From positions 35,620 through 99,619 of the IMG/VR virus record IMGVR_UViG_3300025099_003636: 64,000 nucleotides of DNA. One strand, written 5' to 3'. Position numbers and translations under genes: made by a program. Positions 1-64,000 of the stretch are shown in pieces (position 1 is the first letter of the stretch; the number at the start of each line of letters is the position of its first letter). This DNA is from a virus. The notes beneath the pieces were generated by a model, which was given only the letters and a program-made list of their open reading frames with translations, searched no databases and was not told where the DNA came from.

Positions 1-37
1 GAGTTAATAATAGAAAGGGGGTTAGTTAGTTGAAAGA

Positions 38-1351
38 CTATAGGTTATATAAAAAGTCTTTTTCTTCTTGTGACAATGAGTCCATACCACTTTTATTTAT
101 TTTATCTAGAATTGTGTCCATGTCAAATGACGTTTCATCTGTAGGTGGTAAATCTGGAGATGGTTCTACAATTTCACCTGTCGCATCTTCATAATCCTCA
201 TCTTTTAATTGTTTTTTTATATCCCCAACTATTTTTGCTACCATATCTTTACCTCTTTGTGAGCCAGATAAAATTTCTTTTGCCAAACCAATAAATGGTT
301 CTGGTTCCAAAGAAACTATATTATAATATAGGTAGTTTTTTATCCTACCATAATCTTCACTAGTTAATAACTCTTCTGGATAAGACTCTAAAAATTTTTC
401 CCAAATAACCGGACCTAATCTTAAATCCCATACTTCTGCTGGTAAAGTATCTTCAGAACCAATAACCTCTTCTGCAAACTCTGGGTCAGAAGGAAGTCCA
501 TGCATTGATACGTATTCCATAACACCTTTCCATAGTTCATGCACTAGGATTGGAAACATAATTCCTTTGGCTCTAATTGTTGGTGGGTCGGTTTGTAAGT
601 CAACCTCCTCTCTTCCTCCAGCCATTGAATCTGCCCCACTTCCAACAAGACCTTCCATATCCGGCATAATCCAATACATTAAATCGTTTACGGACATAAT
701 TAAAGAATATAGATTAACTAAATCCGGGTCAATTTCATTTAAAGTTTCATTAACTAAATGATACATATAGTGAGCTTTTTTAGCGGACCCCTGTATTAAA
801 GAATTAATTAACCTTCTTTTTTGTTTTTCTAAATCTAACTTTGCTAACCTCTCAGCTGCTTCCTTATCCTCGACATCTGGTTGGTCGAATTTTAATTCTT
901 TCTTTTTCTTTTCTTGTGGTTTTTTTTGCATCCCTTCTAGAGTTGGTTTTTCTAGTTTTGCATCAAATTGTAAATCACCCTCTGGTATTGCCATTTGGTC
1001 AACTACTAATGAAACCGCTAAATCCTCTAGTTTTTGTTTATTTTGTGCCTCTATTGCCATTGTTCTTTGTACTGCACTCATTAACATGGGTTGTAAAGAC
1101 ATGGCTGTTTGTGGATTTATCTCTTCCAAACCAGTAGCTTCTTTAACTTTATCTATAACATCTTTAAATCTTTTAGATGCTATTATTTCTTCAAAATTGT
1201 TTTGGTCATTTTCTTTTCCTGGGAAAGACTGGTGTGCACCTAATGGGTGTTTTCTAGACCTTAATTTACTTTCAATGTCAGGTGACATTCTTTCCGGTCT
1301 ACCACTATAATCAATCGGTGGTGCTTCATTTAATTTAGTTTTTTTAGACAT
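38..1351 (-). CDS. Hypothetical phage protein with LNE|A leader and C-terminal DUF6576-like motif
   Basis: 437-aa ORF; starts MSKKTKLNEA; ends MDTILDKINKSGMDSLSQEEKDFL (ILDKI..SG..SL..EK.FL pattern). Confidence 0.6.
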   Translation of the reverse strand: MSKKTKLNEAPPIDYSGRPERMSPDIESKLRSRKHPLGAHQSFPGKENDQNNFEEIIASKRFKDVIDKVKEATGLEEINPQTAMSLQPMLMSAVQRTMAIEAQNKQKLEDLAVSLVVDQMAIPEGDLQFDAKLEKPTLEGMQKKPQEKKKKELKFDQPDVEDKEAAERLAKLDLEKQKRRLINSLIQGSAKKAHYMYHLVNETLNEIDPDLVNLYSLIMSVNDLMYWIMPDMEGLVGSGADSMAGGREEVDLQTDPPTIRAKGIMFPILVHELWKGVMEYVSMHGLPSDPEFAEEVIGSEDTLPAEVWDLRLGPVIWEKFLESYPEELLTSEDYGRIKNYLYYNIVSLEPEPFIGLAKEILSGSQRGKDMVAKIVGDIKKQLKDEDYEDATGEIVEPSPDLPPTDETSFDMDTILDKINKSGMDSLSQEEKDFLYNL

Positions 1352-1354
1352 ACC

Positions 1355-2416
1355 TTATTCTTCTGTTATGTTATCAAAAGTTAACCAATCAGGTAATTTG
1401 TTTTTTCTTGCCTTAGGTTTTGGTTTAGTGCTTGGATTAGGTACTTTGAAGGGTCCTCTTCTCTTTTTTTCACCTGGTTTTGTTGTTGGAGGTGCAATTG
1501 TTGGTGCTTCTAATGGTGAATTTTCATCCAAGTTTTCCTCACCAACGATATTCCCATCTAACTGCACTTCACCAGATTCTTTTATAATAAGTTCTATTAC
1601 TTTATTTGGTGATTTTAAATACCCTTTGATGTCTCCTTTGATGTTTTCTACAACAATCTTCATCGGTGGGTTCATTTCCTTGGTTAATTCGTTAACCATA
1701 TTAAAAGCCTTTTTCTGTTTGTCTAACTTATTTTTAGATGTTTTATTTTGTGTTTCTTTTACTGTTTTAATAAAATTAGCTTTTGTTATCTCCGCTGGTT
1801 GATTATTCTCAACTAGGGATATAATCCAATTTTCTAGAATTTCACCTTCAGTTAGTTTATTAGGTAAATCATCAACATTTTTTGTTGTTGTGTAATCCTC
1901 TATTTGTTTAAGTGTCATTTCTTTTGCGGCTTTTAGAACAGCGTTATCGTCTCTACCGTCACCACAATCTTTATAGTTACTTTTTTTACAAGCGTGAACT
2001 AATTTATAAAAATTGTATTGGGATTGGGATACCGCTTCTTCACTCATCTCCGTATCATCACCAGAATTTATTAAAGTTTTTTCTTCACCATCAGAATATT
2101 TAAATTTTGTTATAGGTTCGCCATCTTTTGTAACTTCTACCTCATCAGGTTTTTCTTCTTCATTAGTAGTTACGGTCACTGAACCATCGTCATTAGGTGT
2201 AACAGTACCATCAACAGTTAAACCACCAGATTCCTGTTTCATTTTATCTACTTCTGATTTGGTGTAGGTGGTCTTTTTTACTGTGGCTGTTTCAGCTTCC
2301 TTTAATATTTTTTTACTTAATACTTGTAATTGTTTGTCTGAAAATAAAGATAGGGTTCTATGTGTGAACCCTTCGTTGATTAATTTTGTAATTAATTTTT
2401 TTCTATTTTTTGGCAT
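1355..2416 (-). CDS. Putative head-associated protein with many (I/L)-x-E sites
   Basis: Likely ATG at 2416 (MPKNRKKLITKLINEG); sites LINE, ILKE, LTE, ILE, LVE, LDE; Pro/Lys-rich C-terminus. Confidence 0.55.
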   Translation of the reverse strand: MPKNRKKLITKLINEGFTHRTLSLFSDKQLQVLSKKILKEAETATVKKTTYTKSEVDKMKQESGGLTVDGTVTPNDDGSVTVTTNEEEKPDEVEVTKDGEPITKFKYSDGEEKTLINSGDDTEMSEEAVSQSQYNFYKLVHACKKSNYKDCGDGRDDNAVLKAAKEMTLKQIEDYTTTKNVDDLPNKLTEGEILENWIISLVENNQPAEITKANFIKTVKETQNKTSKNKLDKQKKAFNMVNELTKEMNPPMKIVVENIKGDIKGYLKSPNKVIELIIKESGEVQLDGNIVGEENLDENSPLEAPTIAPPTTKPGEKKRRGPFKVPNPSTKPKPKARKNKLPDWLTFDNITEE

Positions 2417-2810
2417 GTTCAAAAAGTTTATCAAATTTTAATATTATATCTCTTGAATATAATTTATCTTTTACATTTTCTAGACTATCTCCATAATGAA
2501 AGACGAGTCTTTCTTCGTCGTCATCATACTCATCATCATAACTTTCCCAGCCTAAAGCTATTACGTTGTCTAAAGCATGCTCCATTCCAAAGTAGTCAGA
2601 GTTCTGAACCAAGTCTAATTTTACACTAGTTCCTTCTAAAATCCCAACTTTTTTTATATACTCCATTTCTGGGGGTCCTGGTTTTCCATGAGCTGGCGTA
2701 GAATCCCAATCCTCACCCCATAATTCGTCTGAGTCTTGACCAAATATAAATTCGTAAATATTTTCTTGTTTATAGTTAGGTCCTAATTCGTTAACGAATA
2801 TAAGTTTCAT
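2403..2810 (-). CDS. Acidic hypothetical protein
   Basis: 135-aa ORF overlapping both neighbours in one operon. Confidence 0.6.
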   Translation of the reverse strand: MKLIFVNELGPNYKQENIYEFIFGQDSDELWGEDWDSTPAHGKPGPPEMEYIKKVGILEGTSVKLDLVQNSDYFGMEHALDNVIALGWESYDDEYDDDEERLVFHYGDSLENVKDKLYSRDIILKFDKLFEHAKK

Positions 2811-3931
2811 TATTTTATACTACCGTCTTTATTAATAAAAATATTTCTATCGTCTGATAATATAACTATTTCACCTTTTTTTGTTAAACCTTTAAGTTTA
2901 GAATATTTATTTTCATTCAAATATTTTTTAACACTTAATTCCTGTTCAATACTTCTAGATAATTTTTTTATACTTCCATTGATTTTATTTTTACTAATCT
3001 TTTCTTGTATATATTCTTTTGGTGTTTGTTTTTTAACATAGGATTCTAATATTTGTGATACTCTACCTTTAAGTGATTCCATAGCTAATTCTTCCTCTCC
3101 CTCCATTTCATCTTCATCAAAATCTAAATCTTCTGTACCCATATCAAGTTCCTCATCATCCATAGCTAATTCTTCATCACCAATTTCTTCATCACCATAT
3201 ACAGCTTCATCTTCCTCAAATCTAGATAGTACATCATCTCTATCTTCACCATCTAAATTATCTAAATCAACTGCTGAAATGACTGAATTCAAAACATATT
3301 TTATATCTGCACTACCCAATTCTTCTCCAGCATCTCTTAATTTCTGACCTAATTTACCAGTTAACTTTTGGATTGGCTTCATGAATCCTTCCATTTCCTC
3401 TTCAGTTTCTTCATCACCCATTTCAACTTCTTCGTCATCAAGGGCTAATTCCTCATCATCCATAGCTAATTCTTCATCTTCACCGAAATCTAAATCTTCT
3501 TCATCACCCAGTTCATCAGCTGTAACATCAACTTCAGCTTCAGGTGTTTTTAAAACAAATTTATTTTCTGTATCAGCTTGTTCATATAGTGGTGTAGCTT
3601 CACCATTATTAAATTCTTCATTTAATGGTTTAAAAATTAGATTCATTCTTTTTAAAGCTGCTCCATAACTTTTAAACCTATTTCTTTTTTTGTTGTGAAT
3701 ACCATCAATATAATCTAACTCTGATTCATTGATTCCTCTTTTTAAGTAATAACCGTCTTTTTCTTGTATTATAGCGTACGTATTACCATCACTAGCTTTT
3801 TTACTAAATGATAATGTCTGGGTATGGTAAGCAGTGTTTTTTTCTGTTTCACCGTAAGTCGCGATTTCCATGATTCTATTAATCTTGTCTTGACCTGTTA
3901 ATTTTTCACTTCCGATTGGTTTTAATGCCAT
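2810..3931 (-). CDS. Highly acidic putative prohead core/scaffold-like protein
   Basis: 373 aa; two D/E-rich tracts (DEELAMDDEE repeats), helical segments, LNE/LYE/ILE sites. Confidence 0.5.
   Translation of the reverse strand: MALKPIGSEKLTGQDKINRIMEIATYGETEKNTAYHTQTLSFSKKASDGNTYAIIQEKDGYYLKRGINESELDYIDGIHNKKRNRFKSYGAALKRMNLIFKPLNEEFNNGEATPLYEQADTENKFVLKTPEAEVDVTADELGDEEDLDFGEDEELAMDDEELALDDEEVEMGDEETEEEMEGFMKPIQKLTGKLGQKLRDAGEELGSADIKYVLNSVISAVDLDNLDGEDRDDVLSRFEEDEAVYGDEEIGDEELAMDDEELDMGTEDLDFDEDEMEGEEELAMESLKGRVSQILESYVKKQTPKEYIQEKISKNKINGSIKKLSRSIEQELSVKKYLNENKYSKLKGLTKKGEIVILSDDRNIFINKDGSIK
3149..3478. repeat. 30-nt exact direct repeat (3149-3178 and 3449-3478) encoding DEELAMDDEE
   Basis: ttcctcatcatccatagctaattcttcatc read at both positions. 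Confidence 0.85.
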
Positions 3932-3959
3932 TTTAATTATTTTTTATAATTTATTATTT

Positions 3960-4319
3960 TTAACTATTTAATCCTTCACCTCCTATTATTGTCGGAGCGT
4001 ACATTGGAGCTCCTTGGTATGTCTGTACTGATGGTGCGGTTGTACCTGTCATATGTGTGGAACAAGAACAATCGTAACATAAAAAATATACCCCAACAGG
4101 TAAAGCTGATATGTGTCTAGGTTCTATAACTAAATCAAGTTTTGCTCCTATAGCACCTAAAGTATATACCACACCTTTGTACGTAAAATTACTAGTAGCC
4201 GCACTTGCGAATATAGCACTGCATTTATAGTTTACGTATGTGGTGTCTTTACCATTCCATAATGTATCTGCCCCTATAGGTGTCGTTGGTATCGAGTTTC
4301 CTCCGTAGTTTCCAGCCAT
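3960..4319 (-). CDS. Hypothetical protein, first gene of a putative late operon
   Basis: 119-aa ORF; sense TATTTATA upstream at 4338-4345. Confidence 0.6.
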   Translation of the reverse strand: MAGNYGGNSIPTTPIGADTLWNGKDTTYVNYKCSAIFASAATSNFTYKGVVYTLGAIGAKLDLVIEPRHISALPVGVYFLCYDCSCSTHMTGTTAPSVQTYQGAPMYAPTIIGGEGLNS

Positions 4320-4348
4320 AACTAAATATTCTTTTTTTATAAATAGTC

Positions 4349-5095
4349 CTAAGTATCAGAAACGGAAGTTTCTAATGTAAGACTTTTATCTATTAATTTA
4401 TTTTTTATATCGTTTAATTTCCCTAAGTAACCATTTCTTCTTAAAAATTTAAAACTTAGGTTCTCATATGAGTATTCTCCTTTATCTTTCAGTCCAGCTC
4501 CTCTATACTTTTTTAGTTTCTTTTTTATCTCATCAATCGCTGTTAATAATGATTCTTCTTCTGCTCTTTCTACGTTATCTTCTATGTGGTCTATAGTATC
4601 CATCCATTGTTTAGATTTACTTAAAATTTTATGAGAATCTAAAACAACTTCTTCTAACTCAGGTTCTACAATCCACTCATCAAACATAACTGAATAAACT
4701 CCACTAGCAAAATGTGGTTCATCTTTATCTTGCACATAAATTTCTACCTCAAACCCTTTAACTTCTATATCCCTTAAAGAATTCCAAATAATTCTACGAC
4801 TATCCAAATACTTTTTTAAGAGTGATTCTTTGTCACCACCAAAATCTAATAGTAAGTGTAAATCAACATCAGAAAACTCTGACCAGTTAAAATTGGATAA
4901 GGAACCGGTTAAAGTTATATCTTCTATGTCCATGTCAACATCAACAAAATTACTAAAGTCTTCTACTATAGCTAATAAAGAATCTCTAATTTCAGGTTTC
5001 ATTTTGTAGGTATTTCCATCCCAAAACCAAATCTGCGAATTTAATTCGTCATTGACTTGAAAACTTTTAAGAATATTTTTTTGGTTGTTTGCCAT
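4349..5095 (-). CDS. Pol-beta-superfamily nucleotidyltransferase
   Basis: ITLTGSLSNFNWSEFSDVDLH = GS-x-DxD motif; third acidic strand EVEIYVQ. Confidence 0.75.
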   Translation of the reverse strand: MANNQKNILKSFQVNDELNSQIWFWDGNTYKMKPEIRDSLLAIVEDFSNFVDVDMDIEDITLTGSLSNFNWSEFSDVDLHLLLDFGGDKESLLKKYLDSRRIIWNSLRDIEVKGFEVEIYVQDKDEPHFASGVYSVMFDEWIVEPELEEVVLDSHKILSKSKQWMDTIDHIEDNVERAEEESLLTAIDEIKKKLKKYRGAGLKDKGEYSYENLSFKFLRRNGYLGKLNDIKNKLIDKSLTLETSVSDT

Positions 5096-5120
5096 ACTAA
5101 TAAATATATGGACTTTATTA

Positions 5121-5366
5121 CTATGACAATTTTTTATATTTATAACTTCTAGATATATTTTTAGAAAAATAACTGCCTTGACTTTCAGACATTCTCATTT
5201 TTGTAAAAATCTTAATCGGTACTTTTTCATATGAATATGCCCCACCTTTTGCAAACTCAACAATCAGTTCATTAGTTTCTGTATTGTATTTTGTTTTTCC
5301 TAGATTAGTGGAGTCATACTCATTTATGATAAACTTACCTTCTATTTTTTCAGATTTTATTGCCAT
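5121..5366 (-). CDS. KTSC domain protein
   Basis: STNL...YN....LIVEF..GGAYSYEKVP...F.....SESQGSYF..NI pattern. Confidence 0.8.
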   Translation of the reverse strand: MAIKSEKIEGKFIINEYDSTNLGKTKYNTETNELIVEFAKGGAYSYEKVPIKIFTKMRMSESQGSYFSKNISRSYKYKKLS

Positions 5367-5809
5367 TATTGTTGTGGTACTGGTGCTGGTGTAGGTCTTG
5401 GGTGAGGAGGAGGTGTAACATTAGGTGTCGCTACACTATCTACTTTTTGTTGTAATGTCTGTAATGTTTGATTTGTTTGATTAAGTAGTAATGTTATATT
5501 TTTAACAGCATTATTTACTTGTTCTATTTTTTCATCAATAGACAATCTTTTCATTGGGTTTTCCTTAAAGTGATTAATTCTAGCGATTAACTCTTCTGAA
5601 GTTCTAAAATCTCTGTTAGGTAACCAAGTCTCTTCTTGACACACGATTGTTGGTGTCATTCCAATCCCTGTAACTCTAATTATTTCATTCCAGTCCCCGA
5701 TATTTTCTGAAGTAATTATTTCTTCAAAACTAATCTCTGCTTTTTTTAAGTCATCTTTAATTTTATTACAATAATGACATGTTGGGTTTGTATATATTTT
5801 AATTTTCAT
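5366..5809 (-). CDS. Glutaredoxin-like protein with coiled-coil and Pro-rich tail
   Basis: IKIYTNPTCHYC (CxxC), cis-Pro TPTI, heptad region, PPPHPRPTPAP tail. Confidence 0.75.
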   Translation of the reverse strand: MKIKIYTNPTCHYCNKIKDDLKKAEISFEEIITSENIGDWNEIIRVTGIGMTPTIVCQEETWLPNRDFRTSEELIARINHFKENPMKRLSIDEKIEQVNNAVKNITLLLNQTNQTLQTLQQKVDSVATPNVTPPPHPRPTPAPVPQQ

Positions 5810-5841
5810 ATTATATTTTTTTTTAATACTAATAATTTATA

Positions 5842-5877
5842 TTGTGATTGGGAAGTATATTTTCCTCCCAATCACAA
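5842..5877 (-). terminator. Hairpin downstream of dnaK
   Basis: TTGTGATTGGGA...TCCCAATCACAA 12-bp stem. Confidence 0.55.
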
Positions 5878-5883
5878 ATTATT

Positions 5884-7749
5884 TTACTTAACTTCTTCGA
5901 ATTCAACGTCTGTGGCATCAGCTTTTGTTGTGTTATCAGTTTCTGGTACTTCAGTTTCTTGGTAAAGTTTAGTGCTTATCTCTTGCCAAGTACTATTAAG
6001 TTTTTCTGTTAAATCCTCAACTCCTTCCATATCTTCAGACTCAATAACTTCTTTAAGTTCTTTAATATTATTTTCTAGTCTAGATTTGTCCGTATCATCT
6101 AATTTATCTCCAAACTCTTCTATTTGTTTTTCTGTTTGGAATATTAGTGCGTCGGCTTCATTTAACTTATTAATTTTTTCTAACTTTTCGTTATCATCTT
6201 TGGCGTTAAGTTCAGCTTCTTTTTTCATTCTATCAATTTCATCTTCGGATAAACTACTTCCAGACTCAATTTTAATATTTTGTTGTTTACCAGTTCCTTT
6301 GTCCACAGCTTTAACATCGATTATACCATTAGCATCAATGTCAAATGTAACCTCAATTTGTGGTATACCTCTTTGAGCTGGTGGGATATCTGTTAGTTGA
6401 AATCTACCTAGTGTTCTATTGTCGTTGGACATAGGTCTTTCGCCTTGTAGTACATGTATGTCAACAGCTGGTTGATTATTTACCGCGGTTGAGAATACTT
6501 GACTTTTTGATGTTGGGATTGTTGTGTTGGCGTCTATTAATTTTGTCATAACTTGGCCCATGGTTTCAATACCTAAAGAAAGTGGTGTTACATCTAACAA
6601 TAAAACGTCATTTACATCACCAGCTAAAACACCACCTTGTATTGCTGCACCCATCGCTACAACTTCATCTGGATTCACCCCTTTAGATGGTTTTTTATTA
6701 AATAATTTTTCTACAGCCTCTTGTACCGCTGGGATTCTAGTAGAACCACCTACTAATAAAATTTCATCAATATCAGATGCTTTTAATTTTGCGTCTTTTA
6801 AAGCTTTTCTACATGGTGTTAAACTTTTTTTAACTAAATCACTAACCATAGATTCAAATTTTGCTCTAGATAAATTACGTACTAGATGTTTTGGTCCTGT
6901 ATTGTCTGCGGTAATATAAGGTAGATTAATTTCTGTTGTATTTGAGTTTGATAGTTCTACTTTTGCTTTTTCTGCGGCCTCTCTTAGTCTTTGTAATGCT
7001 GCAGCATCTTTAGATAAATCCATATTATTTTCAGTTTTAAATTCGTCTACCAACCAATCTATAATTTTTTCATCAAAATTGTCACCACCTAAATGTGTGT
7101 CACCATTCGTAGATTTTACTTCAAATACCCCGTCACCAAGTTCTAATATAGAAACATCAAATGTACCACCACCAAGGTCGTATACCGCAACAGTCATATC
7201 CTTATTTTGTTTATCCATACCGTAAGCAAGTGCTGCAGCTGTAGGTTCATTAATAATCCTTAACACATTTAATCCAGATATTTCTCCAGCTTCTTTTGTT
7301 GCATTTCTTTGTTCATCATTAAAATAAGCTGGTACAGTAATTACCGCATCTGTAACTTTTTCCCCAAGATAGTCTTCCGCTGTTTTTTTCAAATTCTGTA
7401 ATACTACAGCTGAAATTTCTTGTGGTACATATTTTTTATCATTTACAGTTATGTTTACTGTGTCTTTTACACCTTTAACTACTGAATAAGGCATCTTTTT
7501 TGCCTCTTTACTAATTTCACTAAACTTACTACCAATAAATCTTTTTACTGAATAGATAGTATTTTCAGGATTTGTAACTGCTTGTCTTTTTGCGGGGTCA
7601 CCTACACTTCTGTCCCCCTCTTTAAACGATACAATAGAAGGTGTGGTTCTTTTTCCTTCTGCATTTACAATTATTTCTGGGTTTCCACCCTCAACCACGG
7701 AAACACACGAATTTGTTGTTCCTAAATCGATTCCAATTACTTTTGCCAT
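5884..7749 (-). CDS. dnaK: Molecular chaperone DnaK (Hsp70)
   Basis: [46 protein letters not shown]; ends DVEFEEVK. Confidence 0.98.
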
Positions 7750-7910
7750 TTTTAATTTTGTTTTTAATTTATTGTCTTTTTAATTATAAGACATTTATTA
7801 TTATTTGTCACCCCCAAAAAAGATTTTTTTATATTGTTTTGGTTGTTTATTTATTTTTATTACTTTTGTAGTACAAATACTATACCATTAGTATGTTTTT
7901 AAATAATTTA

Positions 7911-7946
7911 TGTCATAATGTCAATACCTACTGACATACTGTCAGT
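7911..7946. promoter_or_regulatory. Putative operator pair in divergent dnaK/clpC intergenic region
   Basis: Palindrome ACTGACA-TAC-TGTCAGT (7930-7946) and degenerate copy TGTCA-TAA-TGTCA (7911-7923) 21 bp away. Confidence 0.55.
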
Positions 7947-7990
7947 TATTGATATTTATGACTTTTTATATTAACTTTAAATAAAAAAAT

Positions 7991-10033
7991 ATGATAGAAT
8001 TTAGAGATTCAGATGCAGTTGAAGATGATTTCGGTGGTCCTAACCAACCGAATAAAGATATTCCTAATAGTAGTACCCCTATATTAGATAACTTTTCTAG
8101 AGATTTAACCACTTTAGCTTCTGAAGGGAAGTTGGACCCGGTTATCGGTAGAACAGATGAAGTAAAACGTTTAGTACAAATATTATCTAGGAGAAAGAAA
8201 AATAACCCCGTGCTTATTGGGGAACCTGGAGTAGGTAAAACTTCGGTAGTTGAGATGTTAGCTACCATGATTAATTCTGGTAATTGTCCCCGTACTTTGG
8301 TGGGTAAAAGAATTGTGTTACTAGAATTGTCGTCTTTGGTGGCTGGAACTAAGTATCGTGGTCAGTTTGAGGAAAGGATGAAAGCCATAATAGATGAATT
8401 ACGAGAAAATAAAGATGTTATTATTTTTATAGATGAAATACATACTGTTATAGGTACTGGTAATTCTTCTGGTAATTTGGACGCTGCGAACATTTTTAAA
8501 CCACCATTGGCTAGAGGAGAAGTTCAGTGTATTGGTGCTACAACACTAGATGAGTATAGAGAAAAAATAGAAAAAGACGGTGCACTAGAAAGAAGATTCC
8601 AAAAAGTTATAATAGAACCACCATCTGTTGCTGATACTGTAGAAATTTTAAATAACATAAAACATGTCTATGAAAATCACCACAATGTACTTTATGATGA
8701 TGAAATTGTTGATTTATGTGTTAAGTTAGCTGACAGGTATATAAGTGATAGGGCATTTCCAGATAAAGCTATAGACATTATGGATGAAGTGGGTGCTACT
8801 GTACAGATTGATGTTAAAACACCTAAGTCAATCACTAAACTTAAATTAGATATAGAAGAAGTTAAGTTGGAAAAGATTAATGTGGTAAAATCTCAAATGT
8901 ACGAAAAAGCTGCTGACCTTAGGGACGTGGAACGTAAATTAAAAACTAAATTAGATACGGTAACAAATAAGTGGGAAGAAAAACAATCTAGTAATAAAAT
9001 AACTATAACTAGTTCTGATGTTATGTCGGTAGTTTCTAGAATAACCAGAATACCTTTAAGTAGGATGAATCAAAACCAAAAAAAGAATTTATTAAATCTA
9101 GATAAACAACTCAAAAAATATGTTATTGGTCAGGATAAAGCAATAGAAACAATAGTTAAATCTATTAGAAGAAATTCTGTTGGTATTAAGGAGTTGAATA
9201 AGCCTGTTGGTTCTTTTATTTGTTTAGGTCCTACTGGTGTTGGTAAAACTCATATAGCCAAAAAATTAGCTGAACTAATGTTTGGGTCTGAAGAATCTTT
9301 AATTCGTGTGGATATGTCTGAATTCCAAGAAAAACATTCTTTATCTAGACTGATAGGTTCTCCTCCAGGTTATGTGGGGTACAATGAAGGTGGCCAATTT
9401 ACAGAAAAAGTAAGACAGAAACCTTATTCTTTAATTCTATTTGATGAAATAGAAAAAGGTCATAAAGACATTTTCAATGTATTATTGCAGATATTAGATG
9501 ATGGTTACGTTACAGACGCTTCTGGTAGAAAGATTAATTTTAGAAATACTTTAATAATGATGACTTCCAATATTGGAGTTAAGCAATCTCAGGACTTTGG
9601 TGGTGGTTTAGGTTTTGTTACCAAAGCAACCCAACAAACTGATAAAGAACGAGTTAGGAGTATTATATCTAAAACATTAAAAGACACTTTTAATCCAGAA
9701 TTTTTAAATAGATTAGATGATATTATATTTTTTGAGTCTTTAGAGGGTGAGAGCATTAAAAAGATTGTACGACTGGAGCTGGCTCTTTTATTAGAAAGAT
9801 TAAAAGAAAAAAAATACTTAGTTAAGTTTGGTCGTAGTGTTGTAGAACATATTAGTGAAATTGGTTATGATAGTAAGTTTGGTGCTAGACCATTAAAAAG
9901 AGCTATACAATCAGAGGTGGAAGATTATATATCAGAAGAAATTCTAAAAGGTTCAATACTAGAAGATATACCATATAGTATTGCTTATAATAAAGTTACT
10001 GAGAAGTTTAAATTAACAGAAAAAGATAAATAG
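7991..10033 (+). CDS. clpC: ClpC-type AAA+ ATPase lacking the N-terminal domain
   Basis: Two Walker A (GEPGVGKT, GPTGVGKT), KYRGQFEER and GYVG pore loops, short UVR-type middle coil, GLGF ClpP-docking loop; LDPVIGR starts ~48 aa from Met. Confidence 0.85.
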   Translation: MIEFRDSDAVEDDFGGPNQPNKDIPNSSTPILDNFSRDLTTLASEGKLDPVIGRTDEVKRLVQILSRRKKNNPVLIGEPGVGKTSVVEMLATMINSGNCPRTLVGKRIVLLELSSLVAGTKYRGQFEERMKAIIDELRENKDVIIFIDEIHTVIGTGNSSGNLDAANIFKPPLARGEVQCIGATTLDEYREKIEKDGALERRFQKVIIEPPSVADTVEILNNIKHVYENHHNVLYDDEIVDLCVKLADRYISDRAFPDKAIDIMDEVGATVQIDVKTPKSITKLKLDIEEVKLEKINVVKSQMYEKAADLRDVERKLKTKLDTVTNKWEEKQSSNKITITSSDVMSVVSRITRIPLSRMNQNQKKNLLNLDKQLKKYVIGQDKAIETIVKSIRRNSVGIKELNKPVGSFICLGPTGVGKTHIAKKLAELMFGSEESLIRVDMSEFQEKHSLSRLIGSPPGYVGYNEGGQFTEKVRQKPYSLILFDEIEKGHKDIFNVLLQILDDGYVTDASGRKINFRNTLIMMTSNIGVKQSQDFGGGLGFVTKATQQTDKERVRSIISKTLKDTFNPEFLNRLDDIIFFESLEGESIKKIVRLELALLLERLKEKKYLVKFGRSVVEHISEIGYDSKFGARPLKRAIQSEVEDYISEEILKGSILEDIPYSIAYNKVTEKFKLTEKDK

Positions 10034-10050
10034 TATGATATTTATTAACA

Positions 10051-11151
10051 ATGAAACTAATAATAACACAAAGACAATCTAATCTTCTTATTAAAGAAGC
10101 CATGGGGGTACCCAAACCTATAGAGTTTTGGGTTGACTCTATGTCTTCCTTGGTTAGAGATGGTTTATTAATGTTAGTTTCTTCTGACGACACATCTATT
10201 GATTTTACCGGGGATGAGGTTCAAGAAAAAGTTACTTCTTTAGGGTGGAACACTTCTAATGAAAGTTTTACTAAGTTTCCATTAGCTGAACCTAATTTAA
10301 AGTTAGACTTAGTTATTGTTCCTGATGAAGATGTTAAAATAGGTGATGACTATATAAATAACGCTTCTTTTGATACTGCTGATATGGATATCAAAGAAGC
10401 TACTTTTGATGATGGTGTTACAAGACCTTTATTAGTTGGTGGTACTATTACTCTAGAACTAACTATACCGCAATCTTCATATGATAATGTAAGTTTTGTT
10501 GAATTATTTGATTCAGAAATAAAACCTTATGTTGAGGCTGTTCTATTCCATGAATTAACTCATGTTTATGAATTTTATAACAGATTACTGAATTCTTCCC
10601 TAGACCCTAGTTTCGAGAATATGAGTAGTACAACATCTATGTTAAATAAAATGGGGTTAGTTGATGATTGGGATGAATTAATGTTTTTAGTTTACTTGCA
10701 TTTATCTTTTGAATTAAATGCTCGTGTTTCTGAGGTTTATGGTTTAATTAGAAATAAAAATATAAAGTCTAAAGAAGAGTTTATAGAATTTTTAAAGACT
10801 TCCAGAGCTTTTTCTTACGCTAAAAGATTAAGAAATTTCAAAGCTGATAACTATTATAGTGATTTTGAAGTCCCTCAAGAAACCATAGATAGAGTTAGAG
10901 AGTATGATGGAAAAGAAACACCAATAGATGAAATTAAAGAAATCGTTTTACAACAATTAATTGATAACTGGGTTGTATCTTATAAGAATTTATTAAATGA
11001 TTTTTCAGACGATGAAAATCTATCTATACCCACTTTACCACCAAAGGTAACTTCTTCACCTCAAAAATTTCTTAAGTTCTGGGAGAAAAGATTTAATTCA
11101 GCTGGTGAAGATTCTATCAGAAAAATATCCAAACTTTATTCCTTAATTTAA
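10051..11151 (+). CDS. HExxH zinc-metallopeptidase-like protein with cleavable-type leader
   Basis: Leader MKLIITQRQSNLLIKE|A; VLFHELTHVYE plus downstream ELNAR; TATTTAT at 10039-10045. Confidence 0.55.
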   Translation: MKLIITQRQSNLLIKEAMGVPKPIEFWVDSMSSLVRDGLLMLVSSDDTSIDFTGDEVQEKVTSLGWNTSNESFTKFPLAEPNLKLDLVIVPDEDVKIGDDYINNASFDTADMDIKEATFDDGVTRPLLVGGTITLELTIPQSSYDNVSFVELFDSEIKPYVEAVLFHELTHVYEFYNRLLNSSLDPSFENMSSTTSMLNKMGLVDDWDELMFLVYLHLSFELNARVSEVYGLIRNKNIKSKEEFIEFLKTSRAFSYAKRLRNFKADNYYSDFEVPQETIDRVREYDGKETPIDEIKEIVLQQLIDNWVVSYKNLLNDFSDDENLSIPTLPPKVTSSPQKFLKFWEKRFNSAGEDSIRKISKLYSLI

Positions 11152-11160
11152 TCACTTTCG

Positions 11161-11192
11161 TTTGGTTGCGTAATATTTTTTTCTTATCTTTG
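11161..11192 (+). promoter_or_regulatory. Bacteroidota primary-sigma promoter (-33 TTTG / -7 TATCTTTG)
   Basis: TTTG 11161-11164, TATCTTTG 11185-11192, ATG at 11197. Confidence 0.7.
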
Positions 11193-11196
11193 TAGT

Positions 11197-11697
11197 ATGA
11201 AATTAGAAAAAGCAAGAAATATAGCCCTTAGATTGATGAGAAAACACGGCCTCAATGATTACACTTTTAAGTGGGACAGAGCAGTTCGTAGATTTGGTTG
11301 TCATAATGGTAGATTAAAAACCCTCTCACTTTCTAGACCTATGACTCAACATGAAACTAACGAAAAAAGAGTAATCAATACCATTCTTCATGAAATTGCA
11401 CATGGATTAGATTATAAAAACAGAGGATATTCAAATCATGATGCCGAGTGGAAAAGAGTAGCTAGGTCTATAGGTTGTAGTGGTGAAAGATGTAGTAGTG
11501 GTTCTGGAGTAGACAAATCTCAATTTATGAAGTGGGTGGCTAGTTGTCCTAGTTGTGAAAAAGACGTTTATTACGCAAGAAAAACAAAAGTAGATAAAGC
11601 ATGTGGTAGTTGTTGTAAAAAACATAACAACAACAAATACACATCAAAGTATAAATTTAACTGGGAATTAAATCCTAAAGTTGTAAAATATAGATAA
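11197..11697 (+). CDS. SprT-like zinc metalloprotease
   Basis: RFGC..., TILHEIAH, NHDAEWK, C-terminal CPSC..CGSC zinc ribbon. Confidence 0.85.
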   Translation: MKLEKARNIALRLMRKHGLNDYTFKWDRAVRRFGCHNGRLKTLSLSRPMTQHETNEKRVINTILHEIAHGLDYKNRGYSNHDAEWKRVARSIGCSGERCSSGSGVDKSQFMKWVASCPSCEKDVYYARKTKVDKACGSCCKKHNNNKYTSKYKFNWELNPKVVKYR

Positions 11698-12227
11698 TGG
11701 AAAAATTAAAATACAAAATAAAAAATGGACCAAGGGTAGAATCGGTAAATGAGTTTACCCTTAGTGATAACACTAAAGTAGCCATGTTTCAGGGATTTAG
11801 AGGTTCTTACCCTGACTTAGACTTTATTGTAAAATATAAAGAACCAACAAATAGGTTAAGGACCCCTTCCCACACACATTGGATTGTAGACTTATTAGTT
11901 AAAGCAGAATTTAACAAAGAACTGGTTAGAGACTTCGTTCAGAAGTATTTGGACTTATACGATGTAATGACTCCTTTTGAAACCCAGGAAAGTCGTAACA
12001 ACTACGAACTACAGTATGTGGGAGAGTCTCTAACGGACTTTCAAGGCATAGATGGTTGTGGGTATCTAAGTGTGGAGTTTCTATCTAGTATCTTAGAGTT
12101 ATTCATTTTATGTGAAAAAAGGTCGGACGATGCATTTATGTTTAAAGGTTTATTACAATTAGTAATTGACTTCTGTGATGGTAAAAGAGATTACTATCAA
12201 GTAGTAGGTTACTCTAAAAGAGTTTAA
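11697..12227 (+). CDS. Hypothetical protein
   Basis: 176-aa ORF overlapping the SprT-like stop codon. Confidence 0.6.
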   Translation: MEKLKYKIKNGPRVESVNEFTLSDNTKVAMFQGFRGSYPDLDFIVKYKEPTNRLRTPSHTHWIVDLLVKAEFNKELVRDFVQKYLDLYDVMTPFETQESRNNYELQYVGESLTDFQGIDGCGYLSVEFLSSILELFILCEKRSDDAFMFKGLLQLVIDFCDGKRDYYQVVGYSKRV

Positions 12228-12228
12228 T

Positions 12229-13035
12229 ATGAAAGAAAAATTAAAAGAATTATTATCAATACCAACTAAGACTTGGGAGGAGGAAAGATTAATCAAATAT
12301 CTTATAGGTCATTTCGAAGAAAAGGGTTATAAATATGAAAAAGATGATTTAGGTAATCTGTATGTAACAAAAGGTATTTCCGATTATTTTCCTTTAGTTC
12401 TTGCACACACTGACAGTGTACACGACATTGAGGAGATGGAAGTCAGGGAAGAGTATTTGCCTAACTCACAAGGTGAAAGTAAATTAGCTCTTAAGGCTTA
12501 CACAAAAGAAGATGGTTTACCTACAGGGATAGGTGGTGATGATAAAGCTGGAGTTTTTATATGTTTACAATTACTGGAAAAGTTTGATGTGATTAAAGCT
12601 TTTTTTCCAGTTGCTGAAGAGACTGGATGTCATGGAAGTAGAGGTGCTAATGAAGAGTTTTTTAAGGATGTTGGTTACGCGATACAATTTGACTCTACTG
12701 AAAATGATACCATGTCTCTTTCCTTAATGGGCGTTAAATTATTCGAAGAGAAATCTGAATTTTTTAATAAAACTCGTAACGTAATTTTAGAGCATGGTTT
12801 TACTGAGTGGAGACATCACCCATATACTGACACTATGATTTTAAAAGAAAAGTTTAATTTTGCTTGTTTAAATTTTGCTGCGGGTTATTATAATTACCAC
12901 ACAAGTAATGAATATGTGGTTGTAGAAGACGTAATAAACTCTATAAAATTAGGAGAAAATGTCATAAAAAAATTAGGTAATTATTTTTATGAATTTAAAC
13001 CGGTTCAAGAAAAGTCTAGTTCTTGGTGGGGGTAA
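12229..13035 (+). CDS. M20/M28-clan metallopeptidase
   Basis: AHTDSVH, GGDDKAG, AEETGC, IQFD, YHTSNE zinc-ligand motifs. Confidence 0.8.
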   Translation: MKEKLKELLSIPTKTWEEERLIKYLIGHFEEKGYKYEKDDLGNLYVTKGISDYFPLVLAHTDSVHDIEEMEVREEYLPNSQGESKLALKAYTKEDGLPTGIGGDDKAGVFICLQLLEKFDVIKAFFPVAEETGCHGSRGANEEFFKDVGYAIQFDSTENDTMSLSLMGVKLFEEKSEFFNKTRNVILEHGFTEWRHHPYTDTMILKEKFNFACLNFAAGYYNYHTSNEYVVVEDVINSIKLGENVIKKLGNYFYEFKPVQEKSSSWWG

Positions 13036-13588
13036 TAAGTGACTCCAACCAATCCGCAACAGGATTATAAATAAAAGTTTCTGAATTGTTAAATATTTGC
13101 CTAAAGTCTTCATACTCAGCATGATTCCTTCTTGGGTTTGATTTATACTCTATCGTAGGATATAAACCTATTTTTTCCACTTCCATAACCATATTTCTAA
13201 TAGTATCTTCTAGTTGTCTTACTTGTAATTTTTTCCAAATACCATCATAATTAAGTTCTGGAGATGTTCTATGTATTTGGTCTAGTATTATTGTTTTCCA
13301 ATTATTATCTAAATAATTTATTAAATAAAAATCTTTTTTTTCTTTTATTTTTTCTAAACTCAAAGTTAACTCTTGTTCTTTTATAGGTAATTTAATACTT
13401 ATATTTTCTAACACATTTAGTGTTTTTGGGTTCCAACTGGAGTCTTTATTAACAAAATGTAACATTGTAGCTGTTTTCTTATCAACCTCTAATATATTAC
13501 TTATATTTGTTATTTGAATTAAAGTATCATCACTAGAATTTTCTATTATTCTATCTACCCTATCTAATATTTTAGTTAATTCACTCAC
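13016..13588 (-). CDS. Hypothetical protein with class-B-like leader
   Basis: MSELTKILDRVDRIIE|N; sense TATTTATA at 13602-13609. Confidence 0.55.
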   Translation of the reverse strand: MSELTKILDRVDRIIENSSDDTLIQITNISNILEVDKKTATMLHFVNKDSSWNPKTLNVLENISIKLPIKEQELTLSLEKIKEKKDFYLINYLDNNWKTIILDQIHRTSPELNYDGIWKKLQVRQLEDTIRNMVMEVEKIGLYPTIEYKSNPRRNHAEYEDFRQIFNNSETFIYNPVADWLESLITPTKN

Positions 13589-13666
13589 TTTATCTTTTTA
13601 TTATAAATATTTTGTTTTGTACAATAATTTACATATATTTGTACTATATATAAATAAATAAATATT

Positions 13667-13855
13667 ATGCCAAAATCGAGAAATAGAAAAAACCACAGTA
13701 AGAAAGTTGCTGCTAGAAATCAAAGACTTAAACAAGAACAAAATGCTCTTAGTAAACAAATGGAATTAATGAAAGAAGAGTATATCAAAAAAATGGCTGA
13801 AGAAGCTAAAGAAAAAGAAGTCGATGCGGGTGAAGTACCTTTAACATTGGGTTAA
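13667..13855 (+). CDS. Small basic/coiled-coil hypothetical protein upstream of tmRNA
   Basis: 62 aa MPKSRNRKNH...; TATATTTG promoter box upstream (~13644-13651). Confidence 0.6.
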   Translation: MPKSRNRKNHSKKVAARNQRLKQEQNALSKQMELMKEEYIKKMAEEAKEKEVDAGEVPLTLG

Positions 13856-13860
13856 CATAT

Positions 13861-14271
13861 GGGGGTGACTGGAATTGATTGGCATCAGTCGATTAGTGTC
13901 AGCACGTCAAGCCTGAATTAAGCTTGTAAAACTGATTCATTTTTTTAACTGGCAAAACAATTGCTAAGTTGGTGACTTTAGGACTTGTCCGTGAGGAGTC
14001 AACAGTGGCTGTAGCGTAACTAAGTTACGACATAGCTCCATCTCTTCTAAAGAATTTAAGATTTGTGTCTTTAGTTTTTGGGGTGTCAAATAGACAAATC
14101 GAACCCGGTAACGTTTTCCACCGGTATGATGTATAGGGGGACTTGGGACTGATTTGAAGGTTGTTTATTCTATAGAATTAAGTCCGACAACAAAAGAATA
14201 AACTAAACGTGTAGGATAGACGTTAGTAGAAGATGAACAAGACGTGGGTTCGAAACCCACCACCTCCACCA
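13861..14271 (+). ncRNA. ssrA: tmRNA (SsrA)
   Basis: GGGGGTG (13861-67) pairs with CACCTCC (14261-67) including G3.U70; T-arm GTGGG-TTCGAAA-CCCAC; ACCA end; internal tag frame after TAACT at 13951-14019. Confidence 0.93.
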
Positions 14272-14276
14272 AAAAG

Positions 14277-14298
14277 AAAAGGACCATTAGGTCCTTTT
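14277..14298. terminator. Bidirectional intrinsic terminator
   Basis: AAAAGGACC-ATTA-GGTCCTTTT between convergent tmRNA and CDS. Confidence 0.8.
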
Positions 14299-14299
14299 T

Positions 14300-15511
14300 T
14301 TATTTTAATAATTTTGCTAACCCTATTGGTTCTTTTCTTAATACACTTATTAAACCTTCATTAATTGTATTAACTATTGTACCTTCAGAATCAATATCAA
14401 AAGGTATGTTATTTATATATTTTTTGATACCATTTATATATTTTTTAGGTATACTACCTCCTAGGTTAGTTGAAATTCTCTTTCTTATGACGTTTGGACT
14501 AAATTGTATGTTGAAGTCGTCGAATAAAGGTGCTGACATTGATGCTCCACTAAAAAATCCTAAGTACTCACCACCTGGACTTTTCATTAACATATCACTT
14601 TTTTTCCTGTCACCTTTAGATGCGGAACTTAAAGAATAACCTCTATATTCTAATATTGTTAATGCTTTTGCTAAATCTTCAATATAACTAGAATCAACGT
14701 CTTCACCATAAAAACCTTTTTCTGTACTTATTCTAAAATCTGGATATGTTTGGTTTAAACTGGCTATAACTTCTAAAGCTCTTTCGTATATTGCATCATA
14801 TGTCCTATCAAATTTAGCTTTACTTGTAGCATACCCTTTTATTATCTGTGTACCTTTTATACATCTACCAATATCACCACAATCGTCAGTCACACAAAAA
14901 CAAAATTCATTTTCTAGTTCAACTTCTTTTTCAAATTCACATCTAGACTTTACTGTAGCTTCTGAATTATAGTTAACAGCATCTGGGTCCATACAACCCT
15001 TTATTTCTTCAATTGGTGCGACAACACCTTTATCATCAGCAACACAACCACAGTTACTATCACTCCACCTTACAAGTTCACCCCCACTTTTTCTTTCAGA
15101 ACACTTTTTAACCTCATCATCATAATCTGAACCTAACTTTTTTTTACATTTTTCTTTAGCTGATTTTGGTTTTACTACGTTATTATCACAAGCTGTTTTT
15201 AATTTTTCAACATAAGAACTAATGTCAGTATCGAACCAAACAGATTTTTTTATAATATCGACTAAAGTGTTGTAAATTTCACATAGGTCTTCAGCTACTT
15301 TAGGTCCCTTAGAAGCTTCACCAATTTTTTTTATTGCCTTATTAATAGTATCTCCCTTAGAAAAATGATTACCTTTCTCATTAAGTTTTAAATGTTTACC
15401 AATATTATTATATGGGGCATTTTTATTTACTCCCGCAATGTTTTCGGTTTTGGTTAATAAAAAATCTTTATTACCTTTACAACATTCTAAATTTCCTAAC
15501 TTTTCAGCCAT
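14300..15511 (-). CDS. Cys-containing hypothetical protein with GCxD..A.NY module and conserved C-terminal trailer
   Basis: GCMDPDAVNYNSEATV; ends TINE|GLISVLRKEPIGLAKLLK. Confidence 0.6.
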   Translation of the reverse strand: MAEKLGNLECCKGNKDFLLTKTENIAGVNKNAPYNNIGKHLKLNEKGNHFSKGDTINKAIKKIGEASKGPKVAEDLCEIYNTLVDIIKKSVWFDTDISSYVEKLKTACDNNVVKPKSAKEKCKKKLGSDYDDEVKKCSERKSGGELVRWSDSNCGCVADDKGVVAPIEEIKGCMDPDAVNYNSEATVKSRCEFEKEVELENEFCFCVTDDCGDIGRCIKGTQIIKGYATSKAKFDRTYDAIYERALEVIASLNQTYPDFRISTEKGFYGEDVDSSYIEDLAKALTILEYRGYSLSSASKGDRKKSDMLMKSPGGEYLGFFSGASMSAPLFDDFNIQFSPNVIRKRISTNLGGSIPKKYINGIKKYINNIPFDIDSEGTIVNTINEGLISVLRKEPIGLAKLLK

Positions 15512-15512
15512 T

Positions 15513-17798
15513 TTATTTGTTCTTTAAAATATTTATTAACCCTTCTGTTATATTTGGTAATGGATTTCTGCTAGTGTCACTTTCTTTATTCATTCCTTTT
15601 ATTTTATTTTTTACACCTTCTATACCACCGTCTTGGAATGCTTCATATAATTCATTTACTATGTTTGTGAAGTCGTCTTTTAACTCTTGTACTTTTGCTC
15701 CACTTCTTTTACCTATATCTGGATTATTTTCATCTGTGGTAAAATAAGGTTTTTCACATTTATTAGAAGGAATCCCATAACATTGTCCTTTATTAAACTC
15801 TTCTGATGATAGACCATCTAACCAGGTTTGAAAATCCTCAGCAGCCCAGTCATTATCTTCGGTTCCGTATGGTGAATATGTTTTGTACTTAGTAATTCTT
15901 TCTAGATTATCAGCACTAATTAACGCGTTAGGTTTATATCTAGAGTAAACCAATTCTTCATTTTCATTATATCTTTTTGGTGCGTATTGTGGCCAAAATT
16001 CTACTAACGCATCTGTAACATCAAGTAAATCATCATCAGCTGCTTCAGAACCAATTAACCATTCTTTATCAGCAACAACATCAAACACATCTTGTCTGGT
16101 GGTAAACACCCAATTAAGGAGTGTTGAAACACCTGGGAGAACTTTAGCGTTCATTAAACTTAAATTATCCATTAATTTTTCGTCACCAAGTCTATTATAA
16201 AAATAAGTTACTTGTGACATAGCAAGTACAGAAGGTACTTTTTTTATCACAGCTATAATAGAATTATCAGCTACACCTGTAAAAAGTTTTAATGCACCTA
16301 CATCAGGTACGTTATCATAAGACATATCATCTATGACGGTTTGTAAAAATTCCTCTCGTTTATTATTTGGGATTTCGTCTATACTTGTTGCTGCTTGACC
16401 GGACCCGTCTTTATTGTTGTACTTTCCAATGTAATCATTAAGGTTATTTAACTCATTTAAATCTCTAAATAACATCCACCCTTGTAGGTATCCATATAGT
16501 TTTTTTGCAAAAGCTTCTGCTTCCGTATCTGATAAACCACCTCTATCAAAAACAATTTGTTTATTTCCTTTAAATTTTTGATAAAATTTTTCAGTTAAAC
16601 CAGCTATAGATTTTTGACTAGCTGTTAGTTCTTGGAATTTTTGTACTATAAAATCTAATAGTAAACCTAAACTAACTGCACCAATTGTATAATACCACCC
16701 TTTTGCGGTTTTTGGTATTATTTTAAGTAGTGTACCACCTACAGTTACAGATTTTAATTTTTGTCTCAACGCAGTAACTAACTCATCCGTGGCATTTCTT
16801 TCTCCCCCTAACAAAAATTTAAGTTCCTTATCTGTTATTGTACCATTTTTAACTTGTCTACGTAATTGTCCTGTAGAATGCTTCTGGAGTAGTTCTATTA
16901 TCTCCTTTTGTTGGTCTGACCTTAATAATATACCAATAATGTCATCCATCACTTGAGGCGGAATCACTCTTTGTCTTGCAATTGACTGTGCTACTTGTGC
17001 TACCAAATCCTCCACACTCATCGGTAACCTGACTTGTGTTTGTTGGCTCGCTAATATTTTTAATTCATCTAATAATTTAGATAATGAAGGGTTATCTAAA
17101 TTATTCATCCAATCTCTTAGTGCTTTTTGTTTTACACCATTACTACCAGTAAAGGCTTTTTTAAATAAAAGGTCTTTTATTCCTTTTGTCCACTGCATTA
17201 CTAATGTATCGTCGGTTATGCCTTGTAATGCATTAGTAGGTGTGGTTGGTCCAGTATCAGTTTTTGTTTTTACGTCATCAGTTTTTACATTTACGTCATC
17301 AGTTTTTACTTTTGTCTTCTCTGATGTTTCTTTTGCAACCTTTTTTTCCAGAGCTTTAAGTTCAGCTCCAAGTGATACTCTGAAAGATGAACCATCTGCT
17401 AATCTTTCCGGTAGTTTAGCTATAAGTTCGTCTAGTTTAGCACCTTTTAACTTACCCGAAGTAACACTCTCCAGTATTCTTTTTAATATGCTCGCATTAA
17501 AACTGACACCACTATCAGCTACAATCTTTTGAGTTCCTTTAATTGTTTGTGTGTTAACATCTTTAGCTAATCTTCTAAATATGTTGTCTATTTTTTTACT
17601 GGATGTCCTACTCAATAATTGTGATATTCTATTAGATAGTTGTTCGGCCGCTTCTTTTGATAGGTTTTTACCAAAAATTTTGCTTAGATATTCGGTGAAC
17701 TCTCTTGATAATTGTTCATTTAGTGGTGTGTCTATTCTTGGTTTAAGCCCCATTATTTGACGAGCTCTATCTATTTCTGTTATAAGTGTATTAATCAT
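15513..17798 (-). CDS. Large leader-bearing protein, one TM segment, possible annexin-like repeat
   Basis: Leader LITEIDRARQIMGL..PLNE|Q; hydrophobic WYYTIGAVSLGLLLDFIV; ends NITE|GLINILKNK. Confidence 0.6.
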   Translation of the reverse strand: MINTLITEIDRARQIMGLKPRIDTPLNEQLSREFTEYLSKIFGKNLSKEAAEQLSNRISQLLSRTSSKKIDNIFRRLAKDVNTQTIKGTQKIVADSGVSFNASILKRILESVTSGKLKGAKLDELIAKLPERLADGSSFRVSLGAELKALEKKVAKETSEKTKVKTDDVNVKTDDVKTKTDTGPTTPTNALQGITDDTLVMQWTKGIKDLLFKKAFTGSNGVKQKALRDWMNNLDNPSLSKLLDELKILASQQTQVRLPMSVEDLVAQVAQSIARQRVIPPQVMDDIIGILLRSDQQKEIIELLQKHSTGQLRRQVKNGTITDKELKFLLGGERNATDELVTALRQKLKSVTVGGTLLKIIPKTAKGWYYTIGAVSLGLLLDFIVQKFQELTASQKSIAGLTEKFYQKFKGNKQIVFDRGGLSDTEAEAFAKKLYGYLQGWMLFRDLNELNNLNDYIGKYNNKDGSGQAATSIDEIPNNKREEFLQTVIDDMSYDNVPDVGALKLFTGVADNSIIAVIKKVPSVLAMSQVTYFYNRLGDEKLMDNLSLMNAKVLPGVSTLLNWVFTTRQDVFDVVADKEWLIGSEAADDDLLDVTDALVEFWPQYAPKRYNENEELVYSRYKPNALISADNLERITKYKTYSPYGTEDNDWAAEDFQTWLDGLSSEEFNKGQCYGIPSNKCEKPYFTTDENNPDIGKRSGAKVQELKDDFTNIVNELYEAFQDGGIEGVKNKIKGMNKESDTSRNPLPNITEGLINILKNK

Positions 17799-17808
17799 AA
17801 TTATTTTT

Positions 17809-18261
17809 TTACCACAAAGGGTTAGCTTTCCCTCTACTTGTTTGGTAGGAGTCTGCCCATTTACTATTTATTATTTGGTTTGCCATTCCTCTAGTTATTC
17901 CTGTTTCCCATACTCCAAGTGATGCTGTACCAGCTCCTGCACCATCATCTGATTCTCCAGACTCTGTTCCCGCATCTTGTTCCATAAATTCACCTGGTGC
18001 ATAACTATCTTCTGGTCCGTCACTATAAAAGTCATACGCTGAATTTTCTTTAGAGTAGTTGGTTTCTGGTTCAGTAAATCCTTCCCCCTCTAATTCTGGT
18101 TCAGAACCTAAAGCTCCTTTACTTGTAAAACTATACTCACTTGCACCATCTGTATCGGCATAACCACCTTGTAGACCGGACATAATATCTTCATTTAATG
18201 GGTTACCATCAAACATTATTTCCTTAACTCTATCTATATTTTCTTGTAACGAATCACACAT
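17809..18261 (-). CDS. Acidic Gly-rich leader-bearing protein
   Basis: LQENIDRVKEIMFDGNPLNE|D; TATTTATA at 18272-18279. Confidence 0.6.
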   Translation of the reverse strand: MCDSLQENIDRVKEIMFDGNPLNEDIMSGLQGGYADTDGASEYSFTSKGALGSEPELEGEGFTEPETNYSKENSAYDFYSDGPEDSYAPGEFMEQDAGTESGESDDGAGAGTASLGVWETGITRGMANQIINSKWADSYQTSRGKANPLW

Positions 18262-18290
18262 ATGTATACTATATAAATATAAATACCGAA

Positions 18291-18312
18291 AAAGGTGGAA
18301 TAATCCACCTTT
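18291..18312. terminator. Intrinsic terminator
   Basis: AAAGGTGGA-ATAA-TCCACCTTT. Confidence 0.7.
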
Positions 18313-18315
18313 AAA

Positions 18316-18597
18316 TCAATAATTCAACACCTGTCTATTTTGGTTTACATATATAGATAAACCTTCTTTAAGTTGTGATTCATCTATGTCGTTTTTTAAT
18401 GTGATAATTTCCATTCCTTCATCACCCTCATCAAACCATTCTCTTTCGTTAAAAAGGTCACACACCACTTCTAACTCTTCCATAGGTATTTCTAATTCAT
18501 GTTCACCACACATGTCATCTTCACATAGTGTGAATTCCACAAATATTGTTGCTCTATCATTATATATAAAGTGGGAGTGTATTTCTTCAATAACCAT
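18316..18597 (-). CDS. Small acidic hypothetical protein
   Basis: 93-aa ORF. Confidence 0.55.
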   Translation of the reverse strand: MVIEEIHSHFIYNDRATIFVEFTLCEDDMCGEHELEIPMEELEVVCDLFNEREWFDEGDEGMEIITLKNDIDESQLKEGLSIYVNQNRQVLNY

Positions 18598-18639
18598 AAT
18601 ATCTTTTTTAGATTAAATATATGGTATTAAAGAAAAGTC

Positions 18640-19053
18640 TTACAGTCTACGTGATTTTAACCAAAATATTTCTCTACCTGCTCTAGTTTCTAAGGCTCTT
18701 AATTTTTGTTTAGATTTTTTTAAATCTAATTCTGGGGATTTTTCTAAATCACCCATCAAAAATGATGTAAACTCTAAAACATCAGCATTTAACTCTTCTA
18801 CGTATTGTACTCTATCTTGTAATTGTTCTATTTGGTCTTGTTGTAAAGCAACAATTTCTTCAGGTGATAAAAGTTTTTCTAACTCATCTTCAATGCCTTC
18901 AATATCATCTTCAGCATCATAAATGTCATTATCAGTATTAATCATATTAGCTTGGTCCAAAACTCTAAGAACCTCATCATCAGCAGTTTCTTGTTCAAGT
19001 ATATTTTTAAGTACTTTGGTTAACTGTTCTTCAGAAATTTTAATTTTTTTCAT
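18640..19053 (-). CDS. Class-A leader-bearing coiled-coil protein
   Basis: MKKIKISEEQLTKVLKNILE|Q; TATTTATA at 19067-19074. Confidence 0.65.
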   Translation of the reverse strand: MKKIKISEEQLTKVLKNILEQETADDEVLRVLDQANMINTDNDIYDAEDDIEGIEDELEKLLSPEEIVALQQDQIEQLQDRVQYVEELNADVLEFTSFLMGDLEKSPELDLKKSKQKLRALETRAGREIFWLKSRRL

Positions 19054-19097
19054 TTTTTGTTTTTATTATAAATATATCCTAATATTTATTTGGTTGA

Positions 19098-19286
19098 GTG
19101 GTAAAAATTTTTTATTTTTGTTGTGTGAAAGAAAAACTTAAAAAATACAAGTTAGTTGGTGTTAGTCTGTCGGACCACGAAAAATCTGTTAAAGTAGGCA
19201 AACTTAAACAGAAGGGTTTAGCAGAAGACGCTTACTGGAGTATGGGAAAATCATATTACTGGATAAAAAGAGGTAATAAAATATAA
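19098..19286 (+). CDS. Small basic hypothetical protein (start uncertain)
   Basis: Fills the gap before 19300; likely GTG start near 19125. Confidence 0.4.
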   Translation: MVKIFYFCCVKEKLKKYKLVGVSLSDHEKSVKVGKLKQKGLAEDAYWSMGKSYYWIKRGNKI

Positions 19287-19299
19287 AATAAATACTATT

Positions 19300-19494
19300 A
19301 TGGGACATTGGGAAGACTTTTGGTGGGAAACCAGCCAATCTATAAAAGAAAAAGGTTTAGAAAAAGAATTTGATGCTCAATTAAAGAAAATGAGTAGTCA
19401 AGATAAACATAAATATAAAGATACACGTTCTAGGTGGTCTTATGCTTTAAATAAAGTACTTCAAAATAACGATAAAAAAATAAAATCTAGTTAA
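19300..19494 (+). CDS. Small hypothetical protein
   Basis: 64-aa ORF followed by terminator. Confidence 0.55.
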   Translation: MGHWEDFWWETSQSIKEKGLEKEFDAQLKKMSSQDKHKYKDTRSRWSYALNKVLQNNDKKIKSS

Positions 19495-19497
19495 TAA

Positions 19498-19525
19498 AAA
19501 AACCCTGACCGTCGTCAGGGTTTTT
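19498..19525. terminator. Bidirectional intrinsic terminator
   Basis: AAAAACCCTGAC-CGTC-GTCAGGGTTTTT. Confidence 0.8.
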
Positions 19526-19631
19526 GCAACTCTTAAATAATTTAAACTCCGTAATTAGTTTCCATCTTTTGGTTGCGGGAAAAAACTTTCACTAATTTGC
19601 AACCGGTTTAATTATTTAACCTTTTGTCTTG

Positions 19632-20057
19632 TTAGAATTTGTACGATAAACCAAGATTGAAAGTGCCCTCTCTTTCTCCGTTTTCATCTTCTTTTAATCC
19701 CATACTATAGTTTGGTTCAACATTAAGACCTTTCCATACATTATAAGAATAACCAACACCAACAGTTAAGTTGTCCATTGTTTCTTCTGTAGGAGCTTGA
19801 ACAGACACGTATGTGTTTGCGTTCCAGTTGTATCTCCCCCAAAGGTCATAGTTATCGTCACCTTCTGCATCTACACCATTTTTTAGTAAACCTACTGTCC
19901 AAGTATCATTTAACGCATAACCAAAACCAATGTTTTGTGTTATTTTGTCCATAGTTTCCTCTTGGTCACCATCGTAAGTTGTTACTACCATAAAATTTTG
20001 TGCTGAAGCAAGTAATGTTGATAATGCTATAGCGGATGTTAAAAATATTTTTTTCAT
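19632..20057 (-). CDS. Small outer-membrane beta-barrel protein
   Basis: Sec signal MKKIFLTSAIALSTLLASA|Q; amphipathic strands; BAM-type end FNLGLSYKF. Confidence 0.8.
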   Translation of the reverse strand: MKKIFLTSAIALSTLLASAQNFMVVTTYDGDQEETMDKITQNIGFGYALNDTWTVGLLKNGVDAEGDDNYDLWGRYNWNANTYVSVQAPTEETMDNLTVGVGYSYNVWKGLNVEPNYSMGLKEDENGEREGTFNLGLSYKF

Positions 20058-20138
20058 TTTTTAATTTTCTTTTTTAACTTTTATATTTTCGAATTGTTTA
20101 TATAGATGCTCAAAAATACACATCCTTATTTTTACTTT

Positions 20139-20363
20139 TTATTTCTTAGTAAAAAATGATGCTAGTAATACCAATACTACTAAACCAACGAACCCACCAT
20201 TTCCTAAAGAATTGATAAGGCTAGTCAAGTTAGCTACAACATCCATGTTGAAAATAGCACCACCTGTCAATACAAACCAAAGAATTGATACTGGAATAAC
20301 GGCCATTAATATTGAGCCTAATCCACCAAAAAATCCTGTGATATATTTGATTACTGAATCCAT
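20139..20363 (-). CDS. Small two-TM inner-membrane protein
   Basis: Two Gly-rich hydrophobic helices, 74 aa. Confidence 0.65.
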   Translation of the reverse strand: MDSVIKYITGFFGGLGSILMAVIPVSILWFVLTGGAIFNMDVVANLTSLINSLGNGGFVGLVVLVLLASFFTKK

Positions 20364-20617
20364 AATTTTTTTGTTTTTTTTTAAATGTTTATATCACATA
20401 AGTTCCGGTTAACTTAGTGATGATTATACCTTCTTTAACATATGTTTTTAAAGGTTCTTACAATACATACGTCTTTTAATTAAAAAGTCAATAAAAGTTA
20501 TAAAATCCTGGTTTTTGGTGTAAAAATGGGTATTATTGGTGTCATTAGGTACACATCTTACGATATATCGTACTTGATTTTTAAGGGTATTTAACATATT
20601 TTTATTAAAAATAGCTT

Positions 20618-21601
20618 ATGAAACTAAAAATATTAAAGGAACAGAATAAAAATTATAACTTAAGTGTCTTAGATTTTATAAGACTTTTAGACCCTAGTAA
20701 GACTGGCAAATTTCTCCAAATTTTATTAAACGAATTAAAGTCTTATGATAATTCTATTGCTGTTTCACAAGGTAATGTTTGGGAATTAAGTAATCAGGTT
20801 GAGGTGTCTACTGGTGTTAATGAGGAAATAATAAACTTATTGATTGAGTGTCTGGGTGGTGTGGATATTATTAATGACTTAGAAAAATTTGAGGTGTTGT
20901 GTGAGGAAAATTTAATCACTATTAAAGATATACAAGAATATAAATCTTTAGGTGAGATATCTTTGGCTGTAATAGATGCTGAAGAAAAAAGAAAGGGAAC
21001 TTTGCCAAAAAAAAATATTATTTTAGATAATTCTGAATACCTAGTACTTAAACCTTTAAACATATTTGCTTCTAGAAAATATGGTGCATCCACTAAATGG
21101 TGTACTTCCAGTAAAGAACCTAAAACTTTTTATGATTACTCTAATAAAGGGATACTACTTTATATATTATCAAAAGAAAATAATAAAAAATGGGCTGTAT
21201 ATTATGATTTAAAAGATAAAGAACTGTCTTGGTGGAACTCTAGAGATATCTTAACTGATGGTTATCTGGTGGATTTACCTGAAAAACTAAAAAAGGATGT
21301 GTTAAATTACATTTTAAATGAATCCAACCCAAACAGTCATTATTTCGATAAAGAGACTAAATTACTGTCTGAACAAATTTTAATTGGTGTTGTGGATGAG
21401 GATGGTCAATATAATGAAGTTTTAGCTACCCCAGAACCATTTACTGGTATATGGCGTAATGGTGTTAATGGTCCTACCTGGAATCCAGGTGAATATGCGA
21501 CCACAAGTACTGAAGATAGAATAGATGGTTTGGTTAATAAAACATTAGAGTGTCACTACACCATAAAAGCTTTAAATGAGGGTGGTAAAATTATTAACTA
21601 A
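20618..21601 (+). CDS. Phage hypothetical protein with PcfJ-like motif
   Basis: LVLKPL...ASRKYGASTKWCTS...F..Y...LLYI...KWAVY...WWNSRD. Confidence 0.5.
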   Translation: MKLKILKEQNKNYNLSVLDFIRLLDPSKTGKFLQILLNELKSYDNSIAVSQGNVWELSNQVEVSTGVNEEIINLLIECLGGVDIINDLEKFEVLCEENLITIKDIQEYKSLGEISLAVIDAEEKRKGTLPKKNIILDNSEYLVLKPLNIFASRKYGASTKWCTSSKEPKTFYDYSNKGILLYILSKENNKKWAVYYDLKDKELSWWNSRDILTDGYLVDLPEKLKKDVLNYILNESNPNSHYFDKETKLLSEQILIGVVDEDGQYNEVLATPEPFTGIWRNGVNGPTWNPGEYATTSTEDRIDGLVNKTLECHYTIKALNEGGKIIN

Positions 21602-21902
21602 TATAATACTTTAACTTTTCTTCGTATATATATCCTGGTTGAACTCCTTGCATAGATTCTTGTACTTCTCCGTTTTTAATAATTGTTACGTTTGGTATCC
21701 CTCTAACTCCATATCTCGCAGCTAAAGATTTCATTTGGTCAACATTAACTTTTAATATATTATTAGGGTATTGCTCTTTTAATTTATCAATCGTTGGTGT
21801 TAACATTCTACACGGTCCACACCACGGAGCCCAAAAATCCACCAAAATAACTTCTTCATTTTTTAGTTTTTCATTAAAAACTTCTTCATTAATTATATCC
21901 AT
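21594..21902 (-). CDS. trxA: Thioredoxin
   Basis: LVDFWAPWCGPCR, KVNVD, YGVRGIP. Confidence 0.93.
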   Translation of the reverse strand: MDIINEEVFNEKLKNEEVILVDFWAPWCGPCRMLTPTIDKLKEQYPNNILKVNVDQMKSLAARYGVRGIPNVTIIKNGEVQESMQGVQPGYIYEEKLKYYIS

Positions 21903-22096
21903 TTGTTTTATTTTATATTAAGTATACTAGATTTATTCACATAATAAATAGTCAATAGGTTTTGTTATGTCAATAACTTTTATTATCTTTGTAGTATGAA
22001 AAAACAATAAATAATTCACTTAATTTGTAACTACAAAGATAAATTTTACGTATATAATAATACCAACCAAAAGTTTAACCTACTAAATAAAATAAA

Positions 22097-22624
22097 ATGA
22101 AAAATCTACTAACAACACTACTTTTAATACTAACCATAACATCATATGGACAAACTAAATTAGATTCTCTTATATTTGATATGGTGAACGAATATCGTGT
22201 TTCTAACGGATTAACTGCTTGGGTTTGGGACGATAATACTTTTTTAATCGCAGAAAAACACAATGAGTATCAAGTAAAAATATCTGATATTTCACATAAA
22301 GAATTGCAGGATGTTGAAAACCATAAAGAAGTTAGTAGGTTAGCTCATCGTTTTGATTATGTTTTTACAGATTGGATGCGTTGTGGTGAAAATATAGCTG
22401 TTGTTAATACATTAGATTTATCAGTAGAAGAAATTGCGACTACTACATTAGAAATGTGGATTGCTTCACCACCACATAACAGAACACTTTTACAACCAAC
22501 TAAATATGAATATGGTGCTATTAGTTCACATAGTAGTACAAAATGGTCACGTTCTAAGTACTCTCACAGTAATAGTTGGGTTTATGTTACCTTAAATGTT
22601 TATGGGGGGTCTTTACCTAATTAG
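22097..22624 (+). CDS. Secreted CAP/SCP-domain protein
   Basis: Signal peptide; NEYRVSNGL, A..H, SH, GENIA, W.ASPPH...LL. Confidence 0.8.
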   Translation: MKNLLTTLLLILTITSYGQTKLDSLIFDMVNEYRVSNGLTAWVWDDNTFLIAEKHNEYQVKISDISHKELQDVENHKEVSRLAHRFDYVFTDWMRCGENIAVVNTLDLSVEEIATTTLEMWIASPPHNRTLLQPTKYEYGAISSHSSTKWSRSKYSHSNSWVYVTLNVYGGSLPN

Positions 22625-24464
22625 ACATCCAGTTTGTATTGTAACTTGCCATATTATTGTTTACTACATCGTCAATAAGTGGTCCAGTTGCAATACCTAC
22701 AGCCCATCTTCCACCACCTCCACCACCAGAAAAGTCAGGACACTCCATACCCCCTAGTTTTTTCTTCTTTGGACTTTTATTAATCCGTCTAGTTGTAAAT
22801 TTAAATGGGAATTTTAATCTTGTGGTATATTTCTTACTATATTTTTCTTTAGGTACAAACTTTATTTCCCATTGACGTGTAGGTGAAACAATTTTTACAT
22901 CTTCGAAAGTTCCTGGTTCACCTGGCTTCTCATCAGAGTCACCTTCAGGTGGATAAACCTCAATTCCTAAATCTACCATACAATATTTATACTTATCGTA
23001 GTTTGGACAGTTAAATCTACCTTCATCATCTGGTTTACAGTTTTCTAATGGGTCACCGTAATTATCTCTATCATCTTCATTTGTTGTTGCTGAAGGTCCA
23101 CTTCCTTTTGCCATAGTAAAAGGTGATGGTGGGTTTGGTCCACTTGAACCGTCATTATTATAACCACTACTGTCTATCTGTGGTTCTGGTAATGTTACCC
23201 CTATTTTTGCAAATGCGTTATCAATATAAGTTTCTACTGATTTAGCTCTTGCGTCGGATAGTTTCTGGAATGACCAACTTTTAACCGCTCCTCCATTTCT
23301 AGCCCTACTTGCTGATGTCCAAATTTTGTATGATGTTATTTTATATTCGACTCCAGGATTTTCTTTTAAAGATTTTGCAAGAGTGGCAACCGCACCATTA
23401 ATTTCATTTTTTAAGTCTTGGTGTAATTCTGTACTATTATTAACGAATGGTGTGAACTCTTTATCTTGTACACCCATTAATTGTAACCCTAAATCTATAG
23501 AACAAGATTCGGTAGGTTCTTCTCCTTCTGTCTCTATAGGGTCTAGATTTATAATTTCATCTGGACCTTTAACATTTCTTAAGTTTATTTCAGAAAAGAA
23601 TTTTTTAAGTAATTTAAGGTCTGATAATTTTGCTGCACGTTTTTTATTTCTTTTCATTTCTCTCCATTTCTGAAAATACTCTTTAAACAACAGAAATAAA
23701 CCTCGTTTGTCCTCTTCTGTCATAACCCAACCTTTTTCATTATAAGCTTTATCTTCGTTTTTCCACCTTTTTTTAGATTTCCTATCTAACTTTTTATAAA
23801 AAGCTTTCATAAGTTTAGATGTGGAAGCTCTTAAATCATCAAAATCCTCATCTCTTTGTTCTGTATTTTTTAGTCTGTCATTTTTCCATTTTTCCTCATA
23901 TCTTTTATCACTAGCTATTTTTTGTACAGTCCACTTTTCTAAAGCTGTATCATATTCTTCTTTATTTCTTGCAAACATAACTCGTTCACGCAAGTCTAAA
24001 GCTTCAAATTCCGCTACACCCAAGTCTAATATCCTTAACGCTTCACCCAACAAACTTTTATAATTACTCAAAGCACCATAACCTCTTTGTTCAGGGTCTG
24101 CATTTACTTTTTCTTCAAATTTAGGAATGTAATCTTGTAATAACTTTATATAATCTTCTAGATACGGATTTTGTAATTCTTTTACTCCTGGCAAACCACG
24201 GTATTTATTTTTAATAGAAGGTGCTTGGTCAATACCATAACCATCTTTTAATTTTTGTAACAACTCACTGTCCTCTTTAGACCACTCATCACAACAACCT
24301 GGTGCTGTACTACCGTCAGGCATACCGTTATCGTCTATACAAGGACATTCCTTTTCTCTTTCTATACCCATTACAAAATCGGACTCTTTTTGTTCGAATA
24401 TTAAATGGTTTAGTCCCATTATTTCTCTGTTTCTATTTAATTCTTCTAAAAGCTGTTTTTCCAT
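22617..24464 (-). CDS. Class-B leader-bearing protein with OmpA-C-like domain
   Basis: LLEELNRNREIMGLNHLIFE|Q; FVNNSTEL...TSASR...QKLSDARAKSVETYI. Confidence 0.55.
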   Translation of the reverse strand: MEKQLLEELNRNREIMGLNHLIFEQKESDFVMGIEREKECPCIDDNGMPDGSTAPGCCDEWSKEDSELLQKLKDGYGIDQAPSIKNKYRGLPGVKELQNPYLEDYIKLLQDYIPKFEEKVNADPEQRGYGALSNYKSLLGEALRILDLGVAEFEALDLRERVMFARNKEEYDTALEKWTVQKIASDKRYEEKWKNDRLKNTEQRDEDFDDLRASTSKLMKAFYKKLDRKSKKRWKNEDKAYNEKGWVMTEEDKRGLFLLFKEYFQKWREMKRNKKRAAKLSDLKLLKKFFSEINLRNVKGPDEIINLDPIETEGEEPTESCSIDLGLQLMGVQDKEFTPFVNNSTELHQDLKNEINGAVATLAKSLKENPGVEYKITSYKIWTSASRARNGGAVKSWSFQKLSDARAKSVETYIDNAFAKIGVTLPEPQIDSSGYNNDGSSGPNPPSPFTMAKGSGPSATTNEDDRDNYGDPLENCKPDDEGRFNCPNYDKYKYCMVDLGIEVYPPEGDSDEKPGEPGTFEDVKIVSPTRQWEIKFVPKEKYSKKYTTRLKFPFKFTTRRINKSPKKKKLGGMECPDFSGGGGGGRWAVGIATGPLIDDVVNNNMASYNTNWMSN

Positions 24465-24475
24465 TTTTTATTTTT

Positions 24476-24967
24476 TTAATTCCAAAGTATTATTATATCT
24501 TTATCTGTTAGGTCTATTTGTACTGATGTAGGTAATATCGTGTGATACCTCATTTTGTCATCTTTTTCATCCATATAATACCATTTATCTGGGTCATCAC
24601 TCTTAAATCCACCCATATCATCCACTATTATTTCTATACGTTTCTCAGTTTCAACTTTTGTGTAGTCTTCATCGAAAATTTCAATAACCACTTCAAGTTT
24701 TACACTTGTTGTGTATATACTAATATCTTTGATACCCCAACTTCTAATATCCATATCATATCTCCAATTTACTTCACAGTCCATATATGATATATCAAAA
24801 TCTCTACCTTTATATTCAGGGAAATAATCACCCACACCAAATAAGTCTACATCATCTATTTTGGTCGTAAATGAGTTTGGGTCATCAGAAAAATTTCTTT
24901 GTTCTTTTACAATGCTTTCGACAACTTGTGTAAGTTGTGATTCCGATAATTTTATTTTTTTAATCAT
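24476..24967 (-). CDS. Class-A leader-bearing protein
   Basis: MIKKIKLSESQLTQVVESIVKE|Q; TATTTAT at 25007-25013. Confidence 0.65.
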   Translation of the reverse strand: MIKKIKLSESQLTQVVESIVKEQRNFSDDPNSFTTKIDDVDLFGVGDYFPEYKGRDFDISYMDCEVNWRYDMDIRSWGIKDISIYTTSVKLEVVIEIFDEDYTKVETEKRIEIIVDDMGGFKSDDPDKWYYMDEKDDKMRYHTILPTSVQIDLTDKDIIILWN

Positions 24968-25061
24968 ATAATATATTTTATTAGCTGCTAGCAGCTTTGC
25001 TATATAATAAATATAAGCTATATGACTATAATTTATTATAATTTATTATTATAATTAATTT

Positions 25062-25403
25062 ATGAAAAATTTAATTACTTGCCTAATAATCTTTGTTATT
25101 GCTCAGACAATGGTTTGGTTACAATTAAATGGGCAATTTGTGTGGGATTCTTTTAGGAAATATGAGTGGGTCCTTATATTATTTGGTTTACCGATTAGTT
25201 GGTTATTTTTGGAAGCTACTCGTTATGGGGTGGCTGCTTTTGACGGATTATTATGGCCTCAGAGATTCTTAGCCTTCGCGTGTGGGATTGTGATATTTAG
25301 TTTATGTACTTGGTTATTAAAAGGTGAAGGTATTAATACAAAAACACTCATCTCATTGTGTCTTGCGACATCTTTAGTTTTAATACAAATCTTCTGGAAA
25401 TAA
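25062..25403 (+). CDS. Four-TM membrane protein (SMR/DMT-like)
   Basis: 113 aa, four hydrophobic helices, GE....K.LI motif. Confidence 0.55.
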   Translation: MKNLITCLIIFVIAQTMVWLQLNGQFVWDSFRKYEWVLILFGLPISWLFLEATRYGVAAFDGLLWPQRFLAFACGIVIFSLCTWLLKGEGINTKTLISLCLATSLVLIQIFWK

Positions 25404-25431
25404 ACTGTAAGTTACTCACTATTTATATATT

Positions 25432-26625
25432 ATGGATACTAACTTTAAAGACATTATTTTAAGTGAAGGTTATGTAGGTAATATGTTAACTAAAGAACTA
25501 CCTAAAGAACTCGATAATACTTTATTTACACTAATGCATATGTTAGGAGGATTCAGTAGTTCAGATGTTATTTCTTTTGCAAGAAATGCAAACTATAGGG
25601 AACGTAGACTACTAAATAAGATGGTTAATGACCTTAATCTTTATGAAAAACCTTTTGATAAAGAAAAAATTAAAAACTCTTCTAGATATCGTGCTCTAAC
25701 AGTATTTCTTAAGGTAATAGGTGATTCTTCTAATATTAATGAACAACACACTATTAGTCACGAATTACCCGAAGATTTAGACAACCAATTATATTTTCTA
25801 TCGTACTACATTGGTGGTTTTACAACCTCTGATGTTGGTCGTTTTGTTAAATCCTCTACTGATAAACAAATTAGAAAGTTAAGACGTTTACTTAACAGGA
25901 TTCCTTCAGACCAATATGAATTAGTTTCATTAGCTGGTATGCACGACTCCATATATGAAAGTCCGGATTATCAAAAACTAATATCTTTAATCTTGGGTAG
26001 ATTAACTGAAGATGTACAGTATGACTGGGAGGGGTATCCCACTACAGACACTAACCCATATTTTACTAGATATGTGACACCTACCCTAAAAAAACAAATA
26101 TTTACTTACTGGGACAAACATGGTATTTGTTATGATTGTTTAAAATATTTTGGTATTGACGTGGAAGACCCTGGTCCTTTTGACGATATTGCTGACATAA
26201 TATACCCTGTGTTGTACATAGAGTATTTGGGTGGTGTGGAAAATACTGAATTTGGGAAACTGGGTTATTCTAGAACTAATGAAGGTGGTTGGGCATACTT
26301 AAAATTTAAAATAGAACCTATTAGATATGATTACCTGTTTGACGAAAGTGAAAGTTTTGGTGAACAAGGTTACTCTTGTTGGGACATTAGAATTCTTATA
26401 GATAAAGATAGTGACTTGGATTTGCCTGTTAACCCTGAATTTATTGACAACGACTATTCACCTTTTATACAAGACTTATTTCCAGAAAGTTCAAGAAATA
26501 AATTATCTTCTTTTAGGAATTACAATGAGGACCAACAGGAAACTATAGAACTATTATGGGAACATTATGTGGATAGTGTTGATTTTACACATACATTCTG
26601 TCAGGTTGAGGTTATTTTAGTTTAA
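25432..26625 (+). CDS. Modular protein with internal duplication and (I/L)-x-E sites between modules
   Basis: IILSE|G; repeats ELPKELDNTLF..LGGFSSSDV and ELPEDLDNQLY..IGGFTTSDV; TATTTATA 25420-25427. Confidence 0.6.
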   Translation: MDTNFKDIILSEGYVGNMLTKELPKELDNTLFTLMHMLGGFSSSDVISFARNANYRERRLLNKMVNDLNLYEKPFDKEKIKNSSRYRALTVFLKVIGDSSNINEQHTISHELPEDLDNQLYFLSYYIGGFTTSDVGRFVKSSTDKQIRKLRRLLNRIPSDQYELVSLAGMHDSIYESPDYQKLISLILGRLTEDVQYDWEGYPTTDTNPYFTRYVTPTLKKQIFTYWDKHGICYDCLKYFGIDVEDPGPFDDIADIIYPVLYIEYLGGVENTEFGKLGYSRTNEGGWAYLKFKIEPIRYDYLFDESESFGEQGYSCWDIRILIDKDSDLDLPVNPEFIDNDYSPFIQDLFPESSRNKLSSFRNYNEDQQETIELLWEHYVDSVDFTHTFCQVEVILV

Positions 26626-26864
26626 CGACCTACTTTAGAAAACATTCCTTGAAAAATTTCTTCGATAGCCCCTATTACGGCATATTGGTCTTCACCCCAG
26701 TTAGATTTATGTTTATCTATAATTTTATCTACAACAAATCTTAAATCTTTTTCTAGTAAATCCCATTTATCTGGGCCTTCATTTTGCCACCAGTTATCAT
26801 CTTCGTTAATTTTATTAACAATTTTTTTTAACTGTTCTTCTGATATGATTATTTTTTTTGCCAT
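26622..26864 (-). CDS. Class-A leader-bearing small protein
   Basis: MAKKIIISEEQLKKIVNKINE|D. Confidence 0.65.
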   Translation of the reverse strand: MAKKIIISEEQLKKIVNKINEDDNWWQNEGPDKWDLLEKDLRFVVDKIIDKHKSNWGEDQYAVIGAIEEIFQGMFSKVGR

Positions 26865-27121
26865 TTTTTATAAGGTCTAATATAGTAATGTTTAAAAAAG
26901 GTGTCTATCTTTTCCCACCCTAATTTTTTTCTTAATTTATTTTCCCATATTGTTAAGGGACAAACCAATACTGGTGAAAATATTAAATGTAGAATCCAAG
27001 TATTAACCGGTAACCATACCCAGAAAGGTTCCTTTAATATTAATAAAGGAGCTGAAACTAAAAATCCTATAATACCTAAATGGTGGAATAGGACCAAAAA
27101 GTATAGCATAATTTTTAACAT
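26849..27121 (-). CDS. DUF2784-like membrane protein
   Basis: H in TM1, CPLTIWENKLR...FFKHY motif. Confidence 0.65.
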   Translation of the reverse strand: MLKIMLYFLVLFHHLGIIGFLVSAPLLILKEPFWVWLPVNTWILHLIFSPVLVCPLTIWENKLRKKLGWEKIDTFFKHYYIRPYKKWQKK

Positions 27122-27246
27122 TATACCAATACTTTTTGTTTTTTACTCTTTTCTTTTTCCTTAGATAGAGATTTTACGGTTTTAATTAATTTTTCTAACC
27201 TATCATTAATTTCACTGTATGTCATCTTTTTCATATTTTATTTTAT

Positions 27247-30200
27247 TTAGTAAGGATTTTTCTTAGTATATCCTAATCTCGTAAATGATGTATTAGTTCT
27301 TTCTGTAGTACATTGACCTACATTAACTTGTAATAACAATTCTCTAGTTAAATAAGCTAATGGACTATCCTTATATACGTTAGTTCCTGTAATATTATAT
27401 AATGGATACCAAATTTCGTCAGCTGAACAATCTTGTTTACACACTTCTACAGTTAATGGTCCTGAAGTAGTGTACTCATAAGACCACTCACCTTTTTGTT
27501 TTGTTGTTATTACACTAGAACAACACATCGGTATTGGTGAATATTCTCTTCCTTCACCTTCAAACACAACACCATTTACTTGTTGTCCTGGTTCACACCA
27601 CATAAATCCTGCACAACCACTATTTAAACAACCTTCTAAACTATCGTAGAATACTCCACTTGATGGTTTGGTGTCTTGTGGTATACAAGCTTGTTGAGTT
27701 GAACCGTCCACTGGGTTAACTGATGATGCACATGCATAATAAGTTATTTTACTATCTACATTACAATTCGAACTTGTGTATATACAATCATTAGCCGTGT
27801 AAAAATCTTCACTTTGTCCAGTTTCACATTGTACACAACCCGAATCACTTAATTTATATCTTATACTTTTGTCAACTGATTCACCAACCCCACGAGGTTT
27901 AGTAACCTCTTTTACAATCTCCTCCGATTTTTCAAATAAAGTTTTTGTGGTAGTTATAGCACTAGCTTCAACATCAAAATCACCTCTTGCTAATGTTAGG
28001 TCTTCACCTTTTTTATCTATAAAATCTTCTGATGCTATATGAGCAACCATATGGTTAGGTGAACAATTACAATTTACTTCATCCCAATGCCATCCCCAAG
28101 GACATGGTTGTGTATCACATACACATCTACATGCGGTATAACTCCAGTGATACCCTGGAATACATGATACGTTTGGTTGACATGGTCCATGTGGATTACA
28201 TATAATTTCCGCCCATCCAAGTGGACATTTACATGGATTTGCTGTTGGTGACATTTGTATTTGATGTCCTTGTTTATTAACACAACATTTTTTACATGGA
28301 CCTGGAGGGCAACAAATTGGGTCACAAGCTGCTTCTGTAGGATATTGACCGCTAGAACCTAATACTGGATAACAATGACACAAACTATGGTCACAAATAC
28401 ATGGTTCTTGGTAAATCTTTATAACAGGGTTAGATAAAGGTGTGTTAGGTAAATTAAAGTGAATATTTATTTTCTGCATTACAGTACCAAGAGTATCTGA
28501 CATACTAATGGTGTTTATACCGGCTACATTAATACATTGACCGATAAAGTATGCCCACACGTACATTGGTTGTGGACTAACAACCTCACATTTGAAGTAT
28601 GATATTCTCCATTGTGGGTGTGAACCACCATTAGTACTAACATAACACTGACCTGGTTGTGGACTGGTACCTTCAAAAGATATCTGGTCCAGTGTTGTAT
28701 ATTGTAAGTTATTTGATGAATTTGATATGTGGTTAAGTGCTGTTAGTTTATCAAAGACTCCAGGCCATGGCAAATAATGTACAACAGCGTCACAATTATC
28801 AGCTTGTGAACCCACATCACAATTCCATGTGATAACACATCCTGGTGGGTTTGCTGTTGGTGATTGGTTCTGACAATCTGCTAATGCAGTAACTCCTGTA
28901 TATGTTCCAGTACCGTTTCCTGGGTCTATACACCCAGCTATACTTAATTGTGGATTTATTTGACAGTTGTATGTTACAGGTACTGTTATACCTGAAGCAC
29001 ATGACATTTCACTTGCCATAGCAGCTGGCCATTGTATGTTGTCCGCCCCATAAACTTTTTTTGTTACATTATTAGTAAATTGTATAGGTGTGTTATGTAC
29101 TGGTGTTGGTGCAAACTGTAGTACTGGTGTTTGTAGTAACTCATAAACTCTCGCGTCATTAGTTATACCATATACAATATTAGTGTCAGCATCAATAAAT
29201 AAAGAATCAAAGAAAGTTGTTCCTGTAAGAATTGATGATGGGATTACAGCGTCTTGTATTAAAGTACCAGTAGCTGTAAACTTACCTACTTTTTTAGTGT
29301 TTGTGGTTCCATATAATATTATAAACATGTTATTTGAACTCCCTAAACTTCCAGTATATAGTAAATCTCCAGTACAATGTGTACCACTAGGTAGTGTAAA
29401 TAATGTTGTTAGGATACCAGTATTTGTTGATATGTCTATCGTTTGTACTTTTGTATTTGCACAAAGTAGTTTATCAGTCGCGTAATAGGTAAGTCCTTTA
29501 CCAATACCATATGCCGGTACATTAATAGTTCTATTATATGAAACGGAGAATGGTGACATAACCATGTCATATTCTCTTATTTGTGTACCACCACCTGTTA
29601 CAGTATAAATCCATATTTTATTATGTGTTGCTGCTATATCGTTTGTATCATAAGAATTATCACTAAATAAATGTGTTGCTACATCTGTTTGAACATTGTA
29701 GTGTAGGATACCTTCATCATCACCAACAATTAAAACATCACAAATACCAACACTTGGTCCATCACAACAATCATTTTCACATTGTGATAGGTCTCCTGCG
29801 TGGTAGGTACCTGTATGCCCTGTACCGATAACCTTAATACAATCACAATCTGTACAGGCTGTCGCACATTGTGTGTATGTAGTATAAGGTCCTAATGGGT
29901 CTGTAAAACACGTATATGTTGACGGATTACAATCCCAACAAACTGGTAGTCCACATCCTTGACCAACATAATTACAACAACTATTCCAACCAGCATTAGT
30001 GGTTCCCAGTGTAGTACCGTCACAATTTACTGTAGCTGTTGGGTCGTAGTTGGTGGCTGTTGCATCTGTACACCCTATCGCTAATCCAGTAGGGCATCTT
30101 GTTATTAAACTTTTATTTATTAAATAAACATCATTAAATATATTAACTCTATTTGGTGCGTTATCTGGATATGCTAATGGGTTAACTACTGTTTGTAATC

Positions 30201-32028
30201 CCATAGCTGCTGAATTAAGATTATCCTCAAACCAAGGTCTAGCATCAGCATAAGTTACTAAGGTATTAGGCATCCCACAACTATATAAGAAATTTCGTAT
30301 ACTATCCCAACTTCCCGAAGCAAGGACGTTGGTTGTTCTTGTGCCAAAACCACTTACAGGGCTAGTTATATATTTTTCTATTAATTCAAACCCAGCAAGA
30401 AACATTACGTCAGTAGTTTCTGGTATTACAGTTGTTGTTGTATAATTACCAGTACATAAAGAGAATCCCTGACCCTGTCTCGTTGTAGGTATATTATTGT
30501 CTTGTGGGTATATGTTATATAGTGTGGTTGATATACCGGCATTTACTTGAGCGTTATAGTAATCTTGATTTGTATATGTGTTCTGAGCCTGTGCAAGAGC
30601 TAATAGCTGTGTCAGAGACATAGAAGTTGTAAATCCACCAGCATAACCTTCTGTGGCAGCAACTAAGTTAAACCAATCTACTAGTTGTTGGAAATTCCAA
30701 CCAACATAAGTCCCACTTCCAGGTATAACACCAGGTGAACCCCAACCATTTCCACCATTCCACACTAGTGGGCCATAAGTTACATTAGTAGGGTCACCAA
30801 AGTTGTAAATATGTACTATTAAAGGTACTTTTAAACAAAATCCAGGATTATTTGGGTCTGGACACTGATTTGTAAGATTTGGTGAACACTGAGTACTAAC
30901 GTGATGTGTGTTAAAATTGACTGTTGGTCCATATAAATTATTTACTGCGTCTGGTACGGACCCATAAGTTAATATATCTGCATTTGGTAAGTATGTTGGA
31001 GAAGTTACTAAACAAGAACAGGTAAATACTGTTGTAGTGCTTTCCCCACTACATTTACAACCGGTACCTCTTAATTCTTCTTGGTATACTGGTGATGTAT
31101 TTGTTTGAAATGGGTGTGGGTGAACTGATGTTAATGATGAATGTCCGGTAACAGGTACAACTATTATACCGTCTGTAAAGTCGTTAACTGATTGATTTGA
31201 CATTTTATCATAATACGGGTGAGCTTGAGATATATATTGTGAAAATGTATGTACATCAACATAATTAGTTGTTAATGCTAAGGTTTGACTTTGATTCCAC
31301 CCTTGTGGGTCGTCCCATAAATCAATAGGTGAAACAATTAAATTTCCGTTACTTACAGGTTCATTTAAACCCCTAAAACCACAATAAGGTAATTGTACAT
31401 CATCTGGAAGTATTGGAATTACGTTATTGTCAGGGTATACCCAACCTCCCGAACCAATACTGGAAGGTATAAATACTTCTGTATTTCTACCAGCCCATAA
31501 TAAACTGTGTGGACCACAACACTCTTCCCAAGCACTAGGATTTCCTGTATTTGGCGTTACCACATTTCCAAGTAAACAATTACTACAGTTATTTGTTGTG
31601 CCCGCTGTAAAGTCATTAGCATTCGCTGCTGGTGTTTGCCAAAATGTGACAGCTATTCCATTAGGTGGTGGAGTATATGGGGCTGTAGTGTAAACACAAC
31701 TACCACCACAAGGACTAGTTGGTGGGCAAACAGTACAAGTACCATTGTTGTACATTGTTTCATCTATAATCTCTAATACCTTATAGCATGCTACTTGACC
31801 TTGACCAGCATTAGAAAAAGTATCAGTATATGTAAACCAGTCTCCTACATTTGGGTATATCCCGTGAAGGGGTTGACCTACATCCCAACTTTCATTAGAG
31901 AAGTAACAACATGACCGTAAGTTAGGTGTATCTGGCACACAATTACCATTATTATCTATGTATTTACTGAAGACATAGGTTCTAAAACCTAGTCCGGGTA
32001 CATCAACTTTTATACTATTCCAAGACAT
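27247..32028 (-). CDS. Giant Cys-rich repeat protein (putative virion fibre/adhesin)
   Basis: 1593 aa; C..GC..G.G.Y....C...C modules, GCTDATATNYDPTA module, propeller-like segment. Confidence 0.6.
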   Translation of the reverse strand: MSWNSIKVDVPGLGFRTYVFSKYIDNNGNCVPDTPNLRSCCYFSNESWDVGQPLHGIYPNVGDWFTYTDTFSNAGQGQVACYKVLEIIDETMYNNGTCTVCPPTSPCGGSCVYTTAPYTPPPNGIAVTFWQTPAANANDFTAGTTNNCSNCLLGNVVTPNTGNPSAWEECCGPHSLLWAGRNTEVFIPSSIGSGGWVYPDNNVIPILPDDVQLPYCGFRGLNEPVSNGNLIVSPIDLWDDPQGWNQSQTLALTTNYVDVHTFSQYISQAHPYYDKMSNQSVNDFTDGIIVVPVTGHSSLTSVHPHPFQTNTSPVYQEELRGTGCKCSGESTTTVFTCSCLVTSPTYLPNADILTYGSVPDAVNNLYGPTVNFNTHHVSTQCSPNLTNQCPDPNNPGFCLKVPLIVHIYNFGDPTNVTYGPLVWNGGNGWGSPGVIPGSGTYVGWNFQQLVDWFNLVAATEGYAGGFTTSMSLTQLLALAQAQNTYTNQDYYNAQVNAGISTTLYNIYPQDNNIPTTRQGQGFSLCTGNYTTTTVIPETTDVMFLAGFELIEKYITSPVSGFGTRTTNVLASGSWDSIRNFLYSCGMPNTLVTYADARPWFEDNLNSAAMGLQTVVNPLAYPDNAPNRVNIFNDVYLINKSLITRCPTGLAIGCTDATATNYDPTATVNCDGTTLGTTNAGWNSCCNYVGQGCGLPVCWDCNPSTYTCFTDPLGPYTTYTQCATACTDCDCIKVIGTGHTGTYHAGDLSQCENDCCDGPSVGICDVLIVGDDEGILHYNVQTDVATHLFSDNSYDTNDIAATHNKIWIYTVTGGGTQIREYDMVMSPFSVSYNRTINVPAYGIGKGLTYYATDKLLCANTKVQTIDISTNTGILTTLFTLPSGTHCTGDLLYTGSLGSSNNMFIILYGTTNTKKVGKFTATGTLIQDAVIPSSILTGTTFFDSLFIDADTNIVYGITNDARVYELLQTPVLQFAPTPVHNTPIQFTNNVTKKVYGADNIQWPAAMASEMSCASGITVPVTYNCQINPQLSIAGCIDPGNGTGTYTGVTALADCQNQSPTANPPGCVITWNCDVGSQADNCDAVVHYLPWPGVFDKLTALNHISNSSNNLQYTTLDQISFEGTSPQPGQCYVSTNGGSHPQWRISYFKCEVVSPQPMYVWAYFIGQCINVAGINTISMSDTLGTVMQKINIHFNLPNTPLSNPVIKIYQEPCICDHSLCHCYPVLGSSGQYPTEAACDPICCPPGPCKKCCVNKQGHQIQMSPTANPCKCPLGWAEIICNPHGPCQPNVSCIPGYHWSYTACRCVCDTQPCPWGWHWDEVNCNCSPNHMVAHIASEDFIDKKGEDLTLARGDFDVEASAITTTKTLFEKSEEIVKEVTKPRGVGESVDKSIRYKLSDSGCVQCETGQSEDFYTANDCIYTSSNCNVDSKITYYACASSVNPVDGSTQQACIPQDTKPSSGVFYDSLEGCLNSGCAGFMWCEPGQQVNGVVFEGEGREYSPIPMCCSSVITTKQKGEWSYEYTTSGPLTVEVCKQDCSADEIWYPLYNITGTNVYKDSPLAYLTRELLLQVNVGQCTTERTNTSFTRLGYTKKNPY

Positions 32029-32063
32029 TATCTATATATTTGTTTTATTTTTATTTTTATTAA

Positions 32064-35000
32064 TTAACATACGCAACCTTCTCCATATAATCTAAATTCA
32101 CCATTTAATTGTGCAAATCCTACTGTTGCTTGTCCTATCGCAAAATTAAGTTCGTATGGTTGTGTGTTTAACATATTTTCTAAACAACCAGTAAGATTTT
32201 GTAAACTAGGTGATGGATTTGCTGTCCCTCCACCAAGTTGTACACAAACTTCAGGATAGTCAGTAAGTATTTGACCTACAAGTGATGCGTAAGTAGTGTG
32301 TGGTGAAACTATTATTGCCCCAGTTGTTCTATGTACAACACCTATTCCAGTAGGTTTCCACCATTTACCGTTTGGTGATGAACAATAAGTAGATATAATA
32401 TTTCCAGTTAATAATGATTCTGGACTTAAAGTTGTTGTATCCATTTTATAATTTTGTAAATCTTGTTCCTGCATATTGTATCTACCAGTAACCGAATTTA
32501 AATAAACATCGTATGGTGAATATTGATTTTCAGGATTACCAAAAAAGTCTATAATTACATTACCTGGTTGTTGTTTTTGTGCCCATTGCCACATATTAGC
32601 TGGTGGTACACCAGTATTCGCTATATTCACATTAGTACGTGGTTGAAGGTTTAGATATCCACCCGCTCCGTACAGGTATTGTAAATTACCATAAAACTCT
32701 AAAGGTATTTGATTGGCACAATTAGTAGAACTAATTTGATTACACGCCCATTCATAACAAACATCTTCACAATCCTGTAGAGCAGTAGTACCAACAAATG
32801 TACCATAACCACCTCCTGGGTCAACACACCCATTTATTGTACAATCATAACTTTCTTCATCTACATCACAACAAGGTGGTATACAAGATGCGTATGTTGG
32901 GTATTGCCCTCCTGGTCCAGCAACTTCTATACAAGTACAATCAACTACAGTACACTCACACTGGTTACTTACTGAACCAATACCTGGCCATGGATGTGTT
33001 GGTGTGTCCCACGTAATACCCTGGTTAGGGTCAGTATCCAACATCATATTCTGTACGTCAGTTAAAGTCATACCAATAAAGAATGGTGTTAGTGTAGGTT
33101 GTGACCCATTTCCTGAAGTTTGGTACGCATCATTTAAGTAGTTTATCACATCATTCCAATTATTAGCGATTGGTGGTTGAGCTTGTAGTGGGTCGTATAT
33201 ACCAAACGGATTACCTAAATTAGGGGCTTCCAAATGTCTATAAAAATAACCGGTTTGTGGGTCTATGCAAGAGTTCGCTCCCACACCAAAGTTAGTATTC
33301 ATTAACCAATATAAATCTACAAAATCTACAAATGGGAAGTTTGTAAGAGAGTAGTTAAGTGCTGTCAGTGAGTCCATTGGTACACCAGGATTCATTTGAA
33401 TTGTTCCAGCTCCACAATTAGGAGAATCTACACCAATAACTTCTTCCACTCCAGGAATACAATTCCATGAGGTCTCTCCGGTACAATTTATTATACAGTC
33501 ATTCCATGTAGGTTCTATACCGTATGGCACATATAAACAAGTACCTATTGTTTGTGGGAAGACTGGTGGTGTACATTCCCACCCCATTGGTGGTGGTGGA
33601 CAACATAGTGGTTGACACGCTTGTTGTGTTTGGTATGTTCCTCCACCAGAAAATAACTCGTAACAATAACATGGTTCCGAACTACAACAATTGTGAGTTT
33701 CAATAACACAACCAAGACCTGTACCCCCTATTTGAGTATCTATTTTATCACAAACAAGTAATACACTGTCGGATGGATTAAATGACACCCCTGCTGTTGT
33801 CGCTGCCCCAGAAAAGGTTTGCCACGTATTATAGGTTTGACCACCATTTACATTAGGGTGTGATATATTTGAGATGTATTGGTATGGCCAGTAGTCTTGT
33901 GTTCCTGGTGTATTCCAATAACAGTCGGTCCAATTTATTGCTGCCCCTATATTGGCTTGTACTTGTGCCCAAGTTAGTGGGTTAATACCTGGTAAAGTAG
34001 GTGTTGCGATAACAACTTTTGATAAACCGAATTGTGTGTTAGCTGAATTAACTCTCCAGTGTTCTAAAGCGTTAAAGTTGTCATTATACATACCTAAGAA
34101 ATTTCTATCTGTACATATAGGTGTATAAGGGGTACTGTTTTGACAATTCCATGACGTACCGGAATTACAACAAATTAATTGACATTCAGTTTGTGATGTA
34201 TATGTACCACTACCATCTAATAATTCAATACAATTACAAGGTGTGTTAGTACAAATACATTCTGTTTTACCGTATTCAATGTATGAAGAACAAAAAGCCG
34301 AATAAGATTGTATTTGTGCTTCTATAGCTGCTGCTGGCATACCAGCTATCAAACCTAATACAGGACCATCTGGTGCTGGATAAGTTTGTAGGGCTGTAAT
34401 AAAACTTGCCCAACTTGTATAGTTATTTCCTTGTATAGCTGAATTATTTAATGTTATTCCTGTTAATTTCCATAATTGACCACCGTTAGGTCCCTCACAA
34501 CCATCTGTACCAAATGGTGGTGCAGTAGACTCATACTGGTAATTACTAAATGTGTCCGTAGGATTATTAATAGCCATATAGTCATAAGCTATAGCTGTTG
34601 TTGGGTATATTGATGGTATTAATGTTAGTCCGTCACAAGTGTTTGCTTGTGTAGTTGTTTGACAACTCCACGTGGTAGCTGTTGCTCCAGTACAACAAAC
34701 TTCTGTTGCTGCTGTAGAAGATGTGTAAGCCCCGTGTGTTTGTGCTGGAAGAGGTAACTCATCTATACAACCAATTAAACATTCTTGTGAATCACATGTA
34801 CACCATTCCCAATTAACATAAGCGTGTGGTCCTGCATTACTTAATACATCTTGCCAACTACTATTATACGTTAATGGTGGTGATACACTACCTACTTGAT
34901 TTAAAGCATCAATAAATGTTGCCCAAGTGTAGTATTGACTATTTAAACCTAGGATTGAGTGGGATACTGATGTGATTCTAGCCCAATGTCCTGCTGTAGC

Positions 35001-38000
35001 CACACATGGATTATTAGGTAATGGTTGGGTTGCCGATATAGTAGGACTAGGATTAAAGTAATTTCCTGTCATATCCCACCTTAAATTACCAAATTGTGTT
35101 GTATGCCAACTAGGGTTATTTGCGATAGCTGTCAATTGACCGTCAGTATCGGAACTGATTATTCCTGTTGATATTGCGTTTAGACAATTAGCGTTAAATG
35201 TCATTCCATCACCAGTGAAACAATACCAATGTTCTTCACAAGAAGCTGTACAAGCTATTTCAGTTAAGTGTGTTGCTCCAGTATTAGGATATTCTGTACA
35301 ACCAGTAACTGGATTAAGTGGTGGTAGTGCTGGTGTAACTATAGGTGTTGGGAAAGTTACTGTACCACAAGGGTTAGCACATTCCCAAGATTTACAATCT
35401 GCTGTACAAGCTGAATAAGAAGCGTCTGTACCTACAGTTTGGGATAGGGTATTATAATATGTTCCTCCCGTACCTATTTGTGCTATACAACCATTCCAAG
35501 TAGATAACGTACCATACGATTGGTTATATTCTTCACAATTCCATGATGTACATAATCTGTAACAATCACTACTATCTGTAAAAGTACCTCCGGTACCACC
35601 TAATGGATTAGGGTAATATGAACCTGATGGTGCTGATGTTAAACCGTTATGAGCAAACATTTGTGGGTTAGGGAAGTTATAGTCATGACATCCAGAATCA
35701 GTAGAACAACTATATGATAAACAAGGTGTCTCAAAGTTAGGGTTGTTACATTGGTCCCATGTCATAGTACCTACAGCTGATAAAGTACAACCAGTATCTG
35801 TACACGCGTATAGTTGTTGTGGTGGTACACAATTACAACTACAACAATCTAGAATTAAATTAGTACAAGTTTCACAAGAATATGGATGTGTTATTGATTG
35901 ATTCCATAATGTTTCAGCTGAAACACAGCCTACTGTAAGACTAGAGCTTGTTTGTGTTAAGAATGTACCTAAATCTGATTGAAACTGAACTGAGTTAAAT
36001 GGTAAAAAGTCTACATTATACCCCCACCCTTTAGCTGCTAAATGTCCAGTACCTGCAGAGTAGTATGGGTTTGTAACACTTAACATGTGTAGGTCAGCTA
36101 TACCACATAATGCTGGTACTCCTCCTTGAAGCCCTCCTGAACCTGCTGTTCTAGGGTATGTAGTTGCTGAAAATGTCCCATTAGGTATTGGTTGGTCACC
36201 AGGTGTTATTGACGCGACAACTTGTAAAGCAAAAGTTTTTTTAGAATCTTGTTGTCCTTGATTAAAGATGTTTGAACATTCTATTGGGTATACAAAACCT
36301 TGTGTACTTCCACCAGACACTGTTACTGCAGCGTACGTACTTGTCCAAGCTGTATAATCTTCTGTCCATCCAGATGTTGGTTGGTAGTGTGAAACATTAC
36401 TTCCACCAGAAAATGGTGGCATATTACCTATAATACCACTACCACCATGATATCTACCAGCACCATTATCTATATATGCTACACCATCCGCTTCATCAAT
36501 AAAATTAATTATTAAAGTTTTTCCAGTTACTGATGTTGTTGGTGGTAAACCTTTAGTTGTTACATTACCTATACCAAATATACTTTGTGTTCCCGCTACC
36601 ATATTGTCGTACCAATTACTAGCTTGTGCAGTTGTTGCTGCCCATTGTATAACTTGTAAGTTTTGTAAATTATTTAATAAATTAGGTGTTTGTAAACCAT
36701 TCTTAACTGAACCACTATAAACTGAACTACCCCAGTCCAACCAACGTTCATCATCAATAGCAATGTGGTATGTGTTTCCTGTATGTCCTGGTATTGTGTT
36801 TATCCAGGCTACCAAAGAATTGTGTGCGTTTTGAACACAGTTAAGGGTTAAAGAAGAGGTGTCATAAAAAGCGTATATGTTAGTATCTGTACTTACATTA
36901 TTTTGGTCACACCCCCAACCGAAACAAACATCTTTACATAATTGTTCAGTTAGGTAATTATTAACACCAACTACGAAATTACCGGCTTGTTCTACACAAC
37001 CACCTACTTGACATTGGAACCATTTACAGGTCGTGTCTGCCGTACATGCAGCTTCAGTACTAAATGTGTGTGCAGTATTAGGATAAGAGGTACATGGTAT
37101 TGATGGACCACAATCCCAAGAAACACAGGTGGCTGTACATGCACTCTCCGCTGAAAAGGTTTGTCCACTACCAATATGTTCAATACAAGCATTTTGTGTA
37201 AACATAACGTTTTGTGGTGTATAACTACACTGCCATGATGTACAACCTGTTTGACAATCTATAAGGTCTGTAAAAGTACCTCCGGTACCACCTAATGGTG
37301 AGTTATAAGAATCACAACCAAGTGTAGTACAACTCCATGACTGACATGATGCTGTACAAGCTGAATAAGTTTCATAAGTACCACCAGTACTGTTTAATAT
37401 ACATCCTGTAGAAGTACATTCATACATAGGACTACAAACATCTAAACAGTCGGTTTGAGATGAATATGGGAAACTAGTAGATGTAGAAGTTGCTGCTGAT
37501 GTACAACCAGTTGCAACTGTAACTGTCCCTCCTTGAACAAAAGAATTTAAGTCGGTTTGGAATTGTGTAAAAGTATATGTTGGGAATTCTACATTGGTAC
37601 CGAACCCCATTTGGTCTAATCCACCATATCCTGCATCCCAATAAGGATTATTAGTTTCTAATTCTGTTAAGTTTGCGATAGAACATAATCCAGGAACACT
37701 TCCACTTGCTCCACCCGCAGATGACATTCTTGGTGCCGTACCAGCTGACCATAAACCATTTAATGCGTATGGTAGTCCACTACCAGGATTAATGTATTGG
37801 TCCATATTACCACTACTGATGGACGCTAATACTGATAAAGCCATATGTTTGAATACCATTTTTGTACCACTACCCCAGTAGGAATAATTTACTGGTTTGG
37901 TTGGGTACACAAAAGTAGCTACACTACCATTATTAGTTTGTACATCATTCCATATTGTTAACCATCTATTGTAGTCGTTTTGGAATGGTGCTGTTGGTTC

Positions 38001-40931
38001 CATTTGATTTGCAGCAACCGCCGCAAAAGAAGGTGTATCACTGGCTATTCTATCAACATCATAGTATATTCCTGTATTACCTAATTCGTTATATGCCCAA
38101 GCTGGTCCGGAAGGCCAACCATCAGATTCATCAGCAAAAATTACGTTTAATACTGGAACACTATAATCTGGTGATGTAAAACTACCACCCGCGTAAGGTG
38201 GGAACCCTCTAAATGAATATAATCCGGTATTTATACCATTACCAGCAGTACTTACGTTAAATCCAGTAGGGAATGATGATGGGTCCATATTATCAAACCA
38301 ATATGCACCATTAGGTTGTGATTGACCCCAAGCTATAACTTTCAACCATCTAGGAAATGATGAACCACCTAGATTAGCGTTCCAACCACCAGATACCCCA
38401 TTAGGAGAATAAATAGGTATACCTGCTTGAGTTCTTAAACCATATGATGTTGGTTGTTGGAATGGAATCCCTGCCCAACCTAACCATCTTTCATTATTAA
38501 TTGGTGTATGGTAAATTTTACCTGTCCACCCAGGTATTGTGGTGGTCCATTGCATTATGGCATCATGAGCTGTTGTTGTATTAGTAAAGCTCATAGATGT
38601 TGTATCGTAATATACGTATATGTCTGTATTTTGTGCTACACTTTGTTCATTACAAACCCAGGAAATACATGGGGTACTAGCTGTTGCAGCTGTACATGCT
38701 GTTAATGCTGCAGCTTGGGTTGCACCTGTAAATGTACCACCAGTACCGTAGTAAGGTATGTTGAATGGTTCACAAGTAGGGTCATCCCCCACACAAGATA
38801 TTTCATAAGAAAAACAAGATGCTGTACATAAGGCTTGTGTTTCATATGTTCCGCCCGAACCTATTTGTGGTAAACAACCATTGGCTGTACAATTCCAAGT
38901 TTCACAAGGAGATTCTTGACATTGGGTTAGTGAAGTATAAGTAAAGTTTGTTGAGGTTCCTGTTATACACCCGTTTTCACCACAAAGCCAGTATGGTGGT
39001 ATACAAAGTTCGTCACAATCATCCGCTACCGTAAAAGTGCCTGTCTGTCCAGTACCTGCTAATTCTAAACAACCAAAAGTAACACTATTACAAGAGTAAG
39101 ATACACAACTTGCCGTACATGACTCAAGAGTACTAAATTGTCCTGCTGGTACGGTGGTAGATGAATATACTGATTCACAACCATTAATGGTACAATTATA
39201 TGTATAAGAACTTGGATATACACAATCAACGGGTTGTGAAGCACCATTAAACGATAACAGTTGACCCCCAGTACATTCCATGGATGGTGAAGTATTGAAA
39301 TTTGCAGCACCATCTAGATGAAACTTGTCCTGTAACTGAACACCTGCAGCCGTCCAGAAATAATATTGTACATCAATACCAAAACTAGTATCAACATTAA
39401 TTGGTGTGTTTTCTACACCAAAGAAATCAAACTCTGGATGTGTAACTGCAGCTGAATATCTTTTTGGCATTTCAGGCGTCTGTCCATTGTCGGCTGCACC
39501 TGCCAGTAAGTAGTATAGTGTTGACGATGGTTCTTTAACTATAGCCGCAGACAGAATACCAGATGATGTTCCTACTGGAATTGCACCTGGTGTAGTCTGA
39601 CTTCCCAATTGTTGTAGTCCTGCTGGTAATTGTTGTGCACAAGGTACGGAATTAACAATAAAATTATCTAAATCTACTACATATTTTACAAGTGATTTTC
39701 CTTGAGGCATTCTGTCGTCCCATAACTGAGGTTGGTCTGTGTAATAATTTATGACTGATACTGCTACGGTTGGTTGACCTCCTTGTGATGGGTCAGAAGC
39801 TATAAATGTTAAATCACCCTGTGATTTAACAGTTTGGAATTGGTCCGATATTCCGGTACTTGACGCTCCTTGTAGTAATGGGTAATTTAAATCAATAATT
39901 TTTTGGGCTACAACAGTATAAATTTTGTAGTCTGTTTCACGAGAACAAATCGCCCAACCCAACTCTAAATCTATACCCTGATTGGCTACATAGGCGTCTC
40001 TTGCCGATTGTTCAAGTTGGGCATTAGTTACATCAGTATATGTCCCCGAAGTATTATTATGTGGTGTAGCTCCGTAAGGATTAGCTGGGTTTTCTGAAGA
40101 AAAAATAGTTGGTCCTATGTAATTGTTATCTAATCTTACATAGTAGATATTACCCATTTTGTCATCCACTAAAACTTCGTTATCACTAATATAACCTATA
40201 GAGTGATATATACCCATCTCACCCTCCATAAAATTGGTCCCTAACATAGATTTTCCTAGAGGTACATCTACTTTTTGAGCACTTGCATCATTGGAGAGAC
40301 CAATTAATTGTCCATATTCATCAACTAATCTGTATGTTCTGAATGGTTTTTTTTGGAATGAGGATGGGGTCTCGGAAGTGTATGAATAACTATATTGGTT
40401 TAGTGTTAGTGTTTGATAACCACAATTCGCTCCATTACCAGCAAAATCCATACACACACTACAGGAGTCTCCATTACCAGAATTATATTGCGGTCCTCCA
40501 GGGTTAGGAGCACCTGCACCAAGATGAACCTGGTTTCTACCTTTAATACCAACTGTACATCCAACCGTAAATGTACTATTACCCATACCAATATCAGGAC
40601 TCCTATGAGGTATTGTATCAGCAAAGTACACATTATTATCTGTTACATCATAAGTCCATAACCTACTTAAAGGAGCACCAGACGTTGCAGTGTAACCTAG
40701 AGTTTCGTTACAAGGTAAAGCTGGTGTTCCATTACCACAGACATTTATGCCATCCCAAGTAAAAAGATTTAAGTGCTTAAGGTTGTCAATATATCTTGTT
40801 AGGGTAGCATCAGTATACCTAGGTTCTGTGTTATTAAATCCGAGAGGACCGAAATTTGAGTAGTTATTACCTCCAGGGCCGGTAGATGTTCCACCATTAT
40901 CATTTACTAGAACCCAACATTTATTTGACAT
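32064..40931 (-). CDS. Giant Cys-rich repeat protein with two vWA-like domains (putative virion fibre/adhesin)
   Basis: 2955 aa; many (W/Y)xC...GC...GGT(F/Y)...C...C repeats; duplicated IY.(Y/F)YDT(T/S)S...ERWL.W...F.DE.D domain; TATTTAT at 40976-40982. Confidence 0.65.
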   Translation of the reverse strand: MSNKCWVLVNDNGGTSTGPGGNNYSNFGPLGFNNTEPRYTDATLTRYIDNLKHLNLFTWDGINVCGNGTPALPCNETLGYTATSGAPLSRLWTYDVTDNNVYFADTIPHRSPDIGMGNSTFTVGCTVGIKGRNQVHLGAGAPNPGGPQYNSGNGDSCSVCMDFAGNGANCGYQTLTLNQYSYSYTSETPSSFQKKPFRTYRLVDEYGQLIGLSNDASAQKVDVPLGKSMLGTNFMEGEMGIYHSIGYISDNEVLVDDKMGNIYYVRLDNNYIGPTIFSSENPANPYGATPHNNTSGTYTDVTNAQLEQSARDAYVANQGIDLELGWAICSRETDYKIYTVVAQKIIDLNYPLLQGASSTGISDQFQTVKSQGDLTFIASDPSQGGQPTVAVSVINYYTDQPQLWDDRMPQGKSLVKYVVDLDNFIVNSVPCAQQLPAGLQQLGSQTTPGAIPVGTSSGILSAAIVKEPSSTLYYLLAGAADNGQTPEMPKRYSAAVTHPEFDFFGVENTPINVDTSFGIDVQYYFWTAAGVQLQDKFHLDGAANFNTSPSMECTGGQLLSFNGASQPVDCVYPSSYTYNCTINGCESVYSSTTVPAGQFSTLESCTASCVSYSCNSVTFGCLELAGTGQTGTFTVADDCDELCIPPYWLCGENGCITGTSTNFTYTSLTQCQESPCETWNCTANGCLPQIGSGGTYETQALCTASCFSYEISCVGDDPTCEPFNIPYYGTGGTFTGATQAAALTACTAATASTPCISWVCNEQSVAQNTDIYVYYDTTSMSFTNTTTAHDAIMQWTTTIPGWTGKIYHTPINNERWLGWAGIPFQQPTSYGLRTQAGIPIYSPNGVSGGWNANLGGSSFPRWLKVIAWGQSQPNGAYWFDNMDPSSFPTGFNVSTAGNGINTGLYSFRGFPPYAGGSFTSPDYSVPVLNVIFADESDGWPSGPAWAYNELGNTGIYYDVDRIASDTPSFAAVAANQMEPTAPFQNDYNRWLTIWNDVQTNNGSVATFVYPTKPVNYSYWGSGTKMVFKHMALSVLASISSGNMDQYINPGSGLPYALNGLWSAGTAPRMSSAGGASGSVPGLCSIANLTELETNNPYWDAGYGGLDQMGFGTNVEFPTYTFTQFQTDLNSFVQGGTVTVATGCTSAATSTSTSFPYSSQTDCLDVCSPMYECTSTGCILNSTGGTYETYSACTASCQSWSCTTLGCDSYNSPLGGTGGTFTDLIDCQTGCTSWQCSYTPQNVMFTQNACIEHIGSGQTFSAESACTATCVSWDCGPSIPCTSYPNTAHTFSTEAACTADTTCKWFQCQVGGCVEQAGNFVVGVNNYLTEQLCKDVCFGWGCDQNNVSTDTNIYAFYDTSSLTLNCVQNAHNSLVAWINTIPGHTGNTYHIAIDDERWLDWGSSVYSGSVKNGLQTPNLLNNLQNLQVIQWAATTAQASNWYDNMVAGTQSIFGIGNVTTKGLPPTTSVTGKTLIINFIDEADGVAYIDNGAGRYHGGSGIIGNMPPFSGGSNVSHYQPTSGWTEDYTAWTSTYAAVTVSGGSTQGFVYPIECSNIFNQGQQDSKKTFALQVVASITPGDQPIPNGTFSATTYPRTAGSGGLQGGVPALCGIADLHMLSVTNPYYSAGTGHLAAKGWGYNVDFLPFNSVQFQSDLGTFLTQTSSSLTVGCVSAETLWNQSITHPYSCETCTNLILDCCSCNCVPPQQLYACTDTGCTLSAVGTMTWDQCNNPNFETPCLSYSCSTDSGCHDYNFPNPQMFAHNGLTSAPSGSYYPNPLGGTGGTFTDSSDCYRLCTSWNCEEYNQSYGTLSTWNGCIAQIGTGGTYYNTLSQTVGTDASYSACTADCKSWECANPCGTVTFPTPIVTPALPPLNPVTGCTEYPNTGATHLTEIACTASCEEHWYCFTGDGMTFNANCLNAISTGIISSDTDGQLTAIANNPSWHTTQFGNLRWDMTGNYFNPSPTISATQPLPNNPCVATAGHWARITSVSHSILGLNSQYYTWATFIDALNQVGSVSPPLTYNSSWQDVLSNAGPHAYVNWEWCTCDSQECLIGCIDELPLPAQTHGAYTSSTAATEVCCTGATATTWSCQTTTQANTCDGLTLIPSIYPTTAIAYDYMAINNPTDTFSNYQYESTAPPFGTDGCEGPNGGQLWKLTGITLNNSAIQGNNYTSWASFITALQTYPAPDGPVLGLIAGMPAAAIEAQIQSYSAFCSSYIEYGKTECICTNTPCNCIELLDGSGTYTSQTECQLICCNSGTSWNCQNSTPYTPICTDRNFLGMYNDNFNALEHWRVNSANTQFGLSKVVIATPTLPGINPLTWAQVQANIGAAINWTDCYWNTPGTQDYWPYQYISNISHPNVNGGQTYNTWQTFSGAATTAGVSFNPSDSVLLVCDKIDTQIGGTGLGCVIETHNCCSSEPCYCYELFSGGGTYQTQQACQPLCCPPPPMGWECTPPVFPQTIGTCLYVPYGIEPTWNDCIINCTGETSWNCIPGVEEVIGVDSPNCGAGTIQMNPGVPMDSLTALNYSLTNFPFVDFVDLYWLMNTNFGVGANSCIDPQTGYFYRHLEAPNLGNPFGIYDPLQAQPPIANNWNDVINYLNDAYQTSGNGSQPTLTPFFIGMTLTDVQNMMLDTDPNQGITWDTPTHPWPGIGSVSNQCECTVVDCTCIEVAGPGGQYPTYASCIPPCCDVDEESYDCTINGCVDPGGGYGTFVGTTALQDCEDVCYEWACNQISSTNCANQIPLEFYGNLQYLYGAGGYLNLQPRTNVNIANTGVPPANMWQWAQKQQPGNVIIDFFGNPENQYSPYDVYLNSVTGRYNMQEQDLQNYKMDTTTLSPESLLTGNIISTYCSSPNGKWWKPTGIGVVHRTTGAIIVSPHTTYASLVGQILTDYPEVCVQLGGGTANPSPSLQNLTGCLENMLNTQPYELNFAIGQATVGFAQLNGEFRLYGEGCVC
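35575..37298. repeat. 32-nt exact direct repeat (35575-35606 and 37267-37298) inside giant gene
   Basis: tctgtaaaagtacctccggtaccacctaatgg twice; also tgctgtacaagctgaataag at 35400 and 37350. Confidence 0.85.
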
Positions 40932-41032
40932 AGTTTATATTTGTTTAAATTTTATAGGATAGTATCCGTTATAAAATAAATATCCCAAACATTGAGTTTA
41001 GGATATTTTACAAATCAAACTTTTTCTTTATT

Positions 41033-41740
41033 TTAAATTTCTTCTAGTATTAAGTATAAATAACTGTTCCAAATTATTCCCGCGTGTGAACCTGCTTGTG
41101 TTATTTCTAATTTAAATCCACCATTCCCATCTTCAATAACATCCATATATGTTGTCCAACTTAACCACACACCATTACAAGTTAATGTTCTTAAATCCAT
41201 AGTTAATGTACCCATATTATATGTGTAATTATCAACATACATTGTCATAAAATTAGGAGCGAAATCATAAGCGTGTGCTGGTGAACCAGTACTATTTGTT
41301 GGGTAGACATTAACTGTGAATATGTCGTTTCCTTCTCCATAATAATCATCATTAAAACTTATTGTACTACTGGATAAAATACTATAAGGGTTTGAGGTAT
41401 ATGAATATGATGTGTCAACGTGTGATGAAGTCACTTCACTACAATTAATTTCAAATCCTGATTCTACTATCTTCCAAGTTTTACCGTCACCAATAAATGT
41501 AGTGGAGGTTGTGTTAGTGTTTGTGTTATTTGATACCACGTAATCTGTAGCTAACAATTCTTCTTCAACATTTTGTATTGTAACTGTGTCACCATCAACA
41601 ATAGTTATTGTATCGTTATTGGTATTAACATTTATTTGTGTGTTTGGATTTGGTGGGATAGGTTGTAATAAGTCGTCTTCTTTTTGGCAAGATGTCATTA
41701 CTACTAATAGTGTCGCTAAACTTAAAAGATATTTTTTCAT
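41033..41740 (-). CDS. Lipoprotein, probably surface-exposed
   Basis: MKKYLLSLATLLVVMTS|CQKEDD lipobox plus charged export-type motif; TATCTTTG box upstream (~41786-41793). Confidence 0.75.
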   Translation of the reverse strand: MKKYLLSLATLLVVMTSCQKEDDLLQPIPPNPNTQINVNTNNDTITIVDGDTVTIQNVEEELLATDYVVSNNTNTNTTSTTFIGDGKTWKIVESGFEINCSEVTSSHVDTSYSYTSNPYSILSSSTISFNDDYYGEGNDIFTVNVYPTNSTGSPAHAYDFAPNFMTMYVDNYTYNMGTLTMDLRTLTCNGVWLSWTTYMDVIEDGNGGFKLEITQAGSHAGIIWNSYLYLILEEI

Positions 41741-41841
41741 AGTATTTAGTGGGTTTTAAAGATTAATTACTTTTTATTTGTAGTACAAAGATAATAAAAA
41801 ATAATTAAATAGAGAAGGAAATATAACTTTTTTTTTAAGTG

Positions 41842-43470
41842 TTAATCGTTATCTAATGCATCTAACATATTAGATATATCATCCTCAGCCCCCATTTCGG
41901 ATTTTTTTCTTTTTTCTAGATTTTTCTTGTAAGTTTCAGTCCGATATTTTTCTGGTACAGCTGTCACATCATCAAATCCTGGGTTTTCAAACATTAAACT
42001 TAACAACATATTATTATCTTTATCACTACCGTCTGACCCAAACCAAGTTAATAATGATTTATTACTTAATATATTGTTAACCCATTCTTTATATCCTTCG
42101 GTACGATATTTTTTTGGTACAATTGTTTTACCTTCCTCAAAAGCATGCCATCCATTTTTTATTGCTTGAGTCATGAGTTCGTTATCCTTAGCACTACCAG
42201 AAGAATTAAAGATAAACTTTATAAAGTCCCATTGTGTTTTTATATTTTCGTCTACTTCAAATTCACCATCAGTGGCTACTTCCTGAAAGAAATTACCAAT
42301 TTTAATGTCAGTTGTATCATCAAGGTCTATTCCCCATAATTTTTCTATTAACTTTTTAGGGCCTCTAATACCACTTTTTGCCATTTCCTCCATTATTTTA
42401 AAATATCCCAACCCCGCAATTACATATGGTGTCGCTGCTTTACCAAATTGTATAAGTTTGCTTTGTTGTTTTGCGGTATACAACCCAGTCTTTGTTAGTG
42501 CTTCAACCATTTCTTTACTTAGTTTTGCTTTAACACCATCAATGGTTATTTCAAGAAATCCTTTTTCAACTGCGTTCTCAACCATTTCTTTAGTAATTTT
42601 TTTACCTCCGATTTCCACAGCTTCTCCAATAAAGTCTTTAGCCACAATATCCTTGAGGTGTGCCTTTACTTCTTTTTCAAGAAATTCTTGTGCGGTTTCT
42701 GTTGTCAAACTTCTTAGTTGGTATTGTTCTAGTAGGGTAAGTCCTTCCCCAGTAATAACTTTTCCCGCTATCTTTTGTGTCCCTCCTTTGGCCCATGATT
42801 TAACAAAAGGAAACTTTTTTACCACAGCAGGAACTCCTGGTAAGATAGTAAGGAATCCGACCAACCCAGCCATTTCCTCATCACCCTCACTATAATAAAG
42901 TGCAGCATCTGTCAGACCTGCAGCCATAGAGATACCTAAAGCTACACCCCATCCTATTCCAGGTATTAATAATGCCCCAATTTCTATTATGGGTAAAACA
43001 CAATGCCACCACTTATCACACCAACCTGGTTCACCCGCTTCATAATGGTTTATTTTCCAGTCTACACCTTGTTTGTTACCTACATTATATTTCCAACTTT
43101 TAGTATGTCCTGGATAAAAATCCTTAATCCCATTTTTATATTGTTTATAAAATTGGTCGTCACTGCAACTTGAGAAGAAAGTACCAATGCTTGTACCACA
43201 TTTCTGTGTTCCCGTAGTCCAGTTTTCCCACTTACCGTCAACAATCTTTTTTGCTACGGAGTCTCTTTTCTTTTTCCAACTCTTAGTATATTGTTGTTCG
43301 TCAGGCCAACGAGCAGAACCTGGACCTTTCATACTCCTTCCATAATCTTTTAATGATGAAATTGACATACCGTCGTAGTAACCACCTTGCACCGTTTGTT
43401 CTATAATAGCCTGCTCTAATATAGTTTCACTTAGTGTTAAATGTAGGGATATTTTAGTTTTCTTGGCCAT
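41842..43470 (-). CDS. Leader-bearing membrane-active protein with pre-toxin-TG-like region (paralog of 46889-48349)
   Basis: MAKKTKISL..LSE..ILE..IIE|Q; WHCVLP..ALLIPGIG..DAALYYSEGD..AGL..LPG; C-terminal SxGSxxDN repeats. Confidence 0.6.
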   Translation of the reverse strand: MAKKTKISLHLTLSETILEQAIIEQTVQGGYYDGMSISSLKDYGRSMKGPGSARWPDEQQYTKSWKKKRDSVAKKIVDGKWENWTTGTQKCGTSIGTFFSSCSDDQFYKQYKNGIKDFYPGHTKSWKYNVGNKQGVDWKINHYEAGEPGWCDKWWHCVLPIIEIGALLIPGIGWGVALGISMAAGLTDAALYYSEGDEEMAGLVGFLTILPGVPAVVKKFPFVKSWAKGGTQKIAGKVITGEGLTLLEQYQLRSLTTETAQEFLEKEVKAHLKDIVAKDFIGEAVEIGGKKITKEMVENAVEKGFLEITIDGVKAKLSKEMVEALTKTGLYTAKQQSKLIQFGKAATPYVIAGLGYFKIMEEMAKSGIRGPKKLIEKLWGIDLDDTTDIKIGNFFQEVATDGEFEVDENIKTQWDFIKFIFNSSGSAKDNELMTQAIKNGWHAFEEGKTIVPKKYRTEGYKEWVNNILSNKSLLTWFGSDGSDKDNNMLLSLMFENPGFDDVTAVPEKYRTETYKKNLEKRKKSEMGAEDDISNMLDALDND

Positions 43471-44298
43471 TTAAATTGTTTGAGCTATTGGTGCGGTATC
43501 AAAAACCATGTACTCTCTTCCATTTTCTATCGTCGGTTTTTCTCCTTTATTTCTAAATATCATAACACCATCTCTACCGGATGTATTAAAAATATAATAG
43601 TTTACTGTTTTGGTTGGGTATGGATATAGTCCTCTAGACTGTATTTTCCATTTGTTATCATCTAACATTACAGCATCTACCAAAGGTTTAGCCTGATAAC
43701 CGTGTTCCTCACCACTATTTTTATTTATCATTATTATATCTACCCCTGTTAGTGCATCACTAAACATACCTGGTTCACCAGACCATTCAGCTCCCCAATC
43801 ATCACCATATAATGTTGTTAAATATTCTACAGCTTCACCTTCATTTTTAGAACCTCTATTCCAAGTGTTGTGATTTAAGTCAGCTAATTTTTTAACCATT
43901 GGTGTATCTTTTCCAAATAATATATATCTTTCGTTAGACACCCAATTTAAAAAATCTTTAATTTTAAACTCACATTCTAACCCCTCTTTACTTAACCATA
44001 ATCCGTATTCATCAATTAAGGCTTCTCTCACATTTCTATGAGCGTTAAAAAAATTTAATATTGACCACCCAAAGGTGCTTCCTTGAGCAACTTCGTAACC
44101 AACAACACCACCACTAGACATGTGTTTTTTTGTTGGTCTTTCCCACATATCAGAATACACATCACGTAATGCCTTATTAATAGTTTGTATCATACCTTTT
44201 CTCCAACCACTATTTTTCCCCCAGTATTTAAGATTTTTAGCCCAATTAAGTGAACATCGTGTTTGTTCTACCAATATTTTTTTAATTAGACTTTTCAT
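43471..44298 (-). CDS. Class-C leader-bearing putative PD-(D/E)xK-type nuclease
   Basis: MKSLIKKILVE|Q; RGSKNE..., D.LTGVDIIM, GYQAKP. Confidence 0.5.
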   Translation of the reverse strand: MKSLIKKILVEQTRCSLNWAKNLKYWGKNSGWRKGMIQTINKALRDVYSDMWERPTKKHMSSGGVVGYEVAQGSTFGWSILNFFNAHRNVREALIDEYGLWLSKEGLECEFKIKDFLNWVSNERYILFGKDTPMVKKLADLNHNTWNRGSKNEGEAVEYLTTLYGDDWGAEWSGEPGMFSDALTGVDIIMINKNSGEEHGYQAKPLVDAVMLDDNKWKIQSRGLYPYPTKTVNYYIFNTSGRDGVMIFRNKGEKPTIENGREYMVFDTAPIAQTI

Positions 44299-45150
44299 TT
44301 AGGTTAAATTCTTAGTTTTTTTGTATTTTAATTGAGCGTCAATAAAGGTGTTTATGTTTGGGTACTTTTTCTTGTCGGCTTTTTTATATTTGTTTTGGTA
44401 TTCTTTTTTTTCGTTACTGGTTAACTTTTTAATTTCATCTTTCACCTCACTTTTAACGATTGATTTTGATGTTTTATACGAACTTCCTTTTGCTATACCA
44501 CTAAAAAATTCTTTCATCTGTTTTACCATTACATTACCTGCTTTAGTAAATGCTAAAGGTAATCCAATAAACCCAAATGAAGCTTTATCTACTAGTTTGG
44601 CAAATGAAGGTATTAAACTATCAAGAAAAGAATTAATTTTACTAACATTTTTACTTATAATGCCGTACACTTTTTTAATAAGTCCTTGAACTTTACCACC
44701 CATATTATTTGCTAACTTAAATAAATTATTTGAGGCTACTTTACCACTTGTTGTCATTAGACTAAATATTTTAGATAATTGTTTTCCCACTAATTTATGT
44801 AGTGCTTTAAATGGTGTAGCTATAACTGAACCTACCACCGGTATTACAGCTACAAGGGATAAAGCTCCTAGTACCCATTTTTTTCTAATCATATAAATTA
44901 GAGCGTTAATCGCGTCAAGTGCGTCACCTATACCAGGTATAAATCCAGCGTAATCCAATACAGCTTGTACATCATCTATTACGCCCTCAGTAAGTAAAAG
45001 TTTGCCATTACCATCGTAAATTTCTAAAAGCTGGTTATTTCTATACCCCAACCCTCTACTATATGACATACCTTCAAAAAGTATTCCTTCTTGGTAATTT
45101 AATTCTTCTTGAATTATTTTTAATATTTTATTTTCGTCTGTATTATACAC
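44299..45150 (-). CDS. Pre-toxin-TG-like domain protein
   Basis: LLTE|GVIDDVQAVLDYAGFIPGIGDALDAINALIY...GALSLVAVIPVVG followed by amphipathic basic helices. Confidence 0.65.
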   Translation of the reverse strand: MYNTDENKILKIIQEELNYQEGILFEGMSYSRGLGYRNNQLLEIYDGNGKLLLTEGVIDDVQAVLDYAGFIPGIGDALDAINALIYMIRKKWVLGALSLVAVIPVVGSVIATPFKALHKLVGKQLSKIFSLMTTSGKVASNNLFKLANNMGGKVQGLIKKVYGIISKNVSKINSFLDSLIPSFAKLVDKASFGFIGLPLAFTKAGNVMVKQMKEFFSGIAKGSSYKTSKSIVKSEVKDEIKKLTSNEKKEYQNKYKKADKKKYPNINTFIDAQLKYKKTKNLT

Positions 45151-45361
45151 CCAGTTCTTTTTTAGCTTTGTCTGTTGGTGGTAACCCCAACTTCTTAGTT
45201 AGTTCAGCAATTTTAGTTTTTAATTCTTCGTTATCTGGGTCTTTTGTAAGTTGGTTTATTAGACCCATTAAGTCTTTGTTTTCCACTTCTTTTTCCTGTT
45301 CTTTAATAACCCTACCTACTATTCTTACTAAAGTTTCTTCTGTTAATTTGATTTTTTTCAT
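45143..45361 (-). CDS. Class-A leader-bearing small protein
   Basis: MKKIKLTEETLVRIVGRVIKE|Q; TATTTATA 45375-45382. Confidence 0.65.
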   Translation of the reverse strand: MKKIKLTEETLVRIVGRVIKEQEKEVENKDLMGLINQLTKDPDNEELKTKIAELTKKLGLPPTDKAKKELGV

Positions 45362-45400
45362 AATAGTATTTTATTATAAATATTAAGTTAAGTGAATAAA

Positions 45401-45422
45401 AAAAGGTCCGAAAGGACCTTTT
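45401..45422. terminator. Intrinsic terminator
   Basis: AAAAGGTCC-GAAA-GGACCTTTT. Confidence 0.8.
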
Positions 45423-45424
45423 TG

Positions 45425-46009
45425 TTAAATTGTAGTGTTTGGAATTTTCTTAAGTGTTTCTTCACAATCTTTTTGACAACCATATAGTTTCATTCCTATA
45501 GGTACTACGTCGAATGTAGACATATTAGCTAAACTCATTAGAACCTTACCAATCATAGATGTAAATTCTGTTTCAGTGACCTTACCATCCTTAAATATTT
45601 TTTCCATTTCACCATAAATGTAATCAGCTTTTTTAGAGTATTTTCCTAATGCTTTTATAATACAAGTTTTACACTTATCATCAATTTCTGGCATTTGTTG
45701 TTCTATTATGGAATTTTCTCTATGTAACCTTCTCATTCTTTCTATATCCTCTTCTTCGGATAACCCAATCATCCCCATTAAATCTTCAACATCTAGATTT
45801 ATTTCTTCAGAACCATCTACAATATTGTCTTCACCTTTAACTTCAGCTTCAAGTGAAGCTGCTTCACATGGTGACATACTATCTTCTTTATGTGATAAAG
45901 GTTGTGAATAAGAACCACTTGCTGAAGCTGTTGTTGCTTCATACAATTTTCTTATTTCTTTTTTTTCTTCATCTAATAAGATGAATGAGTTTCTTCTTGA
46001 GTATTTCAT
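45425..46009 (-). CDS. Protein with two class-D leader copies
   Basis: Likely ATG 46009; LDEEKKEIRKLYE|A and LSEEEDIERMRRLH..IIE|Q. Confidence 0.55.
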   Translation of the reverse strand: MKYSRRNSFILLDEEKKEIRKLYEATTASASGSYSQPLSHKEDSMSPCEAASLEAEVKGEDNIVDGSEEINLDVEDLMGMIGLSEEEDIERMRRLHRENSIIEQQMPEIDDKCKTCIIKALGKYSKKADYIYGEMEKIFKDGKVTETEFTSMIGKVLMSLANMSTFDVVPIGMKLYGCQKDCEETLKKIPNTTI

Positions 46010-46013
46010 ATTT

Positions 46014-46844
46014 TTATTCAAAGTCAAAATGACATGGGTCTTTTGGTGCTTTTACATTAGGACCAGTTTCATCAGTTCCAGTTATTATTTGTTGTGCTGT
46101 TTTAAAAGCTTTTTTCTGTAATGCAACTCTTTCAAAGTTTTCTGAATAGTCTCTAAATATTCCCTCAGCACCTCTAATATTTTTATCATTAAAATATTTT
46201 TTACCTTCTTTTTGTACTAATTTAACAACACCTTTAAAGTCCTTTATAAAATCTTTAACTATACCTTTTATTGGTCCCCTTAAAAACTTAGTGTACATTT
46301 CAAGTTTTGCTATATAAGCAGCTAACGATGTTAAACCTTTAAGGCTATCATTTTCGGCTTTTTCCGGCATATATCTCTCATCACAATTTTTACTACTTCT
46401 AATAAAGTAAGCTACTGCTGATATTGCACCATAAACACTATATAACTTATTTAAAACTAATTCATTCATAATTTTTATATAGTCTTTATTACCTTCAGAA
46501 TCTTTTTCTATAGCGTTTACCTCTGCTGCGGTTGGTTCTAATTTATCATAGTAAGCTGGTGGGTTGGCAGTTGCAAGGTCAGTAAGTAGGGTTTGGATTG
46601 AGCCTCCTCTTATCTTTTTTTGTCTTTTCTTTTCACCTCTTTCATCGGTGTCTAGTGCGAACTCATCTTTTTCTTCACCACTATCATCAGTTTTTAATGC
46701 TTTCTTTAAAGCTTTTTTTCTTTTATAAGCTTTTGTACCTGGTAACCAAGATTGTTCACCCATTTCGGAAGCCTTATTTTCTTTCACGATTTGTTGAATC
46801 ATTTTTATAAGTTCTGATTCAGTTAATGTTACTTTTTTTGCCAT
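46014..46844 (-). CDS. Class-A leader-bearing protein
   Basis: MAKKVTLTESELIKMIQQIVKE|N; TATTTATA 46860-46867. Confidence 0.65.
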   Translation of the reverse strand: MAKKVTLTESELIKMIQQIVKENKASEMGEQSWLPGTKAYKRKKALKKALKTDDSGEEKDEFALDTDERGEKKRQKKIRGGSIQTLLTDLATANPPAYYDKLEPTAAEVNAIEKDSEGNKDYIKIMNELVLNKLYSVYGAISAVAYFIRSSKNCDERYMPEKAENDSLKGLTSLAAYIAKLEMYTKFLRGPIKGIVKDFIKDFKGVVKLVQKEGKKYFNDKNIRGAEGIFRDYSENFERVALQKKAFKTAQQIITGTDETGPNVKAPKDPCHFDFE

Positions 46845-46888
46845 AGTTTTGTGTTTTTATATAAATATCTTTAATTAATAAAAAGTTG

Positions 46889-48349
46889 TTAGTCATCTAA
46901 ACTATCTAAGAAATCTTCCAGTGAATCTCCAATATCATTTTCATCATCCACCCAGTCATCACTTTTTTCCAATTTTTCTCTTTCTTCTTTTTTCTTTTTG
47001 TACGTTTCGGTTTGATATTTTTCGGGTATGGATTCGAATTCACTAAATGATGGATTTTCAAATACTAAACTTAATAAAAGATTATTGTCTTGTTCACTAC
47101 CATCCGAACCAAACCATTCTATCAATACTTTATTACTTAATATACTATTAACCCAGTTTTTGTAATCTTTAGTACGATATTTTTTTGGTACTATTGCTTT
47201 ACCCTCTTCATATGGGTTCCACCCATTTTTTATAGCTTGTACCATTAACTCCCCATCTTTTTTATTTCCAGAAGAATTAAATATAAATTTTATAAAGTCC
47301 CACTCTGTTTCTACATCCATAAAAGGTTCTGCGTCAGGGTCTGTTACTTTAAGAAAAAACTTATTTACTTTTTGGGTGGCTTTATCTCTAGGTTCTATCC
47401 CCCATAAATTCCTTATTAAGTCTTTTGGCCCTAGAACACCAGTTTCAGCTACCTTACCATATATTTCTTTGTATGTTAGTCCTGCTCCTATGAATACGGT
47501 TGTTATTGTAGCAAATTCTTTTAACCAAGCTTTTTGTTTTGCGGTAAATTTTTCTATACTTTCTTTTGTTATTTTTTCCGAGATTTCTTTTTGTACATGT
47601 TTTGTTACCGCCTTTTCAATAAATTCTGTACTTTCACCTAAAGCTTTTAACTGGTATCTTTCTAACATATTAAGTGGTTTGTTATTTGAAATCTTTAATG
47701 CTATTTTTTTAGCACCATTCTTACCCCACGATTTAACAAATGGGAATTTCTTCACAACTTTACCTACTCCCGGTAGTAATGTTAAGAATCCCACAAGACC
47801 AGCAGTTTCTTTATCACCTTCATTCCAATAAATCGCTGCGTCAATCATACCTAGACCAATTGATACTGCCCACCCAACATAAGGAATAAATAATGCTGCG
47901 ACTTCTGCAACAGGTAAAATACAATGCCAAGGATTATCACACATTCCCTTTTCACCTTGTTCCACCCATTCAATCCACTGGTCCATAGTCCAATCTCGTT
48001 TATTTAACATTGTACATGGTGGGGAACCTTCATTTTTATATTTATTATAAAAATCTGTATCAGCTTGTGTCCAATCTTCAAATTCCATTCTCACGATTCT
48101 TCTAGCTTGCCTTTTGGCTTTTTCTCTATACTCTTCACACTCGTTCCAGAATTGGTTGAAAGCTTTTTTAACGGCCTCCCTTTGTTTCTTATCAAAATTT
48201 GATTGGATTTGGTAGTTTGGGCTATCTGGATTATAATCTCCACTTAGAATTTTATCTTTTACATAACCTTGTTCTTGTACAGCAATAGTTTTTTCTGTTA
48301 CTAGGTCAATTAATGAAGAATTTAATGATATTTTGGATTTTTTGGTCAT
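46889..48349 (-). CDS. Leader-bearing pre-toxin-TG-like protein (paralog of 41842-43470)
   Basis: MTKKSKISL..VTE..VQE|Q; WHCILP..ALFIPYVG..DAAIYWNEGD..AGLVGFLTLLPG; WDFIKFIFNSSG..IVPKKYRT. Confidence 0.6.
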   Translation of the reverse strand: MTKKSKISLNSSLIDLVTEKTIAVQEQGYVKDKILSGDYNPDSPNYQIQSNFDKKQREAVKKAFNQFWNECEEYREKAKRQARRIVRMEFEDWTQADTDFYNKYKNEGSPPCTMLNKRDWTMDQWIEWVEQGEKGMCDNPWHCILPVAEVAALFIPYVGWAVSIGLGMIDAAIYWNEGDKETAGLVGFLTLLPGVGKVVKKFPFVKSWGKNGAKKIALKISNNKPLNMLERYQLKALGESTEFIEKAVTKHVQKEISEKITKESIEKFTAKQKAWLKEFATITTVFIGAGLTYKEIYGKVAETGVLGPKDLIRNLWGIEPRDKATQKVNKFFLKVTDPDAEPFMDVETEWDFIKFIFNSSGNKKDGELMVQAIKNGWNPYEEGKAIVPKKYRTKDYKNWVNSILSNKVLIEWFGSDGSEQDNNLLLSLVFENPSFSEFESIPEKYQTETYKKKKEEREKLEKSDDWVDDENDIGDSLEDFLDSLDD

Positions 48350-48351
48350 TT

Positions 48352-48684
48352 TTATTTAAATCCACCCAATTTGTATAGTAAATTTTCTAAAGAAGAGTTA
48401 ACTAAGTCTGTTGCACCGTCTTGTGAATAAGAATATATCGCTGTTAAATCATCTACAACATCTTCTTTAGTGTATATTGCTCCTTCCTCCGAGTCTTTAC
48501 TGTATATTGCTCCATCATCTGAGTCTTTACTGTAGTTACCCCCGTATTGTTTTTTTAGATTTTTCCAGTCATCGTCATAAAAATACTCTGGATTACCACC
48601 TGGTGTATCCATACCAGCGTCCTCTTTTATAACTTTTTGGATTATTTTTGTCAATTCCGCTTCTGTTAAACTAATTTTTTTCAT
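48352..48684 (-). CDS. Class-A leader-bearing small protein
   Basis: MKKISLTEAELTKIIQKVIKE|D; internal YSKDS..GAIY tandem; TATTTAT 48703-48709. Confidence 0.65.
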   Translation of the reverse strand: MKKISLTEAELTKIIQKVIKEDAGMDTPGGNPEYFYDDDWKNLKKQYGGNYSKDSDDGAIYSKDSEEGAIYTKEDVVDDLTAIYSYSQDGATDLVNSSLENLLYKLGGFK

Positions 48685-48728
48685 AATAATGTTATTTTAT
48701 AGATAAATACTTAAGTTATGGTAAAAAA

Positions 48729-48750
48729 AAAAGGCCTAGTCAGGCCTTTT
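48729..48750. terminator. Intrinsic terminator
   Basis: AAAAGGCCT-AGTC-AGGCCTTTT. Confidence 0.75.
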
Positions 48751-48772
48751 TAATAAATAAGTTTGTAGTTGG

Positions 48773-49075
48773 TTATCCTAGTGCATTTTTAGCTAAAGAA
48801 TGATGAGATTTTTCTAATTTATGTAGGTCTGACCATATTTTATCTAATCTTCTGTCTAAATTACTAATATGAAAGTCTTTGTCACTGACCATTTCCCTAT
48901 GAATATGACTAATGTCATCTTCTAGGTCACCTCTCAACCTAATAATTTCATCATCTATGTCCATTCTTGCAACTTCCAAGTCATCGACCCTTCTGTTCAA
49001 CCTTACTACCCCCCAAACCGCACTAATTAAAGATACGACCCCAAGTGTAATTAAAACTGTTAAAAATATTTCCAT
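48773..49075 (-). CDS. Single-TM coiled-coil membrane protein
   Basis: Likely ATG 49075 (MEIFLTVLITLGVVSLISAVWGVV) followed by heptads. Confidence 0.55.
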   Translation of the reverse strand: MEIFLTVLITLGVVSLISAVWGVVRLNRRVDDLEVARMDIDDEIIRLRGDLEDDISHIHREMVSDKDFHISNLDRRLDKIWSDLHKLEKSHHSLAKNALG

Positions 49076-49171
49076 AATTTTTGATTTTTTATAGTTTATG
49101 TCTCTAAGGACGTTATAAATGTAATTAAAACACATAATTAAATAAATATTTTTTTACTTATTTTTTACTTA

Positions 49172-49825
49172 TTGTATATTTCACATATGAAAGCAACATA
49201 TATATGGGGATTATGGGATGATGATGAAAAACCACCACTAAAACACCAAAAAAATATTGATTTTAATAAAACTTATTTTACTCCGGAAGTTATTGGTTTG
49301 GATGTTATTAAAAAGTGGGTTACTAAGTGGGAAAACAAAAAATTACTGTATTTTTGGGAAAAAATTCCTCATCCTGTAATAAAAGGAGACTTGGGGCGGT
49401 TACTTCATATCTATTTTACGGGTGGATTTTATTTTGACACTGATTGTCGTATAAATAAACCTTTAAAGTTAAAAAAAGAGGACAAATTAGTTTTATTTAC
49501 AGAAAAATTACTTCCTAGTGTCGATTTTTTAGGTCCTAGAGAGCAAAAATCACCAGAAAGGGTGTTAAGAATAGCTAATTTTGCTTTTGGGTGTACAGTT
49601 ACTAAACATAAATTCTTAAAAGAGGTAATAGAGGAGTCTATAAAACGGTTAGGAACTATTATTTCTCAAAATAATGACAAATTATCCGAGGAGGATATAC
49701 TTTGGTGTTGTGGTCCTGATGTTATAACGTCAGTATATCACGATTCTCATAAAAAATATGGTGACATTTTACTATTAAATTCCACATATATAACCCATTT
49801 TGCTTATGGAGGTTGGAGATTATAG
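49172..49825 (+). CDS. GT32 (DxD) glycosyltransferase
   Basis: KGDLGRL..IY..GGFYFDTD, CCGPDVIT, H...GGW; likely start 49187. Confidence 0.8.
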   Translation: MYISHMKATYIWGLWDDDEKPPLKHQKNIDFNKTYFTPEVIGLDVIKKWVTKWENKKLLYFWEKIPHPVIKGDLGRLLHIYFTGGFYFDTDCRINKPLKLKKEDKLVLFTEKLLPSVDFLGPREQKSPERVLRIANFAFGCTVTKHKFLKEVIEESIKRLGTIISQNNDKLSEEDILWCCGPDVITSVYHDSHKKYGDILLLNSTYITHFAYGGWRL

Positions 49826-50063
49826 TGTATTTGGGGTGAAACTGGATTTTTACCGTATATTTACTATTATTAAGTTATGACAACAACAACTGTACTTATA
49901 ATATATTCCTTAATTGCTGCTTTAGTAACTTATAAAATTAATAAAAACGAAAAAAATACTTAAAAATGAAAAAATTACGTTATTACTTAGTAAAAGGATT
50001 ATTTTACACATATAAAATGGATAGACAGGCTTTTGGATTTGTTCTCAATAATAGACGTAATAA

Positions 50064-50261
50064 GTGAAAAAATTTATAACTTTTAGTTTAATATGGTATA
50101 GTCAACAATTTGCTATACCATTTTGGGTTGTAGGTCATATACACTTACACTTAAAAACTTATGATGATTGGGTGGAATTAATGTTATCTACCGTTATGCA
50201 TTTATCTGTTATTTCTGGTTTTTGGTTAGACTGGAAAAATTATAAAAAAACTAAAGACTAA
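50064..50261 (+). CDS. Small membrane protein
   Basis: 65 aa hydrophobic, His-containing. Confidence 0.45.
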   Translation: MKKFITFSLIWYSQQFAIPFWVVGHIHLHLKTYDDWVELMLSTVMHLSVISGFWLDWKNYKKTKD

Positions 50262-50286
50262 TATTGACTACAAACCTATAATAGTT

Positions 50287-50487
50287 ATGGGAAAAGCTGA
50301 TAGATTAATAAATAAAATCTCTGAGTGTCAACGAGAATTAAAAAAGATACAAGATACTTGTAATCACAATTCAAAAGAAATTAAATTCGTAAATTATAAA
50401 GAAGGTGTTAGATGGGTTTGTAAAGATTGTCGAGCTGTATTAGGTTGGCCTTCTAGGGTTGACCTTGACAAATGGTCTAATAAATAA
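50287..50487 (+). CDS. Small putative zinc-binding protein
   Basis: CNH...CKDC. Confidence 0.55.
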   Translation: MGKADRLINKISECQRELKKIQDTCNHNSKEIKFVNYKEGVRWVCKDCRAVLGWPSRVDLDKWSNK

Positions 50488-50532
50488 ACTATGTTAGTTG
50501 GTCTGGGTACCAATTATCCCACTCATCTGGTT

Positions 50533-50721
50533 CTATTCCCATTTTCTTTCGTACTTTTCTCTTTGGTCAACCATAACATATTCTACATTATCATGTTCAC
50601 CACAATGTGGACATCTTAATTTTTCTAAATCACTAGCTTCATTGATTTTCCATTCACCCCTGCATTTCTTATTAGAACATTTGTAAATATATGTATGACG
50701 GATAAACACCTTGTGTCCCAT
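50533..50721 (-). CDS. Small zinc-ribbon protein
   Basis: CSNKKC...CPHC. Confidence 0.6.
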   Translation of the reverse strand: MGHKVFIRHTYIYKCSNKKCRGEWKINEASDLEKLRCPHCGEHDNVEYVMVDQREKYERKWE

Positions 50722-50739
50722 TAGTAGTAGTGATTTATA

Positions 50740-51030
50740 TTATTCAACATTTATACTTACTGTCCAACCATTAGTACGTATTTCTATACAAGCCCCCATT
50801 TTACAAATACCGACTACTTGACTTTTATTAAGGCAGTCACATTTTAGGTATTTCTCTTCTGCTGTTGTAAAAGCTCCTTTAGATATCAATTTTTTAACTT
50901 CATTCTTAAAATAACCTAAAGGTCTATTTCTTTTATTACATAAATGATTTTGTATTTCAACAGCCATTTGGTCTAGAGTATCTTTTGAACTATCCCAATG
51001 TAAAATTTTTTCTCCTACTTTGCATCCCAT
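50740..51030 (-). CDS. Cys-containing hypothetical protein
   Basis: 96 aa; TATTTAT at 51049-51055. Confidence 0.55.
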   Translation of the reverse strand: MGCKVGEKILHWDSSKDTLDQMAVEIQNHLCNKRNRPLGYFKNEVKKLISKGAFTTAEEKYLKCDCLNKSQVVGICKMGACIEIRTNGWTVSINVE

Positions 51031-51108
51031 AAGTTTTTGTGTTTATTAATAAATATGTAATGTGGGACAAAACGAGATTAAAAATGAACACTTTTATTAT
51101 AAAATAAA

Positions 51109-51129
51109 AAAGGTCCCAAAAGGACCTTT
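51109..51129. terminator. Intrinsic terminator
   Basis: AAAGGTCC-CAAAA-GGACCTTT. Confidence 0.65.
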
Positions 51130-51152
51130 AAATATCAATAATATTTTATGTT

Positions 51153-51503
51153 TTATTTGTGTATGCCTAGTATGTGGTGAGATATATAATCTCTAACGGT
51201 ATTTAGGTTTTCAGCTGCTATCGTTATTTTAGATTCAACCCATTCAGGTAAATCCATGTCGTCTTGAATCATGTCTGAAACTTCTTTTGCGTCATTCATT
51301 AATTCCATAGAATCATGTTTTGCCATTCTACCTTCACCCTTATCTATTTTTAAACCTTTTTCATTTAGGTATTGTTCTACTTCTTCAACTTCACCTTTTT
51401 CAGTCATACTCATACCTACGTTATCTTCATTAATTTGTTGCATTCCATGTAAACCTCTAATCCTATTTTTTTCTTCTTCGTTTAATTTAAATCTATTTTT
51501 CAT
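51153..51503 (-). CDS. Class-D leader-bearing protein
   Basis: MKNRFKLNEEEKNRIRGLHGMQQINE|D; C-terminal LPEWVESKIT helix; TATTTATA 51517-51524. Confidence 0.65.
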   Translation of the reverse strand: MKNRFKLNEEEKNRIRGLHGMQQINEDNVGMSMTEKGEVEEVEQYLNEKGLKIDKGEGRMAKHDSMELMNDAKEVSDMIQDDMDLPEWVESKITIAAENLNTVRDYISHHILGIHK

Positions 51504-51533
51504 AATTTATTTTTTTTATAAATATCTATCACA

Positions 51534-52172
51534 TTAGATAAATTGAGCTGGGGTAAGGTTAAGTTCTGTTAGTTTTGAATCGGCAATGTCCTCCACTTCT
51601 ATATCCCCATGGTAATCACTATCCTCAGTTTGTCTATCCACTTCATGTGACCAAGGGTCATTTTTCGCTCTATCTTCCGCATCTTCTTTATTAGACCCAT
51701 AGATATCACACATAATAGTAGAATATTCAGTAACGGTTTCTGTAACTGCAACATCAACTTCATACATCTTACCAGGAACTAATTCAATATCACCTTCTGA
51801 AAACTTTCTATCACTACCCCCATTATGTAGGTAATTCACTACAATAGTATAAAGTAAAAAATGATTAAAGTTTCTAGGTACCAAACCAACAATCTTAAGT
51901 CCTTGTTCTATTCTACCAGCTAATACTGCCATTTCTTTTTGATTATCTGGGGAATTATTAAAAGGGTAACTTGTTGGGTGACCATACCTTTCATAGTAAT
52001 TTAATAAATCTCTACAACCCTGTTTACCACCCACAGTTGTCATGTAAGTAAAAAGTACTCTAAGTTTTTGTTTAAACTTATCAGTCGTTGCATCTAAAGC
52101 ATCACGACCAGATTGTGTTCTACCCATGTCGTCAGTTTGTTCTCTTAATATTTTTTCAATTAAGTCTTTCAT
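51534..52172 (-). CDS. Class-C leader-bearing protein
   Basis: MKDLIEKILRE|Q. Confidence 0.6.
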   Translation of the reverse strand: MKDLIEKILREQTDDMGRTQSGRDALDATTDKFKQKLRVLFTYMTTVGGKQGCRDLLNYYERYGHPTSYPFNNSPDNQKEMAVLAGRIEQGLKIVGLVPRNFNHFLLYTIVVNYLHNGGSDRKFSEGDIELVPGKMYEVDVAVTETVTEYSTIMCDIYGSNKEDAEDRAKNDPWSHEVDRQTEDSDYHGDIEVEDIADSKLTELNLTPAQFI

Positions 52173-52473
52173 TAATATTATTGTTTTCGAAATCTTGTAA
52201 TTCTGGTAGTTCTACACCAAACTCTTTCCACTCATTATTGTTATTTAACTGAGTCTCTAACTCCTTATAAAGTTCCTCCTCTGTTTTCTTCTGACCATCT
52301 AATCCCTTAGACATCATTATTTCACCAGTTTCAACACTTATAACCTTTACGTCTAATCTACACGTACCATAAAAACAAAATCTACTTCCTTCTACTATAT
52401 ACTTCTTTCCTTGTTCATTAAGAACCCCCATTAACTCTTTCGCTCTAAGTATTTCTTCGTTTAAGATATCCAT
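52156..52473 (-). CDS. Class-B leader-bearing protein
   Basis: MDILNEEILRAKELMGVLNE|Q; TATTTATA 52478-52485. Confidence 0.65.
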   Translation of the reverse strand: MDILNEEILRAKELMGVLNEQGKKYIVEGSRFCFYGTCRLDVKVISVETGEIMMSKGLDGQKKTEEELYKELETQLNNNNEWKEFGVELPELQDFENNNINERLN

Positions 52474-52681
52474 ATGTTATAAATATAAGTGACAGTATAA
52501 AACGGGTGGTATAAAAGGGACGGGTCCCGGTTCCGCCGGTCCGACGAAGTCGGGTTCGGGTTCCGCCGGGGTGCAGGTGGCCGCTTTACTCTCCGTCTAA
52601 GCGCTCTATAACCCAAAAGATAAACTTAAAGACTAAATAGATTAATAGGGTTATGGAAAGAAACATTGTAATTGCCATAGG

Positions 52682-52957
52682 TTAAGCGGTCTCACAGTTA
52701 TAACTAGATTCAATCCATCGATTCCAACCCTCACGACCATACTTTTCGGTCATATCAAACTCCTTCCACATTAGGTAACTAAAGATGGTTTCGTTAACGG
52801 TAACAATATAATAGTCAATCCCATCAACATTATCCTCCATCACACCAATAATAGTTTTAGCTCTAGGGACTTCATGTTCCTCACTCCATTCATCAGTATC
52901 CCAAATTAATGCATTATAGTAATCTTCGTTGTTAAATATTATATCCATTGTTTTCAT
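52682..52957 (-). CDS. Acidic hypothetical protein
   Basis: Likely ATG 52957 just after TATTTAT (52962-52968). Confidence 0.5.
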   Translation of the reverse strand: MKTMDIIFNNEDYYNALIWDTDEWSEEHEVPRAKTIIGVMEDNVDGIDYYIVTVNETIFSYLMWKEFDMTEKYGREGWNRWIESSYNCETA

Positions 52958-53123
52958 AGTAATAAATATAGTAAAAAAAAGCACACTATAAAATTATGAA
53001 CCGATTAAATTCCCTAATCGGGTCACCTTCGGTGGGTTGGAGGTATTGTCCCCGGAATCCCTTATATCCTACTTCCAGGGGGTATTAATATTATAAAGTG
53101 CAAAAAAAAGAATATAATAAACC

Positions 53124-53606
53124 CTATAGTTTTTCCCACTTACCATTATTCAATAATTTAAAAGTTCCTATATATACTCTATCCCATTGACTAGGTTCAA
53201 TTAAACTTAAGAATAAATCCTTGTTTTCGTTCTCGTATAAGTGATATGGTTCTCCCAAAATAGGCTGAAAATTATAGGTAGATTTATACACTAAACTTGT
53301 CCAGTTATATTCATTAACTAACCTTTTATATTCATCCTTTAATTCATTCAATCTAGACTGGAAATATTTGTCCGCTTTTATGGAGTCTGATTTATCTACG
53401 TTTATAGGTTCAAACTTTTGTGAACCCACTGTCGTGGGATACTGTTTTAACTTAGCGTCAAACTCACCTGACTCTTCATCATAAACTATATTATCTGGAT
53501 ATTTCTTTTTCATTTTATCTTTATACTCATACCATGATGGATTAGGTAATTCTGAATAGTGGTCCCACAATTCTTTTTCTACTATTTCTGATTCCTTATC
53601 ACTCAT
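53124..53606 (-). CDS. DUF2452-like protein
   Basis: YPTTVG..KF.P, FQPILGEPYHLYE, FLSLIEP..W, YIGTFKL. Confidence 0.65.
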   Translation of the reverse strand: MSDKESEIVEKELWDHYSELPNPSWYEYKDKMKKKYPDNIVYDEESGEFDAKLKQYPTTVGSQKFEPINVDKSDSIKADKYFQSRLNELKDEYKRLVNEYNWTSLVYKSTYNFQPILGEPYHLYENENKDLFLSLIEPSQWDRVYIGTFKLLNNGKWEKL

Positions 53607-53714
53607 ATATAATTATACTATTTTTATACTGTAAAGAATAGCTCAATTTCTGTAAAATTTTTCCTAAAATTTTTTTAGAGGGTATAGCAGCTAAATTAAA
53701 AAATCGCTTATATT

Positions 53715-53895
53715 TGGGGGAAGGCTCTGACCCCCTTATTGCCGCCGCTCAATACCCATATGTAAGGGGGGATACGGATAGGGGGGGAGCCCCCCAGAAA
53801 TAGGGGGCTAAAGTGGGGGGTATATATACGGGGGCTATATTGGTATTATATGTATACTTCCCTCCCTCCCCTGTAGGGATATTATATATAGGGGT
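53715..53895 (+). other. G-run cluster (G-quadruplex-capable), non-coding
   Basis: G5-G7 runs at about 53716, 53766, 53781, 53803, 53815 and 53830. Confidence 0.6.
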
Positions 53896-54026
53896 ACGCA
53901 TTATTTTTATATTATTATTGGTCCATGTTTTTAGAATGATTCTAAATAAGGATTGGGACTGGATAGTGTGGAATCTTTTTATTATATTTATTTGGCCACT
54001 ACATATTAATTCCTTATCTTTGTAGT

Positions 54027-54473
54027 ATGAAAAGAATTCCTAAAGACATCCGTAAATATTGTAGAGACCAAAGGTTCGTTTACACTTATAGAAATAACTA
54101 CGAAGAGATTACCATAAACTTCCGTATAACTAACATCGCTGGTGAGTACAATGACAAGAACCCACTTAAGACAAGTAATTGGGAAGACATCAACATAAAC
54201 ATTGTGGTTGATGGTACTGCTAGTAGAATATCAAATGGTTGTATTACTAATACCAGAACTCTTACAGAGTATTTTGATTGGGAGTTAAGATGGAACCCAA
54301 GAAGTCCAAGAACAAAAATTCGTCGTATGATTGGTGGTGGTGCATTTAACTCTTACACTTATGGTTACGGAACAAGTCAGGAAGATAAAGGTCAATTTGA
54401 TTTATTCCTTAAATGTATGAATCTATATAACCACAGAATAAAACTTAAAACAATAAAGTTTGGTAAAGTATAA
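54027..54473 (+). CDS. Hypothetical protein under host-type promoter
   Basis: 148 aa; TTTGG..TATCTTTGTAGT directly before ATG; hairpin terminator at ~54505-54540. Confidence 0.6.
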   Translation: MKRIPKDIRKYCRDQRFVYTYRNNYEEITINFRITNIAGEYNDKNPLKTSNWEDININIVVDGTASRISNGCITNTRTLTEYFDWELRWNPRSPRTKIRRMIGGGAFNSYTYGYGTSQEDKGQFDLFLKCMNLYNHRIKLKTIKFGKV

Positions 54474-55543
54474 CTATCCGAGGCCTTGAGCCCTTTATAA
54501 TAAATCCCCTCTACAGTAATTTTGTAGGGGGTTTTCTTTTATCTGGGGTCTTATTTAGAATTAGACTTGATAAGCGTTTTGTTCTTACTAGTATAAGACC
54601 CACCCTCCCACAACCTAAAGGTACAACATTTCTTGGACATGGCCAAATTATTAGGGTGACTTTGTGTCATTGTTGATAAGTGGTACATTAAACCCCCATT
54701 ATGGTACATGGTATTCCCCGGTTATAATCCCGTCTGACAATGTGTCAGGGGTAATTTTGTTAATAACTTTAGGTCGATTTACTTGATTATGTCAGTATGT
54801 CAGTCAGGGTTGAGGGAAGGGTCAGAGACTTTGGAGGCTTTTGAAGGGTAAGTTTAGTTAGAATTTAAAGGACAAAAAGTGAAAAACACCGTACAGAACG
54901 CCCCTATCCAGGATTTTAGTAGGTGTAATAGAGTGGTAATTAGTGGATAAAAGTGGTAAATACACTACGATAGATAGGGTAGTTAAGGGAACAGGTTAAT
55001 TTTAAGGTATGTATAGGACATTTAAATCCTTCTCAGTATACCATATATTCGTTTTAAAAGACTATCTTTTTTAAAACATATACAGAGTCGGGGGTACATG
55101 ACTAAACCCTTCAATGGACACCGTATGGTGTCATTATTTTATGGGTTTATATAGCATATTTTTATATGACATATAGACAGTCAGCGAGTGGTCCATTAAA
55201 TCTGGGACCATATACCTTAATGACGGTATAAAATACTCTTATAGTATAGTATTTTTATAGCATAACCCCTTGCAGGGGTTAAAGTTATAAATCTTTATAT
55301 ATGAGTTATGGATTAAAGGTAATATAATTAGACATATATTAGGTGTGTATACACTTATTTACTATAGTCTTTTACTTACCTTTTACTATGTCATTAACGT
55401 GGTCCCTTATAATGGAAATTTTAGGGGTTATATTATGTGGAAATCTGAATGTTTAAGTGACTGGAACGTAGTGGAGGGAACGATTATCCCTGAACGTGAG
55501 TGAGGGGGAATAAACATGAAGGTTTACAGATGATATAACCTTA
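54474..55543. promoter_or_regulatory. ~1.07-kb non-coding region rich in palindromes and operator-like motifs
   Basis: No ORF of 60 aa or more; CTGACA-N3-TGTCAG, AGTGG x3 at 10-bp period, TGTT(G/A)ATAA boxes, several inverted repeats. Confidence 0.55.
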
Positions 55544-55786
55544 TTATATAGTACTTAATAAATCCTCTAATTCTATAATGTCTTGAGTCCCTTTGTTATA
55601 TCTTTCAGTATAAACTCTTTTATCTATATATTGTTCATTAAGTTTGATGTTAAGTATGTCTTTGATTTTGTTATACTTGTCTTTTACATCTTTAGTACCC
55701 CACGTGATATGTGCCTCAGTTAAATCTAAACAACTCTTTAGGTATTTTATGTTATTGTCGATGATTGTGATAAGGTCTGTGTTCAT
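55544..55786 (-). CDS. Hypothetical protein
   Basis: 80 aa; promoter-like TATCTTTA upstream. Confidence 0.5.
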   Translation of the reverse strand: MNTDLITIIDNNIKYLKSCLDLTEAHITWGTKDVKDKYNKIKDILNIKLNEQYIDKRVYTERYNKGTQDIIELEDLLSTI

Positions 55787-55858
55787 ATTATTTCGTTTTA
55801 TAGGGTTAGTATTTCTCTTTATTTGTACTATAAAGATACGAAATTTTTGTGACCTGGC

Positions 55859-56407
55859 CTAATTTTTATTGAATAAGTCTCTGTATATATTACTTATAGT
55901 GTTATATTCCACGGCGTATTCATGGAACTCTATGTCATTGTTAACCATAAGTTCTTTTAGTTCTTTATCTACTCTCTTTGACTCTTCTAAGTCTTGGAAT
56001 CTTCCATCTTTTTGGAAACCGGCATCGTTCCGATGCAATAGTATATTGATATTGTCGTACTTCTTAAATAGGTCTATAACAAAGGTGTCGAAACTATCCC
56101 CGTATAGATTCTCTGGATAACCGTCACCGTACCTTCCCTTATATACCAGACCGAAAAGAATCGGGCTATCTATAATGATGTATTCTACCTGTCCGTATAG
56201 TCTTGAAATGTTCCTATGTTGATTGGCAGTGATGTATAACTGGTCTCTGATTGCACTATGATTCTTTTCCCATGCGATGACCTTCGGAAACTCTGATGTT
56301 AGTTCTACGGACATATTATTACGTTTCATCATGGCATATAGACCGGCGGCTTGGGTTGATTTTCCTATACCTGGTCCTCCGAATAAGTTTATAATTTTTG
56401 TTTTCAT
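55859..56407 (-). CDS. P-loop NTPase/kinase (NadR/AAA_28-like)
   Basis: IINLFGGPGIGKST, IIIDSP, GRFQ..ES; likely start 56407. Confidence 0.75.
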   Translation of the reverse strand: MKTKIINLFGGPGIGKSTQAAGLYAMMKRNNMSVELTSEFPKVIAWEKNHSAIRDQLYITANQHRNISRLYGQVEYIIIDSPILFGLVYKGRYGDGYPENLYGDSFDTFVIDLFKKYDNINILLHRNDAGFQKDGRFQDLEESKRVDKELKELMVNNDIEFHEYAVEYNTISNIYRDLFNKN

Positions 56408-56889
56408 TAACAACAGGTTGCGGCCCCTTGTGCATTAGGGTCTGGTTTGACACAACAACTTGGTTTACTTGGTTTTGGTGTTTCTATACCACATTTGTCT
56501 GGGGCTAGACAATTTGTTTTGGTGGATTTCAATGTATAGATTAGTGGTGATTCTTGTGCTTCTAGTGTGTAGTTACCTATTGTACTTGTTTGGTATTCTA
56601 TTTCTATCTCTAGGTCGACGGCACCTATAATCTTTTCACCCCTTTCTATTATGTCTAATATTTTTCCTGAAGTGATTCTATGGTCAAAATCGTCTGCTGT
56701 CCATACTTGGAATGTTACCCATTGTTGGGTTCTTAGTTCTCCACCACAATCCACGAAATGTTTTATTTTTATACCCATTTCAGTTATGTGGTAATAAGGG
56801 GGGATTAGTGTTCCGTTTTCTAATTTAAATAAGACTGTACCTATAGGTGTAGCACTTTTTAAATTATTTTTAAATTCTTGTAATTTCAT
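56407..56889 (-). CDS. DUF6428-like protein with Cys-rich tail
   Basis: YHITEMG..FVDCGG..R...FQVWTADD.DHR; CLAPDKCG..CC..CC. Confidence 0.65.
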   Translation of the reverse strand: MKLQEFKNNLKSATPIGTVLFKLENGTLIPPYYHITEMGIKIKHFVDCGGELRTQQWVTFQVWTADDFDHRITSGKILDIIERGEKIIGAVDLEIEIEYQTSTIGNYTLEAQESPLIYTLKSTKTNCLAPDKCGIETPKPSKPSCCVKPDPNAQGAATCC

Positions 56890-57058
56890 TTTGTAATAAT
56901 ATCGTTTTTAGTTAACATCCATTGACATTGATGTGTTCTGTGCCCTCTTTCTTTTAATATGTTTTCTACCTCTTCTTTTTTTGTATTTTCTAATACATTA
57001 TAAACATATGTAATATTTTTATCAAAATCTAATACTATTAATTTCATATCTTACTTTT

Positions 57059-57445
57059 TTATTCCCATATTGTATCACCGTTACCACCTACCCACATTAC
57101 ATGTTCATCACTATATTGTGGTAATAATATACTATCTACCACTTTTTCTATTTTAATTAGGCTATCTAAATGTTTTTCCAAACTATCTAAATTATTGTTT
57201 AGTGTGTCTAACTCTAAATAAAAACTAGGCGGTAGGTAGTTTGATATATGGTTTGCTGGTCTAGGGTCGTTTTTTATCCCTTCACTTACTTTTTTATTGA
57301 ATTCTGAACATCCTGGAACATAAGTTATTAATAAAATAACTATGGTAGTTAAAGTAATCCCTACCCAACCTATAAATGCTCCGGTAGCTGCATCACCATA
57401 TTTTCTACTATCTTTCATATTAAAATAATCTTTTAACTTCTTCAT
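57059..57445 (-). CDS. Membrane-anchored hypothetical protein
   Basis: One TM helix then LDS-repeat coil. Confidence 0.55.
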   Translation of the reverse strand: MKKLKDYFNMKDSRKYGDAATGAFIGWVGITLTTIVILLITYVPGCSEFNKKVSEGIKNDPRPANHISNYLPPSFYLELDTLNNNLDSLEKHLDSLIKIEKVVDSILLPQYSDEHVMWVGGNGDTIWE

Positions 57446-57632
57446 CTATTAATGATAATTGATTTTTTAATTGATTTATTTTATTCTGGTTTTGTACACT
57501 ATATTCTCTACTATTGAGGTCTTTTAAAGTTTCTTCTAAAGGTAGTTTAGGTACGTTATTTATTTCTCTTTCCACAATTTTATATTGTTCTAATAACCAG
57601 TTATATCTTTCCCCTTTTTGTGCTTGATTCAT
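57420..57632 (-). CDS. Small coiled-coil hypothetical protein
   Basis: 70-aa ORF in operon. Confidence 0.55.
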   Translation of the reverse strand: MNQAQKGERYNWLLEQYKIVEREINNVPKLPLEETLKDLNSREYSVQNQNKINQLKNQLSLIDEEVKRLF

Positions 57633-57683
57633 AATTTTATTTTTTATTAATAATAATATAATAACTTTTTATGTAAAAGTATA

Positions 57684-58319
57684 CTATTTTTTACTTTTTG
57701 GTTTGGTGTGTTTTGTTCTCCAACTACCCAACGCAAATGGTTCATGGAGTACAATAGTATCTTCTGTAATTTTATTGTCTAAAAAATACTTATAGTTGAA
57801 TAGGGCTACATCTGTATCTACTATTTCAATCATTTTATCACTCATCATTTTTCCACCACATGCCCAATTTATGTCTTGATAAACACTTAATAGTTCTTGG
57901 ATTACTCTGGAGTTTCTGGTGGTTCCTTGTATTCCACATTCTATTGTTGCTCCTTTATTTATATATCTTCTAACTGCAGCAAAATAAGTTATATTGTTAT
58001 GTAGTTTGTTTAACACAACATCAAAATCTTTTACTATTTTACAATCAGCATCTAAATAAATCCCACCGTAATCTCTTAATAATAGTAATCTAAATCTATC
58101 ACTTATATAAGCGTATTTAAATTTTTCTGGGTCCTTAGAATAACTTTTTATGAATTTATCTTCTTTGTACTTTTCCCATAATTCATTACCCCAGAACTTA
58201 TATATATAACCTAAATTTTCATGTTTATTTTTTATTTCCTTCATGAAATCATAACAAAACTCAGGTATAGGTTTAGGACCTATCCATATTTGGTGTATTA
58301 ATTTAGGTATTTCTGTCAT
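57684..58319 (-). CDS. GT32 (DxD) glycosyltransferase
   Basis: IPKLIHQIWIG, SDRFRL..L..YGGIYLDAD, H....GSW. Confidence 0.85.
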   Translation of the reverse strand: MTEIPKLIHQIWIGPKPIPEFCYDFMKEIKNKHENLGYIYKFWGNELWEKYKEDKFIKSYSKDPEKFKYAYISDRFRLLLLRDYGGIYLDADCKIVKDFDVVLNKLHNNITYFAAVRRYINKGATIECGIQGTTRNSRVIQELLSVYQDINWACGGKMMSDKMIEIVDTDVALFNYKYFLDNKITEDTIVLHEPFALGSWRTKHTKPKSKK

Positions 58320-59698
58320 TTATCCTCTAATTCGATGTCACAAAGTCTAAGTAGGTGAGCTTGGTCCCAAGTGTTGTTGATGTGAAAATTGTAGGTGTAT
58401 AGATGTGGAGCATCAATTAGAGTGTAACTATTTTTTTTAATGAAATAATTTCTAACTGGTGTATCTTCCCCTCTTTTTAGATGTTGATATTTTGGCATCG
58501 ATTCTCTTAAGGCTATCATAGTACCTTCTACACCACCCCAATTACGGGATAAGTATTTTTTATTTGTATTTTTATCTATTATTATCACCTTTCTTAAAAA
58601 ACAACTTTCTTTCTGTGATTCTATTAAAGTATCATACATAAAACTCATCCTTTCTTTATGATGAATATCGTCATCATCCCATTGTAAAATATATTTACCT
58701 TTAGCATTTTCTACACTCAGATTCCTTAAGTGTCCTAGTGTTGGGTATTTTCTACCGCTCACTATAATTAATTTTATTTGTTTTTTACCTTTATCTCTTA
58801 CTCCAACTAAATTTCTAAGTTCTAATAAATTAGGGTTGTGTTTTTCTGTTACAATAACTAACTCTTTATTGATGTACGTTTGATTTAAAAAATTATCTAT
58901 AGAGTTAGTTACTGTTTCTATGTCATTTTGAGATACACATAAACAAGATATTAGGGGGTATGGTTTTTTATATACTTTTTTAGATTGGAATAGGGTCCAG
59001 TAATCATTTACTGTAGTATATCCTTGGTATTTTACTTTTATTACTTTGGTATTCTCCTCTGTTTTAACGTGTGTTATGTCTTTGCCATTTTCGACTATAT
59101 CTAATAACCTAAACTTTATTCCGTTATGTTCTTGGGCACCTACACTAAAGTCTCTAAATATAGTACGGTTAATTGTGTTATTTAATGCTATAGCTAAACA
59201 TCTTGGTCCACTAACACTTAAGATATCTATCCTTTTTATGCCTGAATCTGGGTACAAATTATTTAATACATTATAAACAACTAAATCAATTGCTTTTTTT
59301 AATATTGGGTTATTTTCTTCAGTTGCAATAAAAGAATTGTATATTAGTCCTTGATTCCCTATTGACCTATCTTTAACCAACACTAATTTATCATCTTTAT
59401 TTATAAAGTTATCTATTGGGGTCATACATATATTATCCACGTCACTATACACCCCACCGTTTATATATAAAAAACAATACCTAAATAGGTCTGCTTTAAA
59501 AGCTCCTGGTATTAAACAGTCAAAAGCTTTTATAACATCACTATTAAAGTTTTCTTTTATGAATTCCCTACATTTTATATCATCAAAAAATATATGTTTG
59601 TAGTCTTTATTTAAGGCCCTCCAAGATTCTACAGCACTAGCGATTTGAGTTGGTAGATTAGTGGTGTTATATGTTTGTACTATAATTTTTGGTATCAT
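58316..59698 (-). CDS. GT32-GT2 fusion glycosyltransferase
   Basis: N: IPKII.Q, KADLFRYCFLY..GGVYSDVD, SGP; C: PLISCL, QTY..KELVIV, LRN, QWDDDD, GED. Confidence 0.85.
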   Translation of the reverse strand: MIPKIIVQTYNTTNLPTQIASAVESWRALNKDYKHIFFDDIKCREFIKENFNSDVIKAFDCLIPGAFKADLFRYCFLYINGGVYSDVDNICMTPIDNFINKDDKLVLVKDRSIGNQGLIYNSFIATEENNPILKKAIDLVVYNVLNNLYPDSGIKRIDILSVSGPRCLAIALNNTINRTIFRDFSVGAQEHNGIKFRLLDIVENGKDITHVKTEENTKVIKVKYQGYTTVNDYWTLFQSKKVYKKPYPLISCLCVSQNDIETVTNSIDNFLNQTYINKELVIVTEKHNPNLLELRNLVGVRDKGKKQIKLIIVSGRKYPTLGHLRNLSVENAKGKYILQWDDDDIHHKERMSFMYDTLIESQKESCFLRKVIIIDKNTNKKYLSRNWGGVEGTMIALRESMPKYQHLKRGEDTPVRNYFIKKNSYTLIDAPHLYTYNFHINNTWDQAHLLRLCDIELEDK

Positions 59699-59704
59699 AT
59701 ATTT

Positions 59705-59905
59705 TTATACTAATTCTTCTATTATCCCTATAATCTCTGATATTATTAATAGGACTGCTGCAGAAGCTATGTCTATTGGTAAAAATATATACCCCACTAT
59801 TCTAATTCCTGATTTTAAAAAGCTAATTTGTTGATGTTTCTTTGCATCTGGATATTTCATAGATTTTATTTTTTTAATTTTTTTATACGTCTCTTTCATT
59901 TTCAT
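59705..59905 (-). CDS. Small membrane protein
   Basis: PDAKKH..ISF.KSGIRI.GY..., hydrophobic C-terminus. Confidence 0.55.
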   Translation of the reverse strand: MKMKETYKKIKKIKSMKYPDAKKHQQISFLKSGIRIVGYIFLPIDIASAAVLLIISEIIGIIEELV

Positions 59906-61205
59906 AAATATGTTTTACAACTGGGAATCTAAGTGAGTGACACCCGTCTTGATTTAATGTTTCTTCAAAATACTGTACCGTGATTGTTTTTCCTACCAAA
60001 CTATCTGGATGAAAATCAGGTACATTATACATTCTTCTTTCTTCTTGGTCAAATCCTGACCCAACACCAACATCACAACCCTTATGTTCAATAATAACAT
60101 TACTTAACATTTCTTCTTCAACCTCTAAACCGTCCACAATGATTCTATGTACTGCCACTTCTATACTTTTTACCACATACTCTTCATCAAAGAATTTTTT
60201 AACTTTTAATAAATCGTTAGTTCTTTTACCTTTGTACTCACAATCTTTACGTAACATTAAACCTTCCCAATTATTTTTAGTTGCTAATTCTGCTAGTTCT
60301 TGGAAGTGTTCTTCTGACTTTACTTTCCATTGTTCTAATATATCAACACATTTTGACTGTTTTGCTTTAAAATTATAAACCATAGTAAAACAAGTCAATC
60401 TATCGCTTAGATTTCTTTCACTTTTTTGGTTATCGAACTCTTCTAACATTAAGTAATCAAATACTTTATATTTAGGATTTTTAATAGTGTGGTCTTTTCT
60501 TTTAATCTCTTTCATAATCCCTTGAAAGTCTTCTACACCTTTATCATCAACTATACACACCTCACCATCAAAAACCATATTACACAAATCTAAACTCTCT
60601 ATTTCTTTCTTAAGTACATCCAAAGTATCGAATGTTTTACCTTGTCTAGAGTAAAAACTACATTTACCATTTTCATCCACAAATGCTAAACATCTTACTC
60701 CATCTAACTTTTGGGAGGCGAACCATGTCTGTCTATTAAAGTCAACTTTCTTCTTTTGTTTATCATAAGAATTGGCTAATACCACTTTAAAGGTTGGTAC
60801 ACATCCTGGTATTGCTTTGTTGATTAGGTCCGCTCCCGTTCTTGTCTTTAAGTTTTTATCTAAAATACAGAATACTAAGTCTTTTTGCCATTCTTCCATA
60901 CCATCAATATATCCTTTTACGTATTGGATTGCATCATGTCCTGTGATTGTACGTTTAGTTAACGCGTCCAACAAATAAAACAAATCATTATACCCACCTC
61001 TAGCATCTAATTTTTTATTCTTCTTCACTGTCGCACTTGTTAAATGAAATTGTTTGAAGGGTGAATATGTATATTCTAAAACCTGATTAATCATATAGTC
61101 ATCCTTGTATTCTTTAATAATGTCAATCTTATCATTGGTTGAGTTAGTGGCTTTTAGTTTGTCCACAAATTCTTGTATTCTTTTTAAATCTTTACTCTCG
61201 TTCAT
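59883..61205 (-). CDS. ATP-dependent DNA ligase
   Basis: Motif I QKLDGVR, FDGE, VFDY, WEGLMLR, LLKVK, VGSGF, SLRFP. Confidence 0.93.
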   Translation of the reverse strand: MNESKDLKRIQEFVDKLKATNSTNDKIDIIKEYKDDYMINQVLEYTYSPFKQFHLTSATVKKNKKLDARGGYNDLFYLLDALTKRTITGHDAIQYVKGYIDGMEEWQKDLVFCILDKNLKTRTGADLINKAIPGCVPTFKVVLANSYDKQKKKVDFNRQTWFASQKLDGVRCLAFVDENGKCSFYSRQGKTFDTLDVLKKEIESLDLCNMVFDGEVCIVDDKGVEDFQGIMKEIKRKDHTIKNPKYKVFDYLMLEEFDNQKSERNLSDRLTCFTMVYNFKAKQSKCVDILEQWKVKSEEHFQELAELATKNNWEGLMLRKDCEYKGKRTNDLLKVKKFFDEEYVVKSIEVAVHRIIVDGLEVEEEMLSNVIIEHKGCDVGVGSGFDQEERRMYNVPDFHPDSLVGKTITVQYFEETLNQDGCHSLRFPVVKHIYENERDV

Positions 61206-61208
61206 AAT

Positions 61209-61388
61209 TTATTTTTTATTTTCTAACACTAGCTCATCGTAATTTCTTTCGTGATTTTTTGCTAGTTGTTGCCAAGTTAACAATGACTCTAGTAACTCTC
61301 TTTTACTGTGTCGTTTTAAAGTTTCTTCTATTTCTTTTTCTGTGTAGTTGTTTAAAACACTCACATTAATACTAAATGTTTTTTTCAT
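61209..61388 (-). CDS. Small hypothetical protein
   Basis: Likely start 61388 (MKKTF), overlapping the upstream stop. Confidence 0.5.
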   Translation of the reverse strand: MKKTFSINVSVLNNYTEKEIEETLKRHSKRELLESLLTWQQLAKNHERNYDELVLENKK

Positions 61389-61711
61389 AATATATTTTTT
61401 ATTTTTGTTTCTATTTCTTTTTTTGTTGTAGAGGATTGTACTATTGAAATACATTTTGCTACATCGTCTGTTGATACCCAACCTATGACCGCATCATCCG
61501 TAACCAATGATATAAAATCCCCATCTTTATCAAATACTGCTATTTCTGCGTTCCTAGATTCCCAAAATGGTTTTTTCATTTCATCATCAAAGTCAGCTCC
61601 CAGGTTCTTTTTTTCACAGTAGTTCATAGTTCCCCATTGAACTGAAATCTTGAATCCGTTTTTAAACTTCATTTGAAATCCTTTATTTTGTGTTGTTGTA
61701 AATTTACTCAT
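61385..61711 (-). CDS. Phage hypothetical protein
   Basis: True start 61711 (MSKFTTT); F.NG..ISVQ...YC...EIAV motif. Confidence 0.6.
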   Translation of the reverse strand: MSKFTTTQNKGFQMKFKNGFKISVQWGTMNYCEKKNLGADFDDEMKKPFWESRNAEIAVFDKDGDFISLVTDDAVIGWVSTDDVAKCISIVQSSTTKKEIETKIKNIL

Positions 61712-61725
61712 AACTTTTATTTTTG

Positions 61726-61797
61726 TACCCCGACGGAGAATCGAACTCCGGTTACCAGGATGAAAACCTGGCGTCCTAACCACTAGACGACCGGGGC
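61726..61797 (-). tRNA. tRNA-Glu (anticodon TTC), CCA not encoded
   Basis: GCCCCGG..GTCTAGTGGTTAGGAC, CCAGG-TTTTCAT-CCTGG, CGGAG-TTCGATT-CTCCG, TCGGGGT-A then CAA. Confidence 0.95.
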
Positions 61798-61800
61798 TAA

Positions 61801-61998
61801 CTACTCTTTATCTTTTTTAGTTGTTAATATTTGTATTGTATAAGTTTCATCATATACGATACCCACTACTTTTTGGTCCGTGGTAGACTCTACCTTTTCT
61901 ATAGTTTCTTTTAGGTCACTTCTAAAAGGATAATTCTTTTCTGGTTTCCCTTGGAAACTATCTAACCAAAATACTTTTTCTTCACCAGATTCTCCCAT
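61801..61998 (-). CDS. Small hypothetical protein
   Basis: 65 aa; TATCTTTG promoter box at ~62034-62041 heads this operon. Confidence 0.55.
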   Translation of the reverse strand: MGESGEEKVFWLDSFQGKPEKNYPFRSDLKETIEKVESTTDQKVVGIVYDETYTIQILTTKKDKE

Positions 61999-62079
61999 TG
62001 TTTTTATATTTTATTTATATCTTTTAAGCACTACAAAGATAATAAAATTATTTTAATTATACAACGATATTTATATATT

Positions 62080-62343
62080 ATGAAGGCATTAATTAAAAAA
62101 ATATTAAATGAGTTTAAAATAGATGAATTATCTAGACACGACTACAAAGATGGTGAAATAGTTATGGAGTATGTTGAGGGTTATGACTACCCTAAATATG
62201 TTTTATACTATGATTCACCACAACAAATAACTATTGATGGCCCTAAAGAAGATGAATATGAAATTATAGCTGAGTTAGATAGTAGGTTCTTTGATGCTGG
62301 TATGGTAAACACCATTATAGATTATTTAAAATCCAGAGAATGA
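62080..62343 (+). CDS. Class-C leader-bearing small protein
   Basis: MKALIKKILNE|F; TATTTATA 62068-62075. Confidence 0.6.
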   Translation: MKALIKKILNEFKIDELSRHDYKDGEIVMEYVEGYDYPKYVLYYDSPQQITIDGPKEDEYEIIAELDSRFFDAGMVNTIIDYLKSRE

Positions 62344-62993
62344 AAGGATTAATTAAACAAGTATTAAGTGAAGAACTACTAAAAGAAGAAAAGGTGGTTA
62401 ATTTTAATTCTCCAACAAATAATTTTGTTGTTATAGCTGGAGGACCTGGTGCTGGTAAAAGTTTTATCACTAGAAACTTAATTAATTTAGATAATGTAAA
62501 AGAATTTAATGTAGACCAAGTTAGGGTTATGACAGCAAAAAAACTTTGGGGTGATGACTGGGAGGAAAATATCTCTACTGCTGATGGGTATCAAAAAATA
62601 CTTAATATGACTTACACCACATCTGACCCTAGAAATCTAACAGTTAAATTTCTTAAACAATTCTTAGAACAAGAACGTGACCAACCTGTTAATGTAGTTT
62701 ATGATGCGGGTGGAGGACAAGAACAAGTAATGAAAGATGTACATAAATTAGCAAAAAATAATGGATTTAACACCACCCTAGTTTATGTTAGAACTCCTTT
62801 GGAATTGGCTCAGATAAGAAATCAGGAAAGGCCTAGAAGTCTACCACCAGAAATGGTAGCACAATACCATCAAAAAGTTAAGGATAATATGAGAAATATG
62901 ATACCTGTTTTTGATAATGTATGGACAGTAGACAACAAAGAACTTATAGATTTATCAGATAGACCATCTGAAAATATAGAAAAGTTAAAATAA
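62340..62993 (+). CDS. Class-C leader-bearing P-loop kinase (zeta-toxin/AAA_33-like)
   Basis: MKGLIKQVLSEELLKE|E; IAGGPGAGKSF, NVD, VVYD, YVRTPLELAQIRN..R.R. Confidence 0.7.
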   Translation: MKGLIKQVLSEELLKEEKVVNFNSPTNNFVVIAGGPGAGKSFITRNLINLDNVKEFNVDQVRVMTAKKLWGDDWEENISTADGYQKILNMTYTTSDPRNLTVKFLKQFLEQERDQPVNVVYDAGGGQEQVMKDVHKLAKNNGFNTTLVYVRTPLELAQIRNQERPRSLPPEMVAQYHQKVKDNMRNMIPVFDNVWTVDNKELIDLSDRPSENIEKLK

Positions 62994-63019
62994 CTAAGTA
63001 TTTATATTAAAATAATATT

Positions 63020-63895
63020 ATGAAAAACGTACTAACTATATCAGAAGAAGAAAAAAACAGAATTAGAGGGTTACATTTAACAGAATCTAAAAATAACAGA
63101 ATTACCTCCGTATTGAGTGAAGAGGGTATACAGGATATGTTGGACGATGATAATTTAAAATTGTGCTTTATCGTACATTTTGAGAGTGGTGAAGTAGATA
63201 AGATTGAGCTTCCTAGGTCTGGAAATGTAGCTGATGATGCTAATTTTTATGGTAGAGTGATGCGATTGTTGATGCAGGGGATGAGAGGTGATAGACCATT
63301 TATTGATATAGAAGCTGGTACATCTGGTACTGGAAGTCATGACCGTAATAGGGAAGTTATGGAAGAAAGAGTGAATCAAGCGATTGAGTTTCTAATTGAT
63401 GAGGTGTCCAATTTTGTAGGACCTAATAAATTAAAGTACAGTGTTCCCGCAATAATAGATAAAGCTAATATAGATAGAAAGTATAGTAGAATTGAACCTG
63501 GTTCTATAATACCATTAACTGGAGAAGAAGTTCCTACTGACCCTAATGATGATTATTTTAAAGATGCACAATATGTACAAATTTGTATTAATCCAGTTAC
63601 AGAAACACCAAACTACAATAGTTTGGCAGATTTATTTATTAAAGCAACTAAAGATGACAGTTTGGGAACGGATGAAGACGGTGTTTATAGCATTTTACAG
63701 AAAATGAGAGATAAGGAAGACTTTGAAGCGTTTCAAGAGGAGTTAAGAGTGGGAATGTATGAAATGGATTTTTATGAAGTAGTTTGTGATGGTGGGGTAT
63801 GGCCATTTGGTAAGGTTAAAGAACTTCCTAGGGGAGACCATCACGGTATCGATTCAGAATTAAGGAGATTAGGGGTGAAACCTATTCCTTGTTAA
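63020..63895 (+). CDS. Class-D leader-bearing protein with OmpA-C-like and annexin-like domains
   Basis: ISEEEKNRIRGLHLTE; VHFESG..IEAGTS.TGS..RN..V.EER; LFIKATKDDSLGTDEDGVYSIL; TATTTATA 62999-63006. Confidence 0.55.
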   Translation: MKNVLTISEEEKNRIRGLHLTESKNNRITSVLSEEGIQDMLDDDNLKLCFIVHFESGEVDKIELPRSGNVADDANFYGRVMRLLMQGMRGDRPFIDIEAGTSGTGSHDRNREVMEERVNQAIEFLIDEVSNFVGPNKLKYSVPAIIDKANIDRKYSRIEPGSIIPLTGEEVPTDPNDDYFKDAQYVQICINPVTETPNYNSLADLFIKATKDDSLGTDEDGVYSILQKMRDKEDFEAFQEELRVGMYEMDFYEVVCDGGVWPFGKVKELPRGDHHGIDSELRRLGVKPIPC

Positions 63896-64000
63896 ACGGT
63901 TTTAATTATTTCTAATTCTACTTCGGGATAATCTTTCATAGCTTCGGTCACTGACTTAATGTGTTTATCTTTATCTTCCCAAAACTTTACAGACTTACAA

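Follow-up and report, generated by a model that had tools for sequence, protein, structure and literature searches.

Why should a large number of otherwise unrelated proteins, encoded along one stretch of a viral genome, begin with nearly the same few residues? The window analyzed here (64,000 nucleotides) lies on a 99.6-kb contig that represents approximately 27% of an uncultured T4-type jumbo phage, and 16-20% of the genes on this fragment (18-25 tagged genes, by count) begin with a short leader peptide that belongs to one of a small number of types. The reading developed below, to which we assign a probability of roughly 60%, is that these leaders are capsid-targeting propeptides of the type found on the internal proteins of T4, in which case the tagged proteins would be loaded into the prohead, clipped, present in the virion and injected.

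Leader genes and their payloads

All 21 of the open reading frames named in the original prediction were found at their coordinates, with the N-termini described for them. The class A genes, which are located on the minus strand and were recognized by their N-termini, by a regular-expression scan and by a hidden Markov model (HMM), encode proteins of 137 residues (18640..19053, with the motif TATTTAT 14 nt upstream and an ortholog in the related genome G003), 163 residues (24476..24967, motif 39 nt upstream), 80 residues (26622..26864, internal to an operon), 72 residues (45143..45361, motif 14 nt upstream, with a homolog, P0033, that is 90% identical), 276 residues (46014..46844, motif 16 nt upstream) and 110 residues (48352..48684, TATTTAT 18 nt upstream). 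An open reading frame on the plus strand (45063-45386) that overlaps the 72-residue gene is probably spurious. A variant, A-like leader heads a 366-residue protein on the plus strand (10051..11151, motif 5 nt upstream), identified from its N-terminus and from its relatives, to which the likeness continues for a few residues beyond the Glu.

Class B, also on the minus strand, includes genes for proteins of 761 residues (15513..17798), 150 residues (17809..18261, motif 17 nt upstream), 615 residues with a cysteine-rich payload (22617..24464) and 105 residues (52156..52473, motif 5 nt upstream), each recognized by N-terminus and HMM and all except the 150-residue gene by the regular-expression scan as well. 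A variant B-like leader, recognized by its N-terminus, heads a 190-residue protein (13016..13588, minus strand) that requires a GTG start at 13588, with TATTTAT 14 nt upstream of that GTG. Class C leaders are found by all three approaches on proteins of 275 residues (43471..44298) and 212 residues (51534..52172) on the minus strand and of 87 residues (62080..62343, motif 5 nt upstream) on the plus strand, and by N-terminus and HMM on a plus-strand gene (62340..62993) in which the leader (residues 1-11) is followed by a linker and then, from residue 30, by an AAA_33/zeta-toxin-like P-loop kinase domain. Class D consists of a minus-strand gene recognized by N-terminus and HMM (45425..46009, 194 residues from an ATG at 46009, which is better read as the start than the TTG at 46027) and of genes for 116 residues (51153..51503, minus strand) and 291 residues (63020..63895, plus strand), both with the motif 14 nt upstream and both recovered by the regular-expression scan in addition. 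The class E genes (41842..43470, 542 residues, and 46889..48349, 486 residues; both minus strand) are paralogs, identified by N-terminus, regular-expression scan and BLASTP.

Beyond these, two conserved proteins of the module carry similar motifs at or near their N-termini: one of 353 residues (1355..2416, minus strand), with a C-like and then an A-like motif, and one of 373 residues (2810..3931, minus strand), with a class B-like motif. A candidate extra leader gene (44299..45150, minus strand), absent from the earlier list, has a leader-like helix ending in I-Q-E if a GTG start is used, and a weak candidate for a short C-like leader is found at 20618..21601 (plus strand), where the first 8 residues end in L-K-E and are followed by Q. 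The leader genes also adjoin genes for DnaK (5884-7749) and a Clp-like ATPase (7991-10033; phrog_4871), and a tmRNA is encoded by the phage as well.

The proteins behind the leaders bear out the expectation that they would be unrelated apart from the class E pair: those two are 45% identical, and no other payload pair gave a BLASTP match at E<0.01 when all leader payloads were compared. The leader proteins range from 72 to 761 residues, and the payloads are mostly acidic (pI 4.1-6.4 in 20 of 21 proteins), the sole basic one being that of 46014..46844 (pI 9.0). Known domains behind the tags include the P-loop kinase in this phage, PPK2 and Peptidase_M23 in the complete related genome G002, and LysM in metagenomes. 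The tags are also modular, in that members of one payload family bear tag classes that differ from phage to phage; homologs of the 43471..44298 payload in relatives have an A-like leader in place of class C. Turnover of the payloads appears to be rapid: G002 has a homolog for only 1 of 21 leader payloads, compared with 33 of the 88 remaining genes (p=0.003).

Position, conservation and boundaries of the leaders

In a six-frame regular-expression scan of the whole 99.6-kb contig, the class motifs were found solely 0-8 residues from the initial Met of a reading frame, and no internal copies were detected. Local alignment of N-terminal 28-mers gave 14 pairs with a score of at least 40, versus 1, 1 and 0 pairs for three control segments taken from the interior or the C-terminus of those proteins; the same comparison in G002 gave 96 N-terminal pairs versus 22, 36 and 13 in the controls. 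The proposed N-terminal HMM check points the same way, with 48 N-terminal matches to local HMMs for classes A-D versus 3 in internal control segments. All five tag classes end in [LIV]xE, and the pattern [LIV]xEQ is enriched 5-9-fold within the first 30 residues in three genomes, in which control patterns are flat. Synonymous codons differ between leaders, and thus conservation acts at the level of the peptide.

Within these genomes the tags are confined to N-termini, and metabolic and host-like genes lack them. The accompanying claim, that leaderless genes such as those for DnaK, ligase, glycosyltransferase and a SprT-like protein would be under host-type promoters, held for the absence of leaders (which extends to TerL and the portal). 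For the promoters, a weak check shows a Bacteroidota-type TAnnTTTG box ahead of 6 genes that lack leaders and of 0 that have them, a difference that is not significant. A different upstream element is strongly linked to the leader genes. TATTTAT lies 5-39 nt before the ATG in 11 of the 11 leader genes that have an upstream spacer of at least 20 nt, versus 11 of 40 other genes (p=1.5e-5). Because it also precedes TerL, portal and protease, the leader genes have the same upstream motif as the head genes, and TATTTAT may be a late promoter through which they are co-regulated with late head genes.

The class A leader measures approximately 21 residues, MKK-[IV]-x-[LI]-[TS]-E-x-[EDQ]-L-x-x-h-h-x-[KR]-h-h-x-E. 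In a logo built from 111 non-redundant leaders, columns 1-16 have 2-4.3 bits each. The last of these columns (3.7 bits) is Glu in 102 of 111 leaders and Asp in 2; the column after it falls to 1.7 bits and every later column to less than 0.9 bits. Two Glu residues of this leader are candidates for cleavage, an invariant one (position 8) and one close to position 21. Another acidic column, which lies outside the hxE context, has D, E and Q freely mixed. In a predicted structure (48352..48684) the leader forms a helix at residues 8-22, after which comes a linker of low confidence; the class A helix is amphipathic and net positive, with a narrow hydrophobic stripe that contains no aromatic residues. 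Ortholog pairs keep [LI]xE directly before the start of the conserved payload despite indels in the linker, as for 17809..18261, whose G003 ortholog differs by a 19-residue linker indel and yet retains the [LI]xE at that point.

The tags extend well beyond this phage. Metagenomes contain at least 5,214 protein families that begin with the class A tag, and tags were not found among the cultured phages searched. In metagenomes the class A core also occurs internally, with 2-3 copies per multi-tag protein, and a further hxE site lies upstream of the internal copies in 24 of 58 cases versus 17.7% expected, although translated remnants of A-rich spacers could be an alternative cause of that excess.

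The head module and its predicted maturation sites

The original prediction called for a gp21-like prohead protease elsewhere in the genome, and one is present; each of its computable genomic predictions was borne out. Directly upstream of the window, on the same contig, lies a head module in T4 order: TerL, a gp20-type portal, two small genes, a Peptidase_S77, an acidic 468-residue scaffold-like protein and a gp23-type major capsid protein (MCP), with Pfam matches to Portal_T4 and Gp23. The protease belongs to the gp21 family (PF03420 score of 91 bits, with the cut-off at 27). It shares 37% identity with T4 gp21 and retains the catalytic His (E-L-N-H-P) and Ser (S-S-R-G), both of which are mutated in the PDB 5JBL construct. 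All five of the related genomes encode an S77 protease.

The type of site at which this enzyme might cut can be read from two proteins encoded nearby. The experimentally known cut site of T4 gp23 aligns with L-I-N-E/A (slash, predicted cut) in the MCP of this phage, a sequence that is invariant in 80 of 80 relatives, and the 60-residue piece before it contains five [LIV]xE while the remaining 540 residues contain four. The second is a conserved 437-residue protein adjoining TerL (38..1351, minus strand; outside the 10051-63895 range of the leader genes), in which, in 8 of 8 distinct orthologs, a short, basic stretch at the N-terminus has [LIV]xE as its last residues, with an invariant A-P-I-D-Y immediately behind it. 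The [LIV]-x-E is fixed and its middle residue varies, as would be expected for a protease site, and this is the best internal evidence for the site type of the enzyme. The leader ends match the site type predicted, by homology to the known T4 site, for the capsid protein of this clade, and both of these conserved head-module proteins have predicted maturation sites of the type found at the tag ends.

Mechanism, rival explanations and known systems

Should the leaders be capsid-targeting propeptides, each would form a short amphipathic N-terminal helix by which its protein is docked to the scaffolding core as the prohead assembles. The gp21-family serine protease would then cut after the Glu of the [L/I/V]-x-E at the leader end (and in class A possibly also after the invariant position-8 Glu), and the payload, freed inside the head, could exit with the DNA at infection. 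Several observations count against this reading: about 16-20% of genes is a lot of head cargo; [LIV]xE is frequent in this Glu- and Ile-rich proteome (approximately 18 per 1000 positions); the payloads are mostly acidic, and PPK2 and others are not obvious injected proteins; and the internal copies in metagenomes indicate that the tag core is not obligately N-terminal.

Those internal copies, present 2-3 times per protein, are what would be expected of a binding module, and the helix might accordingly be a docking element that is never cleaved, that has a single conserved binding partner, either a virion component or some other phage hub, and that stays on the mature protein, with the terminal Glu as part of its binding surface. 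The very high conservation of 16-22 residues, far beyond the needs of a protease site, and the heptad-like stripe of hydrophobic positions fit such a helix too. It is nevertheless an unlikely explanation, since both strictly conserved Glu residues stand in an hxE context and are almost never Asp while the other acidic column is mixed, conservation ends exactly one residue past the Glu, five unrelated tag classes share the [LIV]xE ending, and the internal copies tend to have a further hxE upstream. Localization of late proteins to a membrane or other subcellular site, unrelated to the capsid, would account for an amphipathic helix of net positive charge, and T4 proheads do assemble on the membrane. 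However, membrane-binding helices are usually degenerate, whereas the class A tag hardly varies among more than 5,000 families; the narrow stripe without aromatics also speaks against it, the strict terminal Glu would be left unexplained, and this possibility is regarded as very improbable.

The leaders could instead be recognition sequences for some other enzyme or machine, either a modifying enzyme (RiPP-like) or the phage's own Clp-type ATPase together with DnaK, in keeping with the adjoining genes for both and with the tmRNA. The presence of the S77 protease in all five related genomes speaks against this, and neither the match between leader ends and the MCP site nor the upstream motif held in common with head genes would be explained; it is a rather improbable account. 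One specific form, a RiPP-like leader with a co-encoded radical-SAM enzyme, was considered and rejected: no radical-SAM gene (PF04055) is present in G000, G001, G004 or the 100%-complete G002, all of which carry tags, and the single such gene of G003 lies away from the leader genes. Least probable, and largely refuted, is the view that the leaders are remnants of a decayed paralog family, recombination linkers conserved as DNA or products of chance composition. The class E pair are true paralogs, and recombination at leaders is known, since the two copies of the T4 capsid-targeting sequence (CTS) are identical at the DNA level, but known folds with no relation to one another occur among the payloads, conservation breaks off sharply, the leaders use differing synonymous codons, and N-terminal similarity is far above that of internal controls.

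Comparison with T4 offers the closest parallel for a capsid-targeting role. There, cleavage by gp21 follows L/I-x-E, a CTS of 10 residues is enough for packaging, and the internal proteins have nothing but the leader in common (PMC9026906, PMC3012670, PMC5694885, PMC12373910); in T4 and the T-even phages the CTS of IPI-III and Alt, and a short gp24 propeptide, are removed by this prohead protease (PMC9026906, PMC12373910, PMC3012670), and the ip loci are polymorphic (PMC12373910, PMC9026906), a property that the low payload sharing between this phage and G002 resembles. In both systems a short N-terminal leader is the sole common part of unrelated, fast-evolving accessory proteins; it ends in the [L/I]-x-E of the gp21 site; and a gp20-gp21-gp22-gp23 head module lies in the same genome. 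The leader genes of this phage may, as in T4, be co-regulated with late head genes.

The differences are largely of scale and diversity. The T4 CTS (MKTYQEFIAE, confirmed in the T4 record) has no similarity to classes A, B, D and E and only a loose likeness of pattern to class C. Unlike the single tag of T4, at least five classes are found here; they measure 11-25 residues, versus 10 in T4, and head 18-25 genes on a 27% fragment, versus 3-4 in T4 and approximately 10 across the T-even phages, while the tagged families in metagenomes number more than 5,000 and multi-tag proteins have internal tags besides. The payloads also differ from the basic internal proteins of T4, being mostly acidic, as long as 761 residues and inclusive of enzymes. 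Strict membership of the T-even Ip family was rejected, given the lack of CTS homology and payloads that are not small and basic.

A second parallel is provided by phiKZ, 201phi2-1 and SPN3US, in which gp21-like proteases cut head and ejection proteins after S/A/G-x-E or A-x-E (PMC5694885, PMC9026906). These, too, are jumbo phages with a diverged gp21-family protease and with many head proteins whose N-terminal propeptides end in x-E and contain multiple sites, and their paralogs can have conserved N-termini in common (PMC5694885, PMC9026906). Their propeptides, however, are mostly long (>100 residues) rather than a portable tag common to unrelated proteins, the position two residues ahead of the Glu holds a small residue there and an aliphatic one here, and the MCP of the present phage belongs to the T4-type (Pfam Gp23) and not to the phiKZ-like lineage. 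If the capsid-targeting reading is correct, this phage would carry the 'load into head, then clip' tag of T4 in a much enlarged form.

The leaders at the level of the peptide

All 21 of the open reading frames (ORFs) for which the original prediction had described short N-terminal leaders (or 'tags') in five classes, A through E, each ending in [LIV]xE, were found to begin as written when their N-termini were checked, and the payloads behind those leaders are unrelated to one another apart from the class-E pair (41842 and 46889). The observation of shared leaders is confirmed. Small profile HMMs for classes A-D gave 48 N-terminal matches in three genomes versus 3 in internal control segments, and a comparison of N-terminal 28-mers yielded 14 pairs with a local score of at least 40, versus 1, 1 and 0 when internal and C-terminal segments from those proteins were compared instead (with the same trend in the complete relative, G002). 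In six-frame regular expression scans of the contig, every match to a class motif fell at the first Met of an open reading frame. In three genomes, [LIV]xEQ is enriched 5-9-fold among the N-terminal 30 residues of all proteins, and control tripeptides are flat. Because synonymous codons differ among leaders, conservation acts on the peptide. Decayed paralogs, DNA-level linkers and chance were each considered as sources of the pattern, and are excluded by those codon differences, the internal-segment controls, the sharp boundary and the unrelated payloads.

The HMMs for classes A-D mark 18 of the 113 genes of this contig, a count into which class E and the variants do not enter. Two starts were corrected (ORF 45425 is read from the ATG at 46009, and ORF 13016 from its GTG), and further candidate leader genes were located at 44299 (read from its GTG) and 20618, together with three conserved module proteins (38-3931). 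An overlapping ORF of 107 residues (45063-45386 (+)), found on the opposite strand to a class-A gene of 72 residues, is probably not a gene, since the minus-strand gene has a promoter motif and a 90% identical homolog. At the ends of the G002 genome, tandem arrays of paralogs of approximately 105 residues that begin M-K-Y-L-I-T-E-S-Q (loci L083:1186-3547 (-) and L097), and a second family that begins M-N-L-Q-E, represent additional leader-like classes that are absent from the window. When the leader proteins were searched against Pfam, PHROG and NCBIfam, no model was found to cover the tags, and literature searches found no published description of them.

The head module and the predicted cut site

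The window was drawn from bases 35,620-99,619 of one 99,619-bp virus contig (CheckV completeness 27%), and has a G+C content of approximately 31%. A head module in T4 gene order (as checked against T4) is found immediately upstream of the window and reaches into its first 5 kb: it consists of the large terminase, a gp20-type portal (PF07230), two small genes, a Peptidase_S77 prohead protease, a very acidic scaffold-like protein of 468 residues and finally a gp23-type major capsid protein (PF07068). The protease (PF03420, 91 bits versus a cut-off of 27; locus L002:11777-12478 (-)) is the gp21-like enzyme for which the original prediction had proposed a search elsewhere in the genome. It is 37% identical to T4 gp21 and retains both of the catalytic-type residues, a His and a Ser, that were replaced in the inactive crystal construct 5JBL; an S77 protease is also present in all five of the related tag-bearing genomes. 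A gp24-type vertex paralog was looked for in this fragment and not found.

At least 597 IMG/VR contigs are related through the capsid protein, at 64-74% identity, including G002 (293,850 bp, completeness rated 100%). The closest cultured phages by the same protein are Microcystis phage Mel-JY01 and Flavobacterium phage immuto (41-44% identity), and a megablast search of the leader island against cultured phages returned no near-identical relative. Signal peptides and a few TTG...TAnnTTTG promoters suggest a host in the Bacteroidota.

By three lines of sequence evidence, the ends of the leaders are likely to represent the type of site that is cut by this phage's S77 protease. The experimentally known maturation site of T4 gp23 aligns exactly with L-I-N-E/A in this phage (the slash denoting the cut) and with I-x-E/A in Mel-JY01 and immuto. 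The L-I-N-E site is present in 80 of 80 relatives, with Ala following in 78, and five [LIV]xE sites are found in the 60 residues of the capsid protein that precede the cut position, versus four in the other 540. A conserved protein of 437 residues that adjoins the terminase displays [LIV]-x-E straight before an invariant A-P-I-D-Y in eight of eight distinct orthologs, with variation both in the middle residue of that tripeptide and in the basic residues ahead of it; [LIV]-x-E/A-P in this setting has the appearance of a protease site, and the corresponding N-terminal piece resembles the 10-residue propeptide of T4 gp24. Structural prediction contributed little for this region: AlphaFold gave only a poor model (pLDDT 52.6) of this 437-residue protein (38-1351), for which Foldseek found no match, and the ESM Atlas returned nothing informative for the proteins at 2810-3931 and 1355-2416.

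The third line of evidence comes from the leaders themselves. In a logo of 111 class-A leaders with different payloads, each column through the terminal Glu carries 2-4.3 bits (Glu in 102 leaders, Asp in 2). Information content then drops to 1.7 bits in the column that follows (Q, N, E, D, S) and to below 0.9 bits in all later columns, where G, D, S, N and P abound. The strictly conserved Glu residues are two in number, one at position 8 and the other near position 21, and these are the two found in a hydrophobic-x-Glu context; at a third acidic column, D, E and Q are mixed. When the capsid targeting sequence of T4 ends in Asp, processing is stopped but targeting is not (PMC9026906). Within ortholog pairs, [LI]xE is positioned directly before the conserved start of the payload despite linker differences of 19 or 2 residues. 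All of the predicted maturation sites of this phage rely on Glu, and the presence of a tRNA-Glu gene (anticodon TTC, 61725-61797 (-)) in the window is probably coincidental.

Payloads, distribution and upstream motif

The payloads are nearly all ORFans against Pfam, PHROGs and NCBIfam. Those with recognizable domains are a zeta-toxin/AAA_33-like P-loop kinase behind a class-C leader (62340-62993 (+)), which is possibly a packaged kinase; a polyphosphate kinase 2 (PPK2) and an M23 peptidase in G002, each with a class-B leader (loci L084:5806-6906 (+) and L085:8148-9728 (+), respectively); and LysM domains behind the tag in metagenomic proteins. A homolog in G002 was found for only 1 of the 21 leader payloads, versus 33 of 88 other genes (p=0.003). 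Tag class can also differ within one payload family, whose member in this phage has a class-C tag and whose members in three relatives have an A-like tag. AlphaFold modeled a class-A protein of 110 residues, at low confidence, with the leader in a helix (residues 8-22) and a low-confidence linker behind it.

The class-A profile is found in 3-9 copies in each of four of the five related genomes, in at least 1,353 90% clusters among 8,000 candidates scored, and, upon an exhaustive search of 1.84 billion proteins (E ≤1e-3), in 5,214 representatives of 50%-identity clusters; in nearly all of the matches the tag opens the protein, and the sequence behind it is unrelated. The class-A HMM gave no match in immuto, Mel-JY01 or two huge uncultured phages, and a tblastn search with a three-tag protein gave no real match in 50,697 phage records. 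In approximately one quarter of the best class-A matches in metagenomes, the tag core recurs internally, so that two or three copies are present in the protein (P0001, P0007, P0016, P0022 and P0131-P0134, among others), and retention of Met-Lys-Lys at some internal copies suggests that these arose by fusion of neighboring leader genes. A further hydrophobic-x-Glu site precedes 24 of 58 internal copies (17.7% expected, p=2e-5), which is suggestive of 'excisable joints'; we do not lean on this enrichment, because gene fusion could leave behind A-rich ribosome-binding spacers whose translation would yield the same residues.

TATTTAT is the most over-represented oriented upstream 7-mer (97 occurrences in G002 versus 36 for its reverse complement), and TATTTAT(A), positioned 5-39 nt before start codons, ranks first in three related genomes; in the window it is found, for example, 18-40 nt before many minus-strand starts. 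All 11 leader genes with an upstream spacer of their own have TATTTAT 5-39 nt before the ATG, versus 11 of 40 other genes (p=1.5e-5), and the remaining leader genes are operon-internal. The motif also precedes the terminase, portal and protease genes. We regard it as a candidate late promoter, different from the TATAAATA of T4.

Several other features accompany these genes. Outside the window (contig 1-14,700; locus L001), an extended run of plus-strand genes of the sugar-nucleotide and glycosyltransferase-like type has neither leaders nor TATTTAT. Two giant ORFs of 1,593 residues (27247-32028 (-)) and 2,955 residues (32064-40931 (-)), with no Pfam match and no leader, have a G+C content of 37-39%, versus 30-33% for the rest of the contig; TATTTAT is found 52 nt upstream of the larger. 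A phage-encoded tmRNA (13861-14271 (+)), for which ARAGORN reports an 18-residue tag that ends in V-A-V-A rather than the usual A-L-A-A, has as its neighbors DnaK, a Clp-like ATPase, a SprT-like protein and a thioredoxin.

Readings of the leader and comparison with T4

The best explanation for the leaders, to which we assign a probability of roughly 0.6, is that they would act as capsid-targeting propeptides; each computable prediction of the original interpretation held, and that interpretation is, as far as sequence can take it, partly supported. The tags are conserved beyond the needs of cleavage, which points to a specific binding partner (in the T4 model, this would be the scaffolding core). 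The same strong conservation, and the internal copies as well, could be accounted for by the main alternative, in which the leader is a docking helix that is not cleaved; however, such a helix leaves unexplained the strict Glu, the sharp conservation boundary, and the presence of one type of site at the end of five unrelated tags. A role as the recognition sequence for another enzyme, of the radical-SAM/RiPP type, is not supported: no radical-SAM gene is found in G002 or in three other tag-bearing genomes, in contrast to the S77 protease, which all five possess. N-terminal tags could in principle also be read by the phage's own DnaK and Clp-like ATPase. For the reading of the leaders as propeptides, payloads of the PPK2 type, which are not obvious injected proteins, are a complication.

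More tentatively, and at somewhat less than even odds when its parts are taken together, the tags may be true cleaved capsid-address peptides and the 5,000 or more tagged metagenomic families a very large pool, recognizable by sequence, of effectors (for takeover or anti-defense) and enzymes that are packed into the heads of uncultured T4-like jumbo phages and injected along with the DNA; the internal copies would then be excisable joints at which the head protease separates polyprotein cargo into its pieces, and each tag class could direct its proteins to a different site in the prohead or in a different amount. If the leaders are indeed capsid-targeting propeptides, a profile of 16-22 residues would flag thousands of candidate injected proteins in uncultured aquatic jumbo phages. 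The proteins of the first moments of infection (anti-restriction and takeover factors, for example) are otherwise very hard to recognize; in T4, all three internal proteins are specific inhibitors of GmrSD-type restriction enzymes (PMC12373910). The principle of the T4 capsid targeting sequence, which serves 3-4 proteins there, would then extend to a fifth of a genome and to several tag classes in parallel, and engineering would gain new portable packaging tags and a defined pair of protease and site.

In T4, a 10-residue leader is sufficient for loading into the prohead and is removed by gp21 after L/I-x-E, and the internal proteins share only that leader (PMC9026906, PMC5694885, PMC12373910); the targeting sequence was checked in the T4 record. 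The tag system described here would work in the same manner, and its combination of conserved tag and fast-turnover payload is the pattern of the T-even ip loci (PMC12373910, PMC9026906, PMC3012670). By sequence, however, it falls outside of the T-even internal protein family: its tags are not homologous to the T4 targeting sequence, and its payloads are neither small nor basic, being mostly acidic where the T4 internal proteins are basic. What is new are the sequences of the tags, how many classes exist in parallel, how much of the genome is involved, and how large the pool of tagged proteins is.
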